NCBI RefSeq assembly: GCF_009914755.1
Contig: NC_060942.1
Source of the DNA: the human T2T-CHM13v2.0 reference genome, Homo sapiens
Reading direction: 5' to 3' (one strand)
DNA length: 64,000 nucleotides
Positions within the stretch are counted from its first letter, which is position 1; the number at the start of each line of letters is the position of its first letter. Below, piece after piece: positions 1 through 64,000 of the stretch. The notes under the pieces were generated by a model that saw only the letters and a list, made by a program, of their open reading frames with translations, ran no database searches and was not told the DNA's origin. Position numbers and translations under genes: made by a program.

Positions 1-830
1 TTTAGAATTCTTGGTAATTGACAGATTTAAATTAATGTTGATGGTACTTGCATTCCAGTGCAGTTCTACTGAATCAAAATCATCAAGGATGGGCCAGAAT
101 TCCATATTTTTCAAAAAGTGTGTAGCCAGGGCTCATAACTACCCAATGAAGCGTTGAACTCAGGAGGACATTGTGACTTGTTACAGCTTTTGGATGGTGT
201 TGATGAGATTGATATAAATCATCTAACAGTTTTTAAGCACTAAGAAAATTCAATCACTTTTTGGTGTTACTGCTATGTATAAACAAAAGACGGCGGTATA
301 CAGGCACTTCACTTGAGCACGTGGTTGGGAGTGGGAGTGAAAATGCTTTATTTACCAAAAAAAGTGTTCTCAAGAAATTTAAAACAAAGATTTTGATAGC
401 CTTTATGCTACTTAGAAATCATATTTAACTTTTTTTAATGTCATTCCTATAAAAGCGTTTTCCCCCCATTTTGCTAGCCTGCTGCCATTATATGCAATTA
501 ATTTAACAAAACTGTATTCAAATGCTTTAATTCTATTTCTTTCCTTTCTTCATTATATTTTCAATTAGTATTACTTTATTATTAAATGTATCACTGATTA
601 AACTTTTCTCTTTCTGCAAATTCTTTCACAGTAAATTTTAGTAAAAATTATAGTAAAATAAATTTTATTGGTTGTAACTTTTACTATTTTCTAGTTCTAC
701 ATTTCTGCTGCTAATTAGGATGAGAAATGTTCCAGAGTAAATTCATTATGTAAATAAATACAAGTTTGTTTTTTTAAAAGATAGAAGATTTTCCTAGTTT
801 AACACATTGTAGGTGCTTAATAGATATTTA
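1..830 (+). repeat. Paralogous 3'-flank segment of a DYNAP-like duplication unit
   Basis: cattgtgacttgttacagcttttggatggtgttgatgagattgatataaatc (~169-220) aligns with cattctgacatgctatatcttactggtgggtttggtgaagttgatacaaac (~38666-38716). atagaagattttcctag...aggtgcttaatagatattt (781-829) aligns with atagtaagatttttctcag...aggtgcttaataaatatcc (~25969-26019). Aligned by eye. Confidence 0.6.
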
Positions 831-837
831 TTTAATG

Positions 838-1220
838 CAGTTGACCCTTGATCTCTGCTCAGTCTAAAATCTGCATATAACTTTTAACTCCTCAAAAATT
901 TAACAACTAATAACCTACTATTGACCAGAAGCATTTCCGATGACATAGTCAACCAACACATCTTTTGTATATGTATTACAGTCTGTATTCCTACAATAAA
1001 GTAAGCTAGATAAAAGAAATTATTAAGAAACTCAGAAGGAAAAGAAAGCACATTTACTATTTATTAAGTGGAAGTAGATCATCATAGACTTCTTCCTTCT
1101 TGTCTTCATGTTGAGTAGGCTAAGGAGGAGGAAGAGGAGGGTTTGGTCTTGCTTTCTCAGCGTGGTGGAGATAAGAAATTTGCAGCACAGTTCAATCCCA
1201 TGACATTCAAGGGTCAACTA
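838..1220. mobile_element. Tigger2a/MER28-like DNA transposon (TcMar-Tigger, non-autonomous)
   Basis: Terminal inverted repeats cagttgacccttga (838) and ttcaagggtcaact (~1206-1219); internal sequence resembles Tigger2a. Confidence 0.8.
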
Positions 1221-1479
1221 TGAGCATGTAAATGCATCATAGGAAGGCAATATGAGGTAAACTTTCAGAGCCAGGGACCTGGCCTCTATGTTTAACCACT
1301 ATATGTACCTGGCAGCCAGTAGATAATAAATATTTGTTCCACAAAAGAAAATAGTGATCATTGTAAGAATTTATTACCAAACTAAGATGACTAGAATTGG
1401 AATTACACTGTTACCTCAATTTTTAATCTACTTTTGTTTATGTTAATCTATTCCTATTAGTATTAGTATTAGTTTTCTA

Positions 1480-1830
1480 ATTTTTTTAGTTGAAGTACAA
1501 CATATTAGCAGAAAATGCACAAATCATAAGACACAACGCAATGAATTATCACAAAGTGAACACACCGACATGCAAATCAAGAAATAGAACATTATCAGCA
1601 CTTCAGAAACTCTCATGTGCCATTCCCCAATCACCACTTCGTTTTTCTTCCCTGCAAGGTAAACACTGTTCTGATTTCTAACACTGTTAATTACTTTGTC
1701 TGATTATGAACATAGTAGAAATGACATGGTATCACAGGAACTCTCTTCATCTGTCTCTTCATCTGGCTTCTTTGACTCAACCTTATATTTGTGAGATTCA
1801 TATATGTTTTTGCTTATACCAATGGTTCCT
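1480..1830 (-). mobile_element. Old L1M (L1ME-like) 3' fragment
   Basis: T-run followed by ttgaagtacaacatattagcagaaaatgcacaaatcataag...atgaattatcacaaagtgaacacacc, the typical antisense L1ME 3' end. Confidence 0.6.
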
Positions 1831-2316
1831 AGTGTTAGGTACTGATCCATGTGGCTATCCAAAGGATCCTGCATCATTTATTTAAAAGGCTATCCTTTCC
1901 CACTTCTCTGCTGTCTTACCTTGTCATAAATCACATCTGCCCTTTGACTCCTATTATCGTGAATTTGCTTGATTAATTTTCCCTGTGTGTAACCAAGGTC
2001 CCATTCCATGACACTCCTGCCACTCCTTCAGTGACACAGATGCCCACTTCATGCCACTCTGCTACAAAACCCAGCGTCATCTCTCATAACATCCGCTGTA
2101 ACCTGTTCAGCCTCTGTCCTCCTAGAGCCATTCTGGCCCTTTTCACTTTCAAAGCAGATGCCTGCTTTGCTCTGTCCCACCTAGTGGGCTTTAGGGCTGA
2201 ACAGTTCAGAAAGGGAAGGAAAAAGAAGAGAAAGAGAAAAAGTAAAAGCAAGAGCAGAAGGTTTTTATGTGGTTTGAGGTTATCTTATTTTCTCCATATG
2301 AAGTTGGCCTCAAAGT

Positions 2317-2795
2317 TGTCAACCTAAAGAAAGGAACTGAGGCAAAATTAAAATAAGTAGAGAGTTTATTTGGACCAAATTTGAGGACTGCAACCTGAGA
2401 GACACAGATTCAATTTTCCCTGAATATATGCTCTAATTAGCAGCTATCAAAAATGAGTTTTTAAAGGAAAAAAAGAAAGCAGTTCCTACATTGTTCATTA
2501 AAATAACAAACTATTGATTGGCTATAAGTTGCCTTCATGAGATATCTTTATTTAATCTTGTGAAGATACTGAATGTAGGTCACTCTCATGTGATGACATT
2601 TTAGGTAATTTATCAGCTAGTCTGGAAACTGTAAGGAAGAAAAGAAAGAAAAAATGCCTTTAACAATTGTCCCTGGGCGTGGATTTGATGGGGTAGGGGG
2701 AGGGTGTAGTGGGTGGTGGGGGATGGGAAGTCCTGTCCTGACTGAAGTCTCATATTCATGTTTCTCTGAACCTGATCAATTTTGCATACCTCACA
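2317..2795 (-). mobile_element. ERV1 solo LTR (MER39/MER34-group-like)
   Basis: TG...CA ends (tgtcaacctaaag...catacctcaca); near-TSD aagt/cagt; agagagtttatttggaccaaatttgagg motif of MER4-supergroup LTRs. Confidence 0.6.
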
Positions 2796-3275
2796 CAGTT
2801 CACACTGCTCTGAGCTACTCTTCTTTCTCAAACTCTTCCTGTTGATAAGAAAATTATCAATCAATTTTTCCTGCTTTGAAGAAAATCTATCTTTTACTCT
2901 GGTTGCTTTTAAGATTTTCTTCTTTGTTTTTGGTTTCTTGAAGTTCAAGTGTGATCTCCCTCTGTCATAGTTTTACTTGTATTTATTTAGTGATGAAGCT
3001 TTTATTGATTTATATTTCAATGCTCTTTAGTTTTGGGCTTAATGTTTTTTATATTAGTTTGAAAAATATGAAATCATAATATTTTCCAACATAACTGCTT
3101 CTGCTTATCCTCTCTCTTCCCTCTTCTGTGATGGATATATTTAAATCATGTCCATTTGGACTCATACTATTCCCCCATTTTTTTGTCTCTGTGTGCTTCA
3201 CTCTGTATTTTTTCTGATGCATCTTCTAGTTTGCTAATCTCTCTCCTTAATTGTATCTAATTTGCTAATAAAGCC

Positions 3276-5475
3276 TGATATGATTTGGCTGTGTCCCCAC
3301 CCAAATCTCATCTTGAATTGTAGTTCCCATGAACCCCACATGTCATGGGAGGGATCTGGTGGGAGGTAATTGAATCATGGGGGCAGTTACCCCCATGCTG
3401 CTGTTCTCATAATAGTGAGTGAGTTCTCATGAGATCTAATGGTTTTATAAGGGGTTTTTCCCCCTTTTGCTCGGCACTTCTCCTTGCTGGCACCACGTGA
3501 AGAAAGATGTGTTTTCTTTCCCTTCCACCATGACTATAAAGTTTCCCAAGGCCTCCCCAGCCCTGTGGAAACTGTGAGTCAATTAAACCTCTTTCCTTTA
3601 TAAATTACCCAGTTTTGGATACTTCTTCATAGCAGCATGAGAATGGACTAACACTGTAAATTTGTACTGGTAGAGTGGGACACTGCTGTAAAGATAGCCA
3701 AAAATGTGGAAGTGACTTTGGAACAGGGTAACGGGCAGAGGTTGGAATAGTTTGGAGGGCTCACAGGAAGACAGGAAAACGTGGGAAAGATTGGAACTTC
3801 CTAGAGACTTGTTGAATGGCTTTGACCAAAATGCTGATAGTGATATGGACAATGAAGTCCAAGCTGAGGTGGTCTCAGATGGAGATGAGGAACTTGTTGG
3901 GAACTGGAGTAAAGGTCACTCTTGCTATGCAAAGAGACTGGTGGCATTTTGCCCCTGCCCTAGATATCTGTGGAACTTTGAACTTAAGAGAGATGATCTA
4001 GGGTATCTGGCAGAAGAAATTTCTATGTAGCAAAGCATTCAAGAGGAAGCAGAGCTTAAAAGTTTGAAAAATTTGCACCCTGGCAATGTGATAGAAAAGA
4101 AAACCCTATTTTCTGGGGAGAAATTCAAGCAAGCTGCAGAAATTAACATAAGTAAGGAGGAGCCACATGCTAATCACAAAGACAATGGGGGAAAATGTCT
4201 TCAGGGCATGACAGAGACCTTCACAGCAGCCCTTGATGTTAAACCACAGGCTTGGAAGCCTAGGAGGAAAAAGTGGTTTCCTGGGCGGGCCCCCCTGCTC
4301 TATGCAGCTTTGGGACATGGTGCCCTGTATCCCAGTTGCTTCAGCTCCAGCCACAGCTAAAAGGGGCCAATGTACAGCTCAGGCCATTGCTTCAGAGGGT
4401 GCAAGCCCTAAGCCTTGGTGGCTTACATATGGTGTTGGGCCTGTAGGTGCACAGAAGTCAAGAATTGAAGTTTGGGAATCTCTGCTTAGATTTTAGATGA
4501 TGTGTGGAAATGCCTGGATGTCTAGGCAGAAGTTTGCTGCCAGGGCTGAACCCTGATGGAGAACCTCTGCTAGGGCAGTGCAGAAGGAAAATGTGGGGTT
4601 GGAGCCCCCACACTGAGTCCCCACTGGGGCACTGCCTAGTGGACCTGTGAGAAGACAGTCACCATCCTCCAGACCCCAAAATGGTAGATCTGCCAACAGC
4701 TTGCCTTGCACGCCTGGAAAAGCCACAGACACTCAATGACAGTCTGTGAAGGAAGCTAGGAGGGGGGCTATAACTTGCAAAGCCACAGGGGTGGAGCTGC
4801 CCAAGGCCATGGGGGTGTGACCTGGATGTGAGACATGGAGTCAAAGGAGATCATTCTGGAGCTTTAAGGTTTGATGCCCCACTAGATTTTGGACCTGCAT
4901 GAGGCATGTAGTGCCTTCATTCATGTAGGCAGTAACTAACTTGCTTTTGATTTTACAGGCTCATAGGTGGAAGGGACTTGCCTTGTCTCTGATGAGATTT
5001 TGGATTTGGACTTTTGGGTTAATGCTGGAATGAGTTAAGAATTTGCGGCACTGTTGGGAAGGCATGATTTTGTTTTTAAGTGTGAGGACTTGAGATTTGG
5101 GAGGTGCTGGGGTGGAATAATATGGTTTGGCTGCATTCCCACCCAAATCTCATCTTGAATTGTAGTTCTCATAATCCCCACGTGTTGTGGGAAGGACCCA
5201 GTGGGAGGTAATTGAATCATAGGGTGGTTACCTATCTGCTGCTCTTCTCATGATAGTGAGTTCTTACAAGATCTGATGGTTTTATAAGGGTTTTTTTCCC
5301 CATTTTGCTAGGCATTTCTTCTTGCTGCCACCACGTTGCTTCCCCTTCCACCATGATTGTAAGTTTCCTGAGGCCTCCCCAGTCCTGCAGAACTGTGAGT
5401 CAATTAAACTTCTTTCCTTTATAAATTACCTAGTCTTGGTATTTCTTCAGAGCAGTGTGATAACAGACTAATACA
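3276..5475 (+). mobile_element. THE1 (THE1D-like) MaLR element, LTR-int-LTR
   Basis: LTRs at 3276-3655 and 5118-5475 (tgatatgatttggctgtgtccccacccaaatctcatcttgaattg...). The internal region gives typical MaLR-int ORF remnants (WERLELPRDLLNGFDQNADSDMDNEVQAEVVSDGDEELVGNWSKGHSCY). 5' TSD aagcc. Confidence 0.93.
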
Positions 5476-6431
5476 AAGCTGTAAACCAAAAGTATTGGAG
5501 GTGAGGCTCATTCAGTTTAGAAAGCTTATTTTTGTCAAGGTTAAGAACATGTTCATGACATAGCCTCAGGAGGTCTTGATGACATGTGCCCAAGGTGGTC
5601 GAGGTATAGCATGGTTTCATACATTTTAGGGAGACATGAGACATCCATCAATACATATAAGAAGTACATTGGTTCAGTCTGGAAAGGATAGACAACTTGA
5701 AGCAGGGGCTTCCAGGTCACAGGTAGATTTTCTGATTGGGAATTAGTTGAAAGATTTATTAGTAATAGAAAGGAATGTCTGGGTTATGATAAGGGGTTGT
5801 GGAGACCAGTATTTTTCAGGCAGATAAAGCCACCAGGTAGTAGGCTTCAGAGAGAATACATTGCAAATGTTTCTTATCAGACTTAAAGAGTCTGTTCTAT
5901 CAGTAATTCCAAAAGGGAAGAGGGTATAATGAGGCATGTCCAGCTCCCTCCTTCCCATCATGGCCTGAACTAGTTTTTCAGATTAACTTTGGAATACCCT
6001 TGGCTGAGAAGAAGGTCCATTCAGATGTTGTGGAGTTTAGAATTTTATTTTTGGTTTACATTCTCCCCCTTCTGTCCAGGATTTGCCAGAATCAATGCCA
6101 CGGAACTTTTACTTTGTCTCACAGTGTTAACAGGGTGGCATGTCTGCCTGCCATAGGCCCATCCTGTGCCTCAGTGGGACTCCCAAAGGCCAAGGCACTT
6201 AGAGCCAAAAGACTTATAGCCAATGAAATTTTTTAGGCCAGATAGGAATGGATGTGGACAGGCATTCATTACCCCTCAAAAATTTTAAAGTAGTATAAAA
6301 TCCAACAAACAAAAGCCAACAGCAAGGTTAGAAAATTGACTTTATCTTTAACTTCTATGCATTGAGCTACCATAATCTTGGTTTTGGTCACAGACTTATA
6401 GGAATTAGCTATAGAAAACATAATTGTTATT

Positions 6432-6914
<483 letters not shown>

Positions 6915-9900
6915 TCATTATATCCTCTCAGTAATAATTTTCTTTCAGTTATATGGGAAAGAGAAAAATTCTTTATGGTTGGGGTGGATGAAAAGGTGCC
7001 ATGCACATAATAACACAGGAGGCAAAGCCCATTATTTTGCCAGCTGTTTAGACATCTGTGTAGCTCATCCTTGATTTGGAGGATCTGAATTAATTCCAGC
7101 CCTCAAAACTGGCCCTTACAATCTCATGGACCCACCTCTTCCAGGATAGTCCTGGGCCTTAGGTGCTTGTATACTTTTAGCAGCAGTGCATTTGCAGTGA
7201 AAAATAGATTGGGCTCAGTGGGATTCTAGATGAGGAAAATTTACAGGCTTTGCCAAATCATCTCTAGTCTTTGGAATATCATGATTCTAGTTTTCTCAGA
7301 CCAAGTAAAACTATGGGAGATAAATAATATTAATAATTGGACAATTAAAAGATAATGTACGTGTCAGAACAGAAAAAGGAATCTATTCCATTAGAACTCC
7401 AACTAAAAATGTGAAGAAAATTATAACCTGGTGCTGTGCTCTTTAGATGATTATTGTAGCCAAGAAATAATTCATTTTTCAATCTGCACTCAAAAGTCAG
7501 GGCTAGAATCTAGTAATATGTGGTACAGTTTTCCTTTGAAACAATTTCCTTTTTTAGCCCTCATTTTCTACTAAAGAGAAATAATAAGACCAATTTGTGT
7601 GCAAAATAAGTTTTAGGCTTATTATACTTGGCTTGATTATTTGCATAAAGTGCAACAAGAATTGATTGGCCATATAGGCTCTTTTCAAGTTGGCTTTGCT
7701 GGAACTTTACCTGAAAATGTGTTAGTCCAGTCAAACCCTTGGTAAAATAACCAGCGTCTCCAATTGTGACTTGTTTCAAAAGAAGGGATTCTTACTAAAC
7801 TTATGCAGATAACTATGTTGTCATAAAATCAAAATATTTATGAATAGCTTTTGGATTTTGGAATTTAGAGTATGATCCATCATCTAAATTCCACTGGTTA
7901 CTTTTGCTTTTAGTAACTGAATACAGCCCTGCTGCAACTCCATACCATGGGTGACCACATGGCCACCCAGTAGTCAAAGGTTTCTTATTTCCTGCACTTT
8001 TATTTCTCTTTATTCATTAGTTTTATTTATATTTTTTCTTTTATTTTGAAGCAACCCTTAAATAGTCAATAAATGAGAAAAATTACATTTTCTTTAGCAA
8101 AAACTACATATTCATGTTTTTATAAACTTACCAAAAACACATTTTTTATTTCCTACTGTTCTATTAGCAACCCTAATTCCCATAGGAAAACCTAGTATTA
8201 CTTAATTTAACATAGCATGACTTTAAGAAGATTTTAAACTACTGGAGAAAATTGAGATTTAATTTAACAAATTAATCTTACCAAAGATTGCTAGTCATAT
8301 GAACTAAAAAGCATCTGAGCTAGATTCTATTAGTCTGAGAAGCACTTACTTTTGTTTTTCAAGCCAATTGATTAGAGCTTTTTCATATAATGGGTAGTGA
8401 AATACCACTTCCACATGACATATAAATATATAGATATAACAAACACACAGACAGAGGCAGATCCTATAAGAGTTTGCATTTGCCATTTGCCAGTTTTCAA
8501 AAATTTTCCCTTACTTTAGACTATTAATTAAAAAAAATTACACAGTAGCCAACAAAAGTGGGAGAGAGTTACCATCCCAGGCCTTCTAAAATGGAGAAAG
8601 AGCTGAAGCAGCAGGGTACAGCAGAAGTTGAACTTCTGAGGTATCAATCTGAAGAATTTTAAAAAGAAAGGGATAATAGATTTTAAAAATTAAAAGCTTC
8701 TTGCAATTTCACTGAGTAAATCAAATTATAAGAAAATATAGTTCTAACCAATTCTTTAGTTTTATATTAGTGTTCTTTTAATATCAGTCCAATTTTTAGA
8801 AAGACTATTTGTTATAATTTCCTTTAACTATGACCAACTTAATCACGTAACATTTTTATAAATTCCTTCTTTCAATGAACCTTATTATGACTTACACAGA
8901 CCATTTGTGATATGCTTGGACTTTCTGTTTTGTTCTAAACATCTCTCTTAAACAACCAGTCATTTTATTTTAGGTCAAAATTTACTATGTGATTCTTTCT
9001 CATAACCTTTCTTATCAAAAATATATCTTTATATCTACAACCTTCTTTGTATCTCTTACTTCCTGTTTCCTTTTACCTTGCTTTATAAATAACCTCTGAA
9101 TTAGACAAAAACATATTTTTTTAGATAGTTGTTTTCATATGATTTCTTAAACTGGAAATGACCCAGACATTGAATAAATATCTGTAATTTAATTTGATAT
9201 GTTTAGATTCTAAATTATGTGACAATTTTACTTATATGCATTTATTCCATTACATTTACTTGATTAACTTATTATTATTTTTTAATAGTTTACCTACATT
9301 ATTGATGAAAACTGTGATAGTCATCATTTAAAGTTTTTTCCTTGTTAACCATTTTTATAGGCTGTGAATTTTAGATGTTTACCTAAATAACCTTAAGTTA
9401 AATATATAGGTATTTTACCAGTAACTCAGGATTTAGATGTTTTTATTAAACCAACTATATTAAATATCATATTTATCAAACATTTCACAATCAAAGATCA
9501 TTCTGTTTTGGGCTGGGTTTATAGTTTTATAGTCCTTATGGCAAATTTTGATAACTTATAGTATTTGGCAGGGATAAGTATGAACCACTTGATCAATAAG
9601 TAGAAATGAAAATGCTGACAGTTCTTAAGACATTTCTAATATTACTTTACCAATACTTTTAAAACCAGCTTATTTATTAAATATTTTACTTAAGTCACAT
9701 GAACTTGTAAAGCATGTGGTCTTATTATTTAGTTTTATGAGTATTCTTTAACTTTAAGACAATTTGGTACTTTGTGGCCAAATCGCAAAACAAAATACAT
9801 GTACATGTGTACATGTATGTACACATTAAACACACACATACATGCTCATACAAACTAAGATCCTATAGCTTTTACTTTAGAGCTCTAGGCATGGGATACT

Positions 9901-10944
9901 AATACAAACTCACTGGTTTACAAAAACAATAACAAAAATTAAAAGTTGCATTCAAATAGTGGGTTTTATCTCAGTAGAACAGTAACAGCGGATTTAAAGC
10001 AGGCAGAAAAGAAAATAAAGAAATAGACAACTTAGGAACTCTTTAGTTGCAGGTCAACCCCTGGGCTCTGAATTTTTCCTTGATGTAATTTGTCCATCAG
10101 TTTAAAATGTGCACAAAATGACCATAATATGCAACCAGCTGGAGTACTACAGAACCTGGCATGCCCTCAACCTTTTCCATTTTACACAAATACTTGCAAG
10201 TAGAAGCTCCATAAAACCAATGAGGTGCCCAAAAGGGGGTCCTTCTCCTTGTCTTTCCTCATTCTGAGATGGTATGTTTCCCACATTTTTTTCTTACAAG
10301 GAGAAACTGAGCTGTAGCCTAGGGTTTAGTGTAGTGGAGAGAAGTGTGCTGATTGAGTAGAACTCCACAGTGTGTCACTATTGTGTCATTTCTTCCCTCT
10401 TTCTCTCTCCGAAGGGCTAGCACCTTTAAGAGGTTCTAAGTATAGAGTGACCAGCTCTTATATGTGCTTCCTGGACAAGCCTTTTTAATTTTGGTGGAGT
10501 TTCCCTGTAGGGCCACTGCACTTTGCAGGGAGGTCAGCTCCCTGGACAATCCCACTCGGGCCCACTTGGTCACCCAGGGGCACCTTTTGGCTGGGAGGAG
10601 CAAAAGCCCCTTTCTCTTTAGAGCTGAGGAACTCAGTTTCTCATGTATCTACAAGAATGACAGTTCAGTTCCTCACACAAATGTACAGACATACCAATCG
10701 AGATTAATTTTGAGAGACAAGGCAATGGAGAAGACCCTTTAGAATGCACCACCAAACTCGACTTAGGATTTTCAACAACAATTTCTTAGGAGGGAAAAAA
10801 CCCAGCTAAGACCACTTTCTATAAACTGTCCTCAGCCACCCCTAATGTTGTAGTTCTTGTCCTCCTTTACACACACCAAGGTCAAATCTTCTCACAATAC
10901 GAGGTAGCCTCTGATACCCCCACAAAGCCAAAGAGGTCAGTTAA

Positions 10945-11356
<412 letters not shown>

Positions 11357-12487
11357 TATTCTGAGTTCTTTAAGGAACCTGAGTCATTAGAAGCCTTATC
11401 TAGATTTTTTTTTTCACTTGATACTGAAGATGGCCAAGAGTGAAGGAGGAATAGGGCAGAAGAAAAGTAAATGAAAGAACAATTTTTTTTCAAGAAAGGA
11501 AGTGAACAGAGAAACCAACTGGATGTTTTTATTTTTCAGTTGCAAGGAATTTTAGCCAATTCAAAGGCCTTGTTCTCCATAATTTGGAATTCCTAATCAG
11601 ATTTGACCAAGTTGGGTAGAGCCAGTCAAATCCAAAGGAAGACCAGAACAACAGCAAGCAAAACAAAAAAACAAACAATGATTACTTAGTGCTCTAATGT
11701 TAAGGAGAAATTAAGAGCAGTTGGTTGTCAATTTTAACTTTTAGTTATTTAGGAGAATTTTCAAGACAAAATCCCAATTCAGCTACTTACCCAGGAATGG
11801 GGCCCAGGTTCAAGACTGCTATCTACCATCCTAGCAGCAGGGGGGAAAAAAACCCTCAAATTCACCTTCCCTATTGGAAGTGAGCTGAAACTCCAGAAAG
11901 CAGTTGCCTCCTCTCTATTGCCATGGAAGCAGGAACAAGCGCCTTCCTTGTTGGAAGTGAGTAAAACTCCAGAAAAGGAGCTGTACAGCTAAATAAACTT
12001 TAAATCTCAACCAGATTTTGGGAGATTGGGGATTCTATGGAGAAGGGAGCTCCCAGGCTCCAGAAAATTGTCCTGTTGTTTTGAGCAATAAAGATAGCTC
12101 AAGCTGGTGCCAGGCACTGACAGGAAATTTGTCAAAGGTCAGGAGCACCTCTGCTCAGAATCCCTTTGAGGTTGCCAATTTGTAAACCAAAAGTATCTGA
12201 GACAGGTCTCAATCAGTTTAGAAAGTTTATTTTGCCAAGATTAAGGATGAGCTTGTGACACAGCCTCAGGAGGTCGTGATGACATGTGCCCAAGGTGATG
12301 AGGGTAGAGCTTGGTTTTATACATTTTAGAGAGACATGAGACATCCATAAACATATGTAAGATGTATATTGGTTTGGTCCAGAAGGGCTGGACAACTCAA
12401 AGCAGGGGCTTCCAGATCACAGGTAGATTGAAGGATTTTCTGATTGGCAATTTGTTGAAAGAATTATTATGAATAACAAGGTCTGGG

Positions 12488-12627
12488 GCCTGTAAATCCC
12501 AGCTACTCAAGAGGCTGAGGCAGAAGAATCCTTGCACCCAGGAGCAGAGGTGGCAGTGAGCCAAGATCGCACCACTGCACTCCGGCCTGGGCAACAGAGC
12601 AAGACACTGTCTCAAAAGAAAAATAAA
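12488..12627 (+). mobile_element. 5'-truncated Alu (right arm) inside the MER4A 5' LTR
   Basis: gcctgtaaatcccagctactcaagaggctgaggcagaagaat...ctgtctcaaaag; absent from the other LTR. Confidence 0.85.
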
Positions 12628-15600
12628 GAAAGGAATGCATGGGTTGTGATAAGGGATTGTGGAGACCAAGAATTTATCATGTAGATAAAGCCTCCAGATA
12701 GTAGGCTTCAGAGAGTAAATGTTTCTTATGACTTAAAGAGTCTCTTCTCAGTCATTCCAAAAGGAAGGAGGTTATAATGAGGCATGTCTAGCTGCTCCCC
12801 TTCCCATCATGGCCTGAACTAGTTTTTCAGATTAACTCTGGGATGCCTTTGCCAGGAGGAGAGGTCTATTCAGATGGTTGGGCAGCTTAAAATTTTATTT
12901 TTGGTTTGCAAAGCCATCCATTGAATTCTTAATATTATTTTATTTTCAGTTTTATAATTTAAATTTTTAAAATAGTTTTATGTTTCTGCCAAATTCACCT
13001 CCTTATCTTTAATTTCCTGAACATGTTAATCATAAAGATTTTCAAGTCATATCTGAAATTCCAGTACCTTTATTCCTGTGTGTCTGTTTTTTTGTATATT
13101 TTCTTTCTCTTGTTTTTCATACAAATGTTATTTTCTTACATGCATAGTAATTTTTGCCCAATATTTTTTCATGAAAAATTTATAGAAATAATTTGAGAAT
13201 CTTAGAAGGATTCTCTTTCTCCAGAAATGATCTACATCCACTTCTGGCAGGCAGCTGGGTTGGAGGTGGATCACCTTAATTCAATGAGGTGTGGAAATGA
13301 CTCAAACTTGAGGTTTCCTGCTTGTGAGGGTCAGTTTGTTTCCAATTCATCTCTACCCTAGTCAGAGACAGTTCTTTGGATCCCAAATAAATACCTGTAA
13401 TGTTTATCAAGACCCCTCCTTTTGCATGCAGAATTTAGAATAGAAGCTCTATGAGGGCAGGAATCTTTGCAATTTTATTCGTTGCTCAAAATTCTGGTCA
13501 GGACCTGGAAGATATAGGCATCCAATAAATATTTCTTGAATTAATAAATTGATAAACGAACAAGATATAAATTACAGTAACCAGGGGATATCAATTCCTA
13601 TAACAAACTGATGAAATTAAAAATCTGACAATACCTAATTTTTAGCAAGTAGGTATAAAACTGAGACCATTCCTACAAGAATGTACACAGGTAGTTTTAG
13701 AGCTTGATTTGGCAAAACGTGGCAATTGAAGATGCACATACACTTGAATCTAGCAAATCCATTCTTAGATATATAGTTTAGAAACATTTACATTCTGTTC
13801 AATGTAAAATTCTTTCTGTCTGTTCTTATATTTGAAATATTTCTTTATTTTTTAAGACAGCATGGTTGGGACATAGTAAGTATATAAATGAGTGAACAAT
13901 GAAGCTTGACAGGAGAGCAGGGGTTACCCCCCTCTTAAGGTCTTACAGGTCATTCTAAGTTTTAGTGATTTCCCCTCTGAAAAGGAAATGCCATTGAGGT
14001 GTTCTGAGCAGGATAGTGGCATATTTGCTTTCATTTTAGATCAACAGTGTGGATGCTGTGTGGAAAAGGGTTTGGGGGATTGTAGAAGTGGAAATAGGGA
14101 AGACAGTTGGGAGAGTTTGCAATGGATTTGGTAGGAAGGGAGGGTGGGTTGGGTGAAAAGACTCAACATAGTGCCTAACATGCAGTGAGTGATCAATACC
14201 ATGAATATTACTCTTATTGCTCAGACAATCCAGGGATATACAGTCATTTGTCCTTTACTGAGAATGGAACCCCAACCCTCAATATTTTATTCACATACAA
14301 TGACCATGCTGTTTTCTTGAAGTTATGTCTTATCTCTTCTAGATTTAAAATCAAAGTTCTCATCATCTGCTTTCTCACTTTGTACATTGATACCATTTCT
14401 CTACATTTTCACAACAGCCTTTCTGTATACCTGGCCCTATCTTTATAATTTCCTTCAATCTTATAGCTCCTCTGCATTGTCTTAGCTGCTCTCGCCTTCT
14501 CTAGTGCCCTTCTTCCTCACCTTTTCTAACCTGTGTACATCAGGACCTTTAAGATCTGATTCTCTTCTCCATGCTGTGACCAGCTTCTTTGCTCAGAGAT
14601 TATTTTCTTTGCTTTCTTACACGTTGAAAATCATCACTCCAAATATGTTTATTTCCAGCTCCATCCCTTGGGCCCTGCCTGAGCCTCTCTCAGGTCCTCA
14701 TGGCTGAATCCACCAAACCCCCTCACCTGTAACCTCTCTCTTGCCCCAGCGTCTGTCCTAGTCCCAGGCAGAACTGGGTCAAAGAAAATAATTATATTAG
14801 TGCTACTGCCCCTTATCTTCTGCTGTTGGGCAGGGGTGCTTCATACTCATCTTCTGCCACCTTCAACTCAGATTAGGTGGCAAATCCCATACTCTGACCA
14901 CTGTGACAGCACAGTCCTACCCTGACATTCTGCTCAAAACTTTCCTTGCTGTGGCCCTGAGTGGGGGCTGAATGTCCCAATGCTGATTCCTGATTCCTGC
15001 AGTCCCACTGTGATTGTAGGGTTAGAGCTGTCCCCAGCTCCCACAGGACCTCAGATTGGACAACTCCATCATGGCCCTGCAGCTTTTAATCCCTTTTCTG
15101 TGAGCTAGTTTGCAGCGTCTGATAATTAGAGGATCCCTTTTGTATTGCTGATGAATATCTGGTTGATTCCCACTCATTTCCCAAGAGTGCTTACAGCCAT
15201 ACTTTGTTCTTTTCAGGCCTCACCCCTGGAGACTAGGTCTTTTCCATAAACTTTACCTCCAAATGCTAAAGACCTGCTGACTCCTACAGACCTTAACTAA
15301 GACTGCAAGACCTGCAGAGCTCTTGATAGATTCATGATTCTTGTACTCGGTGAGAGGATGGGCTTCTCCAATGGGGATGCCTTAGTGCTGATCATCTGTT
15401 TAAATCTGGGTTGGAGATTGGAGTGTTTGCATGGATAGGAAGCCTGGCATCTTCAATTAGATTTGCTAAGCCATTGCTACTACTTACAGCCTGGATGCCT
15501 GCAACTCCTGCCCCATGGATGTTCTATTTCCAGCCCTCAACACTACCTCTGTTTTGCTGCCCTGTCTTGTGTTAATAACATCTAGGCATCCCTGATGCAT

Positions 15601-16467
15601 TTGAAGATAAGTCACCAGTATCTTTATTTTTTTTTCAGTGTTTTTGTTTGGTCCCTTTGAATGATTCACTTCTAAATGTCTTTCATTTCTAATTCACTTT
15701 TCCCATCTCCCCTCAATATACTTTTCAAATATCAACTTTATGGAGATATAATTCACATATCATAAAATTTGCCATTTTACAATGTATACTTTTTCTTCTC
15801 CTATTATTAACAAAGGTGTACAATAATTATAGAATGACCTTAATTAAATGATTGTTGGATAAGTGAGGTAACCTCAGATTCACACACTAAACTTAGCTTG
15901 TGAGTCATTGAGTGTTTCTTTAAGAGTTGATGTCTCATCAACACATGGGGATAATAATCTTTCCTTCTTAGAGGGGTTATAAGAATTAAATTATGAACAG
16001 AGAGGTGCACCTACTTGTTAAGCACATATCTTTTTATAGTGAATTTATTCATTCTGAATGAGGGAGTAAAAGACAATATTCTATTGATAAAAACACATTT
16101 GACATTTTTAATCTAATGTAATGTGGAATTAGACAAATTACTCATATGGGTCAAAATGTATTTTTCAGCTGCTTGTTTCCATTTTGAGTGGTGCTAATTG
16201 TTATTATTACAATTGTAATAGTACTGGCAAGTGTGGAAAATGCTGCCCAGGTGTTAACACCCATTTAGGAGGCTGCAGTAACATTTTGCAACAACAGATG
16301 GTGCTATTCATTTCCTTACCTCTTCCCCATTAAAAATAACTGACTTAGGTAAAAGTCAAATTGTAATTTTTTTTTGTAAGAAGTTTTTTTTTTTTTAAAA
16401 TTTGAGTAATGAGGGGGCATGTTTGTGGTGCTAAAATAAGAACTACCATTTAGAAGAATTTTTAAAA

Positions 16468-16954
16468 TTTCAACTTTTATTTTAGATACAGGGGATACAC
16501 GAGCAGGTTTGTTACACAGGAATATGGCACGATGCTGAGGTTTGGTGTATGGATCCTGTCACCCAGATAGTGGGCATAGTACCTGATAAATACTTTTTAA
16601 ACCCACAGCCCCTCCCTCTACCATATAGTAGTCCATTGTTTCCATATTTATGTTCGTGTGTGCTTAATGTTAGCCCCCACTTGTAAGTGAGAAAATGCAG
16701 CATTTGGTTTTCTGTTCCTGCATTAATTTTGCTTAAGATGATGGTCTCTAGCTCCATCCATGTTGCAGCAATGGACATGATTTCATTCTTTTTATGGCAG
16801 CATAATACTCCATGGTGTATATGTACCACATTTTCTTTATCCAGTCTATCATTGATGGACACCTGGGTTGATTCCATATCTTTGCTATTGTGAATCATGC
16901 AGTGGTGAACATATGAGTGCATGTGTAGAATAATAATTTGATTTATTTTGGGTA
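16468..16954 (-). mobile_element. L1 3' end fragment (old L1PA/L1PB-like)
   Basis: Antisense L1 3' UTR (caacttttattttagatacagggg...gtttgttacac) and ORF2 C-terminal remnant (ATWMELETIILSK). Confidence 0.85.
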
Positions 16955-17235
16955 TCTCTCTACAAAACAGAACCCGGGGCAATAAGTTAAAGTTACTGAG
17001 AAGACTTTGACTCAACATAGAGAAGAATGATCTAGTAGTGTAGGTCAACTCAAGAGAAAATGTTGTACTCTAGAAAATGAATGAGCTCCTGGTCATTGTA
17101 AGTTGACATAGAGTCTGGAAGATAGAGTTCACTTTTGTTCATTGGAGTTTGATCATATTTCTAGGTCCTTGTATCTAAAATATAATTGCATACATTTTTT
17201 AAAAGCAGACTATTATCCATAATATAATACAACTA

Positions 17236-17488
<253 letters not shown>

Positions 17489-20176
17489 GAATACAACTAC
17501 TGTTACTTAAAAGAACTTTTACATTTGTAATCAAAAGTCAATTATTATATGTATTACCAACTGCATTAAGACTAGAATGTAAGCTCCAATAACACAAGTA
17601 CTTAATCTGTTTTATTTATTGCTTTGTAGATCATTATTTCTCAGAAAAACCTGACTTGTATTACATTTTCAATAAACATTTTCTGAATGAATGAAGAAAA
17701 GACACTATCATTAAAAATGCATTTGGCATTTTTAATCAATCATTCAAAACATTTTTCAGCTGCTTGTTTCCATTTTGAGTAGTATTAATTATTATTATTA
17801 CAAGATACTATCTAATTTATTTTTCATTAATTTTAATCTGTTGAAAGGACATTCTGTCACTGGTATTAGAAGTTGAGTAAAATAAAGAACCACTCTTATT
17901 CTTTATGATAATTACATAAGAGAATGTATAAAATTTTCTTTTTTTTAACTTCTACATTTAGTGATTTTATGCAAAGCACTCACTGAATTAATACCCATCT
18001 GAGAAGGTTTTTGAAATTTTTTTGCACCTCTGTGTATTTTTATGACTTTTCATACATTAAATTAATTGAATAATACTGGAAATATAGTTATCACTAATTG
18101 CACTATATTTTAAAACCTCTTGTCTGGCTTGTTAGTTACTATGCCAATCAAACAGTTAAAAAGGGAACTAAGATAATCTCTTTGCCTGAATATTGTCAAA
18201 AATCAGAGAACTGGAGCTGTCACATTGGTCTCAGCCAATGAATGAACTAAGTTGCTTTAATTATCATCAGACCATAATGAAATTTCAGCCAAGGGGTTTG
18301 TGTGTGTGTGTGTTAGTCAAAATAGAAAACAAATTGACATAGCATTAATAGATGAACCTAAAAGAGACCACCAAGTTTCTTTGGCTAAAGAATGGCCAAA
18401 TATCAAAGCACTTTCACTACTTTACTAATAAGTGTTTCCAAATTCTTTTGGCAAAAAAAAAAAAAAAAAAAAAAAAGAAAGAAAAACCAGAGTGGAAGTA
18501 TGTGACTGTGAAGGCGGTGGGATATGCAACTGCAAGTGGCATCATTTTCACAATCTAAGGTGCAAAAAAATCTAAGGTGCACTTTTGCCTCTGGTATTGG
18601 GAAAAGTGACAATCCTGGATTTACCCATACATTCTTTGCACATCATATTAATCTGGGTATTCTATTCTGAATAATATACTAATACCTGCATAAGAAATAT
18701 TCTTTGACAATGTAGAGATCAGATGAATTTCGCAGTAACATATTTTCTTTGGTACTTCGTAATTGAGTTTTGCGACTGTGTAATCAATTAGGCATTTTGA
18801 AAGTGGAATGTGCCAGTTATTGTACAAGCATCAGAAATAATTTATTCATCTGTAGGCTATCAAAATAAGGTGTAAATACAAAAGAATGCTTGCAAAATTT
18901 TATCTATGCTGTGGTTATTGTGCCCCAGGGCCAAATTAAGATAGTATCTCCTCCCTGCTGTAATATGTTAGTGTACTACTAAAGATGTAATTCAGCTGTT
19001 ATAAAAGTCTACAGTGCTGCAGTAATTCTTCTTTATGAAGGTTTTAGAGGTTCAAGCTTTTTTCACTTTGCTACTCTGTGATTCATAGGATGTTGCCTTG
19101 ATCTCTTTAGTTGACTTACACTATTAGATTATTCTTCTCTATGTTGAGTCAAAGTCAACCCATAAAGAGTAAGTAAGCTGATTATCATACAATGCATTAA
19201 CCATCCTCTTTCAGGAGTGACACATCATAAAGGATGGCGTCCTTCCTTCCCAGCCCTCTCCTGCTCTGATTATAGCCTCTGTCCTCTGTTTGGCTGAGCT
19301 CAAATTTCTTCATCTTTCTTAATCCTGTCACACTCATAACAGTGCCTTATTATTTTTTATAGATGAACAATCTGATTTATTATACACAGAGACATATCAC
19401 TTCTTTATTCCCTATAATAGAGCATGAAGGCCTTGAGGCGAGATAGAGACCACACAACGCATGGTGATCAATTGCAAAATACTTGATCTTTCTTAACTTT
19501 GTCTTGAGCTTGGACTCTGGTATTCTGTCAGAGCATTGAGTTACTACTAATACAGAACGTGTCTTTGCATGGGGGGTTTTAAATGGTGGTTTTAGTTGCA
19601 GGCACTCCAGGATTAGCAGGAGAAAATTGGATGATAGAACTTTCTGAACAGTTATTGTGGAAAGTCTCCACACCACTTTTGGTCTCAGTAATTTTATTTC
19701 TAAAATAACTGGCAAGGTTGCTTTTGGTAAGCAATTTGTTTTCTTTTAGCTCTGATCATCTATGACCCCTTGTTTCTATACCTAATAGAAGCTCTGTTGT
19801 GGTATATCTTCATAGGATGCACCTATGCTTGAAATATGGGGATATTTAATAAATATGCATCATAATATGATGATAACAGATGATGGGTGATATTGCCTCA
19901 TAATATTAATAAAGTATATGAAATAATAAAAGCTAGTGACCTGACTGGATTTAATTACTTTGAGAGATAATTTTATTTAAAGACTATATTTATTCCTAAA
20001 ATAAAATGAAAATTTTGATTTATTCAGTACAAGTCTTGTTTTAAATATTGATCTTCTACTAATAATTTTATTACATGTCACAAGACAGTTCAAAATTTTT
20101 AGAATAATTTTGCTTTAAAAATTCAACACGGCAGCTTCTTTTTCTTCCCATTTGTTCCATTGTTTTGTCCCTGTAG

Positions 20177-20334
20177 ACAGTCCAGAGTCCAAACAACCAT
20201 GAAGCTCATAGTTCAGCATGTCAGTTTCTACTGATGTCACCAGTGGGGCTTGCACCAATATCAATGCTGTCTGCATCAGTCCAGGAACCCCTGAACCCTC
20301 AGAACTCCCAGACAGACTATTCCAGCAGGGCCAG
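20177..20334 (+). pseudogene. DYNAP-like pseudogene A, exon 2 homolog
   Basis: After the acceptor ccctgtag it reads TVQSPNNHEAHSSACQFL/DVTSGACTNINAVCISPGTPEPSELP, versus DYNAP PITHPNDQEAHSSICWCLPSNDITSDVSPNLTGVCVNPGILAHSRCL. Length is 158 vs 165 nt (7-nt deletion, frameshift). The donor is cag|ataatg instead of cag|gtaatg. Confidence 0.9.
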
Positions 20335-20452
20335 ATAATGTTTATGATAATATTGCTTGTTTCTCCAGTGATACTTCCGTGGCAGTACTCCTGGCTCAGT
20401 ATTTATTGAATGGGTATATGTATATAATAATATAGGTATTATATATTAGGAA

Positions 20453-20704
20453 TTATATATATATATAGAGAGAGAGAGAGAGTGTGTATATTTCTATAAA
20501 ATGATGTGTGTGTATGTATATATACATATGTATACACATATATGTGTGTATGTATATATACATATGTATACACATATATGTGTGTATGTATATATACATA
20601 TGTATACACATATATATGTGTGTATGCATATATGTGTACATGTGTATAATATTATCTAATATCCAATATATATATACACACACATATATATCCCATATAT
20701 ATAT
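20453..20704. repeat. (TA/TG/CA)n compound microsatellite with a ~34-bp higher-order unit
   Basis: The unit tgtgtgtatgtatatatacatatgtatacacata(ta) occurs three times in tandem. Confidence 0.9.
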
Positions 20705-20869
20705 GGAATGGGCAGGTAAACTAAGCTCAAGTAGCAAGATAGAGGTATCATTGTGCTCCAAGACTCTAAAGGCCTTGCTCTGTAGGAACCTGCCTCTTGC
20801 TGCAATCCCAATCCAGCCTCTGAGTCAGCCTGACTGTCCTTTCTTTACCCCTCTGGGCTCTGACTTCTT

Positions 20870-21960
20870 TTTTTTAAAAAACTTTTTATTATGGGAAATT
20901 TAAGACATGCAGAAAAGTAGAAGAAATAGTATAAAATAACCTCATATTTATATCATTCAGCTTCAACAAGTATCAACATTTTCCCAAATGTGTTTCATTT
21001 ATCCTTTCATTCACTTTAGGTCCTTTGACTCGCAGGTAACTCAGCATACTTCTCTATCTGGTAAGGACATTTTAAAAAACATCACCACTTTTCTGTTACC
21101 ATACTTATAAAAATTAACAGTAACTCCTTAATATTACCTAATTGCCAATCTATATTCGAATTGTCCCTATTATCCCCAAAATTATAATTTTTGGTTTTAA
21201 TGAGGATCTAAATAAAGTCTACACATTTCTTTGATTGTTATATATCTGCATCTCTTTTAGTCTAAAATAGTTTTTCCTATCCCCCTCCCCCTCCGTTTTT
21301 TTTAGATGGCATTGATTTGTTGAAGAAACTAGGTCATTTCCATGTAGAATGTCCCACATTCAGGATTGGGTTGGTTGTTTCTTCCTGATACTTTTTGACT
21401 TGTTACTTTATCCTCTCTATTTCCTGCAAGCCACAGGCAAGAAAAATATATAGGTGATGCATTCTACATTTTACTGCACACAAAGTCTGTTTTTTCCACT
21501 TACTGTGATGCTAAGTCTGTAGATTCATGTGGTATCAGGCTGATAGCACTATCATAAAGTTCCTTAACTCTTCCACATAATAGCTTTAGTATCTATTGAT
21601 AATCTTTACCTAGATTCACTTTTGTTTTCCCATTAGGGGTTGGAAACTGGTGATTTTCTGATTATATATTTCCCTCTACAATTATTAGATAGAGATCTTT
21701 GACAAAGATGAACCAGCTGTTTTATTACCTTGAAACGCAATCCTTAAAGAAAGGACTGTAGAAATATTTCAATATTTCATTTTATTTATTAATTTTCAAG
21801 GAAATGAGCTTGCTGGTGCCATAGCAACCTCCAGTGGTGAACCGTGAGGTTTGATTTTTAAGAGTCAATGTTATCATTCCTTTTTTCATGGTTTAATTTT
21901 TCCTTCTGGCCACTTAGGAGCCCCTTCAAGTTGACTCTTTTGTCTTATTGGCAAAATCCC
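20870..21960 (-). mobile_element. Old L1M (L1MC-like) fragments
   Basis: tttttattatgggaaatttaagacatgcagaaaagtagaag...cagcttcaacaagtatcaac and gatttgttgaagaaactaggtcattt motifs. Confidence 0.6.
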
Positions 21961-22104
21961 ATTAATCTTTGACAGATCTCTTGCTGAAGGAAGGAATGTC
22001 CTAGGAATATCATCTTGTACTTTACACACCTCAGACTTATAATTAGCTACCTCTCCAAGGACTACAAACTTTCCTTTGCCCTCCTGATTCTAATCTTAGC
22101 ATCT

Positions 22105-22392
22105 TTCTTTTTGTTTTTGTTTTGCTTGGTTTTTGGAGACAAAGTCTCGCTCCGTCCCCATGCTGGAGTGCAGTGGTGTGATCTCAGCTCATTCTGCCTC
22201 CTGGGTTCAAGCAATTCTCATGCCTCAGCCTCCTGAGTAGCTGGGACTACAGGTGCTTGCCACCATGCCCGGCTAATTTTTGTGTTTTTAGTCGAGACGG
22301 GGTTTTGTCTTGTTGGTCAGGCTGGTCTTGAACTCTTGACCTCAAGTGAGCCACCCATCTCGGCCTCCCAAAGTACTGGAATTACAGGTGTG
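22105..22392 (-). mobile_element. Alu (AluS-like)
   Basis: Antisense dimer ending ...ggaattacaggtgtga; flanking taatcttag repeat. Confidence 0.88.
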
Positions 22393-24083
22393 ATAATCTT
22401 AGTGTTTTTAACCTTGACTTAGAAACTTTACTTTGTTTCCCTGTGTTTTTCACTTTGGTTTGTTGCCCAGACTCAGATCTCCCACATTTCTGAACTCCTG
22501 CCATGTTGCTATATTTACTTCACCTCACAGCATGACCCTAAGCCCTGAACCCGGCAGAAAATTGCCATTGCTTTGTGGGTGAGATGTTTGGCAGCTCGGT
22601 TGGGTTATCCTGGCTTTGAATCCACCCCTCCTCTTTTTCCTGCTATTATGGAGCATCTTCTGGAGGGTCTCGGTCCTGGTCCTTGATACAACTTTAGCAG
22701 AGCTGAGGCAATGTGGATGTTGGAGTGAGCTTAAAGAGAAGTAAGAGGATGTGTCTCCTTGTCTGCAAAAGTGAAATAAAACATTTTGATTTTCAAGCTG
22801 AAAGTTATCTTAGCTACCATTTAATCCAACCTCTTCATTTAATAACTGGAAATACACCTTCAGGAAAGTTGAATATTTTGCTAGAATTTATACAACTAGT
22901 TAGTGGCTGAGATGAACTAGTATCAGGCAAACTTAGAAACTTCTACTAAATATCATAGTTTTGAGACTTAAGAATGCTTGATTTTTTAAAAAGCCTATTC
23001 TTTTCCAATTATCATGCTGTCTATCCACTTAATAATAGCAAAAAAGATTTGTTGCCATGTCATGATAATCATCAGTACCAACATAATCATAAGCGTTTTA
23101 TAGCATGTGCTAAATCCCGGAGAGTGAGATAAGAACTTTACACATTTATCTCATTTAAGCTGCACAACAACCCCATGTGCCAGGTTATATTATTATCCTT
23201 ATTTTACAGATGAAGACTGTGAAGAGCAGAATTGAAGTAACTTGCTCAAGGCAACATTGTAAGTGGCAGAGCCAGGTTGGAAGCCAAGTTGTTTGTGGCT
23301 CCAGACTCTATGCCGTCCAACCACCATGTATTCAGCCTCTCACTTGAACAGCTCTTTATAGTTCACAAAGCTATTTCACCCACATGAATCTTTGTGCCCA
23401 TATTATATGTCTACTAGCACTCCTGTTACTAATTTTACAGATGAGGACATAGGCTCAAAGAGGATAAGCAATTTTCCAAGGGAAAATAGCTAGTAGCTTG
23501 TAGAAGCTAGACTCTCCTAAGATCTGTCTGAAAATTGTCATGCTGACAACTCCTAATATGAGCTGAAGATTTAGCAGATGAATATGTTTTGTCCAATAAT
23601 TTAAAAGTAAGCCACTGGAAGATTCCTAGGGAGTCTACTTAATGGAAGAATTTTGGGTTTTAATAGGCTCAGAAAGGAGAAAATTTTTATCAGGAGAATT
23701 TAGGCAATTCCTTATTGCCAATATAAAGTCAACAACCTACCTGTGTACTGATCTTTGAGGATTTTGGTTTTTTAGCAAGATTTTCTTTGTAAGATTCAGA
23801 CATAAGTATAAGAAAGGATTAGAGTTGTATGCAAGTTTCTTTACTCCAGTGGTAGGAAAAGTTTAAGACATTGCTCAGGATGAAATGTAGAAATTTAACT
23901 TAGTATTTATTATGAAAAAAAAATAATAGTGACATTTACACACTTTTGGTGAGGCAAATTACAAGTAAGTGGCAAATTATAAATAACAAGCACTAATTAA
24001 AATTATAAAGAAGCAACAATGACCTTCATTTTTCTTGAAATGTTTGATTTCATTTTTACTATTTTTATTTAAATCATTTTTAG

Positions 24084-24794
24084 GTGACACAAAATATATC
24101 TAGTGACTACTCTTTGTGGAAAATCTTTCTTATTTGTCTCTTATCCTGTGTAATAACAGCAGCAATTGGAGTGTTCATTGTGTGCCTGGTCAATAAATAT
24201 GAGGACAACACTGCCTCCATTATTATCCATGTACCCCTAGATGATGTGGAACCTAGAATAATCATTCCTGAAACAACCACACTGCCTATCTCTTAATCTA
24301 CAGTGACCACCACAACAGAACTAACTACGTCAATTGTACACACAACTACCACAACAGATAATTCTAAAATTTCAACTGAACTTATGACCATAAGGTCCTC
24401 TACCATCATGTCACCTGAACCTGCAGCCAACACAATTTCAACCGAACCTACAAACATAACCCCAGTAACCTTCACTTCAACGGAAGCTATTACCATAATG
24501 GAAACAATCATCAGCATTTCAATGAAATCTTCTACTATAATGGATAGTACCACCACTCCAACAGAATCTATCACTTCAACTGAGCATAATAGCACCACAA
24601 CAGTTATGGTCATGTCAATAGAAGTTATACCTAATGTTACTCCAACAGACCTTACAACAATAACCACTTCAATGGAACATACAACTCCTGAAGCTACAAC
24701 CATCAACACACACAAAAAAAAAACAAACACACAAAACACCTGCAACAACACAAGGACTTCCTCACAGCAAAGAAACTTTTATTACTACTTTTAA
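24084..24794 (+). pseudogene. DYNAP-like pseudogene A, exon 3 homolog (TM helix plus long Ser/Thr mucin-like stalk)
   Basis: After the acceptor tttttag it reads VTQNISSDYSLWKIFLICLLSCVITAAIGVFIVCLVN, with 25/50 identities to the start of DYNAP exon 3. A single in-frame TAA lies at 24294-24296; the same frame then stays open and Thr/Ser-rich to 24794. AATAAA at 25132. Confidence 0.92.
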
Positions 24795-26620
24795 TTATCC
24801 CATTGTTTCATCCCCCACTATCTTTTCTACTCCTGAGTTTATATCTATGCCTAGCTGATTCTTTAACCAACAGGAATATTTCACTGGAAGTTTATCACCT
24901 TTTGAAGGGCAAAAGGACAACCATTTGGTCCCTCATCAATCTTCCATCACTATAATGAGATAAAACCCACATTGTCTTCTGCATTCATTAGACCATTTCA
25001 CTAGAACTGAAATTTTAATTTAAAATGTTTGTCAGTTTTCTTAAAGTTTCTGATTATGTAACTTGCCTAGACAATGAGCCTAGTTTGCTATCTAAAAAGC
25101 CTTATCTAAGAAAAGTATGATAAAATCTCATAATAAAATCACTTTGATATCTGTTGGTAATATTAATGCATTTATAGGGTGAACTTTCAATATAGGAGTG
25201 TGTTAAATAAATATAAATAGAATATTTCTAATTATTGTATGTTTTCCTATGTATGCAACACAAAAAGGTAGTTATTTTCTCCTAAGGTTGGCTTTTTGCA
25301 TATTATATTGACTGCTACTGCTAATGCCACTAACATTATTGTGTAAAGAGCTTTTTCTATTTTTAAATGGAAGCATTAAATACTGAAGAAGTAAAGAAAG
25401 AAAATAACAGTGCAGGATAAGTAATATGATTATTAATATGGACTTTTATTGTTTAGAATTTCTGCCAACTGATGAGGTTAGAATGAATACTTACAGTGGC
25501 CAGGCTTCTCTAGAAGCCTATGGAACCAATGAGGTGGACCAGGAATATATTTTATAAATCCGTAGATATTAAAGAGTTGTTAACAAAATTAGTTATTGAG
25601 ACATACTGTAAAAAATGTTAGCCTATAAAGAATGGACTCCTATTAAACATGATTTCATTCTGGCAGGGGTTAAGGGGGAATATTTTCCTTACCATGTAGT
25701 AAAAAAGTATGTATGATTAAGGAAAAATTTTTAAACAAATATTTTAATATCAGCCATGCTAATTTAAAATATTTAAAAAAATTCTTCCATGCCACTTCAA
25801 CAGGATATTGTTTTCAATATTTTAGTTTATTTCCCATAATTATACATAGTTAAAGGTGACACAATCCATTTGGATACTTTAATCTAGATTGTAATCATGC
25901 AAATTACAATTCTCTTCGAGTCATTTAATTAAACAACACACACATACACAAGCTTACTTTAAAAAATGATAGTAAGATTTTTCTCAGCTTGACATGTAAT
26001 AGGTGCTTAATAAATATCCATTACATGAATGTCTACCTGCCCACATATATAAATAGATAAATGTTAATTGACTTGTATATTAGTTTTCTATTACTGCTGA
26101 AACACATTATGAAAAACATAGGGGCTTAACTCAACACAAATTTATTATTTTTAAAATAAAACAGAGATAATAAAAGTTATTTTCTCTGGAGGACAGTCCA
26201 TTTCCTTGCCTTATCCTGCTTCTAGGGCATGCCAAATGCCTCCCGGGTGGGAACTTCCCACATATAATTTGTAACTACATGTGTGCATCTTCTATTTATT
26301 TAATACCTGGGTAGTATTCCATTGTATAAGTATGCCATTTTGAGAACCATTCACTCTTTTAGAGGCTTTAGACTATGTCATTTTACTTCTGCTTCTTCCA
26401 GTAGAATTCCCTAAACTAAAGGCAGGGAAAAAAATTGAGTAGTTTTTAAAAGATCCTATGTTTTTCTTTTAAATTCAGAATCAACATACAAGGTATAATA
26501 TAATGTCCCAGCAATGCAGGGATGTCACTTGTGTGTTTATTATTGAAAATTTACAGATTAGCATGATGCATGGAAAGTAAATAATTTTTAATGAATCAAT
26601 TATTTTTAAAAGTTATTTCT

Positions 26621-32227
<5,607 letters not shown>

Positions 32228-32711
32228 AAAAGTTATTTCTAAGTTTAAGAAAAATTAGCTTTATTAAAACATTTTTCTTGAAATAGTTCAAGGAGTCCAT
32301 TTCATCTATTATAAACATTTCCACTTGAGATTTTCTCCAGTTTTTATGCACATAAGTATCATCTGTTTCTGGCCCAAAACCTCACCCTCAGAGCCAACCT
32401 CAAATTCCTTAAATCTGAGATGAAAGCAGAAATCTTCACTAAGAGCAGTTGCCAGCTGGGATGTTTTCCAATACTGAGACTTTAATCTTTGCTTTTCTTT
32501 GTTTTCCGAAAGACCTGTAATTGATATCTACCGTGATGTTTACATTTCTACATGATCTCTCATGTGCTAGGTAACTTGGGAGGGGCACTAGACTAACTGA
32601 CGGGAGACACGCTCAACCTGAATCCACAGGACACAGATTGTGCTACTTTTCTTTCCTAGACTTTGGGTTCCTTATCTCAAATTCACTGCTAATGGTTCAT
32701 TTTAGTTCTTT

Positions 32712-32850
32712 CTTTTTTCTTTTTTTGTAGAGACGGGGGTCTCACGATGTTGCCCAGGCTGATCTCGAACTCCTGGCCTCAAGCAATCCTCCCACCTCAG
32801 ACTTCCAAAGCACTGGGATTATAGTCATGAGCCATCGCAGGTACCTGGCC
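32712..32850 (-). mobile_element. Alu monomer (FLAM-like)
   Basis: tttgtagagacgggggtctcacgatgttgcccaggctgatctcgaactcctggcctcaagcaatcc; single arm. Confidence 0.8.
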
Positions 32851-33626
32851 TCTTTCTTTATTTTTCATTTTTTACTGAGGGCTAACATTCATAAAGTTCA
32901 TTAACATAACATGCACACACACACACGCACACATGCACACACACGTGCCCGTCACCCACATCAAGATATAGAATATTTCCAGTACCTCAACAATTTCCTC
33001 ATGTCTCTTCCCCATCAACTTCTCCCAGCCCACTCTGAAATAAACAAATATTCTAATCTCTCTCATCATCTGATTACTTTTGTTCATTCTTGAACTTCAT
33101 ATATTGAAATCATACGTGTCTGATATCTCTCAGTAAACATAGTGAATTAACATGCAACATGTTGCTGCTTGTAATAATAGCTGATTTTTAATTATATATG
33201 TGTGTCCCTGTTGTTTAATACTGTGCCATACTTCCTTGTATCAGTATACCAAAATTTATTTATCATTTATGGGTATTTGGATTATAAATGTTACAAATAA
33301 AGGTGTCTAAATATTTCTATGCATGTCTGTTTTGGACATATACACTCAGTCTCTTGGGGATATATCTAGGAGTGGAATTGCTAGGTCATAGGGTAGATGT
33401 ATACAGAGCCTTCATAGAAACTGCCAAACAGCTTACCAAAGCAATTGTATCATTTTCCACTCTCACCAGTAATAATGAGGGTTCAGTGGATCCATATCTC
33501 ACCAAGACTTGGTAATGTCAATCTTTTAATTTTCATCTGTCAGTGGGTGATTTTGACCTAAGTTTTATGGGTATCTAGGCAATGAGTGCTAATGACATAA
33601 GCATTTTCCAAAAAGAACAAAACTAA

Positions 33627-33910
33627 CCCAGCACAGTGGCTCGCACCTGTAATCTCAACACTTCGGAAGGCTGAGGTGGGAGGATTGCTTGAGCCCAGGA
33701 GTTCGAGACCAGCCTGAGCAACATAGTGAGACCTCATCTCTACAAAAACAATAAAAAAAAATGAGCTGAGAGTGGTGGTGCACACCTGCGGTGTCAGCTA
33801 TTCGGGAGGCTGAGGCAGGAGAATTGCTTGAGCCCAGGAAGTCGAGGCTGCGGTGAGACATGATTGCACCACTGCACTCTGGCCTTGGTGACAGAGTGAG
33901 ATCTTATCCC

Positions 33911-33947
<37 letters not shown>

Positions 33948-33965
33948 CCAAAAAAACCTACAAAA
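33627..33965 (+). mobile_element. AluJ-like element with (CAA)n tail
   Basis: Alu dimer followed by a CAA trinucleotide run at ~33910-33946. Confidence 0.9.
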
Positions 33966-34378
33966 ACAAAAAGGACAAAACTACTTTGCCTTGATTCCTC
34001 TATTTGCATAGTGTTACTTTTGATTACTTAGCCCATCAGATCAATTTATTTGAAAACTTTAAAATATTCTAATATCATTCTTGGCAAAAAACTGTTTGTG
34101 CTAGCTTTATGTAGAGTATCTTTGGATGTATATGTTTGTAGTAGCTAACTTATTTCTTAACTCCTACAAATGCCTTAATTTTAAAAAGAAATTTCTAAAA
34201 AGAGAAATAAAGAAGGTTTCTCTAAGGCAAAATGGAAGAGCTTGAAAGAAATGCTTGCCTAAATCTCCTTTAACTATCACTTTTAAGTTGCCAAAAGTGC
34301 ATTAAAAATCTCCAAGATTAGGTTTATATATTACTGTGCAGGAGAGAAGAAACTTGGTAAATGAATCAACAGTTATTA

Positions 34379-34730
<352 letters not shown>

Positions 34731-34810
34731 ACAAACAAACCAGTATCTTATTGTCTCAAAAGAAAAGAAAAGAAAACAGAGTTGAAGTCTAAGAAAGTGT
34801 TACCCAAGGG

Positions 34811-35085
<275 letters not shown>

Positions 35086-35600
35086 AGTGTTACCCAAGGG
35101 AATTTCATCTTGCTAAATACTGGGACTGTGGGACTGAAAAGTTCAGAGTATTCGGGACAGACTGAGTCAAGGCAAGCTGCTCAGGAGCCCTGGATGCCTC
35201 CCTCAGAGGAGGTATCAGTCCTGGAGAGGGAGAATGGTCATCCTAGGCTTGAAAGAAGGCAACTGGAAACTTCATCTACTTCAGAATCCTCTCATGGACT
35301 GGCCCTGAACTTTAGAGGAATGATGTCTATGGGATGATAGCAAGAGCAAGAAAGGAAATATTACATATTACCACAGTTTCCTTCTGCTAGACAGGATGCT
35401 CAGAAAGAAGCAACAATAGCTCTTAGGGGCAGGATTGGTTTTCGTGTTACTTATTGCAATTAATGAATATTTTACTTCTGACTGTTAAGGTGGGTCTTCT
35501 GTTAGTTCTGATATTTAATGTTTCATTTAATCAACACATGCATGGATGCATCATAGTGAATTTGCCATCAGCCAACTAAAATATTACTCAAGGTTTCAAA

Positions 35601-35728
35601 TATAAAGAGCAATCACTGATCAAAAGGCAAATTAGTTTTGAAGTTAAACTTGTGATACTGGCAGCTCAAAAATGGAGAGGAAACATGGGGAATACATGGT
35701 AAATATTGACCCCTCTAGAAACCAGCCC
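35601..35728 (+). pseudogene. DYNAP-like pseudogene B, TATA box plus exon 1 homolog
   Basis: TATAAA at 35601. cttgtgatactggcagctcaa is identical to DYNAP. ATG 35672 gives MERKHGEYMVNIDPSRNQP versus DYNAP MDRKHGKYILNVEHSENQP. The donor position reads atgggt instead of gtgagt. Confidence 0.9.
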
Positions 35729-35769
35729 ATGGGTAACTGTTGTTCCATTTGGATATTGTGTTTATGTGA

Positions 35770-36206
<437 letters not shown>

Positions 36207-37359
36207 AGAAAAGGCAGTTTATTAACTTCTCAACTATTCTCTAAAAATCAGAAATGTTGTATTACTCTACAGTACTAAAGGAATAGTTTAAAATGTATTC
36301 TATGTATTTATTAAACTAAAATGTTAGTATTTTCTGGAATATAATTTAATGAGTTAAAATAATAATATGCAGTTAAAACCACGCAATGCTGGCTTCAGCT
36401 ACTTTAGAAAGTATTTTTTAAGTTTGGTGTCTGGGTTTTGGTATAGAATTCTTGGATCTTTGCAATTAATTCTAGAACTTTCAAAACTCAAATAATTCTG
36501 TTATCTTTGAAAACCAGAAATTAATCTTATATATGCTCTGCAAGTCCAATACATAAGTCAAGAAAATCTGGTTTATATATAGACAGCATCACGTTTTCCA
36601 TACCCAGGAGCCAAACTCTTGCCTTGATAAAAGAAACAAATGTGGATATGTAGTTTGAAATGGACAGTTTAAAGAACAATTTGAAAGTGAGTGGAGAAGC
36701 ATTTTTCTTCATCCAAGAGATATACCAAAGCAGAAAGTCATGTTGCTCAATAAGTATATTTGTTGAATGGTTGAACATCAAGAAAAATATTTCTGTCTCA
36801 AAAGTAGGAGATTTCCCCCTTATTTGTTTTAGTTTATGTGATCCTCAAAGATGGTCTCCAGATCTTTCTGAATCCTCACTTCTCTGATGGAATTTTCATT
36901 ATTTGAAAGCACTCCAGTTAAATAAAAGATTAGTTGCCTTTGCTAAGGCATTAATTGATCATGTTGACCTTTTCTTGGGTTAGTAGTAAATTTAGATATA
37001 TTTCAAATCCTATAAAAACAGTACTATACAGCACTCTAAAAATTTTACTTCCATCTGGATATTTTGATGTAATGAGGTCAATTTTGACCAATGAAATAAA
37101 GTAACACTTGAAAGTTAGATTCAAAAAGGCAAGTTACGTATTTCTTTCTTCTTGGAGAAATAGTACATCTTACCTCATAACTTTTCAGTAAATATACCAA
37201 ATGCATTTCAGCTGCACTGAATGATATTATTGACTATTTTTGACCAGCTGATTAAACATTATCCTCAGCTCTCTACCTATTCAAATTTTAAAATTGACAG
37301 TCAGAACAGAGCCAGAGCAAAATGGCAGTAAAAATTATGACTTGGGCTGCAACATTTGT

Positions 37360-37740
37360 GACAAATAACAAAATACTCCTTCAGCAGCACTGTTTTTTCA
37401 CCACTGAAAGACACCACCTGTCATGGTCTACAATGAATACTTCAAGTGAACCTTCTGCTTACCAGCACTTTAGCTAAAATGTAGCTATCACGATGTCTAC
37501 TGAATCTGCCACTATTATCGTGTCAAATTAAGCTGCAACTACCACTTCAACTGAGCCTTCAATTTTTACAGCTACCACTATTTCAGTTGAATGTACACCA
37601 ACAACAGAAACCAGCACATCAGCTGAGACAGCACAACCTCTATCCTCCCTTCCAGTGAATCTACTAATGAAAGTGCTAACATCACCATTCTCACAGAAAT
37701 TACAATGTGGTGGCCTCCTATAAGGCAACCAAACCATTAA
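37360..37740 (+). pseudogene. DYNAP-like pseudogene B, decayed mucin-stalk remnant of exon 3
   Basis: Reads AITMSTESATIIVSN*AATTTSTEPSIFTATTISVECTPTTETSTSAET (compare DYNAP AATTSTEPIT). Downstream 37860-38110 aligns with the pseudogene A 3' region 24900-25160. Confidence 0.75.
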
Positions 37741-39112
37741 GTACTTTGATTAAGTTATCTTTGACTATTTCCATAGCTACTCGTAAGATAAATTTGAATC
37801 TACAATGCTATCACAGGTGATTTGTTTAGCTAACAGAAATACTTCAGCAGAGCCTGAAGCAATGGCCAACAATAACAATTTAGCCCATTTCCAAGCACCA
37901 GCGCCATGACATCAAATCCACCTCATTTGTCTTTTATACTTAACAGATCTCCATTTTATTAGAATTGTTATTTTATTTTGTAATAGTTTAATAATTTTTC
38001 TAAAATTTCAGATCATGTAATTTTCCTAGAAAAAAAAATCTAGGGACCACCCTCCAAGTAATTTGATAAAACCTCACAAGGAAATCTTTATTAACATGGT
38101 TGGTATTCATTACCAATGTTGTTTTTGTTTTTATAAAATTAAATGGTTCAGCAGTGGAAATGCAGTTTCTTACTGTTCAGAATATTTCATTTAGTATGAC
38201 AATTCTCTATGTATTGAATCACTATACCATGTATGTTTTAAGTACCACATTTTGTTTCCTTATGTGTAAAATTATCTTGTTTATATAAGTTTTCTTCAGA
38301 TTATTTTGCTGTTTAGCACCACAGTTGTTAGAATTAATTATTTGCTATTCTTTATGTAACCTTATAGTCACTTAGTTAAATGTCAGACATTTACTATATG
38401 TCTATCTCCCAAAATACTGAAGGAGATGCAGAAGAAATAACGATGCAAGATAATCACTAAAATAATTAACATGAACACGCTTTGTTTACATTTTCTGGAT
38501 ATCAAGGTTTTAATTGATTTTGATATTGCTTGGGTCTTCCCCAGGCCTACTGTACTATAACCAGCAGGAGTGCGGCAGGAATGTATGTTTATAAACACCT
38601 TCACAGCTGATTCTAATGCATAGGCAGGTTTAACAGTCATGGTCCAATCAGTAAACCAACGAAAGCATTCTGACATGCTATATCTTACTGGTGGGTTTGG
38701 TGAAGTTGATACAAACTATACAATCTTATTTTAAATCATGAAAAGAAAAAATCAATTTTTTAAGATAAGAGAAACATGAAACAATTAATACTAATCTTAA
38801 TCCAATCTATGAAGAAAGAATTATATATAAATACTGTCAGGTATATAATCACATGGGAAAAAATGTTTCACTTAGATAAAGGAAAAACTTATTTTCAAGC
38901 AAAAATTGAAAAAATATATTTCAGTATCTATTAAGCTAATAAGAATTAATTTTTAACAGTTCTTCCACTTAGCTCCACAAGAATATTTTTTAAAAAGTTC
39001 TGCCAGCAATTTTAATAAAAGATTAAAGTTGTACTGAAATCTTTTAACTTATATTTTATTAGTATAAATTGCTGTTTCTTTCTTACTAATACAAATGCAA
39101 TTGAAATGATCC

Positions 39113-39403
39113 GGCCGGGCGCGATGGCTCACGCCTGTAATCCCAGCACTTTGGTAAGCCGAGGCGGGAGGATCACGAGGTCAAGAGATCCAGACCATCC
39201 TGGCTAACACAGTGAAACCCCGTCTCTACTAAAAATACAAAAAATTAGCCAAGCGTGGTGGCGGGTGCCTGTAGTCCCAGCTATTCAGGAGGCTGAGGCA
39301 GGAGAATGGTGTGAACCCGGGAGGTGGAGGTTGTAGTGAGCGGAGATCGCATCACTGCATTCCAGCCTGGGCAACAGAGTGAGACTCCATCTCAAAAAAA
39401 AAA
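39113..39403 (+). mobile_element. Alu (AluY/Sc8-like)
   Basis: ggccgggcgcgatggctcacgcc..., CpG-rich; TSD gaaatgatcc. Confidence 0.94.
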
Positions 39404-42400
39404 GAAATGATCCAAGTCTTTTCCATCTGTAGTGTTATTGTATACAGACATTTGTGACTGTATTTTTCTATTTAAAAAGAAATATGTTTTCTAATTTGTA
39501 ATTTCTGTTATAAGTCAGAAATAAAAATATTCTGGAAACAAATTCAATTTTAGATTTTATAACAATAGTAACTTTCCCCCAGACTTACACTTAGTCAGTG
39601 GTCAATATGTATTTGTTTAATAAATGGTTGAGTGAATATTTCAGACCCTGGCACATCCAATCAATAAAATAATTAGCCAATCAGTCTATTAATCATCTAC
39701 TCTTTATTCAAAAAAAGGCTTTGAGCCTCTACCGTATACTAACCCGTCTACTTGGCACATGTTCTGTTCTTCAAAAATGCTGTTGTCCCTCTCCTTCCTC
39801 TCTTAGAATTCCATCTGTACTCCAGGACTCGGATCAATCCTGCCTCCTCCAAGCACTGCTTGTCTCTCTTTTGAGCTATTTCTTCTTTGACCTCATATAT
39901 CTTTTATTTTCCACCACATTCATTTTACTCTTAAGCTACCCTAGCTTTCATTATTCATGTTTTCCAGAGTCTTATCTTCCTACTGACATAATCATTGTTT
40001 TGGCAGTGACCTATATATTTTTTAACGTTTTTACAAAAATTTCCAATTCACAAACAAGTACTTATTATCCAGCTTCAACAACCATCAACGCTTTTTAATA
40101 CACGTTTCATTGATCATCCTATACCAAGTCAGATAACAGATATACAGTCTTCATCTTTGAGGGTCAATTTTTTGGAATCACTCTTTTTTTTCTGGGCACA
40201 CCTTAGGAAAACAGAAACCGGTTTAGGTAATGTAAGCAGAAAGGAATATAGTTATCAGATGCTGAATATAGCATCAGGAGTAAAATAAGGAAGACTATCT
40301 GTAGGTTTTCTCTGACCTGCTGGGTGGTCAGAGGGCTGCAGAAAACTCCTGCCAAGCCACATTTTCCTGCAGCTCCCAAACCAGAGACTGAAGGGTAGAG
40401 TGCAGCCTGTCACCATAAAAGCTACGTATTTATTATCTGTTGAAGCTTGTGTATGTCAGGAGCCCCCACTGCTGGGGTAAGAAGGGCTGGCATTTCCCTT
40501 TGAGTTTATAAATCTCATGGGAATACATCTCATTGGCAGAGCCTAGGTGTTCTGGGAACGTAGTTCCAGAATTTTAGCCCTTGGTGTAACAGGAGTACAG
40601 AGAAGGAACTAAGAATGAATGTTAACTGCCAATCCAAATGTCTACCTCATCTTCTAGAGGAAGAAAATCACTTACATCTTCATAGTTTACTGAGCAAAAG
40701 CCCATACATTACAATTATTGACAGAGTTATGATAACATGCTTAAACTCAATAATAACAAATAAAATAACAATAAAATTATACACTCTTTACCTACTTAAT
40801 TAGTACTATATTTAAATATTATCTTACTCAGCACTGCTAATCATGTGTTTGAACATGTGCTGTCAATATTTTTAGCAAATCACAAATTTTTCAGCAGTTT
40901 GGAAATCAGTTTGTATTAAGGGTGATAAAATACCTTTTGACTGTGTAATCCCACCTTCTGAGAACCGATCACCTGAAAATAGCTTGGAATACAGATAATA
41001 ATACCTTCCAGTATTTACATACAAGGCAGAAAAAAGAGTAAACAAAAATTACCATGACAAACATCTGTTGTGCAACTCAAAAACAAAAGAAAGACTAACA
41101 ACTCCAAATTACGTATAAGTAGGGTGAAAGAAAAAGTGAAAAAAAACAGAATATTTTACACCATACACATGAGCAAGGTTAAAAATTTGACAATACTAAG
41201 TATTTATGAAAAATGGGAATATTTTTATGGGAGTGAATATTCATACAACTTTGGAAACAATATTGGAAATATATGGTAAAGTTAACAAAATACACACCTG
41301 ATGATACAGAAATTTCACTTTTAATTATACATTTAGAAATATTTATTAAATATTTAAAACAAATATTTATTTAATATTTAATATTTATATTAATTAATAA
41401 TTAATATAAATATTTAATAAATATGCCTAAGAATGCATATTCAAGACATATTTTAGAGTATTCATAGCCTCATTGTTCATTATGCTAATAAAAGGGAACC
41501 CAACTCAACTTCCATTATTAGGACAATAGGTTAATAATTGAATGAAATACTATAAAACGTGAAAATGAATAAAATAGAGTTACAAGTGTCCATGTAATTG
41601 AGTTGTATAAATATAATCTGGGCAACTCCACACCTGCATTGTGAAAAAATACAGTATAATAGGATTCATAGAAATTTTAAACCATGTAAACTATACTATA
41701 TATTTTTGGAATATATTAAAACATTAAAACATCCATGGGAAATATAAACACCAATTAAGGAGAGTTGTGATACCTGGTAGGAAGAGAGAGAAGGGCAGGA
41801 GGGAACTGTGCTCAGGCCCAGGGACAGAGTAGCTCTCATTGCATGTAAAACAATGTTATCACTTAAACTGGGCAATAGGAATGTGGCTATTTAGCCATGG
41901 GAATGTGGCTATTTATACCTTTTTGTGTAGTTGCAATATTTCTTAATGCATTTTTTAAAAATGGTGTGGCTGGGGCATGGTATGTGATGTGTAAAATAGT
42001 GCAGGATGGGGATTCAGAGGCAGGCAGAAAGTTCAGAGACATGTGGGCCGTGAGAAGACTTTGACTTGGGGCAATGGATGCTATTTAGGGGTTTTGAGCA
42101 GGATGGTGATATAAACAGGCTAACATTTTGGAAACAGTATTCTGGCTACCTTGAGAGGAATGAATCAAAGAGGGGCAAACATGAAACTGGGAGGACCATC
42201 ATATGTGGTCCTCCTCAGGTGTGAGGGTGCAATCCTTATTTCTATTTCAACATCCAATGCCCAACAAGGGACATAAAGGGCAGTTAACAGTGTGACTAGA
42301 TTGTATTAAAATCTAAATTAATTTAGGGATATTTATAATATTTTCTTTTTTTTTTAACTAACACTGAGGCCATAAAACTAGTTATTCTACATCTAATTTT

Positions 42401-44955
42401 CATGTATTTTCTTGCTCCAAAGACTATTGTATTGTTCATTTTTCAATTCATATTTTAAAATTCACATCCTGACATTTCTTTCCTCTTTGCCTATGTAATC
42501 TAGTTAATACCGATTTTCATTCTAGCTTTTACTCTACCTCCAGACCACTCTTCCTACTTTCCCCCAGTGCCTTGCCTCTTTCTACCACTTCATGGTGGTC
42601 TTTGCTTCTCTCTTCTACAATTTCTCCTTCCTTCTCTCTGTCCATCCATGTGCACTGAGGACCTTTAAGATTTGGATGTGAACTTGCCTCTTCCAAACTG
42701 TCACCAGCTTCATCCCTCAAAGATCACTTCCTTTGCTTTCCTAATATTTTGAACACTGTCCCAGTGGTTAATTCTCACTTCCTCTCACTATCCTGCCTAC
42801 CTGCTGCTCCTCACCAGCTCCTCTGAGCTGAATTCATCACAGCCTTCTTCAGTCCTGCCTTAGTTCCCATCATTGTTCCATATCCAAACCTGACTCAGGT
42901 ACGAGTTCTATGAGCTGCTCCAGCTTCGTGAGCTCTCGTCTTTTACCACCCCATTCTCCATCCACAGTGAGGTGGATGAAAGGAGCCAAGTCCTAACTTT
43001 GAACTCTGAGACTGCTTGGTTTGCACTGCCCACTGTACACCGAGCCTGGCTACTGCAGCCCTGAACAGGGCTATGATGTTCCACTGCTGAGCCCTTGCAC
43101 CCCACTCCGTTCCTAGGTTGAGTTGACCCCAATCTCGGGTCCAGATCTGATAACCTAGTTATGGTTCTGGACCTTATGAATCCCAGTTTCTCTATTTGCC
43201 CCATCTTTTAAACCTGACATTTTCTGAGAGTTTCATTCTGAGCTCTGATTCTAATAAGCAGTCTATCTGCCACAATTTTTTCATGAGGCCTGGATCCCTG
43301 CCTTAATCTTTTTGTGTTCATCCCTGAAAACTGTAGTCCCACTGATGGATAAACCTCAGCTCCAAAAGCTGGGGCCTTGATGTTCACAAAAATAAGGCCC
43401 ACACAGCTGATTGCCGATCCTCATACTCTGTGAACGTCCTAACATTTGTCTCATGCTTGGACAGAACTTGGAGGGTCAGCAAGGATGATGAGACATGTCT
43501 CCACCCTGGGAGTTGCTAAATTCTGTGTTATTTAGAAACCTGAATTCCAGCCATCTCTGTTTTCATGGGCTGGTCTAATTCCAGGTGGCAGCACCACCCT
43601 GGCCATGCTTCCAGTAAATATCCATACCTCCCTGATGAATCTTGATACATGTCATCAGAATCTCTAAAGGTGCCAAAGTTGTATGATCTTGACAGTGAAT
43701 TCAAGCTCTGAGTTGTCTTTCCCTTTTCCCCCCATCCTTCTTAGGGCTCAGTGTGGTACACACTAGACACTAATAAATGGCCACAGACAAGAAACGAATG
43801 GTTATCTTGAGAGCCACACACTCTAATCTTGAGTTTGTAAAAGGTCACTGAAAGCATACATGTGTCATCAGAAAAGTGGGGATACTACTACTTAATTCTT
43901 GTAGGTATTACAAAGATTAGCTTTGAGCAGTGTGGTACACCAATTGGAAGGGACATAAACGTTTCTATAATGTCAGTAATACTATGGTAAAATCAAATCT
44001 ATGTCAGAGATTGCCTAAGGGTAGCACCTTTTCCTGTGATCCAGCAATTAAAGCTATTCTTTTCTTCTTTTTTCAAATATACTTTATTTTTTAGAGTAGT
44101 TTTAGATTCACATCAAAATTGAGTAAAAGGTACAGAGAGGAAAAATATGTTTTGATGGTCCCTGCCACATGCATAGCCTCCCCCATCATCAACATTTCCC
44201 ATCAGAATGGTATATTTTTTCACAATTGATGAAGCTATATTTTCTTCTCATTCACAGTTTTAAAATGGCAGTCATGAGAGTCAGTTTACTATTTCAAGTC
44301 TTTTATGAAATAGTTTTCCAGCACGATGAGAATAAGGAGGGACGTAACTGTCTTTAAAAAATTGTAAAATTTTACACAAATGAGTGTGATAGCGCACAAC
44401 TGGAGTTCCTGCTACTTGGGATGCGGAGGTGGGAGGGTTGCTTGAGCCCAGGAGTTCATGTCCAGCCTGGGCAACACAGCGAGGTCCTGGCTATAAAAAA
44501 AATGTAAAGTTTCTACAAACCCATCATACCTCATGTGAAAAGCTTGAGTTAAATATGTTTCATAATTCAAATTTTTTTAAATTTTATGAAATATGGTACA
44601 TATATTGCATATTACACAACACGTGTTAGTAGCCTGAAACACACATTAATATTTTTTGTAATTGAACATATAAATAACCATGCTAAGATTATTAAAGACC
44701 CAAAATGTTCTTGTTTATATTAATTTTTACTGCCAAATAAATTTATGCCAAACATACAAATTAATTTTCAGTTTGCAAAGCCTTTTGGATTTCTGAAATT
44801 GTGTATCAGGGATTGTATATCCATATTCTGAAGAAAAAATAGTTTATTTTGGGTCTCTCCATATAGGAGGATCAGGGTGTAAGTCAGCCAGAGAGACAAG
44901 GAAAATTTTGGATCTATAGGAGAAAGAACTTTCAAACAGCAAAAGTCACCCAAAA

Positions 44956-44974
44956 ATGGAATACCAACTTCTAG
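44956..44974 (+). CDS. DYNAP: Candidate alternative upstream coding exon of DYNAP (MEYQLL, phase 1)
   Basis: aaaATGGaataccaacttctag|GTAAGT has a good Kozak context and a consensus donor. Splicing to ttgcag|at at 48323 restores GAT (Asp) in the DYNAP frame. Confidence 0.5.
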
Positions 44975-45314
44975 GTAAGTCATGAATTCCTAGTCGCTGT
45001 GCTCAAACACAGGTGAATTATACAGTTGCCTTTTATTCTGTAGAAGTTGTTATATATTTATCATTTATATTTATCATTATGGTCCTTTCTCTAATTCCAA
45101 CATACAAAAAGCTAAAAGAGAACATTCTCTTTGATTGAACAAAAATAGTAACACTTCAAACAAATTTGAAAGTTAAAATCAAAAGTCAAGCTTTCGATAA
45201 AGAAAGAATAGACTGTAAGCAGAGGTCTTGTCTGTCTTGGTTGCTACTAATTTGATATCCAGTTTTCAGACATGCCTGTGATACATTAGGCACTCAATAA
45301 ACAGTTGGGAATAA

Positions 45315-45612
45315 TTTTTTTTTTTTTTTTTTGAGACGGAGTCTTGCTCTGTCACCCAAGCTGGAGTGTGATAGCAGATCTCGGCTCACTGCAACCTCTG
45401 CCTCCTGGGTTCAAGCAATTCTTCTGCCCCAGCCTCCTGAGTAGCTGAGATTACAGGCATCCGTCATCATGCCCGGCTAATTTTTGTATTTTTTTAGAGA
45501 CAGGGTTTCATTATGTTGGCCAGGCTGATCTTGAACTCCTGACCTCAGGTGATTTGCCCACCTCAGCCTCCCAAAGTGCTGGGATTACAGGTGTGAGCCA
45601 CCGCGCCCGGCC
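45315..45612 (-). mobile_element. AluSx-like element
   Basis: Full antisense dimer; TSD cagttgggaataa. Confidence 0.94.
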
Positions 45613-47095
45613 TCCAGTTGGGAATAAATTAATGGAAGACTGTGCTTTGTCAGTATAACCATATTTAAAATTTATAAGTAAACTTTACATTTGGAATTGG
45701 AAAATTCAGTGATGTAAATCAAAACATGTTTTCCTCCTGAAGTTTCTATTTTGAATAGGACTAATTTTTCTAATCCAATTTTATTGCTTAAATACTGTTT
45801 CATTACTTTTGATTCAGTAAAGGAATACTTGGTATAAGTATTGGCTCAGCTTTGTAAAAAATACAATAAAGAACATGCTAATTGTGTTGTGAAAAAAATA
45901 TATGAATTTACAGAATGTTTCAGTTTTTATTCTTACTTTTAATGATTGGTTCAAATTTCTTTGGTAATTTTGACAGGGCAGTTTGGAAATGTATTGTTCA
46001 GTTTCTATTTTTTTCACAAGGATCTTTCATGCTTTTTGGGTTGCATGTCAGCATTTTACTTAGGCTTTGAAATTCTGTGTCTGAAAAAAGATGAAATATA
46101 ATAATCCCTTTCCCTAAAATGTCTAAGATCACATGGCCGAAGCTGTCATGTTGGCTCTCAGTTTATCAGTAGACCAAAGAAATAATAATCAGAGCATATC
46201 AAAATTTCAGGTAAGAAAATTTTTGAGTAAGATGATTTTAAAAAATCAACTTTGACCTAGGCTTTGAGACAACAGCCAATTCACTTCTTTATTGGATGAC
46301 TGAAAAACAGCCTCCTCCCCTTGCCGCCTTAGAGTGGAAAAAATGGCCAGCTATCAGAGTTCTCTCAAACACATGTCAGCCAACAAGACTTTCAGATTTC
46401 TTTTTGGTTATAAATCCTGCTCAGAACAAAGATCCTTTATTGGCGACTCTGAGAAGGTAATGAGAGGTATCCATGCTGTCTGTCATGCTAACAATCCAGG
46501 TGTGCTCTGCTTTTTCTGTTAAGGTTTAGATTGAGGCATTCAAAGAATTGTTCATAATACATGGTGAAGAAATATTCTTTGCAAAATAAAAATCTGACTT
46601 TCACATGGTATATTTAGCTATAGAACAATGTGTTGTCTCATTTTTATGTTACTATTCCTTTTGATTTTAAATTTTAAAATTTTCTCCCAAATTTTGTGGC
46701 TGAGTCATGTAACTGCTTGGCCGGTTAGAGATGGTGAGGGTGAGACTCCAGTGACAAGAATAATCTTCCACTCTTTATGCCATTGATGTAATGTGTGGAT
46801 GCCATCAATAGTAATGGAGTTTCACTTCCACTGTGGCTATGTGGCTCTACTGCCAAATGAAATGTTTTTGCAGAATAAAATTGTAGTAATATTTTAAAAA
46901 TATACAATTAATATATATTATTGGTTTAATTATATTCTTCTGATTTTCAAATGAATCAAAAAATCAATCAAAAAGTCTTTCAAAAGTCATTTTTAATATT
47001 ATTGACACCTTCAACCCATGTTGGTCCCTTGTACCCCATGGCTGTTTGCTTTGCTTCAAGAAGAGTAAATCTTTATGTTTTTCTTTGTGTTTCAC

Positions 47096-47440
47096 TTTTT
47101 AAATTGTGGTAAAATACATATAACACAAAGTTCATTATCTTAATCATTTTAAGTATACAGTTAAGAGTATTAAATACATTCACAATATTCTGCAACCATC
47201 ACTGCCACCCATTTCCAGATCTCTTTTTATCATCCCAAACTGAAATTGTGTATTCATTAAACAATAACTCCCCATTTCCGCCTCCTCCCAGCCCCTGGCA
47301 ACCAACATTCTACTTTCTGTCTCTATGATTTTGACTATTCTAGGTATGTTATATAAGTGAAATTTACAGTATTTGTCTTTTTTGTGATGACTTATTTCAA
47401 TTAGCACAATGTCCTCAAGGTTCATCTGTGTTGTAGCAAA
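47096..47440 (-). mobile_element. L1MB-like 3' fragment
   Basis: ttttaaattgtggtaaaatacatataac...cccagcccctggcaaccaacattctactttctgtctctatg. Confidence 0.8.
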
Positions 47441-47887
47441 TCATCGTATTTTAAACTCCTCTTTAGAACAATTTTTTTTCCCAGTTTTTCAATTCCTTGA
47501 CAGCTTTCCATGTTCTTTATATTCTACAGCTTGAGGGTAAAACTTACAAGCTGAAGGTATTGAATACATTTATAAGAGAAATTTCAAAGATTAAACTTTA
47601 AAAATATTCAGAATCCAAAAGTGTCATATACAAAGAGAATAGGAATTTTTTTTTATTATGGAACTTTCTGCACTACAAACATACCTGGCACACTTTTGAA
47701 ACAGTATTCTCACTTGTTGAGTGAATAAACCAATACAAGAATTGATCATTTTACAATTTAAGACAAACTAGATTTTTTGACCAAAATAAAAAAACCCTCT
47801 TCTTAAAGATTTTCAATATTCCATCACTCCTTTGACATTATTGCCTAGGAAATTGATTCTAATAGTTTTTAATGAGTGTGAATTGCT

Positions 47888-47934
47888 TGAGCAACTGACC
47901 AAAGAGACTTCCAGACACCAACCCAGGGACTGAA
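47888..47934 (+). repeat. Left arm of 47-bp inverted repeat
   Basis: tgagcaactgaccaaagagacttccagacaccaacccagggactgaa; 43/47 match to the reverse complement of 49292-49338. Confidence 0.9.
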
Positions 47935-48312
47935 AAGGTGAAGTGTCCCTAAGGTCATGGGTACCTAAGAGGTGGTGCCAACAAGGGGAGAGAGGCTTTT
48001 GTGCTTGAGTAGAAAGCAAGCAATGATACATTTCTATCTCAGAACGTTTTTCTGGGGTCGGTCCTAAAATAAAAGGTGAGTTCCTGAATGATGGGACTAA
48101 AGAGGAGAGACGGAACAATAATGTAAGGTTTTCAGAGGGAGTAGTCACAAAAGCTTTCAGAGGAAGTACTGGTTTTCTTGCGTCTTTCTGCAGTTAACAT
48201 TTCATTTCCTCCTCTAAGGTGGATCCTGTTTTAGTGAATAATTAGTATTTAGTTTAATCCACACTTGTACTGATGCATCATAGTTGACTTCCACCAGTGT
48301 TTTAATTGTTTC

Positions 48313-48447
48313 ATGGTTGCAGATATAAAGGGCAATGAACAAATTGAAAAATATTCTTGGAGAGAAGCTTGTGATACTGGCAGCTCAAGAATGGACAGAA
48401 AGCATGGAAAATACATATTGAACGTTGAGCACTCTGAAAACCAGCCG
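48313..48447 (+). CDS. DYNAP: Dynactin-associated protein, coding exon 1 (second ATG at 48391 is probably the ancestral start)
   Basis: Translates MVADIKGNEQIEKYSWREACDTGSSRMDRKHGKYILNVEHSENQP; donor ccg|gtgagt, phase 0. Confidence 0.92.
48324..48329 (+). promoter_or_regulatory. TATA box of the DYNAP proximal promoter
   Basis: TATAAAG lies 67 nt upstream of ATG 48391 and is conserved in paralog B (35601, 71 nt upstream of its ATG). Confidence 0.65.
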
Positions 48448-49291
48448 GTGAGTGTCCTTGCTCCATTTTGATAGTTTGCCTATATTACAGTTTCATTTTC
48501 AGCATTTAAAAGCAGTTTAATCTCTTTATTACTATCTAGCCAACATCATAATTTTGCATTCTTCTCCAAAATAAAGAGCAACCCTGTATCAATTTTTGTG
48601 CTGTAACTTTCATGTTTTATTTTGCTATGTTATATATTTAGGTATTAATTTAAATATATATAGCTATAAAGTATTAGAAATGTTTCTATGGCCATAGGAT
48701 ATACAAATAGATCCATTTAACTTTCTATATTCACCTTCATGTAAACATAAACTCCAATGATGTCAGTGTTTATTTATTAAGTTCTGTTTTTACAATTGGA
48801 TGCTTAGAATTTTTAGACCTGTCAGAACTCAGATTTCTTAATATGCTGAAAAACCAGATATTAATTCTAGATATTAATATTCCTAAGAAAGAAAACTTCC
48901 AAAAATACCTGCTCTGTGTCAAAATATGACTATTTTGTCTGCTTTTTAAAAAATATTTTTATACCAAAAACCAAGCCTTCAGTGTATAGTTATCATAATC
49001 ATATATCTGTATCATATACAGATTTTATGTATCTATTTATATCCAACCAAATAATCTTTGACTTCAGAAAAGGAAGGACATGTAATGAGAATTAAAATAG
49101 TGAGTTAAAATTCACTGCCAGCAGAATGAATGAAACATGTGTGAAGAAATAGCTTGCTTTTGTCATATGGAGCTGTGGTAATCAGCCTGTGTAACTCATG
49201 AGATAAACCAAAGAAGAAAGTCCTGTTTCTCAGTAAGTGTTAATACAAGAATCCTATAGAGGATTTCTGGTTCACCAAAAGAACCAAGATC

Positions 49292-49338
49292 TTCACTCCC
49301 TGGGCTGGTGTCTGGAAGTCTGCTTGGTCAGTTGCTCA
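49292..49338 (-). repeat. Right arm of 47-bp inverted repeat
   Basis: ttcactccctgggctggtgtctggaagtctgcttggtcagttgctca. Confidence 0.9.
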
Positions 49339-50750
49339 GGCAGCACTGTAATTGGATCTTCAAGATGTTCAGATACTCAGATGGAAAAAAAAATTATCCT
49401 TGGTCAGGTATGTATCATCTTGATAGTTTTTCTAGATAATAACAAATGTAAAGATGTTTACAAATATTAGCTTATATTGTTTTTTTTTACAGCATATATC
49501 TGGATAGCTGACTAAATATTTTACTTTATTATATTATTCAGGCATAGATATAACTATATTTTTCTCTTCAAACCAAATTCAATAATGGAATTTAAAAAGT
49601 ATTTGAAGATTATAAACACACAGAAAATAAATTTTGGTGTCCTTGTTTTTCTGTTAGGGATCTAAGAAATCTCAAGTTAATCCTTATAAAGTTTGGGTAA
49701 AAAACTTACCGAATGTACTTTAGTTAAGTACAACCAATGCATTTCAGTTGCCTGTGGCCATTATTAGCTAATGCTGATTATGCTAATGCTGGTTAACATT
49801 ATTTACAGCTCTTCAACTCTTCCAGTTTTGAATAGAGACTCCACCTGTAGTAAGAGTCAGAGCAACCTGACACAGTAAAATTATTACTTAGGCTGCAAAC
49901 TGGGCCTAGATCACAGGTTCCCCATCCTTAGTGTAGACCCACCCATCACCTTCCTCTCTGAAAGGGCTGGGATTCTAACAGGGCCAGAAAATTCTGGGAA
50001 ACTGCCCCACTGAGTGAGTTTCACTTTGTTTGCAAAGGCATTAAAATGTTCAGGTTCATCAGCCACAAGCAAATTGGATGTAATGAAAACAACAGGATCA
50101 GCACCTAGTTAAATAAGCAAGGGTATTAACAAAGATAAATTCAACTTATTCAAATTTGCATAATGAATAGTAGGTAGAATTTTGTTTATTCATATTTGAT
50201 AAACATGGGACTGATATCTATTTCTTTTATATTATATTTACAGAAAAAATTAACTTAGCTAATTGTCCACTGCCAGGAGTATCCCATCTTAACTATATTT
50301 AATGACAATTTTATATTTTTGTATTTTTAATAATAATTCCTAATGGGTCAATGATTATGTATCATTCTGGTTTGACAGTTTTCATGGAACTCACTGGTTG
50401 GTTGGCCAGTAATTTCTATAACTATTAGTAATGGGTTATTAAATCAACACAAAGACAACTAGTGGCAGTAGCGGTAGTAATTAAAATACTATTACTAATA
50501 ACAAGAATGATAGTTAACACATATTCAGTGGGTATTATGTGCCAGACATTGCTACAAGCATTTGGCAGTTATTTACTCAGTGATCATATGAGCAAATCTG
50601 TAAGTGGGTAATTTTAGTATTCTCCTTTTGAAGCTGATAGGAGTGGCCAAAGATAACCTTGATTCACAGCTAGAAAGTAAACGTTATCATCCTGTGAGAT
50701 GAAGAGCCTTAGATCATTCTACATTATGTTTGATATGTAACAAAACTTTT

Positions 50751-51070
50751 GGCTGGGTACAGAAGCTCATACTTACAATGCCAGCACCTTGGGAGGGCAG
50801 AGCCAGAGGAGTGCTTGAGCCCAGGAGATCTAGACCATCCTGAGCAACATATGGAGACCCCATCGCTATGAAAAATAACATCAAAAATAATTAGATGAGC
50901 ATGAAGGCATATGCCTATAGTCATTGGCTACTCAGAAGGCTGAGATGAGAGGACTGCTTGAGCCTTGGGAGGTCGAGGTTTCAGTGAACCATGACTGTGT
51001 CTCTTCACTACAGCCTGGGTTACAGAGAGAGATCCCATCTCAACAAAACAAAACAGAACAAAACAAAAAA
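50751..51070 (+). mobile_element. Diverged AluJ-like element in DYNAP intron 1
   Basis: Alu dimer with (CAAAA)n tail; TSD caaaactttt/aaaaactttt. Confidence 0.85.
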
Positions 51071-52046
51071 CTTTTCCACAAGATCCATAAATTCCTGAAT
51101 CTACTCCTTTCTCATGTTCACTTTATCTTATCCTTCCCCTCTTTTAACACACCCCTTCCCTAAAGTCTTTCCCTGCCAACTCAGTTGTTTTCAATCCTTA
51201 TTTACCTCTTTTTCTGAATAATTTACAATTATTGCATTTATTTGTTAATTAGACACTAACCTGTTTTGCCTCCCTGTTAGCAAATAGACTCCTTGAGAGT
51301 GGAGACCTGTATTGTTGTGGACTGTTTTTACATTGCTCTATGCCCAAGAGGAACCCAGCAAAAACATACTGCAAATTCGACAAATGATTTGTCTTCTGTG
51401 TCACTGCCATAGGCTTGCAAGTTCCATTGGATAGAGCATGGTATGAATTATGTAAAGCAGTCACTTTGTGTAAGAATTTTTCACTAGTATCATGTAGTAT
51501 AGTATATACTACATTACTGTATTAGCATAGTATGGCATAGCATAAGAATATACTATTCCTAGTATAGTGTAGTGGAGTACATGGGCCTTAACACTGGAAG
51601 GTCTGAGCTCCTGTGCTAGCTGTTGTGTCATGATGACAAATCATTTCAACTCTTTTCACTTCAATATTTTCATTTCCAAAATGACCTGAACAGGTTGTAC
51701 CCAATAAGATGCAAGGACTTCAGCTCACCATCCTCTTCCTTATAGAGGCTTCTTAATATATGCTCCACATACAGCAGCTTGCAACATAAGGATATTCGAT
51801 CCATTTATGTAATATCATGAGGAAGAGGATACACATTCCTGAACTAGAACTTTAGTAGCCTACCAAAATTAGTTAAAGTATAATATATAATAATCTGTCT
51901 AGATTTTTTTATCTTCAGGGGATAAGAAAACATTTATTCCTTTTAAAAGTCATACTCTTAGGTACTTTTGATAGAAGAATTTTATTTTAGCAACTCAACA
52001 CCATGGTTTCCTAGGCTTCCTACTCACTTCCACTCTGCCTTTGTAG

Positions 52047-52211
52047 CCAATCACACATCCAAATGACCAAGAGGCTCACAGTTCCATATGCTGGTGTCTA
52101 CCTTCAAATGATATAACCAGTGATGTCTCTCCCAACTTAACTGGGGTCTGCGTGAACCCAGGAATCCTTGCACATTCAAGATGTCTACAGTCAGAATCCT
52201 GTAACACACAG
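52047..52211 (+). CDS. DYNAP: DYNAP coding exon 2 (165 nt, phase 0/0)
   Basis: ctttgtag|cca...cag|gtaatg; PITHPNDQEAHSSICWCLPSNDITSDVSPNLTGVCVNPGILAHSRCLQSESCNTQ. Confidence 0.95.
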
Positions 52212-53160
52212 GTAATGTGTAGCACGGGAGCTTTTATTCAAGTTGGGATGTGCTCTATATGGGCATGTACTTTGCCTATTCTTTCCCAAGAAATGTACTT
52301 AATTACTTAATTCATTTATATTTGTATTAAGCATTTGCTGTATTCTCAGTATAGGTACAAGTCACTGTGAGGCAATTCACAAGAAAATAAATATTTGCTA
52401 GTCTCTGTTTTCCAAGAGCTAACATTCTAATCGGGGACTCAAACATCTATAATAGATAGAGAACATACATGAAAATCAAAGGAATAAGTGTAAGGTGCAA
52501 ATGCAAGGTTAGGGAGGGGCAGATGAATAAGAATGTTGGCAATATTAGGGTTTAATTCACCATTAGACTCTGATGGGAGACTGTCATATTTAAAGTTTCA
52601 TGGGTCCTATTCTTTTGGCGATCACCTTATTTTCTTACTCTGTGCAGCCTCCGAACCTGTGTGTGGCACTTTCTTTAGCTCCCTGGGTTCTGGCCTCTGG
52701 TGTATACGACCTTAACACAGAAACCTTACTGTTCTCTGGAGCATCTCCACTAGCTTTGGAGACCAGACTCAGCTCTCCTTGGTTCCTGACCTCATGTCCT
52801 GTAGGCTGAATGAACTTTACCTCACGACTGTATCTTTAAGTCTTCAGCCCTTGTATAGAAATTTAACATTGACTATAAATTACCAATATGGCTTGGCAGT
52901 TTGGTTTGATTCCCCAGACTCTGGAATTCCTTCCTTTCGCTGCTTAGTCTTGCTATAGAGACTCAGTAGAGAGCCTCTGAGGCTTGTTTCTTGATTCTGG
53001 ACAAAACAATATGAACTTTATACTGTTTCTGGGACAATGTGAAAGAGTAAGCTCAGTAGGATGGAGTTAGAAAATGTTTCTTCTTGTTTGCAGAGGTAAA
53101 GTAATCCATATCAATCATGGAATTGAAGGAGGTCTTCAATAACATTGAGTCTGCTAGCTC

Positions 53161-53480
53161 TTTTTTTTATTTTTATTTTTTATTTTTTTGTTTTTTTGAG
53201 GCAGGTTCTCATTCTTGTCACCTAGGCTGGAGTGCAGTGGCACAATCATGTCTCACTGCAGCTTCAACCTTCTGGGCTTAAACAATCCTCCCATCTCAGC
53301 CTGCTAAGTAGCTAGGACCACATGCATATGCCACCATGCCTGGCTAATTTTTTAATTTTTTGTAGAGTTGAGGTCTTGCCATGTAGCCCAGGTTGGTCTC
53401 AACCTCCTGGGCTCAAGGGATCCACCCGCTTCAGCCTCCCCAAATGCTAGGATTACAAGCATGAACCTCCATGTCCAGCC
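53161..53480 (-). mobile_element. AluJ-like element
   Basis: Antisense dimer with T-rich tail. Confidence 0.88.
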
Positions 53481-53483
53481 TCT

Positions 53484-53670
53484 GCTGGTTCTTAAACTTG
53501 ACTGCATATTAGAATCACCTGGGGACTGTTTAAGACCAAATCAAGTGCCTGAGCCCCACCCCAGACTAATTAAATCAGAAACTCTGGGGGGTGGGGCCCA
53601 TACAACAATGGTTTTTAAAAGCTACCCAGATGAATCTAATGTACAACTAGTGATGAGAATGACTGATCTA
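53484..53670. mobile_element. MER5A-like hAT-Charlie MITE
   Basis: ggttcttaaacttgactgcatattagaatcacctgggg...ccccacccagactaattaaatcagaaactctgggggg. Confidence 0.75.
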
Positions 53671-54339
53671 GTCCCATTAAATCATTTAACAATTAGGGAA
53701 AATATGGCTCAGGAAAGTTTAGAGAGTTGCTAGAACTCATACGGTTTTTGCCAGAAGGGGCCAAAGCAGGAGGAGAACTTAGTTTCCTTTTGTCTGATCA
53801 TGTGCATTTTATTCCACTAAAGGGCTCTTTTTAAGTTTGTGTGATGCAGTATTATAGACTCCTCTCCCAGATGTACACAAGCCTTTTTGCCACTTTCTTT
53901 TCTTGAACCTCCTTTTCAGTGCTTCCCATCAAGGAAAGAGGACGTTATTTGTCCTAGGGCTAACTTGATCTTAGTGGCCCTCATTTCCCTGGCCTTGGTG
54001 ACCATTGCCCTCATTCCCTGCTGTCTTTGTGTCATCAGGCTTTTCATGAAACTCTAGTCTTCCAACAAATACCATGGCACATATTTTGTAATGTTTCAGA
54101 CCTACTGTATTCTGTCTGAAAGGTATGAGTTTTGTATTCTATTCCTGGAAGATCTTGCTTTCATCCAGGTAATAGTGAAATAATCTGTTGGACTCCAAAG
54201 CCCTTGTTTCTAAATTCTAAATTCTATATTATACTGCATCCAAAACAAAAATAATACTTTTGAAAACTAGTGACTTTATCAATGTTATTTTTAATCTTCT
54301 CAACAACAATATGAGATGTTGTTCTCACATTAAAAAAAA

Positions 54340-54682
54340 GGTAGGGGTGAGAGAGGAAAGAATAAGAGGAATACAGAGGATTTTTTAGGGTAGTGAGACT
54401 GCTCTGCATGATACTGTAATGGTAAATACATGTCATCATATAGTTGTCCAAACCCATAGAGTGTACACCAACAAGAGTGAACCCTAAAGTAATCTGATAA
54501 TGGTATATCATTGTAGGTTCATTAATTGTAACAAATGTTCTACTCTGATGGGAGAAGTTGACAACTGGTGAGGCTGAACATGTGTGAGGGCAGGAGGGAT
54601 GTGGGAAATCTCTGTATTTCCTGCTTAGTTTTGCTGTCAACCTAAAACTGCTCTGAAAATAAAGTCTGTTAAAAAGAAAAAA
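54340..54682 (+). mobile_element. L1MC/MD-like 3' end
   Basis: gtccaaacccatagagtgtacaccaacaagagtgaaccctaa...aaactgctctgaaaataaagtc plus A-tail. Confidence 0.75.
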
Positions 54683-54920
54683 GACAAATGGAAAATAGAA
54701 TAAGAGAAGATGAGATTTTGCAAATTTGTCTTTCTTCTAATGTAAGGGACAGCAGACAATTATTTCCACCTGCATGAAAACATGGACTTCAAGCCCATCT
54801 TTCAGAGACACATAGTGACTCAAATGATGTTAACCCAATAAGTTATAAGTAATATAAAAGAGATGATAAATTACAAGCATTTTTGTTTTTCATTGCTGAT
54901 ATTTTTATATACATGCTTAG

Positions 54921-55253
54921 GTAAAAGAATATTGCCGCAATGACTGGTCTATGTGGAAAGTCTTCCTGGCTTGTCTCTTAGCCTGTGTGATAATGACAGC
55001 AATTGGAGTACTTATAATATGCTTGGTGAATAACAAAGGATCGGCCAATTCCTCCATTGTTATCCAGCTATCCACAAATGATGGAGAGTGTGTGACTGTC
55101 AAACCTGGAACACCCTCTCCTGCTTGTCCACCTACAATGACCACCACTTCAACTGTACCTGCAAGTACAGCCACTGAATCTACAACTTCAACAGCTACAG
55201 CTGCCACCACTTCCACAGAACCTATAACTGTTGCACCTACCGATCATTTATAA
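54921..55253 (+). CDS. DYNAP: DYNAP coding exon 3 (CLLAC transmembrane helix plus short Thr/Ser-rich tail)
   Basis: gcttag|gtaaaagaatat gives VKEYCRNDWSMWKVFLACLLACVIMTAIGVLIICLVNN...VAPTDHL*. The three exons sum to 45+55+110 = 210 aa, matching the DYNAP protein as I recall it. Confidence 0.96.
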   Translation, partial: VKEYCRNDWSMWKVFLACLLACVIMTAIGVLIICLVNNKGSANSSIVIQLSTNDGECVTVKPGTPSPACPPTMTTTSTVPASTATESTTSTATAATTSTEPITVAPTDHL

Positions 55254-55258
55254 TTTGA

Positions 55259-55611
55259 ACAGCCATAGCCATCACTTCAACTGAAACTTCAACCTCTACC
55301 ACTTCAACTCAGTTTGCAACTATAATAGCTACTCCTATCACTTCAAGTGGAATCATGGCTGCAGTCACTTTAACAGACTCTATAACCGTTACAACTTCAA
55401 CAAAATCAAGTCCTACTTCAACTTAAACTTACTTGACAACTCAAATAATCACCACTTCGACCATCTCTTTGACTGAATCAACAACTACATTCCCTTCAAC
55501 TGAATCTGCAACCACTTCCACTTAACCTATAACTACTGTAACTTCTACTTAGCCTACAGTAACAATGCTCATCACTCTTTTCCAACAATGTATAATCTCC
55601 ACCTATTCATC
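55259..55611 (+). other. Fossil mucin-stalk reading frame in the DYNAP 3' UTR
   Basis: In a shifted frame it reads TAIAITSTETSTSTTSTQFATIIATPITSSGIMAAVTLTDSITVTTSTKSSPTST*TYLTTQIITTSTISLTESTTTFPSTESATTST*PITTVTST*PTVT..., and resumes at 56374 after the LTR. Confidence 0.85.
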
Positions 55612-56369
55612 TGAGGACTAAGCTCTGATTTTTCATCTTGCCCAAATTCCTTTCTAAGGGGTATGGGGAGTCATGCCCTACAAACCATAAATTCTCATCA
55701 GATGGGTTTTATTTAACCCTGTATATTGTGACTTACTTTCTAATCTGACTCTGGCATAACAAGGGAAAAAAATCAAAATGTTTTACCCCAAAATATATTT
55801 CCTTGCCATACCTTGAAATTGTCCTGCAAAGTCTCTTGTGGAGAAACTCCACATTCTGTAGAGAATATCCTTTCCCCTTTGTTTTCCTTCCTTTCTTTCC
55901 AGATCCAGGAGATAATCAACTAAGAGCCAGGCACCCTTTTAGGTCTAATAAGAAACACTTTACAACCTGCTCTCTCTCTGAAGTCTGCTTTCTGAGAGAT
56001 TCCTCTGCACAATAAAACTTGATCTCCACAATCCTTTATCTTAACCTGAACATTCCTTTCCATGGATCTCAGGTCTTCAGATAAACTAAACCAATTGTCA
56101 ACCAGAACATGTTTAAATTTACCTATAGCCTGGAAGCCCCAACTTTGAGTTGTCCTGCCTTTCTGAACCAAGCCAATGTATTTCTTAAATGTATTTGATT
56201 GATGTCTCATGTCTCCCTAAAAATATATAAAACCAAACTGTACCTTAGCCACTTTGGACACATGTTCTCAGGACCTCCTGAGGGCTATGTCATGAGCCAT
56301 GGTCACTCATATTTGGCTCAGAATTAATCTCTTAAAATATTTTACAGAGTTTGACTCTTTTTGTCAACA
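55612..56369 (+). mobile_element. MER4-group solo LTR (MER4D/E-like)
   Basis: tgaggactaagctctg...tttgtcaaca; 4-bp TSD catc (55608-55611 and 56370-56373); AATAAA at 56011. Confidence 0.88.
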
Positions 56370-56574
56370 CATCCGAACCTGCAACTACAAATGCCACCAT
56401 TACCACTTAAAACTTGATAGAACTAGCATCAGTCATCAAAATAACCTGTTCTATATTAAGTTAACTTTTAGTTATCACCAGTAATACTAGCCTACAACTA
56501 CTCGCCACACTGGCTCTTCCCCAAAATTGAAATTGTACAATATGTGAGTCTAATTCTTGCTAACATAACATTAT

Positions 56575-57188
56575 TGCCTACATTAAAAGCTTCTGCAAAG
56601 CAAAGGGAATGAAATGAAAAGGCAGCCTGCAGAATAGGAGAAAATATTCGAAAATTATATATCTAATAAGTGGTTAATATCTAAAATATATCAGGCATTC
56701 ACATAACTCAATAGCAAAAAAACAAATAACCTGATTTAAAAATGGGCTAAAGATTGGAATATACATTTTCCCAAAGAGGACATACAAATGGCCAACAGGT
56801 ATGTGAAAATGTGGTTAACAGCACTAACCATCAGGGAATTTAGAGTTAAAACCACTATGAGATATCACCTCACAGCTGTTAGTTTGACTATTATCAAAAA
56901 GTAAAGAGATAACAAATGTTATTGAGGATGTGGAGAATAAGGGACCCTTGTACACTGTTGGTGAGAATGTGAATTAATAAAGCCATTATGGACAATAGTA
57001 TGGAGGTTCCTCAAAAAATTAAAAACAGAACTACCATATGATCCAACAATCCCACTGCTGGGCATGAAATCAGTGTCTTGAAGAGATATCTGCACTTCCA
57101 TGTTCACTTCAGTATTATTCACAGTAGTCAAGATATGGGACCAATCTAAGCTTCCATCAGTGAATGAATGGATAAAGAACATGTGATT

Positions 57189-57240
<52 letters not shown>

Positions 57241-58215
57241 TTGTCTATATTCAGACTTTTAAAGGCTGAATAATATTCCAATGTGTGTGTGTGTGTGTAT
57301 ACACACCATAAATTACAGCAATCAAGAGTGTTATATTGGTAAATGGAAAGAAGCATAGATCAATGGACCAGAATAGAGAATCTAGAAAGAGATCTACAAA
57401 CATATGGTCAATTCAACTTTGACAAATGTCCAAAGGCAATTCAGTGGGAAAAGAATAGTCTTTTCAATAGTTGGTGCTGAACAATTGAGCAATCTTATAT
57501 ACATACATACATATGTACATGTGTATATAAAGTATATGTACACACATGTACATATGTGTATATATATATACACACAATTTATATATATATGCACACAATT
57601 TATCATATATATGATACATATATACTATATATGTATGCACGATGGAATACTATTCAGCTTTTATAAAGACGAAAGCCTGACATTTGCAACAACATGAATT
57701 AACTTGGAGTCTATTATGCTAAATAACATAGACCAGACACAGAAAGACAAATATTGCTTGATATTACTTACATGTGGAATCTAAACTAGTCAAACTTAGA
57801 GAAACAGAGAGTAGAAAGGTGGTTGCCAGTGGATGGCGGATAGAGAAAATAGGCAGATACGGGTCAAAGGGTACAAACTATCAGTTATAAGATGAATAAG
57901 TTCCAGAGATCTAATGGACAGTATGGTATCTATAGTTAATAATAATGTATTGCATACTTGAAAATTGCTAAGGTAATAGATCTCAAGTGTTCCCAACACA
58001 AACACAAGAAAAATGATAATTATGTCAGGTGAAAAAATATGTTAATTAGCTCAATTGCGGGAATCATTACAAAGGTATACTTATATGAAAACACCATATT
58101 GTATTCCTGGGAATTGCTGTGTTTATGAAAAAAAATAAAACATGTTTTCCACCATAAGTATATAAAATATACAAATTTTTCATCAATCATATCTTAATCT
58201 TTAAAAAATAAATAT
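56575..58215 (+). mobile_element. L1MA-like ORF2 end and 3' UTR with internal microsatellite and insertion
   Basis: aaaagcttctgcaaagcaaaggg...atggccaacaggtatgtgaaaatg...atggaggttcctcaaaaaattaaaaacagaactaccatatgatcc; the 3' UTR runs to an A-rich end. Confidence 0.8.
57305..57519 (+). repeat. ~215-bp near-identical direct copy of 58758-58970
   Basis: accataaattacagcaatcaaga...gttggtgctgaacaattg...catatgtaca occurs twice with about ten differences. Confidence 0.95.
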
Positions 58216-58289
58216 CAAAAAAGAAATATATTAATATATCAGTAAATATAATAAAAATAGATTATATTCTCCACCAATAAAAATAAAAA

Positions 58290-59560
58290 ATAAGAGAATC
58301 CATAGAATCTTCAAAATAGCTTCTACAATTAACAAGTTGAGTAAAGGTGTAGGATGTAAAGTCAACAGACAAAAATCAATTGTATTTCTGTGTACTATTA
58401 GAGTTGCTAGTACCATTTACAATAGCACAAAACATGATATGCATAGATATAAATCTAACTGAATATGTGCAAGAGCTATCTGCTGAAAACTACAAAGCAC
58501 TTTTGAAAGAAATCAGAGAAGACCTAAATAGAGAAATATACTGTGTTAATGGATTGGAAGAGTCAATGTTGAGATGTTCAGATTTCTCCACATTGGTCTG
58601 GAGTTTCAGTGTAATCCCAATCAAAATATCAGGAATATTTTCTGTGAAATCAAGAAACTGGTTTTAAACTTTATGTGGAAATGGGAAGGAACTAGAATAG
58701 CTAAAACAATTCTGAAAAAGAAAAGCTGAAAGAATCACAGTAATGATTTCAAGACTTACCATAAATTACAGCAATCAAGAATGTTTTATTGGTAAGTGGA
58801 AAGAAGCATAGATCAATGGACCAGAATAGAGAATCTAGAAAGAGATCTACAAACATATGGTTAATTCAACTTTGACAAATGTCCAAAGGCAATTCAGTGA
58901 GAAAAGAATAGTCTTCAATAGTTGGTGCTGAACAATTGGGCAATTTTATACACATACACACATATGTACAACTGTCTAATTTTTCAGTGTATGTAAATAT
59001 GCATATCTTTTAAAAAGATCCTTGACTCATGCTTCCCACACTTTCAAAAAGTAACTCAAGATAGATTATAGACCTAAATGTAAAACCTAGGACTAGGAAA
59101 TTTCTATAAGAAAACATAAGAGAAAATCTTTGTGGTCTTTGGTTTGGCAAACATTTCTTGTATTTGATAACAAAAGCACAATTCATAAAAGAAAATATTA
59201 TAAATTGACTCCACCAAAATTAGTAACTTTTCCTCCTCAAAAAACACTCTCAGTAAAATGAAAATTTGACCTACAAATTGGGAAAAATATTTACAAAATA
59301 TCTAACACTGGACTTATAGCTAGAATATATGCAGAATTCATACCAATAGACAAAAAGACAACCTATTAAAATAAGCGAATGATTTGAACAGACAATTCAT
59401 CAAAGAAAACATATGCATGGCAAGTAACTACACAAAATGATGCTCATCATTATTAGTCATTAAAACCACAGTGAGACATACTGCACTATTATAATAGTTA
59501 AAAAAAAACAAAACAAACCAAAATAAGAAACCTTGACGGTAAAAACTACTGAACAGCAAG
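58290..59560 (+). mobile_element. Older L1M ORF2 fragment
   Basis: Degenerate ORF2 (NLTEYVQELSAENYKALLKEIREDLN) and tagacctaaatgtaaaacct motifs. Confidence 0.75.
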
Positions 59561-60665
59561 TGCTAGCAAGGAGCAGAGCAGAGTGGCTGGAACTGATTAG
59601 CACTGCTGGTGGGAAGGAAGGAAAGCATGAAAACAGGGAGGAAGGAGAGAAGGAAGAAAGTTGGTTCATTGGTTGGAGTAACCTTACCAGCAGGGTTTAA
59701 AGGGACCTTACTGGAATCTACTTAAGAAAGCCATGGCAACATCCCCCGATGGCAGCATCTGTGAGGCTCTTAAAGGTAGGAAGAGAATCTGAGTAACCTT
59801 AGCTACAGATAAAGGAGCATGGGGTTAATGAAGGGGCAGAAGTATTTGACCTTGTCAGCCTCTGGGGTAAGGAAAAGACTCCTGGATATGTTGAGATTGC
59901 TGGTAGTGCTAAGGACATTAGTAGAGTTTAACAGGGTCTTCAGCTACAGAGGGGCTGGAGTGAAGCTGAATACAGCACCCACCCCAAAAATTGTACATGC
60001 CCCTCATACAGTGAAGACCATATGGGTATAGCCCACCAGCAAAGGGTGAAGCTGTCTGGAATCACAGCTAAACCACTTTTGCCTTTGTTATCCTTCTTCC
60101 CTGCTCCCAACTGGTGGGAGCTAGAGTTTATAAGAGAGAAGGGGAAGAGGTGACTCAGATAAAAGATTCCCACACCCACTATGATCTGTGCGCTATCCTT
60201 GGTACATCCTCAGTATCTTAGAGATACTGGAGAAAATAATATGGACCCAGATGGAGAAAGGAAGGAAATGAGTAGTGAATTGAATTTGAGATTAAAGGAT
60301 TTGTTTTTATTTTTATTTTAGTTGGTCAAGATTGGGGCCTAAATGCCAAAATAAGACTGTTAATAACAAAAGAAAGAAAAATTATAGACTGGCTAAAGTG
60401 TCATTAAGCACTGTGTTACCCATTGGCAAGGAGGGACTCAACATTGTATAGTTTTGATAAAATATATACCTAATTCATGTGTAAATTATACAAGCTTAGA
60501 TTCCCCAATACATGGTTAGCTACACTAGTGGATATTTTTAGCTATTAGAATAATCTAAGTTAATCACAAAAGCTATGTACATTGAAAATCCCATTAGCTG
60601 AAACTTTAATTTCAGAAATTGGGCTAACCCATAATTAAATTTATAAAATATATTGATTTTACCTC

Positions 60666-60966
60666 TTTTTAAAAACTCATTTGAGACAGGGTCTCATTCT
60701 GTCACCCAGGCTGGAATGCAGTGGCACGTTTGTGGCTCACTGCAGCCTTGACTTCCTGTGCTCAAGTGGTCCTCTCACCTCAGCCTCCTGAGTAGCTGGG
60801 ATCAGAGGCATGTGCCAGCATGCCCAGCCAATTTTTTTGTATTTTTTGTAGAGATGGGGTCTCACCATGCTGCTCAGGCTGGTCTTAAACTCCTGGGCTC
60901 AAGCGGTCTACCTGCTTCGGCCTCCCAAAGTGCTGGGATTACAGACATGAGCCCCCGCACCCAGTC
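60666..60966 (-). mobile_element. AluJ-like element
   Basis: tgagacagggtctcattctgtcacccaggctggaatgcagtggc...gagcccccgcacccagtc. Confidence 0.88.
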
Positions 60967-61218
60967 TTCTTTTTTATTTATTTATTTTTTAATAATGTAA
61001 TCTTTTTTAAAATTTTATTTTTTTATTTCAAAAGGTTTTTGGGGAACAGGTGGTGTTTGGTTACACAAAAAGTTTTTCTTTTCTTAAATATTTATTGAAC
61101 TCCTGCTGTGTGCCAGATACTGTTCTTTATTTTAAAAAATTTTTTTTGATTTCCATAGGTTATTGGGGAACAGGTGGTATCAAAAAGATAATCCACCACG
61201 ATCAAGTGGGTTTCATAC

Positions 61219-61906
61219 AGGAAACAGAGCAAGCTATTTCTCAGAGGCAACTAGATTGCATAGACCCACGATATTCATTCCAATTGTTTGTTTTTCCTAC
61301 TAATCATTCCCCAACAGAATTAACAGGACAGATGGCCCCAGGGCTACGCTTCCTAGAGTGGGTTTTTTGCTCATATACCGGGACCAAAACACTATCTCGC
61401 TATGTCCAGCTAGTTAGTAAAGTCATCTATACAGGCTGCAGATGATGCAAATAATTGCTAGGTTATGACCCTGATGTCATAAGAATTCCCTTAAGTAAAA
61501 AACAATTCAAAGCAGTCCTGCTCCTACCTCTAGACCCTCAGGATAGCACTCTCTGATTATGCGGGCTGTATAGAACATGGCCTTCCTGCTGACAAACTAC
61601 TTCAGTTCTTATCTCATATTCCTGTAGCTATGCCTACAAAGGTAGTTCACACCCCCATACCTAACGCTTTAATGCTTTTTACCGATGGCTCTGGTAAAAA
61701 TGGAAAAGCAGCTGTCTGGTGGGAACCACATAACTCCCTCACTCTATCTGGATTTACTAGCACTCAAAGAGCTGAGGTTGGAGCCCTAATATTAGCCGTA
61801 GAAACCTTTTCCACTCAGCATATCAATATTGTTAGTGACTGCTTACTCTGTTTATTTATTACAGAACCTTGAGACAGCCCTCATTAAGTCCACTCTTGAG
61901 CCCACC
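61219..61906 (+). mobile_element. HERV-K (HML-5/HERVK22-like) pol connection-RNase H fragment, inverted relative to the rest
   Basis: ETEQAISQRQLDCIDP...LEWVF and MLFTDGSGKNGKAAV...STQRAEVGALILAVETF...INIVSD are betaretroviral RNase H motifs. Confidence 0.85.
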
Positions 61907-64000
61907 ACTCTGACTGATCCCTCACATCTTCCCCTTTTCTGTTTTTTGCATCAGGTCTTGTTGATTGAAGAGTACATATATGTGCAGCAACGGGTTTGTC
62001 AGGTGTAGCGGCTACAGCTCGTTTTCCAGCTTTGCATCCTAGAATTAGTAAATAACATGAGACAAACATGAGTATAATCAGTAATATTCTTTTCGAATCA
62101 AAGAGTGGTCCCCAGGAGTGGAGGTCTATCCAGGAGAGGATAGACTCTTTTTGCAGTGGCAGTTAAATATTGAGGGGAGTTCAGGGCTGCATTGTCCTTT
62201 TGTATAGAAAACAGGTTTTGTAACTTGTCAGTAGTTATGCCCAAGGTGGGGTGAAGCCAGTTAATATCGCCGAGTAATTTTTGATAATCATTTAAGGTGT
62301 GTAAGTTGTTAGTATTTAATTTAACCTTCTGAGGTCTTACTGACTGGGAAGTTAGTATGTATCCAAGATATTTCCAAGGAGAGGACATCTGTACTTTTTC
62401 AGGTGCTATGATTAAACCTCTTAACTGTGAATTCTTTTTGACAGAGGCATATAGACGCAAAAGTGTTGGCTCTGTTGGGGCTGCCAGTAAGACATCGTCC
62501 ATAAAATGGATGATCTTGCAATTAGGAAATTCTTTTCTACTGGGAATCAAAACCTGATTTCTATGATACACATAGTAGGACTGTTCAGCGTTCCTTGAGG
62601 AGTACTTTCTAATGAAATCGGCAAGCTGGCCTTTCATTATTGATAGCTGGTATTGCAAGCGCAAATTTTTCTCTGTCCTGTTTTGCAAGGGGAATAGTAT
62701 AAAAACAGTCTTTTAAGTCAATAATGACTATAGACCAATCTGGAGGAATCGCCGTGGGGAAGGGAGCCCCTGTTGAAAGGGCCGCATGCGTTGCAAATTA
62801 GCACTGATAGCATGTAGGCCGTGCAAAAATCTCCATTTACTAGACCTTTTGGGAATGATGAAAATGGGCGAATTCCAAGGGCTGTTTGATGGTTCTATAT
62901 GGCTGGCTTTTAATTGTTCCTCAACTAATTCATGGGCTCTTTGTAATTTCTCTCCCTTTAAAGGCTACTGTTCTACCCAAATAGGATTTTGAGAGAGCTA
63001 CATCAGGGGTAGGGGAGGAATAACAACAGTGGCCATTATTAGAAGGGGGTCTGCAGAGTGACCCCCCCATTTGGCTAATAGGTCCCATCCCCAAAGATTA
63101 ACAGGGATGGGCATGATTAGAGGTTGTATAATAACATAAGGACCCCTTCCCTGGAGCATTGCAGCTGTTATGTTTTGCCTGGCCAATTGATTTTGGTTGG
63201 CTTGTTGTCCACACAATTTATCAAATTCTGCTTTCCAGAGGAGGTACTGACTGGCTTCTAAAGTTGTTTTAGCTAATACTGACCAGTCCCATGGGGTTAT
63301 ATGGAAACTGTCTGCCATGGCCTCGATTAATCCTTTCATATATGGGCTAGCGGCTCCGTTTTCTCTAATGCTTTTCCTTATCTCTTTATAAGTGTCAAAA
63401 GTAATGGGTTCATATACCCAATCGCCTTGTTGATCTTGCATCACCGGGCAGGCCAAGAGCTCCCCTTCTAATGCCACTCGCCTAAGACAGGGTCCCATAA
63501 CTGTAGTGTATCCCTTGTCTTTTTTCCAATTTATTTGGGGAGGGGGGCTCCAGAGAAACCTCTGTTTCCTCTTTTATATCTTTACCCAGTAATGGCAGGG
63601 CTGAGGGAGGAGGAGGAGGCAGTAAGGTAGGTGATGCTTCCTCTTCCCTTCCCTTTTTAGGCTCTTCTGTGTAGAGCGGGGCCAAAGCAGCCCTAACTAA
63701 TGCCCATAACATTAAAGATGTTACTGGGACCTGTTGCCCTTGTGCATGATGTTGTTTAAGATTTCTCCACACTTGTTCCCAGAGTTCTAGGTCTAGCGTG
63801 CCTTCTTCTGGGAACCATGGGTTATTGGAAACAACAGTTTGCATTAGGTCCCTTAATTGAACCTGCGAAACTGAGGCTCCACTAGCTTTAAGCAGCTATT
63901 TCAATACTTTTATATACTGTTTCTGTCAAGTGGGTAACTGTTGTCCCATGATGAAACCCTAGCTTGAAAATTTCCCCGAACATGGAAAGCCCGACTGGGC
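61901..64000 (-). mobile_element. Deleted HERV-K (HML-5/HERVK22-like) provirus: gag / pro end / RT / env end / start of 3' LTR
   Basis: gag ATG at 63949 (MGQQLPT*QKQYIKVLK...NPWFPEEGTLDLELWEQV). Protease end PVNLWGWDLL. RT IIHFMDDVLLAA...TLNDYQKLLGDINWL. PPT gaaaaggggaaga is followed by an LTR22-like start tgtgagggatcagtcagagtggtggg. Subfamily assigned from memory. Confidence 0.85.

What the first reader, a model, noticed from the sequence alone, without database searches (positions are those of the whole stretch)
1..56500. The window is a decayed head-to-tail array of DYNAP-like type II transmembrane mucin genes
Seen in the sequence: three same-strand units share exons and kilobases of colinear non-coding flank. 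Unit A has upstream ~14-19 kb, exon 2 at 20177, exon 3 at 24084 and 3' flank to ~26.0 kb. Unit B has exon 1 at 35672, a stalk remnant at ~37.4 kb and 3' flank to ~39.6 kb. The third unit is intact DYNAP. All three carry a Thr/Ser-rich S-T-E-P-type stalk sequence, and A and DYNAP keep the CLL(A/S)C TM helix. Inference: DYNAP is the last survivor of a birth-and-death cluster of N-in/C-out membrane mucins. That architecture suggests an epithelial surface or glycocalyx role rather than only dynactin binding. The ~50% amino-acid divergence and shared ancient-repeat-like flanks point to an early mammalian duplication. I cannot check whether these pseudogenes are already annotated.
Basis: partly seen in the sequence, partly recalled or inferred. 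Interest (0 to 1): 0.85.

Follow-up and report, generated by a model that had tools for sequence, protein, structure and literature searches.

The report
Tandem array of DYNAP-family mucin genes
The window holds DYNAP and two dead copies of it from an old head-to-tail gene array, but DYNAP is not the last survivor, because a fourth copy just upstream still has an open 1,227-codon reading frame for a mucin-like membrane protein.

Summary
After repeat masking, units A (13.8-26.0 kb, DYNAPP2) and B (35.4-38.6 kb, DYNAPP3) align colinearly and on the same strand with DYNAP (41.9-55.6 kb), through exons, introns and flanks (57-69% nucleotide identity). Both are unprocessed pseudogenes that RefSeq already names.

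The family is Pfam PF15675 (CLLAC). DYNAP's type II topology, glycosylated T/S region and mucin-domain prediction are already published.

The duplications are old: the tree puts them before the boreoeutherian radiation. The "membrane mucin" reading holds. "Last survivor" is wrong. A fourth unit 5-17 kb upstream of the window (LOC124908007, also labelled pseudogene DYNAPP1) has three open exons and canonical splice sites. It gives a conceptual 1,227-aa protein: short tail, CLLAC helix, and a 1,117-aa ectodomain that is 60% Ser+Thr, built from 111-bp repeats.

Human DYNAP is itself stalk-truncated; its 3'UTR holds decayed stalk sequence. Unit A's exon 3 keeps a 237-codon frame with one internal stop, so it probably died late.

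Whether the upstream gene is expressed, or intact in other human assemblies, was not testable here.

The parts
760..837 (+). 3' flank of the upstream unit (LOC124908007/DYNAPP1) reaching into the window
   Evidence: Aligns with unit A's 3' flank at 25948-26027 (74%, E 2e-6). The neighbouring upstream piece at -582..-498 aligns with unit B's 3' flank at 38233-38315.
13813..18293 (+). Unit A (DYNAPP2) upstream region, colinear with the region upstream of DYNAP exon 1
   Evidence: Six ordered blocks align with 41912-46215 at 58-68% identity. No exon 1 was found in 12001-20200.
20177..20334 (+). Unit A exon 2, disabled
   Evidence: 72% nucleotide identity to the upstream unit's exon 2. It has a 7-bp deletion (frameshift) and its donor GT has become AT; the acceptor AG is kept.
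22402..22826 (+). Unit A intron 2 segment, colinear with DYNAP intron 2
   Evidence: Aligns with 52700-53151 (59%, E 4e-15).
24084..24794 (+). Unit A exon 3: CLLAC TM helix plus a long Thr/Ser/Ile-rich stalk
   Evidence: The acceptor AG is kept. The frame runs 237 codons with one internal stop (TAA at 24294) and ends at TAA 24792. The other two frames have 16 and 17 stops. Shuffles average 13.4 stops, and 0 of 5000 had 1 or fewer. CLLAC scores 46.8 bits.
24853..26027 (+). Unit A 3' flank shared with unit B and the upstream unit
   Evidence: 24853-25165 and 25378-25558 align with 37815-38112 and 38412-38595. 25948-26027 aligns with 760-837.
26571..32285 (-). Antisense LINE-1 between units A and B (an insertion, not part of the gene family)
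   Evidence: The ORF at 28039-30234(-) matches RVT_1 (2e-44) and an endonuclease domain. The ORF at 31107-31727(-) matches L1 ORF1 domains. The hub table masks this stretch as repeat.
35406..35776 (+). Unit B (DYNAPP3) exon 1 (35672-35728) with its flanks
   Evidence: 69% identity to 48140-48494 (E 2e-46). The exon 1 peptide has 11 of 19 residues identical to DYNAP's. The donor GT has become AT.
36452..37352 (+). Unit B intron 1 remnants
   Evidence: Three ordered blocks align with 48796-49898.
37478..37663 (+). Unit B stalk remnant; exon 2 and the TM part of exon 3 are missing
   Evidence: tblastn to the DYNAP stalk gives E 0.018, with a stop inside. Nucleotides 37523-37592 align with 55277-55353, and the chain offset jumps from 12.5 to 17.7 kb. 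The genome scan finds no CLLAC match here.
37815..38595 (+). Unit B 3' flank
   Evidence: Aligns with unit A's 3' flank and with the upstream unit's 3' flank.
41912..46646 (+). DYNAP unit upstream region, shared with unit A and the upstream unit
   Evidence: Colinear blocks.
48313..48447 (+). DYNAP coding exon 1: the RefSeq start is at 48391, and the start of the published 210-aa isoform a is at 48313
   Evidence: Translation; the donor is GT.
52047..52211 (+). DYNAP exon 2 (cytoplasmic tail)
   Evidence: splice sites.
54921..55253 (+). DYNAP exon 3 coding part: CLLAC TM helix, N-glycan sequon and a short T/S-rich stalk
   Evidence: CLLAC scores 64.5 bits at residues 8-37.
55259..55618 (+). 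Decayed continuation of the stalk in DYNAP's 3'UTR, in a shifted frame
   Evidence: The shifted-frame translation is 35% Thr and 18% Ser, with 3 stops in 120 codons. The nucleotides align colinearly with the coding stalks of unit A (to 24700) and of the upstream unit. A match to the lemur stalk is weak (12 of 18 identical, E 0.001).

Best explanation
The window carries the three distal units of a head-to-tail array of CLLAC-family (DYNAP-family, Pfam PF15675) genes on chr18. Ancient tandem duplication made the array, and it has since evolved by birth and death.

The ancestral gene had three coding exons. They encode a hydrophilic N-terminal tail of about 87 aa with no signal peptide, a CLLAC transmembrane helix acting as a signal anchor, a juxtamembrane N-glycan sequon, and a Thr/Ser-rich stalk of very variable length carried on the last exon.

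Fate of the human units:
- The upstream unit (LOC124908007/DYNAPP1, window places -17347..-4815) keeps an open 1,227-codon frame with about 28 in-frame 37-aa repeats.
- Unit A (DYNAPP2) lost exon 1, has a 7-bp frameshift and a dead donor in exon 2, and has one nonsense codon in a long exon 3 that is otherwise open.
- Unit B (DYNAPP3) keeps only exon 1 (dead donor), part of intron 1, a stalk remnant and the 3' flank.
- DYNAP survives with a shortened stalk.

Inferred mechanism. These are type II membrane proteins whose O-glycosylated stalk projects from the surface of stratified squamous mucosa as a mucin-like brush. The tail, shown for dynAP only, binds dynactin components.

Shown here: the array, the lesions, the open frames, and the age relative to mammalian orders. 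Taken from papers, for dynAP only: topology, probable glycosylation, dynactin binding and oesophageal expression. Inferred: that the upstream gene is expressed and works as a mucin.
For: Colinear same-strand chains remain after masking (16 of 31 HSPs lie in the three inter-unit chains; one search adds the upstream unit). The minus-strand control gave 10 HSPs against 31.

The whole-genome scan with PF15675 found 4 matches, all on the + strand of chr18 between 54.618 and 54.801 Mb (150 of 209 candidates were scored).

Upstream unit:
- Its exon 3 has 1153 codons with 0 stops. The other frames have 33 and 90. 1000 shuffles averaged 37 with a minimum of 18.
- Splice sites are GT/AG at all four junctions, and the start codon has A at -3 and G at +4.
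- TRF finds a 111-bp unit in 33.5 copies at 81% matches, plus 7.2 further copies.
- The ectodomain has 667 Ser+Thr in 1117 residues.

Tree of 37 rows:
- The DYNAP-type clade has 30 rows (support 93/93).
- The upstream type groups human with a whale and a bat (95/90).
- Unit A is sister to that group (99/97).

A-type sequences exist in other species: P0056 at 61% identity, P0058 at 64% and P0060 at 71%.

Two read-through gene models (P0046 from a whale, and P0056) join upstream-type and A-type exons in the same order as in human.

Non-coding K2P distances between units are 0.45-0.68.

Literature: type II topology, a T/S region whose deletion restores normal gel migration, dynactin binding and oesophageal expression (PMC8329785; PMC4540312). 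The mucinome table row for DYNAP ends in 7.29, and the paper calls a score above 2 high confidence (PMC9209528).
Against: - I saw no transcript or protein evidence for the upstream gene. HGNC/RefSeq also label it a pseudogene (DYNAPP1).
- In the upstream unit the stretch equivalent to DYNAP isoform a's N-terminal extension has a stop.
- Its repeat array is cut by a frame change and continues for about 1.4 kb beyond the stop, so it has itself lost part of the array.
- Proline is low for a classical PTS domain: 39 of 1117 residues.
- No human protein of 634-2018 aa matching its TM region was in the protein database (1 hit among 711 candidates, and that one is not named as human).
- TRF finds no tandem array in the stalks of DYNAP or unit A (0 rows each).
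- dN/dS between paralogs is 0.56-0.76. That is weak constraint, and synonymous sites are near saturation.
- Unit A's place in the tree rests on a long branch (0.72).
- Synteny in other mammals was not checked directly.
Confidence: 0.8

Rival explanations
1. One reading: DYNAP is the sole surviving gene. Every other unit, including the upstream one, is a dead pseudogene, and the upstream open frame is a relic kept open by its biased repeat composition or by recent repeat homogenisation.
For: The upstream unit carries the official pseudogene name DYNAPP1 (hub table). It has a stop in the region equivalent to isoform a's N-terminal extension. Its array is truncated by a frame change. Repeat arrays can be homogenised, which removes stops without selection on the protein. 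I found no paper naming LOC124908007.
Against: Exon 3 has 0 stops in 1153 codons, against 33 and 90 in the other frames and a minimum of 18 in 1000 shuffles. The non-repetitive exons 1 and 2 are open too, and all four splice sites are canonical. Other mammals' family members start at the downstream Met, which the upstream unit keeps. RefSeq also carries a protein-coding model that ends exactly at this stop (hub table).
Confidence: 0.3
2. Units A and B are two halves of one former gene, torn apart by the LINE-1 insertion or by a rearrangement, so the window holds two units and not three.
For: They are complementary: A has exons 2 and 3 but no exon 1, and B has exon 1 but no exon 2 or TM part. 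A 5.7-kb LINE-1 lies between them.
Against: Both carry their own stalk sequence (24.2-24.8 kb and 37.48-37.66 kb) and their own copy of the same 3' flank (24853-25558 with 37815-38595). B's exon 1 lies downstream of A's exon 3, not upstream. A has its own copy of the region upstream of exon 1 (13.8-18.3 kb).
Confidence: 0.05
3. The similarities come from shared interspersed repeats and low-complexity Thr-codon runs, not from duplication of a gene unit.
For: The window is full of Alu-like copies. The stalk is low in complexity, and identities are only 57-69%.
Against: After masking, the blocks are in the same order on the same strand. They include non-repetitive exons 1 and 2, the TM helix and introns. 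Pfam CLLAC matches lie above the cut-off. The minus strand gives a third as many HSPs, and none of them form a chain.
Confidence: 0.02
4. The stalk is only a spacer or sorting signal. The family works through its cytoplasmic tail (dynactin binding, Akt signalling, cell migration) and not as a surface mucin.
For: Published dynAP work links the protein to dynamitin and p150Glued, CCT-delta localisation, cell migration and transformation. Isoforms that differ only in the tail differ in transforming activity (PMC8329785, abstract and introduction). Human DYNAP functions in those assays with only about 74 ectodomain residues.
Against: A 1,117-aa ectodomain with 667 Ser+Thr in the paralog, and long stalks in cat, horse and lemur DYNAP-type proteins, are costly for a mere spacer. 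DYNAP co-expresses with MUC21 and squamous differentiation genes. The two roles do not exclude each other.
Confidence: 0.25

Closest known systems
dynAP / DYNAP (C18orf26), Pfam PF15675 CLLAC family
   Same: All units share DYNAP's exon plan, CLLAC helix and T/S-rich C-terminal region. DYNAP itself is unit 4 of the array. Its type II topology and probable O-glycosylation are published.
   Different: The upstream paralog's ectodomain is about 15 times longer (1,117 against 74 residues) and is a true tandem-repeat array. Units A and B are dead. None of my searches turned up a paper on the family's evolution or on its long members.
Transmembrane mucins with simple repeat ectodomains (MUC21, MUC22, MUC1; features recalled, not tested here)
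   Same: A single large exon of Thr/Ser-rich tandem repeats, a single TM helix and a short cytoplasmic tail. DYNAP co-expresses with MUC21 in squamous mucosa.
   Different: Canonical membrane mucins are type I, with a signal peptide and often SEA or EGF modules (recalled). Here there is no signal peptide, and the TM helix lies upstream of the repeats. That implies, and for dynAP is shown as, type II. Pfam finds no domain other than CLLAC, and there is no sequence relationship to the MUC genes.
Lineage-specific gain and loss of mucin repeats ('mucinization', Pajic et al. 2022, PMC9417175; passages read)
   Same: Exonic PTS-type repeats whose copy number changes turn mucin character on or off among orthologs and paralogs. 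DYNAP-type stalks give proteins from 177 aa to about 293 aa across species.
   Different: That paper deals with secreted proteins, mainly at the SCPP locus. DYNAP does not occur in its main text (0 occurrences). In human DYNAP the direction appears to be loss of stalk.
Unprocessed pseudogenes in tandem gene clusters (the general birth-and-death model)
   Same: DYNAPP2 and DYNAPP3 keep intron positions and flanks and carry frameshift, nonsense, splice-site and deletion lesions.
   Different: DYNAPP2's exon 3 is unusually well preserved for the age of the duplication (1 internal stop in 237 codons). That points to a late death.

Membership tests
CLLAC / DYNAP family (Pfam PF15675) | CLLAC transmembrane-domain match above Pfam's gathering score (25 bits) | tested here: met
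   DYNAP 64.5 bits, unit A 46.8 bits and the upstream unit 57.9-60.7 bits. The genome scan found 4 matches over the cut-off. Unit B has none because its TM part is deleted.
CLLAC / DYNAP family (Pfam PF15675) | Three coding exons with conserved boundaries: exon 1 of 19 codons ending ..NQP, exon 2 of about 55 codons, and exon 3 carrying the TM helix and stalk | tested here: met
   Complete with GT/AG sites in DYNAP and the upstream unit. Partial in unit A (exons 2 and 3 only) and in unit B (exon 1 plus a stalk remnant).
CLLAC / DYNAP family (Pfam PF15675) | Type II topology (N-terminus inside, C-terminus outside) | not testable with these tools
   Stated for dynAP in PMC8329785 and PMC4540312 (passages). 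For the paralogs it is only inferred, from the lack of an N-terminal hydrophobic signal and from the conserved N-x-S sequon just after the helix.
Mucin-domain glycoproteins | A long Ser/Thr(/Pro)-rich tandem-repeat domain encoded in one exon | tested here: met
   The upstream unit has a 111-bp repeat in 33.5 + 7.2 copies; its ectodomain is 60% Ser+Thr and 3.5% Pro. Unit A read through has 77 Ser+Thr in 200 residues, and DYNAP has 29 in 74. TRF finds no array in A or DYNAP.
Mucin-domain glycoproteins | Dense O-GalNAc glycosylation of that domain | not testable with these tools
   [quoted passage not shown] The mucinome table row ends in 7.29. A 2022 glycosylation study was seen only as a table entry in a review. 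There are no data for the upstream paralog.
Canonical type I transmembrane mucins (MUC1, 3, 4, 12, 13, 16, 17 type) | Signal peptide, repeats N-terminal to the TM helix, and SEA or NIDO/AMOP/vWD or EGF modules (feature list recalled) | tested here: not met
   Pfam finds only CLLAC in the 1153-aa exon 3, and nothing in exon 2. The TM helix lies upstream of the repeats. The unit may work like a membrane mucin but is not a member of those families.
Unprocessed (duplicated) pseudogene | Retains introns and flanks of the parent unit and carries disabling lesions | tested here: met
   Unit A: intron 2 and upstream blocks, a 7-bp deletion, donor GT to AT, and TAA at 24294. Unit B: intron 1 blocks, donor GT to AT, and a deletion of about 5.4 kb.
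Processed pseudogene | Intronless copy of the mRNA | tested here: not met
   In unit A, exons 2 and 3 are 3.7 kb apart with intron homology between them. In unit B, intron 1 homology follows exon 1.

The most novel reading that the evidence does not exclude
LOC124908007/DYNAPP1, 5 kb upstream of the window, is an expressed and functional human gene for a type II transmembrane mucin of about 1,227 aa. That orientation is not represented among the named human membrane mucins. Its pseudogene label would then rest on a stop in a stretch that is coding only in the primate-specific long isoform of DYNAP. DYNAP would be its 'de-mucinised' paralog, and the locus would be a natural series from full mucin to stub to dead gene.
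Probability: 0.4. Interest if true: 0.75.

Novelty: new member of a known kind. Interest (0 to 1): 0.55.

Why it matters
[quoted passage not shown] Placing it in an old family of type II, mucin-stalked surface proteins reframes that question. One family member still has a very large open frame next door.

If the neighbour is expressed, the human list of membrane mucins is incomplete. Assays on oesophageal and oral mucosa should then look for it. Its 111-bp repeat array would be a candidate length-variable locus that older assemblies may have represented poorly.

If it is not expressed, the locus is still a clean, datable example of birth and death and of stalk gain and loss in a small gene family.

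Tried and rejected
- Tandem Repeats Finder on the DYNAP stalk (54800-55800) and on the unit A stalk (24000-25000) gave 0 rows each. Only the upstream unit has a recognisable array.
- I searched 12001-20200 for exon 1 of unit A with three exon 1 queries. Scores of 12-13 were no better than shuffled queries at 13-17.
- Aligning the shifted-frame translation of DYNAP's 3'UTR to the lemur stalk gave only 12 of 18 identical residues, E 0.001. It is weak, and I use it only as a minor point.
- dN/dS between human paralogs was 0.56-0.76 with dS 0.52-0.64. It is too saturated, and mixes in pseudogene decay, so it says little about selection.
- PMC12519442 lists DYNAPP1 and DYNAPP2 once each in the search listing. 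The terms are not in the held first 300,000 characters, so I could not read the direction of any expression change.
- Searches for 'type II transmembrane mucin' and its variants returned only papers on the reagent 'type II mucin'.
- In the representative search, P0065 and P0068 are unrelated repeat proteins and were set aside.
- For the tree I used 34 of the 53 database proteins. Short isoforms and partial sequences were not included. P0040 and P0048 were dropped because my motif pattern did not find their helix.
- Of the 28 hits, I read 9; 5 others were already known from earlier searches.
- I rejected the processed-pseudogene reading and the repeats-only reading; see the rival explanations and the membership table.

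Full report

The annotated DYNAP exons translate as given. A plain self-comparison of the window is dominated by Alu-like copies of about 300 bp on both strands. It already shows two same-strand, non-Alu matches at the claimed exon 3 and exon 1 positions.

I then masked multi-copy segments and the hub's repeat list and searched the plus strand sensitively. That gave 31 HSPs at E<0.01:
- Nine form a strictly ordered chain between unit A and DYNAP (13813-24700 with 41912-55548). The chain covers the upstream region, exon 2, intron 2, exon 3 and the start of the 3'UTR.
- Five form a chain between unit B and DYNAP (35406-37592 with 48140-55353).
- Two join the 3' flanks of A and B.
- Four are repeats inside the stalks.
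- Eleven are unrelated.

The minus strand gave 10 HSPs (2,010 bp) against 31 (6,923 bp) on the plus strand.

Pfam's CLLAC model (PF15675) matches DYNAP and unit A above its cut-off.

**2. State of each unit**

*Unit A (RefSeq DYNAPP2, annotated 20190..24411).*
- Exon 2 is 72% identical in nucleotides to the intact paralog. It has a 7-bp deletion, and its donor GT has become AT.
- Exon 3 keeps its acceptor. Its frame runs 237 codons from 24084 to the TAA at 24792, with a single internal stop (TAA at 24294). The other frames have 16 and 17 stops. Shuffles average 13.4 stops, and 0 of 5000 had 1 or fewer.
- I found no exon 1.

For a copy this old, such a well-kept frame suggests that A coded for a long-stalk protein for most of its history.

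*Unit B (DYNAPP3, annotated only at 35638..35727).*
- It keeps exon 1 (11 of 19 residues identical to DYNAP) with a dead donor.
- It also keeps pieces of intron 1, a stalk remnant at 37478-37663 and a 3' flank.
- The chain offset jumps by about 5.4 kb, so exon 2 and the helix-encoding part of exon 3 are gone. The genome scan finds no CLLAC match there.

An antisense LINE-1 fills 26.5-32.3 kb between A and B.

*DYNAP.* Past its stop codon the sequence stays Thr/Ser-rich in a shifted frame (35% Thr, 18% Ser; 3 stops in 120 codons). It still aligns with the coding stalks of the paralogs.

DYNAP-type proteins of cat (293 aa), horse (277 aa) and ring-tailed lemur (271 aa) have much longer TSTEP-type stalks. 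So the human stalk has been shortened. A direct match of the 3'UTR translation to the lemur stalk is weak.

**3. What lies just outside the window**

I searched the window's own genome with DYNAP exon 3 and got four matches, all on the + strand of chr18. One lies at window places -8297..-4815, inside an open frame of 1160 codons. It ends exactly where the hub table ends LOC124908007.

I fetched 30 kb upstream. This unit has:
- exon 1, with the family's usual Met start and 17 of 19 residues identical to DYNAP;
- exon 2, with 55 open codons;
- exon 3, with GT/AG at every junction.

The conceptual protein has 1,227 residues. Exon 3 has 0 stops in 1153 codons, against 33 and 90 in the other frames. 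1000 shuffles averaged 37 with a minimum of 18.

After the CLLAC helix comes an ectodomain of 1,117 residues with 667 Ser+Thr, 39 Pro and 7 N-glycan sequons. It is built from a 111-bp (37-aa) repeat, in 33.5 copies at 81% matches plus 7.2 more. The open frame ends inside the array. The array then continues out of frame for about 130 codons, and afterwards in frame with three stops.

The upstream unit's flanks, introns and exons align colinearly with DYNAP, A and B. Its 3' flank reaches window 760-837.

So the array has four units in the order upstream unit, A, B, DYNAP. DYNAP is not the last survivor.

The stretch of the upstream unit that matches DYNAP isoform a's 26-residue N-terminal extension contains a stop. 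In my inference, that may be why it was labelled a pseudogene. The family members I read from non-primate mammals start at the downstream Met.

**4. Family and age**

All 19 hits of the first protein search and all 34 of the 'longer' search carry PF15675. They come from primates, rodents, rabbit, bats, carnivores, horse, camelid, pigs and a whale, and many are named 'dynactin-associated protein-like'.

I built a maximum-likelihood tree of 37 rows: 3 human conceptual sequences and 34 database proteins, over 136 columns.
- A DYNAP-type clade of 30 rows (93/93) roughly follows the species tree.
- A second clade groups the human upstream unit with an unnamed close relative (99/96), another unnamed sequence, a whale and a bat (95/90).
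- Human unit A is sister to that group (99/97). Its branch is long (0.72), so its place is less sure.

Both main clades span Laurasiatheria and Euarchontoglires. The duplications therefore predate the boreoeutherian ancestor.

Non-coding K2P distances between units are 0.45-0.68. By neutral rates that I recall, not compute, this fits roughly 100 million years or more.

An exhaustive search with unit A's first 70 residues found 28 clusters at E<=0.001. They include A-type sequences from other species: P0056 at 61% identity with an open stalk, P0058 at 64% and P0060 at 71%. P0060 ends at the position of the human TAA. That is a lead that the stop may be older than the human lineage; I could not follow it.

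In the human genome the CLLAC model matches only four places, all at this locus (150 of 209 candidates scored).

**5. How it most likely works**

From papers:
- dynAP is a type II single-pass protein with its C-terminus outside the cell.
- It binds dynamitin and p150Glued and transforms NIH3T3 cells.
- It runs at 42 kDa against a calculated 22.5 kDa (PMC4540312, passages).
- A mutant lacking the T/S region migrates normally (PMC8329785, passage).
- DYNAP is in the supplementary tables of 'Revealing the human mucinome'. Its row ends in 7.29, and the paper calls a score above 2 high confidence (PMC9209528, supplement hits and main-text passages).
- It correlates at R>0.7 with MUC21, KRT4, KRT13, CRNN and SPRR3 in TCGA data (PMC13056625, one figure legend).

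Putting this together with the sequence, I read the family as signal-anchored surface proteins of squamous mucosa. A glycosylated stalk of evolvable length forms a mucin-like brush, and a short tail couples to the dynactin machinery. The topology and glycosylation of the paralogs, and the expression of the upstream gene, are inferred and not shown.

**6. Comparison with what is known, and novelty**

The array's pseudogenes, the Pfam family, dynAP's topology and its mucin-domain prediction are all on record.

Not found in print: any account of the family's evolution or of its long members. LOC124908007 had 0 occurrences among the listed papers, and DYNAPP1 appears only in one gene list. The 'mucinization' paper does not mention DYNAP in its main text.

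The upstream protein works like a membrane mucin, but it is not a member of the canonical type I mucin families. Pfam finds no SEA or EGF-type module, and the helix lies upstream of the repeats.

I file the finding as a new member of a known kind. Interest is moderate and rests mostly on the upstream gene.

**7. Limits**

- I could not see transcripts, other human assemblies or syntenic maps of other mammals.
- The supplement of the TCGA paper that lists DYNAPP1 and DYNAPP2, and the text of that paper beyond the first 300,000 characters, were not readable.
- The original 2010 dynAP paper and the 2022 glycosylation paper were seen only as citations.

Noticed in passing
L008:5341-9150 (chr18:54,618,341-54,622,150, about 128 kb upstream of the window): A fourth CLLAC helix exon is followed by exons 66-77% identical to the cupin-domain part of the unnamed 801-aa protein P0022. 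This looks like a different kind of CLLAC-anchored gene, with a bicupin ectodomain. In human the first exon changes frame near 5441-5451, so it may be broken.
   Followed up: partly
window 32713-32840: DYNAP's alternative 5' exon (32729-32840 in the hub table) lies upstream of DYNAPP3 and overlaps a segment with three or more self-matches in the window. The long DYNAP transcripts therefore start in a repeat-like element and carry DYNAPP3 in their first intron.
   Followed up: no
upstream unit, window places about -4815 to -3400 (L007:5186-6600): The 111-bp repeat array goes on beyond the stop. It runs about 130 codons out of frame and then returns to the Thr-rich frame with three stops. That looks like two frame changes, and the array length and frame may differ between people.
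   Followed up: partly
window 24294 and protein P0060: The unnamed A-type protein P0060 (71% identical over 53 residues) ends at the residue that matches the human TAA at 24294. The stop may be shared with another species.
   Followed up: no
window 48313-48390: RefSeq's selected transcript starts at the Met at 48391, giving 184 aa. The published 210-aa isoform a starts at an in-frame Met at 48313. The equivalent stretch is closed by stops in unit B and in the upstream unit.
   Followed up: partly
window 5480-6060, 12181-12910 and 55938-56295 (minus); upstream -13948..-13053: An interspersed repeat of about 600 bp has copies 72-83% alike. One copy lies inverted inside DYNAP's 3'UTR. The family was not identified.
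   Followed up: no
window 57305-57540 and 58758-58995: A young direct duplication, 92-94% identical and 1.45 kb apart, lies downstream of DYNAP.
   Followed up: no
window 28039-30234 (minus): The antisense LINE-1 between units A and B still has a 731-codon open stretch of ORF2 with reverse-transcriptase and endonuclease matches.
   Followed up: partly

What the first reader, a model, noticed from the sequence alone, without database searches (positions are those of the whole stretch)
20177..24794. Pseudogene A is lightly damaged and preserves a ~200-aa mucin ectodomain
The lesions I can see are a 7-nt deletion in exon 2, a GT>AT donor at 20335 and one TAA at 24294. A slip in the A-run near 24715 is possible, and I could not find exon 1. 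Both acceptors, the TM helix, 236 codons of exon-3 frame and AATAAA (25132) persist. So few lesions against ~50% amino-acid divergence from DYNAP implies long function and relatively recent loss. It may be intact in other primates or mammals.
Basis: partly seen in the sequence, partly recalled or inferred. Interest (0 to 1): 0.7.

Follow-up and report, generated by a model that had tools for sequence, protein, structure and literature searches.

The report
Recently disabled old DYNAP-family gene copy
This is the annotated human pseudogene DYNAPP2, a copy of an old membrane-mucin gene that seems to have stayed in working order for most of its history and broke only fairly late, which is tidy but ordinary gene-family biology.

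Summary
Window 20177-24794 carries unprocessed copies of DYNAP exons 2 and 3, annotated in RefSeq as DYNAPP2. Confirmed features are a 7-nt deletion, a GT>AT donor, one in-frame TAA, both acceptors, a CLLAC transmembrane helix and a 236-codon frame. A frameshift at the A10 run is probable. No exon 1 lies upstream.

The open frame is not chance. It has 1 internal stop, against 16 and 17 in the other two frames. None of 5000 dinucleotide shuffles had one or fewer. There is no tandem repeat and no gene-conversion tract.

The nearest relative is not DYNAP. It is the upstream paralog U (LOC124908007/DYNAPP1), whose own frame is intact. Both U and DYNAP keep the 7 nt and the GT, so these two lesions arose in this copy. 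The copy has changed no faster than U (43 against 41 private changes). U-A pN/pS is 0.60.

Five database proteins from other mammals form a well-supported "A-type" clade with it, so the lineage is old. All five are partial or chimeric gene models. An intact ortholog is therefore not shown.

"Intact elsewhere" stays open. Interest is low to moderate.

The parts
20175..20176 (+). AG acceptor in front of the exon-2 copy
   Evidence: Aligned with the DYNAP and U acceptors.
20177..20334 (+). Copy of family exon 2 (cytoplasmic part), 158 nt instead of 165
   Evidence: Aligns to DYNAP 52047-52211 (z 11.3) and to U exon 2 (z 19.3; blastn 72.7% over 187 nt, E 6e-24). Both halves are free of stops in the homologous frames.
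20231..20232 (+). Site of the 7-nt deletion (frameshift)
   Evidence: A single 7-column gap against DYNAP and against U, both of which have 165 nt. The loss is therefore derived in this copy.
20335..20336 (+). Destroyed splice donor: AT where DYNAP and U have GT
24082..24083 (+). AG acceptor in front of the exon-3 copy
   Evidence: The blastn match to U also covers about 80 nt of the intron before it.
24084..24794 (+). Copy of family exon 3: 236-codon frame ending in TAA 24792-24794
   Evidence: Translation. Stop statistics. BLASTP to the A-type part of P0043 gives 50% identity over 133 aa, E 2e-22.
24108..24194 (+). CLLAC-motif transmembrane helix
   Evidence: Pfam PF15675, residues 9-37, 44.4 bits, E 1.2e-11. 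dN/dS against DYNAP is 0.30 over 28 codons.
24294..24296 (+). In-frame TAA (codon 71 of exon 3)
   Evidence: At this column A-type relatives have Q (P0043, P0082) or H (P0061).
24297..24713 (+). S/T-rich ectodomain part behind the TAA, still open and in frame
   Evidence: 0 stops in 165 codons (24297-24791), against 11 and 10 in the other frames. 0 of 5000 shuffles had none in a given frame. No tandem repeat. NCN codon signal stays in frame 1 throughout.
24714..24723 (+). A10 run, probable site of a frameshift
   Evidence: NCN codon signal moves from frame 1 to frame 2 here.
24724..24858 (+). Probable original end of the coding region, read in the +1 frame to TGA 24856-24858
   Evidence: 45 open codons, of which 20 are NCN, against 10 of 44 in frame 1. 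This is an inference.
25132..25137 (+).
   Evidence: The motif occurs 66 times on this strand of the window.

Best explanation
The stretch is DYNAPP2, an unprocessed (intron-bearing) pseudogene.

It is the human remnant of a separate, old paralog lineage of the DYNAP/CLLAC family, called 'A-type' here. It lies in a tandem array on chr18: U (LOC124908007/DYNAPP1), then A (DYNAPP2), then DYNAPP3, then DYNAP.

In working form the gene would have encoded a small type II single-pass membrane protein. That protein would have had a short cytoplasmic N-terminal part (exons 1-2), a CLLAC transmembrane helix, and a Ser/Thr-rich, presumably O-glycosylated outer part of about 200-220 residues (exon 3). 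Topology and glycosylation are inferred by analogy with dynAP.

The A lineage split from its nearest paralog U before the primate-cetartiodactyl split. The evidence is the A-type exon 2 in a beaked-whale gene model. The lineage was kept under frame-preserving, mildly purifying selection for most of the time since.

In the primate lineage leading to humans it was then disabled. The lesions are a 7-nt deletion in exon 2, loss of the exon-2 donor, a nonsense codon in exon 3 (probably CAA to TAA), probably a slip in an A10 run, and loss of exon 1 from its expected place.

The amount of neutral decay corresponds to roughly 0.02-0.035 substitutions per site. By recalled primate divergence figures that lies somewhere between the great-ape and anthropoid ancestors.
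For: Anatomy:
- Exons 2 and 3 sit in order with their intron and both acceptors.
- The transmembrane helix passes the Pfam CLLAC cut-off, 44.4 bits against 25.
- The outer part is 39% Ser+Thr, the same as DYNAP's.

Old origin:
- Apart from Alu-type repeats, only the start of exon 3, or exon 2 and the start of exon 3, align by blastn to DYNAP or U.
- dS is 0.63 to DYNAP and 0.69 to U.
- A 6-row clade has support 100/96. It holds this copy plus 5 database segments: P0076, P0043 142-209, P0061, P0082 and P0064. The tree has 78 rows (quick version).
- The Mesoplodon model P0029 carries an A-type exon 2 in the normal frame, including the 7 nt that are missing in humans.

Kept in working order for long:
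- 1 internal stop in 236 codons, against 16 and 17 in the other frames. 0 of 5000 shuffles had one or fewer.
- No tandem repeat, so no recent expansion.
- No high-identity tract to U or DYNAP, so no gene conversion.
- Private nucleotide changes over 117 codons are A 43, U 41 and DYNAP 61; binomial p for A against U is 0.91.
- U-A pN/pS is 0.60 (range 0.42-0.87; 0.45% of bootstraps reach 1 or more). That is lower than the D-U pair at 0.75.
- The part behind the TAA aligns by position with coding sequence of P0043 for about 52 more residues.

Lesions are derived: U and DYNAP both have 165 nt and a GT donor.

Late loss:
- The target size for disabling changes is 85-134. Three lesions then give d = 0.022-0.035 (95% range about 0.005-0.10). 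Four lesions give 0.030-0.047.
- The former coding tail of DYNAP itself is now 3'UTR in an anthropoid-wide short form. It has 4 stops in 149 codons, against 1 in 236 here (binomial p = 0.077).

Uniqueness: the human genome holds no second copy.
Against: - Against DYNAP the pairwise pN/pS is 0.83 and not significantly below 1.
- The rate comparison with U has little power. With the family's high dN/dS, even a copy that had been dead for a large share of the time would give a ratio within the error. This is my estimate.
- No clean full-length A-type protein was found. Two word-based searches with the exon-3 translation found nothing. All 5 A-clade members among the proteins examined are partial or chimeric (63 profile hits and 34 hits, overlapping).
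- P0043 reads the first half of A exon 2 out of the normal frame, so that species may carry exon-2 damage too.
- P0076 contains L1- and Alu-derived sequence, so it likely comes from a primate. It ends exactly at the codon before the human TAA, at 75% identity over 44 aa. If that stop is shared, the nonsense codon is older than my estimate. The chance that the 495-nt tail stayed open is then only 0.017-0.08 at d = 0.057.
- Species names of the A-type relatives are unknown, except for P0029.
- The dating rests on recalled indel-to-substitution ratios and recalled primate divergences.
Confidence: 0.7

Rival explanations
1. Old loss: the A-type gene was already dead in the primate ancestor, or even in the boreoeutherian ancestor. 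On this view the human copy merely decayed slowly, by luck or through a locally low indel rate.
For: - All 5 A-clade database proteins and the whale model are partial or chimeric.
- P0043 reads exon 2a out of frame.
- P0076 ends at the same codon as the human TAA.
- Two searches with the exon-3 translation found no annotated ortholog.
Against: - The chance that the 495 nt behind the TAA stay open and in frame falls to 0.001-0.012 at d = 0.10.
- There is 1 internal stop in 236 codons, against 12.8 expected from shuffles.
- There is no rate excess over the intact paralog U.
- U-A pN/pS is 0.60, below the value for the two intact genes.
- Poor gene models are common for weakly expressed, low-complexity genes and do not prove that a gene is broken.
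Confidence: 0.15
2. Still in use: exon 3 of this copy serves as an alternative last exon of the upstream gene U. All family introns lie between codons, so U exon 2 joined to A exon 3 would be in frame. Alternatively, some human haplotypes may lack the TAA. On either view the locus is not simply dead.
For: - Gene models in two other mammals fuse U exons with A exons (P0043, P0029).
- The exon-3 acceptor is intact.
- Exon 3 is better kept than exon 2: 2 lesions in 158 nt plus donor, against 1-2 in 711 nt. My binomial estimate is p of about 0.09, which is not significant.
- A paper's search listing shows DYNAPP2 once in a TCGA differential-expression report. That is a listing only; the term is not in the held text.
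Against: - In this assembly the TAA at codon 71 would end any such protein 34 residues behind the membrane.
- The A-run shift is a further defect.
- Fused models are a common prediction artefact in tandem arrays.
- No transcript data could be seen.
Confidence: 0.1
3. Dead on arrival: the copy never functioned after duplication, and the long open frame is a by-product of A/C/T-rich low-complexity composition.
For: The sequence is G-poor (11% G) and rich in ACN codons, which lowers stop density somewhat.
Against: - The same composition gives 16 and 17 stops in the other two frames, and a mean of 12.8 in dinucleotide shuffles. 0 of 5000 shuffles had one or fewer.
- There is no tandem repeat.
- The NCN codon signal stays in one frame over about 450 nt.
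- With dS of about 0.65 and introns that cannot be aligned, tens of indels would be expected.
- The family's own long-dead pieces look quite different. The stretch at 37400-37650 shows 2 stops in about 85 codons, and the DYNAP 3'UTR tail shows 4 in 149.
Confidence: 0.03

Closest known systems
LOC124908007 / DYNAPP1, the upstream paralog U (window about -17347 to -4815; chr18:54728653-54741185 in T2T)
   Same: - Same three-exon plan with codon-boundary introns, the same exon-2 length apart from the 7 nt, a CLLAC helix and an S/T-rich tail.
- It is the closest relative: 51% amino-acid identity over 117 codons and 71% nucleotide identity in exon 2.
   Different: - U is intact in this assembly. 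It has an ATG exon 1, a 165-nt exon 2 with AG and GT, and a 1153-codon exon 3 built of roughly 37-residue repeats, 60% Ser+Thr.
- This copy has no repeats, a tail of only about 200 aa, four lesions and no exon 1.
DYNAP (dynAP, C18orf26), window 48391-55253
   Same: - Same family (Pfam CLLAC), the same exon 2/3 plan and splice phases, and the same Ser+Thr share of the outer part at 39%.
- dynAP is described as a type II single-pass membrane protein of 210 aa. It has an S/T-rich C-terminal part outside the cell and is found at the Golgi and plasma membrane (PMC8329785; abstract, introduction, part of the methods and the Fig. 1 legend read).
   Different: - Only 41% identical over the 117 alignable codons.
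- DYNAP is expressed and intact.
- Its outer part is shorter in humans (74 aa behind the helix) because its own tail was cut short.
A-type relatives in other mammals (database proteins P0043 142-298, P0061, P0082, P0076 236-279; A-type exon 2 in P0029, Mesoplodon densirostris)
   Same: - They form one clade with this copy, support 100/96.
- P0043 matches at 50% over 133 aa, P0061 at 58% over 69 aa and P0076 at 75% over 44 aa.
- Motifs behind the helix are shared.
   Different: - They are parts of predicted proteins, open across the place of the human TAA in 3 of 4 cases (Q, Q, H).
- None is a clean full-length model.
- Species are unknown for all but P0029.

Membership tests
DYNAP / CLLAC-motif family (Pfam PF15675) | Transmembrane helix with the CLLAC-type motif that passes the Pfam gathering score | tested here: met
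   Residues 9-37 of the exon-3 translation score 44.4 bits against a cut-off of 25, E 1.2e-11. The motif reads CLLSC instead of CLLAC.
DYNAP / CLLAC-motif family (Pfam PF15675) | Three coding exons with codon-boundary introns: a short exon 1 starting MDRK..., a 165-nt exon 2, and a long exon 3 that starts just before the helix | tested here: inconclusive
   Exons 2 and 3 are present, with acceptors at the homologous places. Exon 1 was not found upstream. The only exon-1 copy in the window lies downstream at 35672-35728, annotated as DYNAPP3.
DYNAP / CLLAC-motif family (Pfam PF15675) | Ser/Thr-rich part C-terminal to the helix, on the outside of the cell (type II topology) | tested here: met
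   Composition is 39% Ser+Thr and 6% Pro over residues 37-236, with 4 N-X-S/T sites. Topology was not tested. It is taken from dynAP (PMC8329785).
Unprocessed (duplicated) pseudogene | Keeps the intron-exon structure of the parent family. It is not a retrocopy. | tested here: met
   A 3.7-kb intron lies between the exon copies and both acceptors are kept.
Unprocessed (duplicated) pseudogene | Disabling lesions relative to intact relatives | tested here: met
   A 7-nt deletion, an AT donor and a TAA, all absent from U and DYNAP. A frameshift at the A10 run is probable.
Unprocessed (duplicated) pseudogene | No functional product (no spliced, translated mRNA) | not testable with these tools
   No transcript, ribosome or peptide data are on hand.
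Lineage-specific ('unitary-like') gene loss: ortholog intact in other species | At least one other species with a complete, intact ortholog under purifying selection | tested here: inconclusive
   A-type relatives exist (clade support 100/96). All 5, and the whale model, are partial or chimeric. No mammalian genomes other than the human one were available.

The most novel reading that the evidence does not exclude
The exon-3 copy may not be a free-standing dead gene. It may be, or may have been until very recently, an alternative last exon of the upstream mucin-like gene U (LOC124908007). On this reading one promoter and cytoplasmic part could be joined to either of two different transmembrane-plus-ectodomain modules. 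That would explain three things: exon 1 is absent, exon 2 is more damaged than exon 3, and gene predictors in two other mammals fuse U and A exons. A weaker form is that the TAA, the only certain lesion in exon 3, is still polymorphic in humans.
Probability: 0.08. Interest if true: 0.55.

Novelty: already known. Interest (0 to 1): 0.3.

Why it matters
The locus is already annotated as a pseudogene, so the gain is modest. It shows that the human DYNAP region is the remnant of an array of at least three, and perhaps four, old type II membrane-mucin genes in different states:
- U has an intact frame and a 1153-codon mucin exon.
- A broke late.
- DYNAPP3 is almost gone.
- DYNAP is working but has a shortened outer part.

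If the loss of A proves to be confined to apes or catarrhines, it would join the catalogue of lineage-specific losses of cell-surface glycoproteins in primates. It would also give a dated example of how slowly a non-repetitive mucin frame decays.

No paper on the evolution of this family or on DYNAPP2 was found. Searches returned only functional papers on dynAP and one expression list.

Tried and rejected
- Word-based protein search with the whole exon-3 translation, TAA read as X. 690 candidates, none at E of 0.01 or better.
- The same search with the first 70 residues against longer proteins. 21 candidates, none at E of 10 or better. Both are weak negatives because the database is very large and needs shared 5-mers. 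A control with DYNAP exon 3 found 34 mammalian proteins.
- Tandem-repeat search in both mucin parts. 0 rows, so a recent repeat expansion is rejected as the cause of the open frame.
- Intron alignment between the copies. Only Alu-type repeats and exon-adjacent sequence align, so no neutral-site clock from introns was possible.
- Search for exon 1 upstream with three exon-1 copies as DNA and as peptides. Noise only.
- A shared C-terminus between this copy and U ('SQQ.N'). Rejected, because U's stop arises from a frame change inside its repeat array and the two DNA ends do not align.
- A transmembrane remnant in front of the decayed S/T-rich stretch at 37400-37650. Alignment scores of 31 and 30 lie within the shuffle range, whose means are 33.6 and 29.0. 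A fourth complete copy is therefore not shown.
- Reading the TCGA paper for DYNAPP2. The term lies beyond the 300,000 characters held, so the direction and level of expression were not seen.
- Second copies elsewhere in the human genome. None beyond U, DYNAP and a remnant at chr18:54618338.


Full report
**What is there**

The window is human chr18 (T2T). The stretch 20177-24794 holds copies of the second and third coding exons of the DYNAP family, in order and on the + strand, separated by a 3.7-kb intron.

The exon-2 copy (20177-20334) follows an AG acceptor. It aligns with DYNAP exon 2 (52047-52211) along its whole length, with a single 7-column gap between 20231 and 20232. It ends in CAG followed by AT, where DYNAP has CAG|GT.

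The exon-3 copy starts at 24084 behind an AG acceptor. Read in the family's frame it runs 236 codons to TAA 24792-24794, with one internal TAA at 24294-24296. Its residues 9-37 match the Pfam CLLAC transmembrane model above the curated cut-off (44.4 bits against 25). The rest is 39% Ser+Thr.

**Is it more than chance?**

Exon-2 similarity is 11 standard deviations above shuffles against DYNAP and 19 against the upstream paralog.

The open frame is striking. The other two + frames of 24084-24794 hold 16 and 17 stops. Dinucleotide-preserving shuffles give 12.8 +/- 3.3 stops per frame, and none of 5000 had one or fewer. For the 165 codons behind the TAA, none of 5000 shuffles was stop-free in a given frame.

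Other explanations for the open frame do not hold:
- The frame is not the product of a young repeat expansion. Tandem Repeats Finder reports nothing.
- It is not the product of gene conversion. No high-identity tract to either paralog exists.
- The share of NCN codons (Thr, Ser, Pro, Ala) stays highest in the same frame from about 24220 to about 24710.

**The A-run**

From the A10 run (24714-24723) onward the NCN signal moves to the +1 frame. There are 20 NCN codons of 45, against 10 of 44 in frame 1 (Fisher p = 0.043). That frame stays open for 45 codons to TGA 24856-24858.

The original coding end was most likely near 24858, not 24794. The support is modest.

The human genome could be searched. 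It holds four CLLAC-type exon-3 matches, all on chr18: DYNAP, this copy, one at window about -8255, and a short remnant 128 kb upstream.

I fetched the 30 kb before the window. The upstream copy is called U here and is annotated both as LOC124908007 (protein-coding) and as DYNAPP1 (pseudogene). It has:
- an ATG exon 1;
- a 165-nt exon 2 with AG and GT;
- an exon 3 open for 1153 codons, made of roughly 37-residue Thr-rich repeats.

This copy is closer to U than to DYNAP:

| Comparison | Exon-2 nucleotide identity | Amino-acid identity, 117 alignable codons |
|---|---|---|
| to U | 71% | 51% |
| to DYNAP | 59% | 41% |

Both U and DYNAP have the 7 nt and the GT donor, so these two lesions arose in this copy.

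No exon 1 lies between the end of U and exon 2. The only further exon-1 copy in the window is DYNAPP3 at 35672-35728. It lies downstream of this copy.

**How old is the copy, and how long did it work?**

Outside the exons only Alu-type repeats align between the copies. dS is 0.63 to DYNAP and 0.69 to U. The duplication is therefore old.

A profile search of 1.84 billion representative proteins gave 63 hits. In a tree of the 70-residue helix region (78 rows), this copy falls in a clade of six with support 100/96. The other five are P0076, the second domain of P0043, P0061, P0082 and P0064. BLASTP to P0043 gives 50% identity over 133 residues. About 52 of those lie behind the human TAA.

A beaked-whale model (P0029) contains an A-type exon 2 in the normal frame, including the residues that the human 7-nt deletion removes. 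The A lineage thus predates the primate-cetartiodactyl split. The deletion is younger than that split.

Three results speak for long constraint:
- **Frame preservation.** See the stop and shuffle counts above.
- **Equal rates.** Over the 117 codons the private nucleotide changes are A 43, U 41 and DYNAP 61 (binomial p for A against U is 0.91).
- **Purifying selection on the U-A path.** U-A pN/pS is 0.60 (bootstrap 95% range 0.42-0.87). That is lower than the value for the two intact genes, D-U at 0.75.

**How recent is the loss?**

I computed the target size for disabling changes. Stop-creating substitutions were taken from the actual codons. Frameshifting indels were set at 0.08-0.15 per substitution, with 80% of them out of frame (recalled values). 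Six essential splice bases were added. The target comes to 85-134.

- Three lesions give d = 0.022-0.035 substitutions per site (95% range about 0.005-0.10).
- Four lesions give d = 0.030-0.047.
- Against about 0.35 per lineage since the A/U split, that is roughly a tenth of the copy's history.

By recalled human-lineage divergences (about 0.006 to the chimpanzee split, 0.017 to orangutan, 0.03 to Old World monkeys, 0.057 to New World monkeys) the best guess lies between the great-ape and anthropoid ancestors.

There is also an internal yardstick. DYNAP's own former coding tail now lies in its 3'UTR, in a form shared by the anthropoid proteins in the set. It shows 4 stops in 149 codons, against 1 in 236 here (p = 0.077).

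**Evidence against, or limiting**

- Against DYNAP alone pN/pS is 0.83 and not significantly below 1 (13.9% of bootstraps reach 1 or more; one search gave 13.6%).
- The rate test has low power in a family with such high dN/dS.
- No clean full-length A-type protein was found. Two word-based searches with the exon-3 translation returned nothing.
- All five A-clade members are partial or chimeric:
  - P0043 fuses U exon 1 and the start of U exon 3 with A exon 2b and A exon 3, and reads A exon 2a out of the normal frame.
  - P0061 and P0082 start inside or after the helix.
  - P0064 joins a DYNAPP3-like exon 1 to a helix exon and sits on a long branch.
  - P0076 is L1- and Alu-derived sequence followed by the A helix.
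- P0076 contains Alu-derived residues, so it is probably from a primate. It ends exactly at the codon before the human TAA, at 75% identity over 44 residues. If that is a shared stop, the TAA could date to the anthropoid ancestor or earlier. The chance that the tail behind it stayed open would then be only 2-8%. If the model is simply partial, this says nothing.
- I could not name the species, and no non-human mammalian genomes were available.

**Mechanism**

By analogy with dynAP, the working A gene would have made a small type II membrane glycoprotein with a larger outer part of about 200-220 residues. dynAP is described as a type II single-pass protein with its S/T-rich C-terminal part outside the cell, located at the Golgi and plasma membrane (PMC8329785; I read the abstract, the introduction, part of the methods and the Fig. 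1 legend).

- Shown: exon anatomy, the CLLAC helix, composition, the lesions and their polarity, frame preservation and clade membership.
- Inferred: topology, glycosylation, the date of loss and the order of the lesions.

**Comparison with what is known, and novelty**

RefSeq already lists the locus as DYNAPP2 (span 20190-24411), so the object is known. Its extent is wider than annotated: exon 2 starts at 20177 and the coding remnant reaches at least 24794, probably 24858.

Three literature searches found functional papers on dynAP and one TCGA expression list that names DYNAPP2. That was seen in the search listing only; the term is not in the held text. Nothing was found on the family's evolution.

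"Lightly damaged, long functional, lost late" fits the evidence. "Intact in other primates or mammals" remains untested. The comparison should be with U rather than DYNAP, and AATAAA at 25132 carries no weight (66 copies on this strand of the window).

**Verdict**

This is an annotated, unprocessed pseudogene of an old paralog lineage. It very probably functioned for most of its history and was disabled within primates (confidence 0.7).

Rival readings:
- Old loss with slow decay: 0.15.
- Continued use of exon 3 as an alternative last exon of U, or a polymorphic TAA: 0.1.
- Dead on arrival: 0.03.

Interest is 0.3.

Noticed in passing
outside the window: window about -17347 to -2700 (G000:C18:54728653-54743300; loci L010, L011): The upstream paralog is annotated both as pseudogene DYNAPP1 and as protein-coding LOC124908007. 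In this assembly it looks intact: an ATG exon 1, a 165-nt exon 2 with AG and GT, and an exon 3 open for 1153 codons of roughly 37-residue Thr-rich repeats (60% Ser+Thr). The stop at window -4815 arises from a frame change inside the repeat array, which continues out of frame for about 2 kb more. It may be an unrecognised human membrane mucin, possibly of variable length.
   Followed up: partly
window 55254-55620 (DYNAP 3'UTR): The human DYNAP outer part is cut short. The C-terminal 55 residues of lemur DYNAP (P0011 216-270) align at 51% to 55262-55420 in a different frame from the human coding frame. The decayed S/T-rich frame continues with 4 stops to about 55620. The short form is shared by the gorilla, macaque and New World monkey proteins in the set.
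   Followed up: partly
window 35227-35764 and 37400-37650: DYNAPP3 is an exon-1 copy (35672-35728) with an open 19-codon frame whose donor is AT instead of GT. It is about 75% identical to both other exon-1 copies. The unnamed protein P0064 matches it in two consecutive pieces (35227-35328 and 35651-35764) and joins this exon 1 to an A-clade helix exon. DYNAPP3 may therefore be the missing exon 1 of DYNAPP2 in a rearranged order, or the rest of a fourth paralog. A decayed S/T-rich stretch with stops lies at 37400-37650, and no helix remnant was found in front of it.
   Followed up: partly
outside the window: G000:C18:54618338-54618457 (locus L013/L004): A further CLLAC helix remnant lies 128 kb upstream and is followed by a stop. 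The next residues of its apparent relative continue in another frame. That relative is the N-terminus of P0028, a fused model that also carries cupin domains. This is probably another broken family member.
   Followed up: no
window 26763-27092 and 30729-31040: The masked block 26571-31963 between DYNAPP2 and DYNAPP3 matches L1-type protein sequence contained in the chimeric database protein P0076, at 64-78% identity. It is thus an L1 insertion that stretches the gap between the two remnants.
   Followed up: no
database proteins P0043 and P0029 (no window coordinates): Gene predictions in two other mammals fuse exons of the U-type and A-type genes into one model. This may be a prediction artefact in a tandem array, or a hint of read-through or alternative last-exon use.
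   Followed up: no

What the first reader, a model, noticed from the sequence alone, without database searches (positions are those of the whole stretch)
55240..56465. DYNAP is a truncated mucin: its lost stalk is fossilised in the 3' UTR and reads in register across an LTR
Right after the stop, a shifted frame from 55259 encodes ~117 Thr/Ser-rich codons with three stops. Excising the LTR and one catc TSD joins ...acc tat tca tc|c gaa cct gca act aca aat gcc acc att acc act (TYSSEPATTNATITT) in the same frame. The ancestral ectodomain was therefore at least ~130 aa longer, comparable to pseudogene A. Inference: a frameshift near 55245 and/or the LTR insertion shortened the protein in primates.
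Basis: partly seen in the sequence, partly recalled or inferred. Interest (0 to 1): 0.75.

Follow-up and report, generated by a model that had tools for sequence, protein, structure and literature searches.

The report
Relic coding sequence in DYNAP 3' UTR
Monkeys and apes, including humans, carry a shortened DYNAP membrane protein, and about 55 codons of its lost sugar-bearing stalk still sit, decaying, in the untranslated tail of the gene.

Summary
From 55259 a frame shifted against the DYNAP reading frame gives 117 codons, 61 of them Thr/Ser, with 3 stops; 0 of 1000 dinucleotide shuffles reach that count. A 758-bp solo LTR (55612-56369, 4-bp duplication CATC) interrupts the array, and the frame continues in register behind it.

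The first 55 codons (55259-55423) are a real relic. The C-terminal 55 residues of two lemur proteins and one bat protein match them far beyond composition (z 7.9, 7.9, 4.7). The lemur stops project exactly onto the first relic stop (55424-55426). All 12 simian species seen end near the human stop, with ectodomains of 49-71 aa against a non-simian median of 106 aa. So about 55 residues were lost, probably on the simian stem. Tarsier was not available.

Three points are not supported. The loss was about 55 aa, not 130 aa or more. The LTR played no part, since it lies 185 bp beyond the ancestral stop. A single frameshift is not enough, because both frames carry a stop in the junction.

The stretch beyond 55427 is repeat-unit DNA that may be an older relic; this is untested. 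It is a modest, apparently unpublished case of a known kind of event.

The parts
54921..55253 (+). Last coding exon part of DYNAP: CLLAC transmembrane segment plus a 71-aa ectodomain, ending in stop TAA 55251-53.
   Evidence: Annotation given with the finding. translation. Pfam CLLAC PF15675, 64.5 bits against a cut-off of 25.
55128..55241 (+). Thr/Ser-rich part of the present coding sequence (21 Thr+Ser of 38 residues).
   Evidence: PMC4540312 (passages read) describes the same Thr/Ser-rich C-terminal region, exposed outside the cell.
55242..55258 (+). Junction where the Thr/Ser reading switches from the CDS frame to the mod-3 = 2 frame. It holds TAA 55251-53 in the CDS frame and TGA 55256-58 in the relic frame.
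   Evidence: stop contexts. The cause of the switch is not resolved.
55259..55423 (+). Segment 1: 55 stop-free codons, a relic of the ancestral C-terminal ectodomain.
   Evidence: the last 55 aa of Eulemur, Lemur catta and Hipposideros armiger match it with z 7.9, 7.9 and 4.7 (0 of 400 shuffles each); 26 of 52, 27 of 52 and 23 of 51 positions identical.
55424..55426 (+). First relic stop (TAA), the probable ancestral DYNAP stop codon.
   Evidence: one lemur residue and one human codon remain after the alignment, so the lemur stops project onto it. The Hipposideros stop projects 2 codons later.
55427..55611 (+). Segment 2: 61 more Thr/Ser-like codons in the same frame, with stops at 55523-25 and 55550-52. 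It lies beyond the projected ancestral stop.
   Evidence: 55472-55534 resembles CDS 55173-55229 (75%); no non-simian tail matches it at 0 of 400 shuffles.
55608..55611 (+). Left copy of the 4-bp target-site duplication CATC.
55612..56369 (+). Solo LTR, 758 bp with TG...CA ends, in the same orientation as DYNAP.
   Evidence: 40 other copies in the genome at 79-92% identity, with the same ends; two related copies within the window.
56370..56373 (+). Right copy of the target-site duplication CATC.
56374..56410 (+). Last piece of the Thr-rich array behind the LTR, in register, ending in TAA 56408-10.
   Evidence: 56379-56406 is 86% identical over 28 nt to a repeat unit of the neighbouring paralog.

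Best explanation
DYNAP is a type II membrane protein of the CLLAC family with a mucin-like Thr/Ser stalk outside the cell. In the ancestor of primates, and probably of boreoeutherian mammals, its reading frame ran about 55 codons further than in humans and ended at what is now 55424-26.

On the lineage to monkeys and apes, lesions in 55242-58 ended translation at or near 55251. These lesions are a frame switch plus stops in both frames. The order and nature of the lesions is inferred, not shown.

The orphaned 55 codons (55259-55423) became 3' UTR and have decayed neutrally, mostly by Thr to Ile or Met changes. The Thr/Ser-like units beyond 55427 and behind the LTR lay in the 3' UTR already in that ancestor. 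They are either an older layer of the same erosion (inferred, about even odds) or repeat units that were never translated.

The solo LTR landed in this UTR array tens of millions of years ago and had no effect on the protein.
For: - 31 of the 33 queries gave a match.
- Homology beyond composition: the last 55 aa of Eulemur, Lemur catta and Hipposideros armiger against segment 1 give z 7.9, 7.9 and 4.7, with 0 of 400 shuffles each. Against segment 2 the same tails give z 1.2-1.4, and against the human CDS end z 1.0-1.5.
- Whole ectodomains against segment 1: 0 of 300 shuffles for the two lemurs and the rabbit, 1 of 300 for Hipposideros.
- Colinearity: the global alignment of Eulemur places its tail on segment 1, after the part that aligns with the human CDS.
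- Stop position: the lemur stops project onto 55424-26 and the Hipposideros stop 2 codons later.
- Direction of decay: ortholog Thr against human Ile/Met occurs 6, 6 and 5 times, and the reverse 0 times.
- Distribution: 13 simian sequences of 12 species have ectodomains of 49-71 aa (median 71). 34 non-simian models have 52-180 aa (median 106).
- LTR: its ends and family are confirmed, and it lies downstream of 55426.
Against: - Only 3 of 20 non-simian tails match segment 1 beyond composition. Tails of 25 aa gave nothing significant for the lemurs.
- A search of the read-through relic against 5.8 billion proteins gave no hit at E <= 0.01.
- An alternative register, with the lemur tail on segment 2, scores slightly higher when whole proteins are aligned locally. 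It is disfavoured only by the tail-specific test and by the recent unit duplication in Lemur catta.
- Short ectodomains also occur outside simians: pig 76, Nycticebus 64, Suricata 66, Catagonus 66, Propithecus 58, Microcebus 52. Some of these may be incomplete models.
- All comparisons are with predicted proteins. No non-human DNA could be examined and no tarsier sequence was found.
Confidence: 0.75

Rival explanations
1. The whole array from 55259 to 56407, about 130 codons, was translated until primates, and the frameshift and/or the LTR insertion removed it.
For: The frame is coherent over segments 1 and 2 and across the LTR. All three relic stops follow Thr-Ser-Thr. This is the slot that holds Glu in 54 of 193 Ser-Thr-x triplets of 22 non-simian orthologs, so each stop could be a one-step Glu-to-stop change. 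Family members with long stalks exist: DYNAPP2 reads 197 aa and the neighbouring paralog 1114 aa. Whole-protein local alignments can be laid over segment 2.
Against: The lemur stops project onto 55424 and the bat stop two codons later, not near 55600 or 56408. The lemur and bat tails match segment 1, not segment 2. No protein tested matches segment 2 at 0 of 400 shuffles. Simian proteins of both New and Old World groups already end near 55251, about 360 bp upstream of the LTR site.
Confidence: 0.12
2. Reversed polarity. The short form is ancestral, the Thr/Ser-like 3' UTR was never translated in the human lineage, and lemurs and some bats extended their proteins by losing the stop and reading into repeat-unit UTR.
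For: Short ectodomains occur in pig, peccary, lorises and some carnivore models. The pig protein ends with a His-His-Leu-Ser tail close to the human Asp-His-Leu end. Its last 55 aa match the end of the human CDS (z 6.0).
Against: The pig match comes from the membrane-proximal part, which any short protein shares. Its tail looks like an out-of-frame reading of Thr units, as do the tails of the cat, fur seal and Hipposideros larvatus models. Lemurs and a bat would have had to gain the same 55 codons ending at the same stop independently. 25 of 34 non-simian models exceed 76 aa. Thr to Ile/Met differences run one way only.
Confidence: 0.08
3. No relic at all. The Thr/Ser-rich frame is a by-product of low-complexity repeat DNA, and the matches are compositional.
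For: The database-wide search found nothing. 17 of 20 tails are not significant. The DNA-level unit alignment is no better than codon shuffles, 60 of 500. Tandem Repeats Finder finds no array.
Against: The shuffles keep composition, and still 0 of 400 reach the lemur and bat scores. Identity is 50-52% (26 of 52 and 27 of 52) over alignments that hold only one 2-residue gap and include non-Thr/Ser residues, and the stops coincide.
Confidence: 0.05

Closest known systems
DYNAP orthologs of non-simian mammals (CLLAC family, Pfam PF15675), for example the lemur proteins P0005 and P0007
   Same: The same gene, the same CLLAC transmembrane segment and the same membrane-proximal ectodomain. Their C-terminal 52 residues align with human 55271-55420.
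   Different: In lemurs that stretch is translated. In humans and the other simians it lies behind the stop, in another frame, and has lost Thr codons.
Membrane-tethered mucin-like glycoproteins
   Same: A Thr/Ser-rich extracellular stalk. The literature (PMC4540312, passages read) says the residues 'may undergo O-linked glycosylation' and that the protein runs at 42 kDa against 22.5 kDa calculated.
   Different: DYNAP itself has no tandem array. The Pfam Mucin model scores 17.2 bits, below its cut-off of 34.7. O-glycosylation has not been shown. The neighbouring paralog does have a true array of about 28 units of 111 bp.
C-terminal truncation of repeat-rich genes by frameshift or stop gain, with former coding sequence left in the 3' UTR (general phenomenon; recalled, no paper read here)
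   Same: A premature stop plus a frame change inside a repetitive Thr/Ser-coding region, with the old frame still legible downstream.
   Different: Here it is fixed in a whole primate clade rather than being a disease allele, and it may be layered: an older stop at 55424 and a younger one at 55251.
Solo LTRs of endogenous retroviruses with 4-bp target duplications
   Same: TG...CA ends, a 4-bp duplication, at least 40 dispersed copies with the same ends, and no internal retroviral sequence between the duplications.
   Different: The family name could not be determined because no repeat library was available. That 4-bp duplications are typical of ERV1-type elements is recalled, not tested.

Membership tests
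CLLAC-motif family (Pfam PF15675) / DYNAP | Match to the CLLAC domain model above the curated cut-off | tested here: met
   64.5 bits against a cut-off of 25, residues 8-37 of the exon translation. All 53 database relatives carry PF15675.
Mucin / mucin-domain glycoprotein | Pro/Thr/Ser-rich extracellular domain | tested here: met
   21 Thr+Ser and 5 Pro of 38 residues in 55128-55241. The relic segments have 30 of 55 and 31 of 61 Thr+Ser.
Mucin / mucin-domain glycoprotein | Tandemly repeated units (VNTR-like array) | tested here: not met
   Tandem Repeats Finder returns 0 rows for 54900-56600. Only degenerate Thr-Ser-Thr-Glu-Pro-like motifs and short 75-85% self-matches are seen.
Mucin / mucin-domain glycoprotein | Match to a curated mucin family model | tested here: not met
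   PF01456 scores 17.2 bits, below its cut-off of 34.7. The relic segments give no Pfam match.
Mucin / mucin-domain glycoprotein | Dense O-glycosylation | not testable with these tools
   PMC4540312 (passages) only says O-linked glycosylation is possible and that it is unknown whether glycosylation explains the 42 kDa band.
Relic (former) coding sequence | Homology, beyond composition, to sequence that is translated in orthologs | tested here: met
   Met for 55259-55423 only: (z 7.9, 7.9 and 4.7; 0 of 400 shuffles). Not met for 55427 onward: the best result is 1 of 400 shuffles.
Relic (former) coding sequence | Syntenic nucleotide alignment with the ortholog's coding exon | not testable with these tools
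   No non-human mammalian DNA is held. Only predicted proteins could be compared.
Solo LTR | Dispersed copies sharing both ends, TG...CA termini and a target-site duplication | tested here: met
   40 of 40 scored candidates match at 79-92% identity; 32 of 40 share the start and 27 of 40 the end. CATC on both sides.
Solo LTR | Assignment to a named ERV family | not testable with these tools

The most novel reading that the evidence does not exclude
The CLLAC genes of this cluster are type II membrane mucins whose stalk length is set by repeated erosion from the 3' end. Nonsense changes at the Glu slot of the repeat unit and frameshifts inside the array strand successive layers of former coding sequence in the 3' UTR. 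DYNAP would carry at least two such layers: an old stop at 55424 and a simian stop at 55251. The neighbouring 1160-codon open frame, whose array also runs on past its stop in shifted frames, would be the least eroded member and a barely characterised human membrane mucin. Simian shortening of the DYNAP stalk by about 45% could then be a functional change in a protein that has been reported to transform cells.
Probability: 0.3. Interest if true: 0.5.

Novelty: new member of a known kind. Interest (0 to 1): 0.3.

Why it matters
It shows that human DYNAP, on which all functional work has been done, is a clade-specific short form lacking roughly the last 55 residues of the ancestral ectodomain. 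That matters for choosing animal models and for reading its proposed O-glycosylated stalk. It is also a clean teaching example of legible former coding sequence in a 3' UTR, and of how low-complexity sequence can mislead alignment. It does not open a long-standing question. I found no paper on it: searched 'dynAP', 'dynactin-associated protein', 'DYNAP' with 'frameshift' and 'primates', and 'C18orf26'.

Tried and rejected
- **Tandem Repeats Finder on 54900-56600:** no array.
- **Local alignment of 25-aa ortholog tails:** not significant for the lemurs, at 157 and 163 of 500 shuffles. This showed that my first eyeballed tail matches (Eptesicus, Urocitellus) were not reliable.
- **Urocitellus reading into segment 2, and shared second stop:** not supported (z 1.1). 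The multiple alignment ends this protein near 55424.
- **Register with the lemur tail on segment 2:** considered because it scores slightly higher for whole proteins. Rejected by the tail-specific test and because the extra Lemur catta unit looks, by eye, like a recent near-identical duplicate (sequence; its identity was not computed).
- **Locating the frame switch from DNA self-alignment:** I tried to pin it to a 1-nt deletion in a Glu codon or to a 65-nt tandem duplication. The result is ambiguous: the best alignment is another register and is no better than codon shuffles, 60 of 500.
- **Read-through relic (X at stops) against 5.8 billion proteins, 'longer' lengths:** none of 2686 candidates reached E <= 0.01.
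- **Resemblance of the Gln-Gln-Cys near 55583-91 to the paralog's C-terminus:** rejected. The paralog's end is itself a frameshift product, and there is no colinear DNA match.
- **Tarsier, colugo or tree shrew sequence:** none appeared.

Full report
**1. What is in the sequence.**

The last coding exon of DYNAP (54921-55253) encodes the CLLAC transmembrane segment (Pfam PF15675, 64.5 bits) and a 71-residue ectodomain. The distal 38 residues of that ectodomain hold 21 Thr+Ser.

Six bases after the stop (TAA 55251-53), a frame shifted by +2 (-1) reads 117 codons from 55259 to 55609. It has 61 Thr+Ser and three stops: TAA 55424, TAA 55523 and TAG 55550. The other two frames have 15 and 12 Thr+Ser. 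None of 1000 dinucleotide-preserving shuffles reached 61 in any frame (mean of the best frame 32.9, maximum 49). Tandem Repeats Finder sees no array. Only short self-matches of 75-85% link the stretch to the coding Thr/Ser part.

**2. The inserted element.**

A 758-bp element (55612-56369, TG...CA) lies between two copies of CATC. In the window's own genome, all 40 scored candidates other than the query itself, out of 4342 first-look candidates, match it at 79-92% identity. Of these, 32 start at the element's first base (within 2 nt) and 27 end at its last base (within 2 nt). Two more diverged relatives lie in the window.

It is therefore a solo LTR with a 4-bp target duplication. I could not name its family. 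From the 86-92% identity of 39 of the 40 copies, and recalled primate substitution rates, I estimate an age of a few tens of millions of years. This is an estimate, not a measurement.

Removing the element and one CATC continues the Thr-rich frame for 12 codons, up to TAA 56408-10. The junction restores a Ser-Glu-Pro-Ala-Thr-Thr unit of the kind common in the family. The post-LTR piece is 86% identical over 28 nt to a repeat unit of the neighbouring paralog.

**3. Is it former coding sequence?**

The protein database holds 53 relatives of the exon, all with PF15675, from primates, rodents, rabbit, bats, carnivores and ungulates.

- **Frame of the matches.** A tblastn of 33 of these relatives against 55254-56600 gave 156 matches. 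31 of the 33 queries gave a match.
- **Shuffle controls.** Because only that frame is Thr/Ser-rich, the frame result alone proves little, so I used shuffles that keep composition. Tails of 25 aa were not significant, which disqualified several matches I had first seen by eye.
- **Tails of 55 aa.** These were decisive for three species. Eulemur, Lemur catta and Hipposideros armiger match 55259-55423 with z 7.9, 7.9 and 4.7 (0 of 400 shuffles each). The same tails score z 1.2-1.4 against 55427 onward and z 1.0-1.5 against the end of the human CDS. The other 17 of 20 non-simian tails are not significant against this segment.
- **Alignment detail.** The alignments have 26 of 52, 27 of 52 and 23 of 51 identical positions.
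- **Database-wide search.** A search with the read-through relic found nothing at E <= 0.01. The case therefore rests on the targeted comparisons.

**4. Where the ancestral protein ended.**

In both lemur alignments one residue of the ortholog and one human codon remain, so the lemur stop projects exactly onto TAA 55424-26. The bat stop falls two codons later. A multiple alignment also ends several other non-simian proteins within a few residues of that point, but such alignments of low-complexity sequence are weak evidence.

An alternative register that lays the lemur tail over 55427-55600 scores slightly higher for whole proteins. I reject it for two reasons. The tail-specific test favours segment 1 by a wide margin. 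Lemur catta also owes its fit to an extra unit that looks, by eye, like a recent near-identical duplicate and that Eulemur lacks.

**5. Who is truncated.**

Thirteen simian sequences from 12 species have ectodomains of 49-71 aa (median 71) and end within a few codons of the human stop. The species are Homo, Pan, Gorilla, Hylobates, Nomascus, Macaca, Chlorocebus, Saimiri, Cebus, Aotus, Plecturocebus and Callithrix. A thirteenth species, Symphalangus, was seen only in the listing.

Thirty-four non-simian models have 52-180 aa (median 106). Nine of the 34 are 76 aa or shorter: Sus, Crocuta, Catagonus, Suricata, Nycticebus, two Propithecus models and two Microcebus models. The Crocuta record is named 'partial'. 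Four others (the Propithecus and Microcebus models) stop in mid-array without a distinct tail and may be incomplete, which I could not check.

Differences where the ortholog has Thr and the human relic has Ile or Met number 6, 6 and 5, and the reverse 0. This fits one-way decay of Thr codons in the human lineage.

The most economical reading is that about 55 residues were lost on the simian stem, after the split from strepsirrhines. No tarsier sequence was found, so the haplorhine stem cannot be excluded.

**6. How it was lost.**

The Thr/Ser reading changes frame between 55241 and 55259. Every path from the CDS frame to the relic frame meets either TAA 55251-53 or TGA 55256-58. So one frameshift is not enough: at least an indel plus a stop-creating substitution, or one complex indel, is required.

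Catarrhine proteins end alike. Platyrrhine tails differ from them and from each other over the last three to six residues. This leaves open which lesion came first.

My attempt to locate a 1-nt deletion or a tandem duplication by DNA self-alignment was ambiguous.

**7. The part beyond 55427.**

It keeps the frame of segment 1. All three relic stops follow Thr-Ser-Thr, the slot filled by Glu in 54 of 193 Ser-Thr-x triplets of 22 non-simian orthologs. So the stops are compatible with one-step Glu-to-stop changes.

No ortholog tail matches this part beyond composition, and it lies behind the projected ancestral stop. It may be an older layer of the same erosion or untranslated repeat units; I put this at about even odds.

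The LTR sits 185 bp beyond 55426 and about 360 bp beyond the simian stop. It therefore did not shorten the protein.

**8. Family context.**

The literature describes human dynAP as a 210-aa type II membrane protein. Its Thr/Ser-rich C-terminal region is exposed outside the cell, 'may undergo O-linked glycosylation', and the protein runs at 42 kDa against 22.5 kDa calculated (PMC4540312, passages read; PMC8329785, abstract and one passage). Neither paper, nor any hit, deals with the gene's evolution.

'Mucin' fits only loosely. DYNAP has no tandem array, and the Pfam Mucin model scores below its cut-off.

The family does include true mucin-like members:
- The DYNAPP2 copy in the window reads 229 codons with one stop.
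- The paralog just upstream of the window has a 1160-codon open frame with about 28 tandem 111-bp units and 60% Thr+Ser. Its array runs on past its stop in shifted frames.
- Several ortholog models end in out-of-frame readings of Thr units. Truncation inside the array therefore looks recurrent in this family, unless some of these are assembly errors.

**9. Verdict.**

It is wrong in extent (about 55 aa, not 130 aa or more), in the role of the LTR, and in the sufficiency of one frameshift.

It is a new instance of a known kind of event in a little-studied gene, of modest interest.

Noticed in passing
Outside the window, about -8297 to -4815 in window coordinates (G000:C18:54737703-54741185; locus L004): The DYNAP paralog upstream (in the area of LOC124908007 / DYNAPP1) has a stop-to-stop open frame of 1160 codons. 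It consists of a CLLAC transmembrane segment plus a 1114-aa ectodomain with 60% Thr+Ser, built from about 28 tandem copies of a 111-bp unit (81% matches). This looks like a true type II membrane mucin.
   Followed up: partly
Locus L004, downstream of the paralog's stop (window about -4814 to -3500): The paralog's repeat array continues for at least 1.3 kb past its stop in shifted frames: about 120 stop-free Thr/Ser codons in one frame, then some 300 more in another frame with 3 stops. The present stop follows a Gln-Gln-Cys-Asn tail, which looks like a frameshifted reading of the unit.
   Followed up: partly
window 24105-24794 (+): The last-exon-like part of DYNAPP2 reads 229 codons with a single internal stop. 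Its ectodomain is 197 aa with 77 Thr+Ser. The transmembrane region is 71% identical in DNA to DYNAP exon 3.
   Followed up: partly
Proteins P0023, P0027, P0034, P0047 (cat, fur seal, Hipposideros larvatus, pig): These models end in tails rich in His/Phe/Asn or Leu/Gln. That is what Thr-unit DNA gives in its other two frames. It suggests recurrent frameshift truncation of the stalk, or sequencing errors in the repeats.
   Followed up: no
window 5545-5887 (-) and 12169-12715 (-): Two diverged relatives (72-75% identity) of the 3' part of the LTR. The second is interrupted by an insertion of about 150 bp that looks like an Alu fragment (recognised from memory). It is followed by sequence that might be a primer-binding site, so it may be a 5' LTR.
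   Followed up: no
Proteins P0005 and P0007: Lemur catta carries an extra unit of about 48 aa, which by eye looks nearly identical to its neighbour and is absent from Eulemur. This would be a recent unit duplication and shows how fast the stalk length changes.
   Followed up: partly
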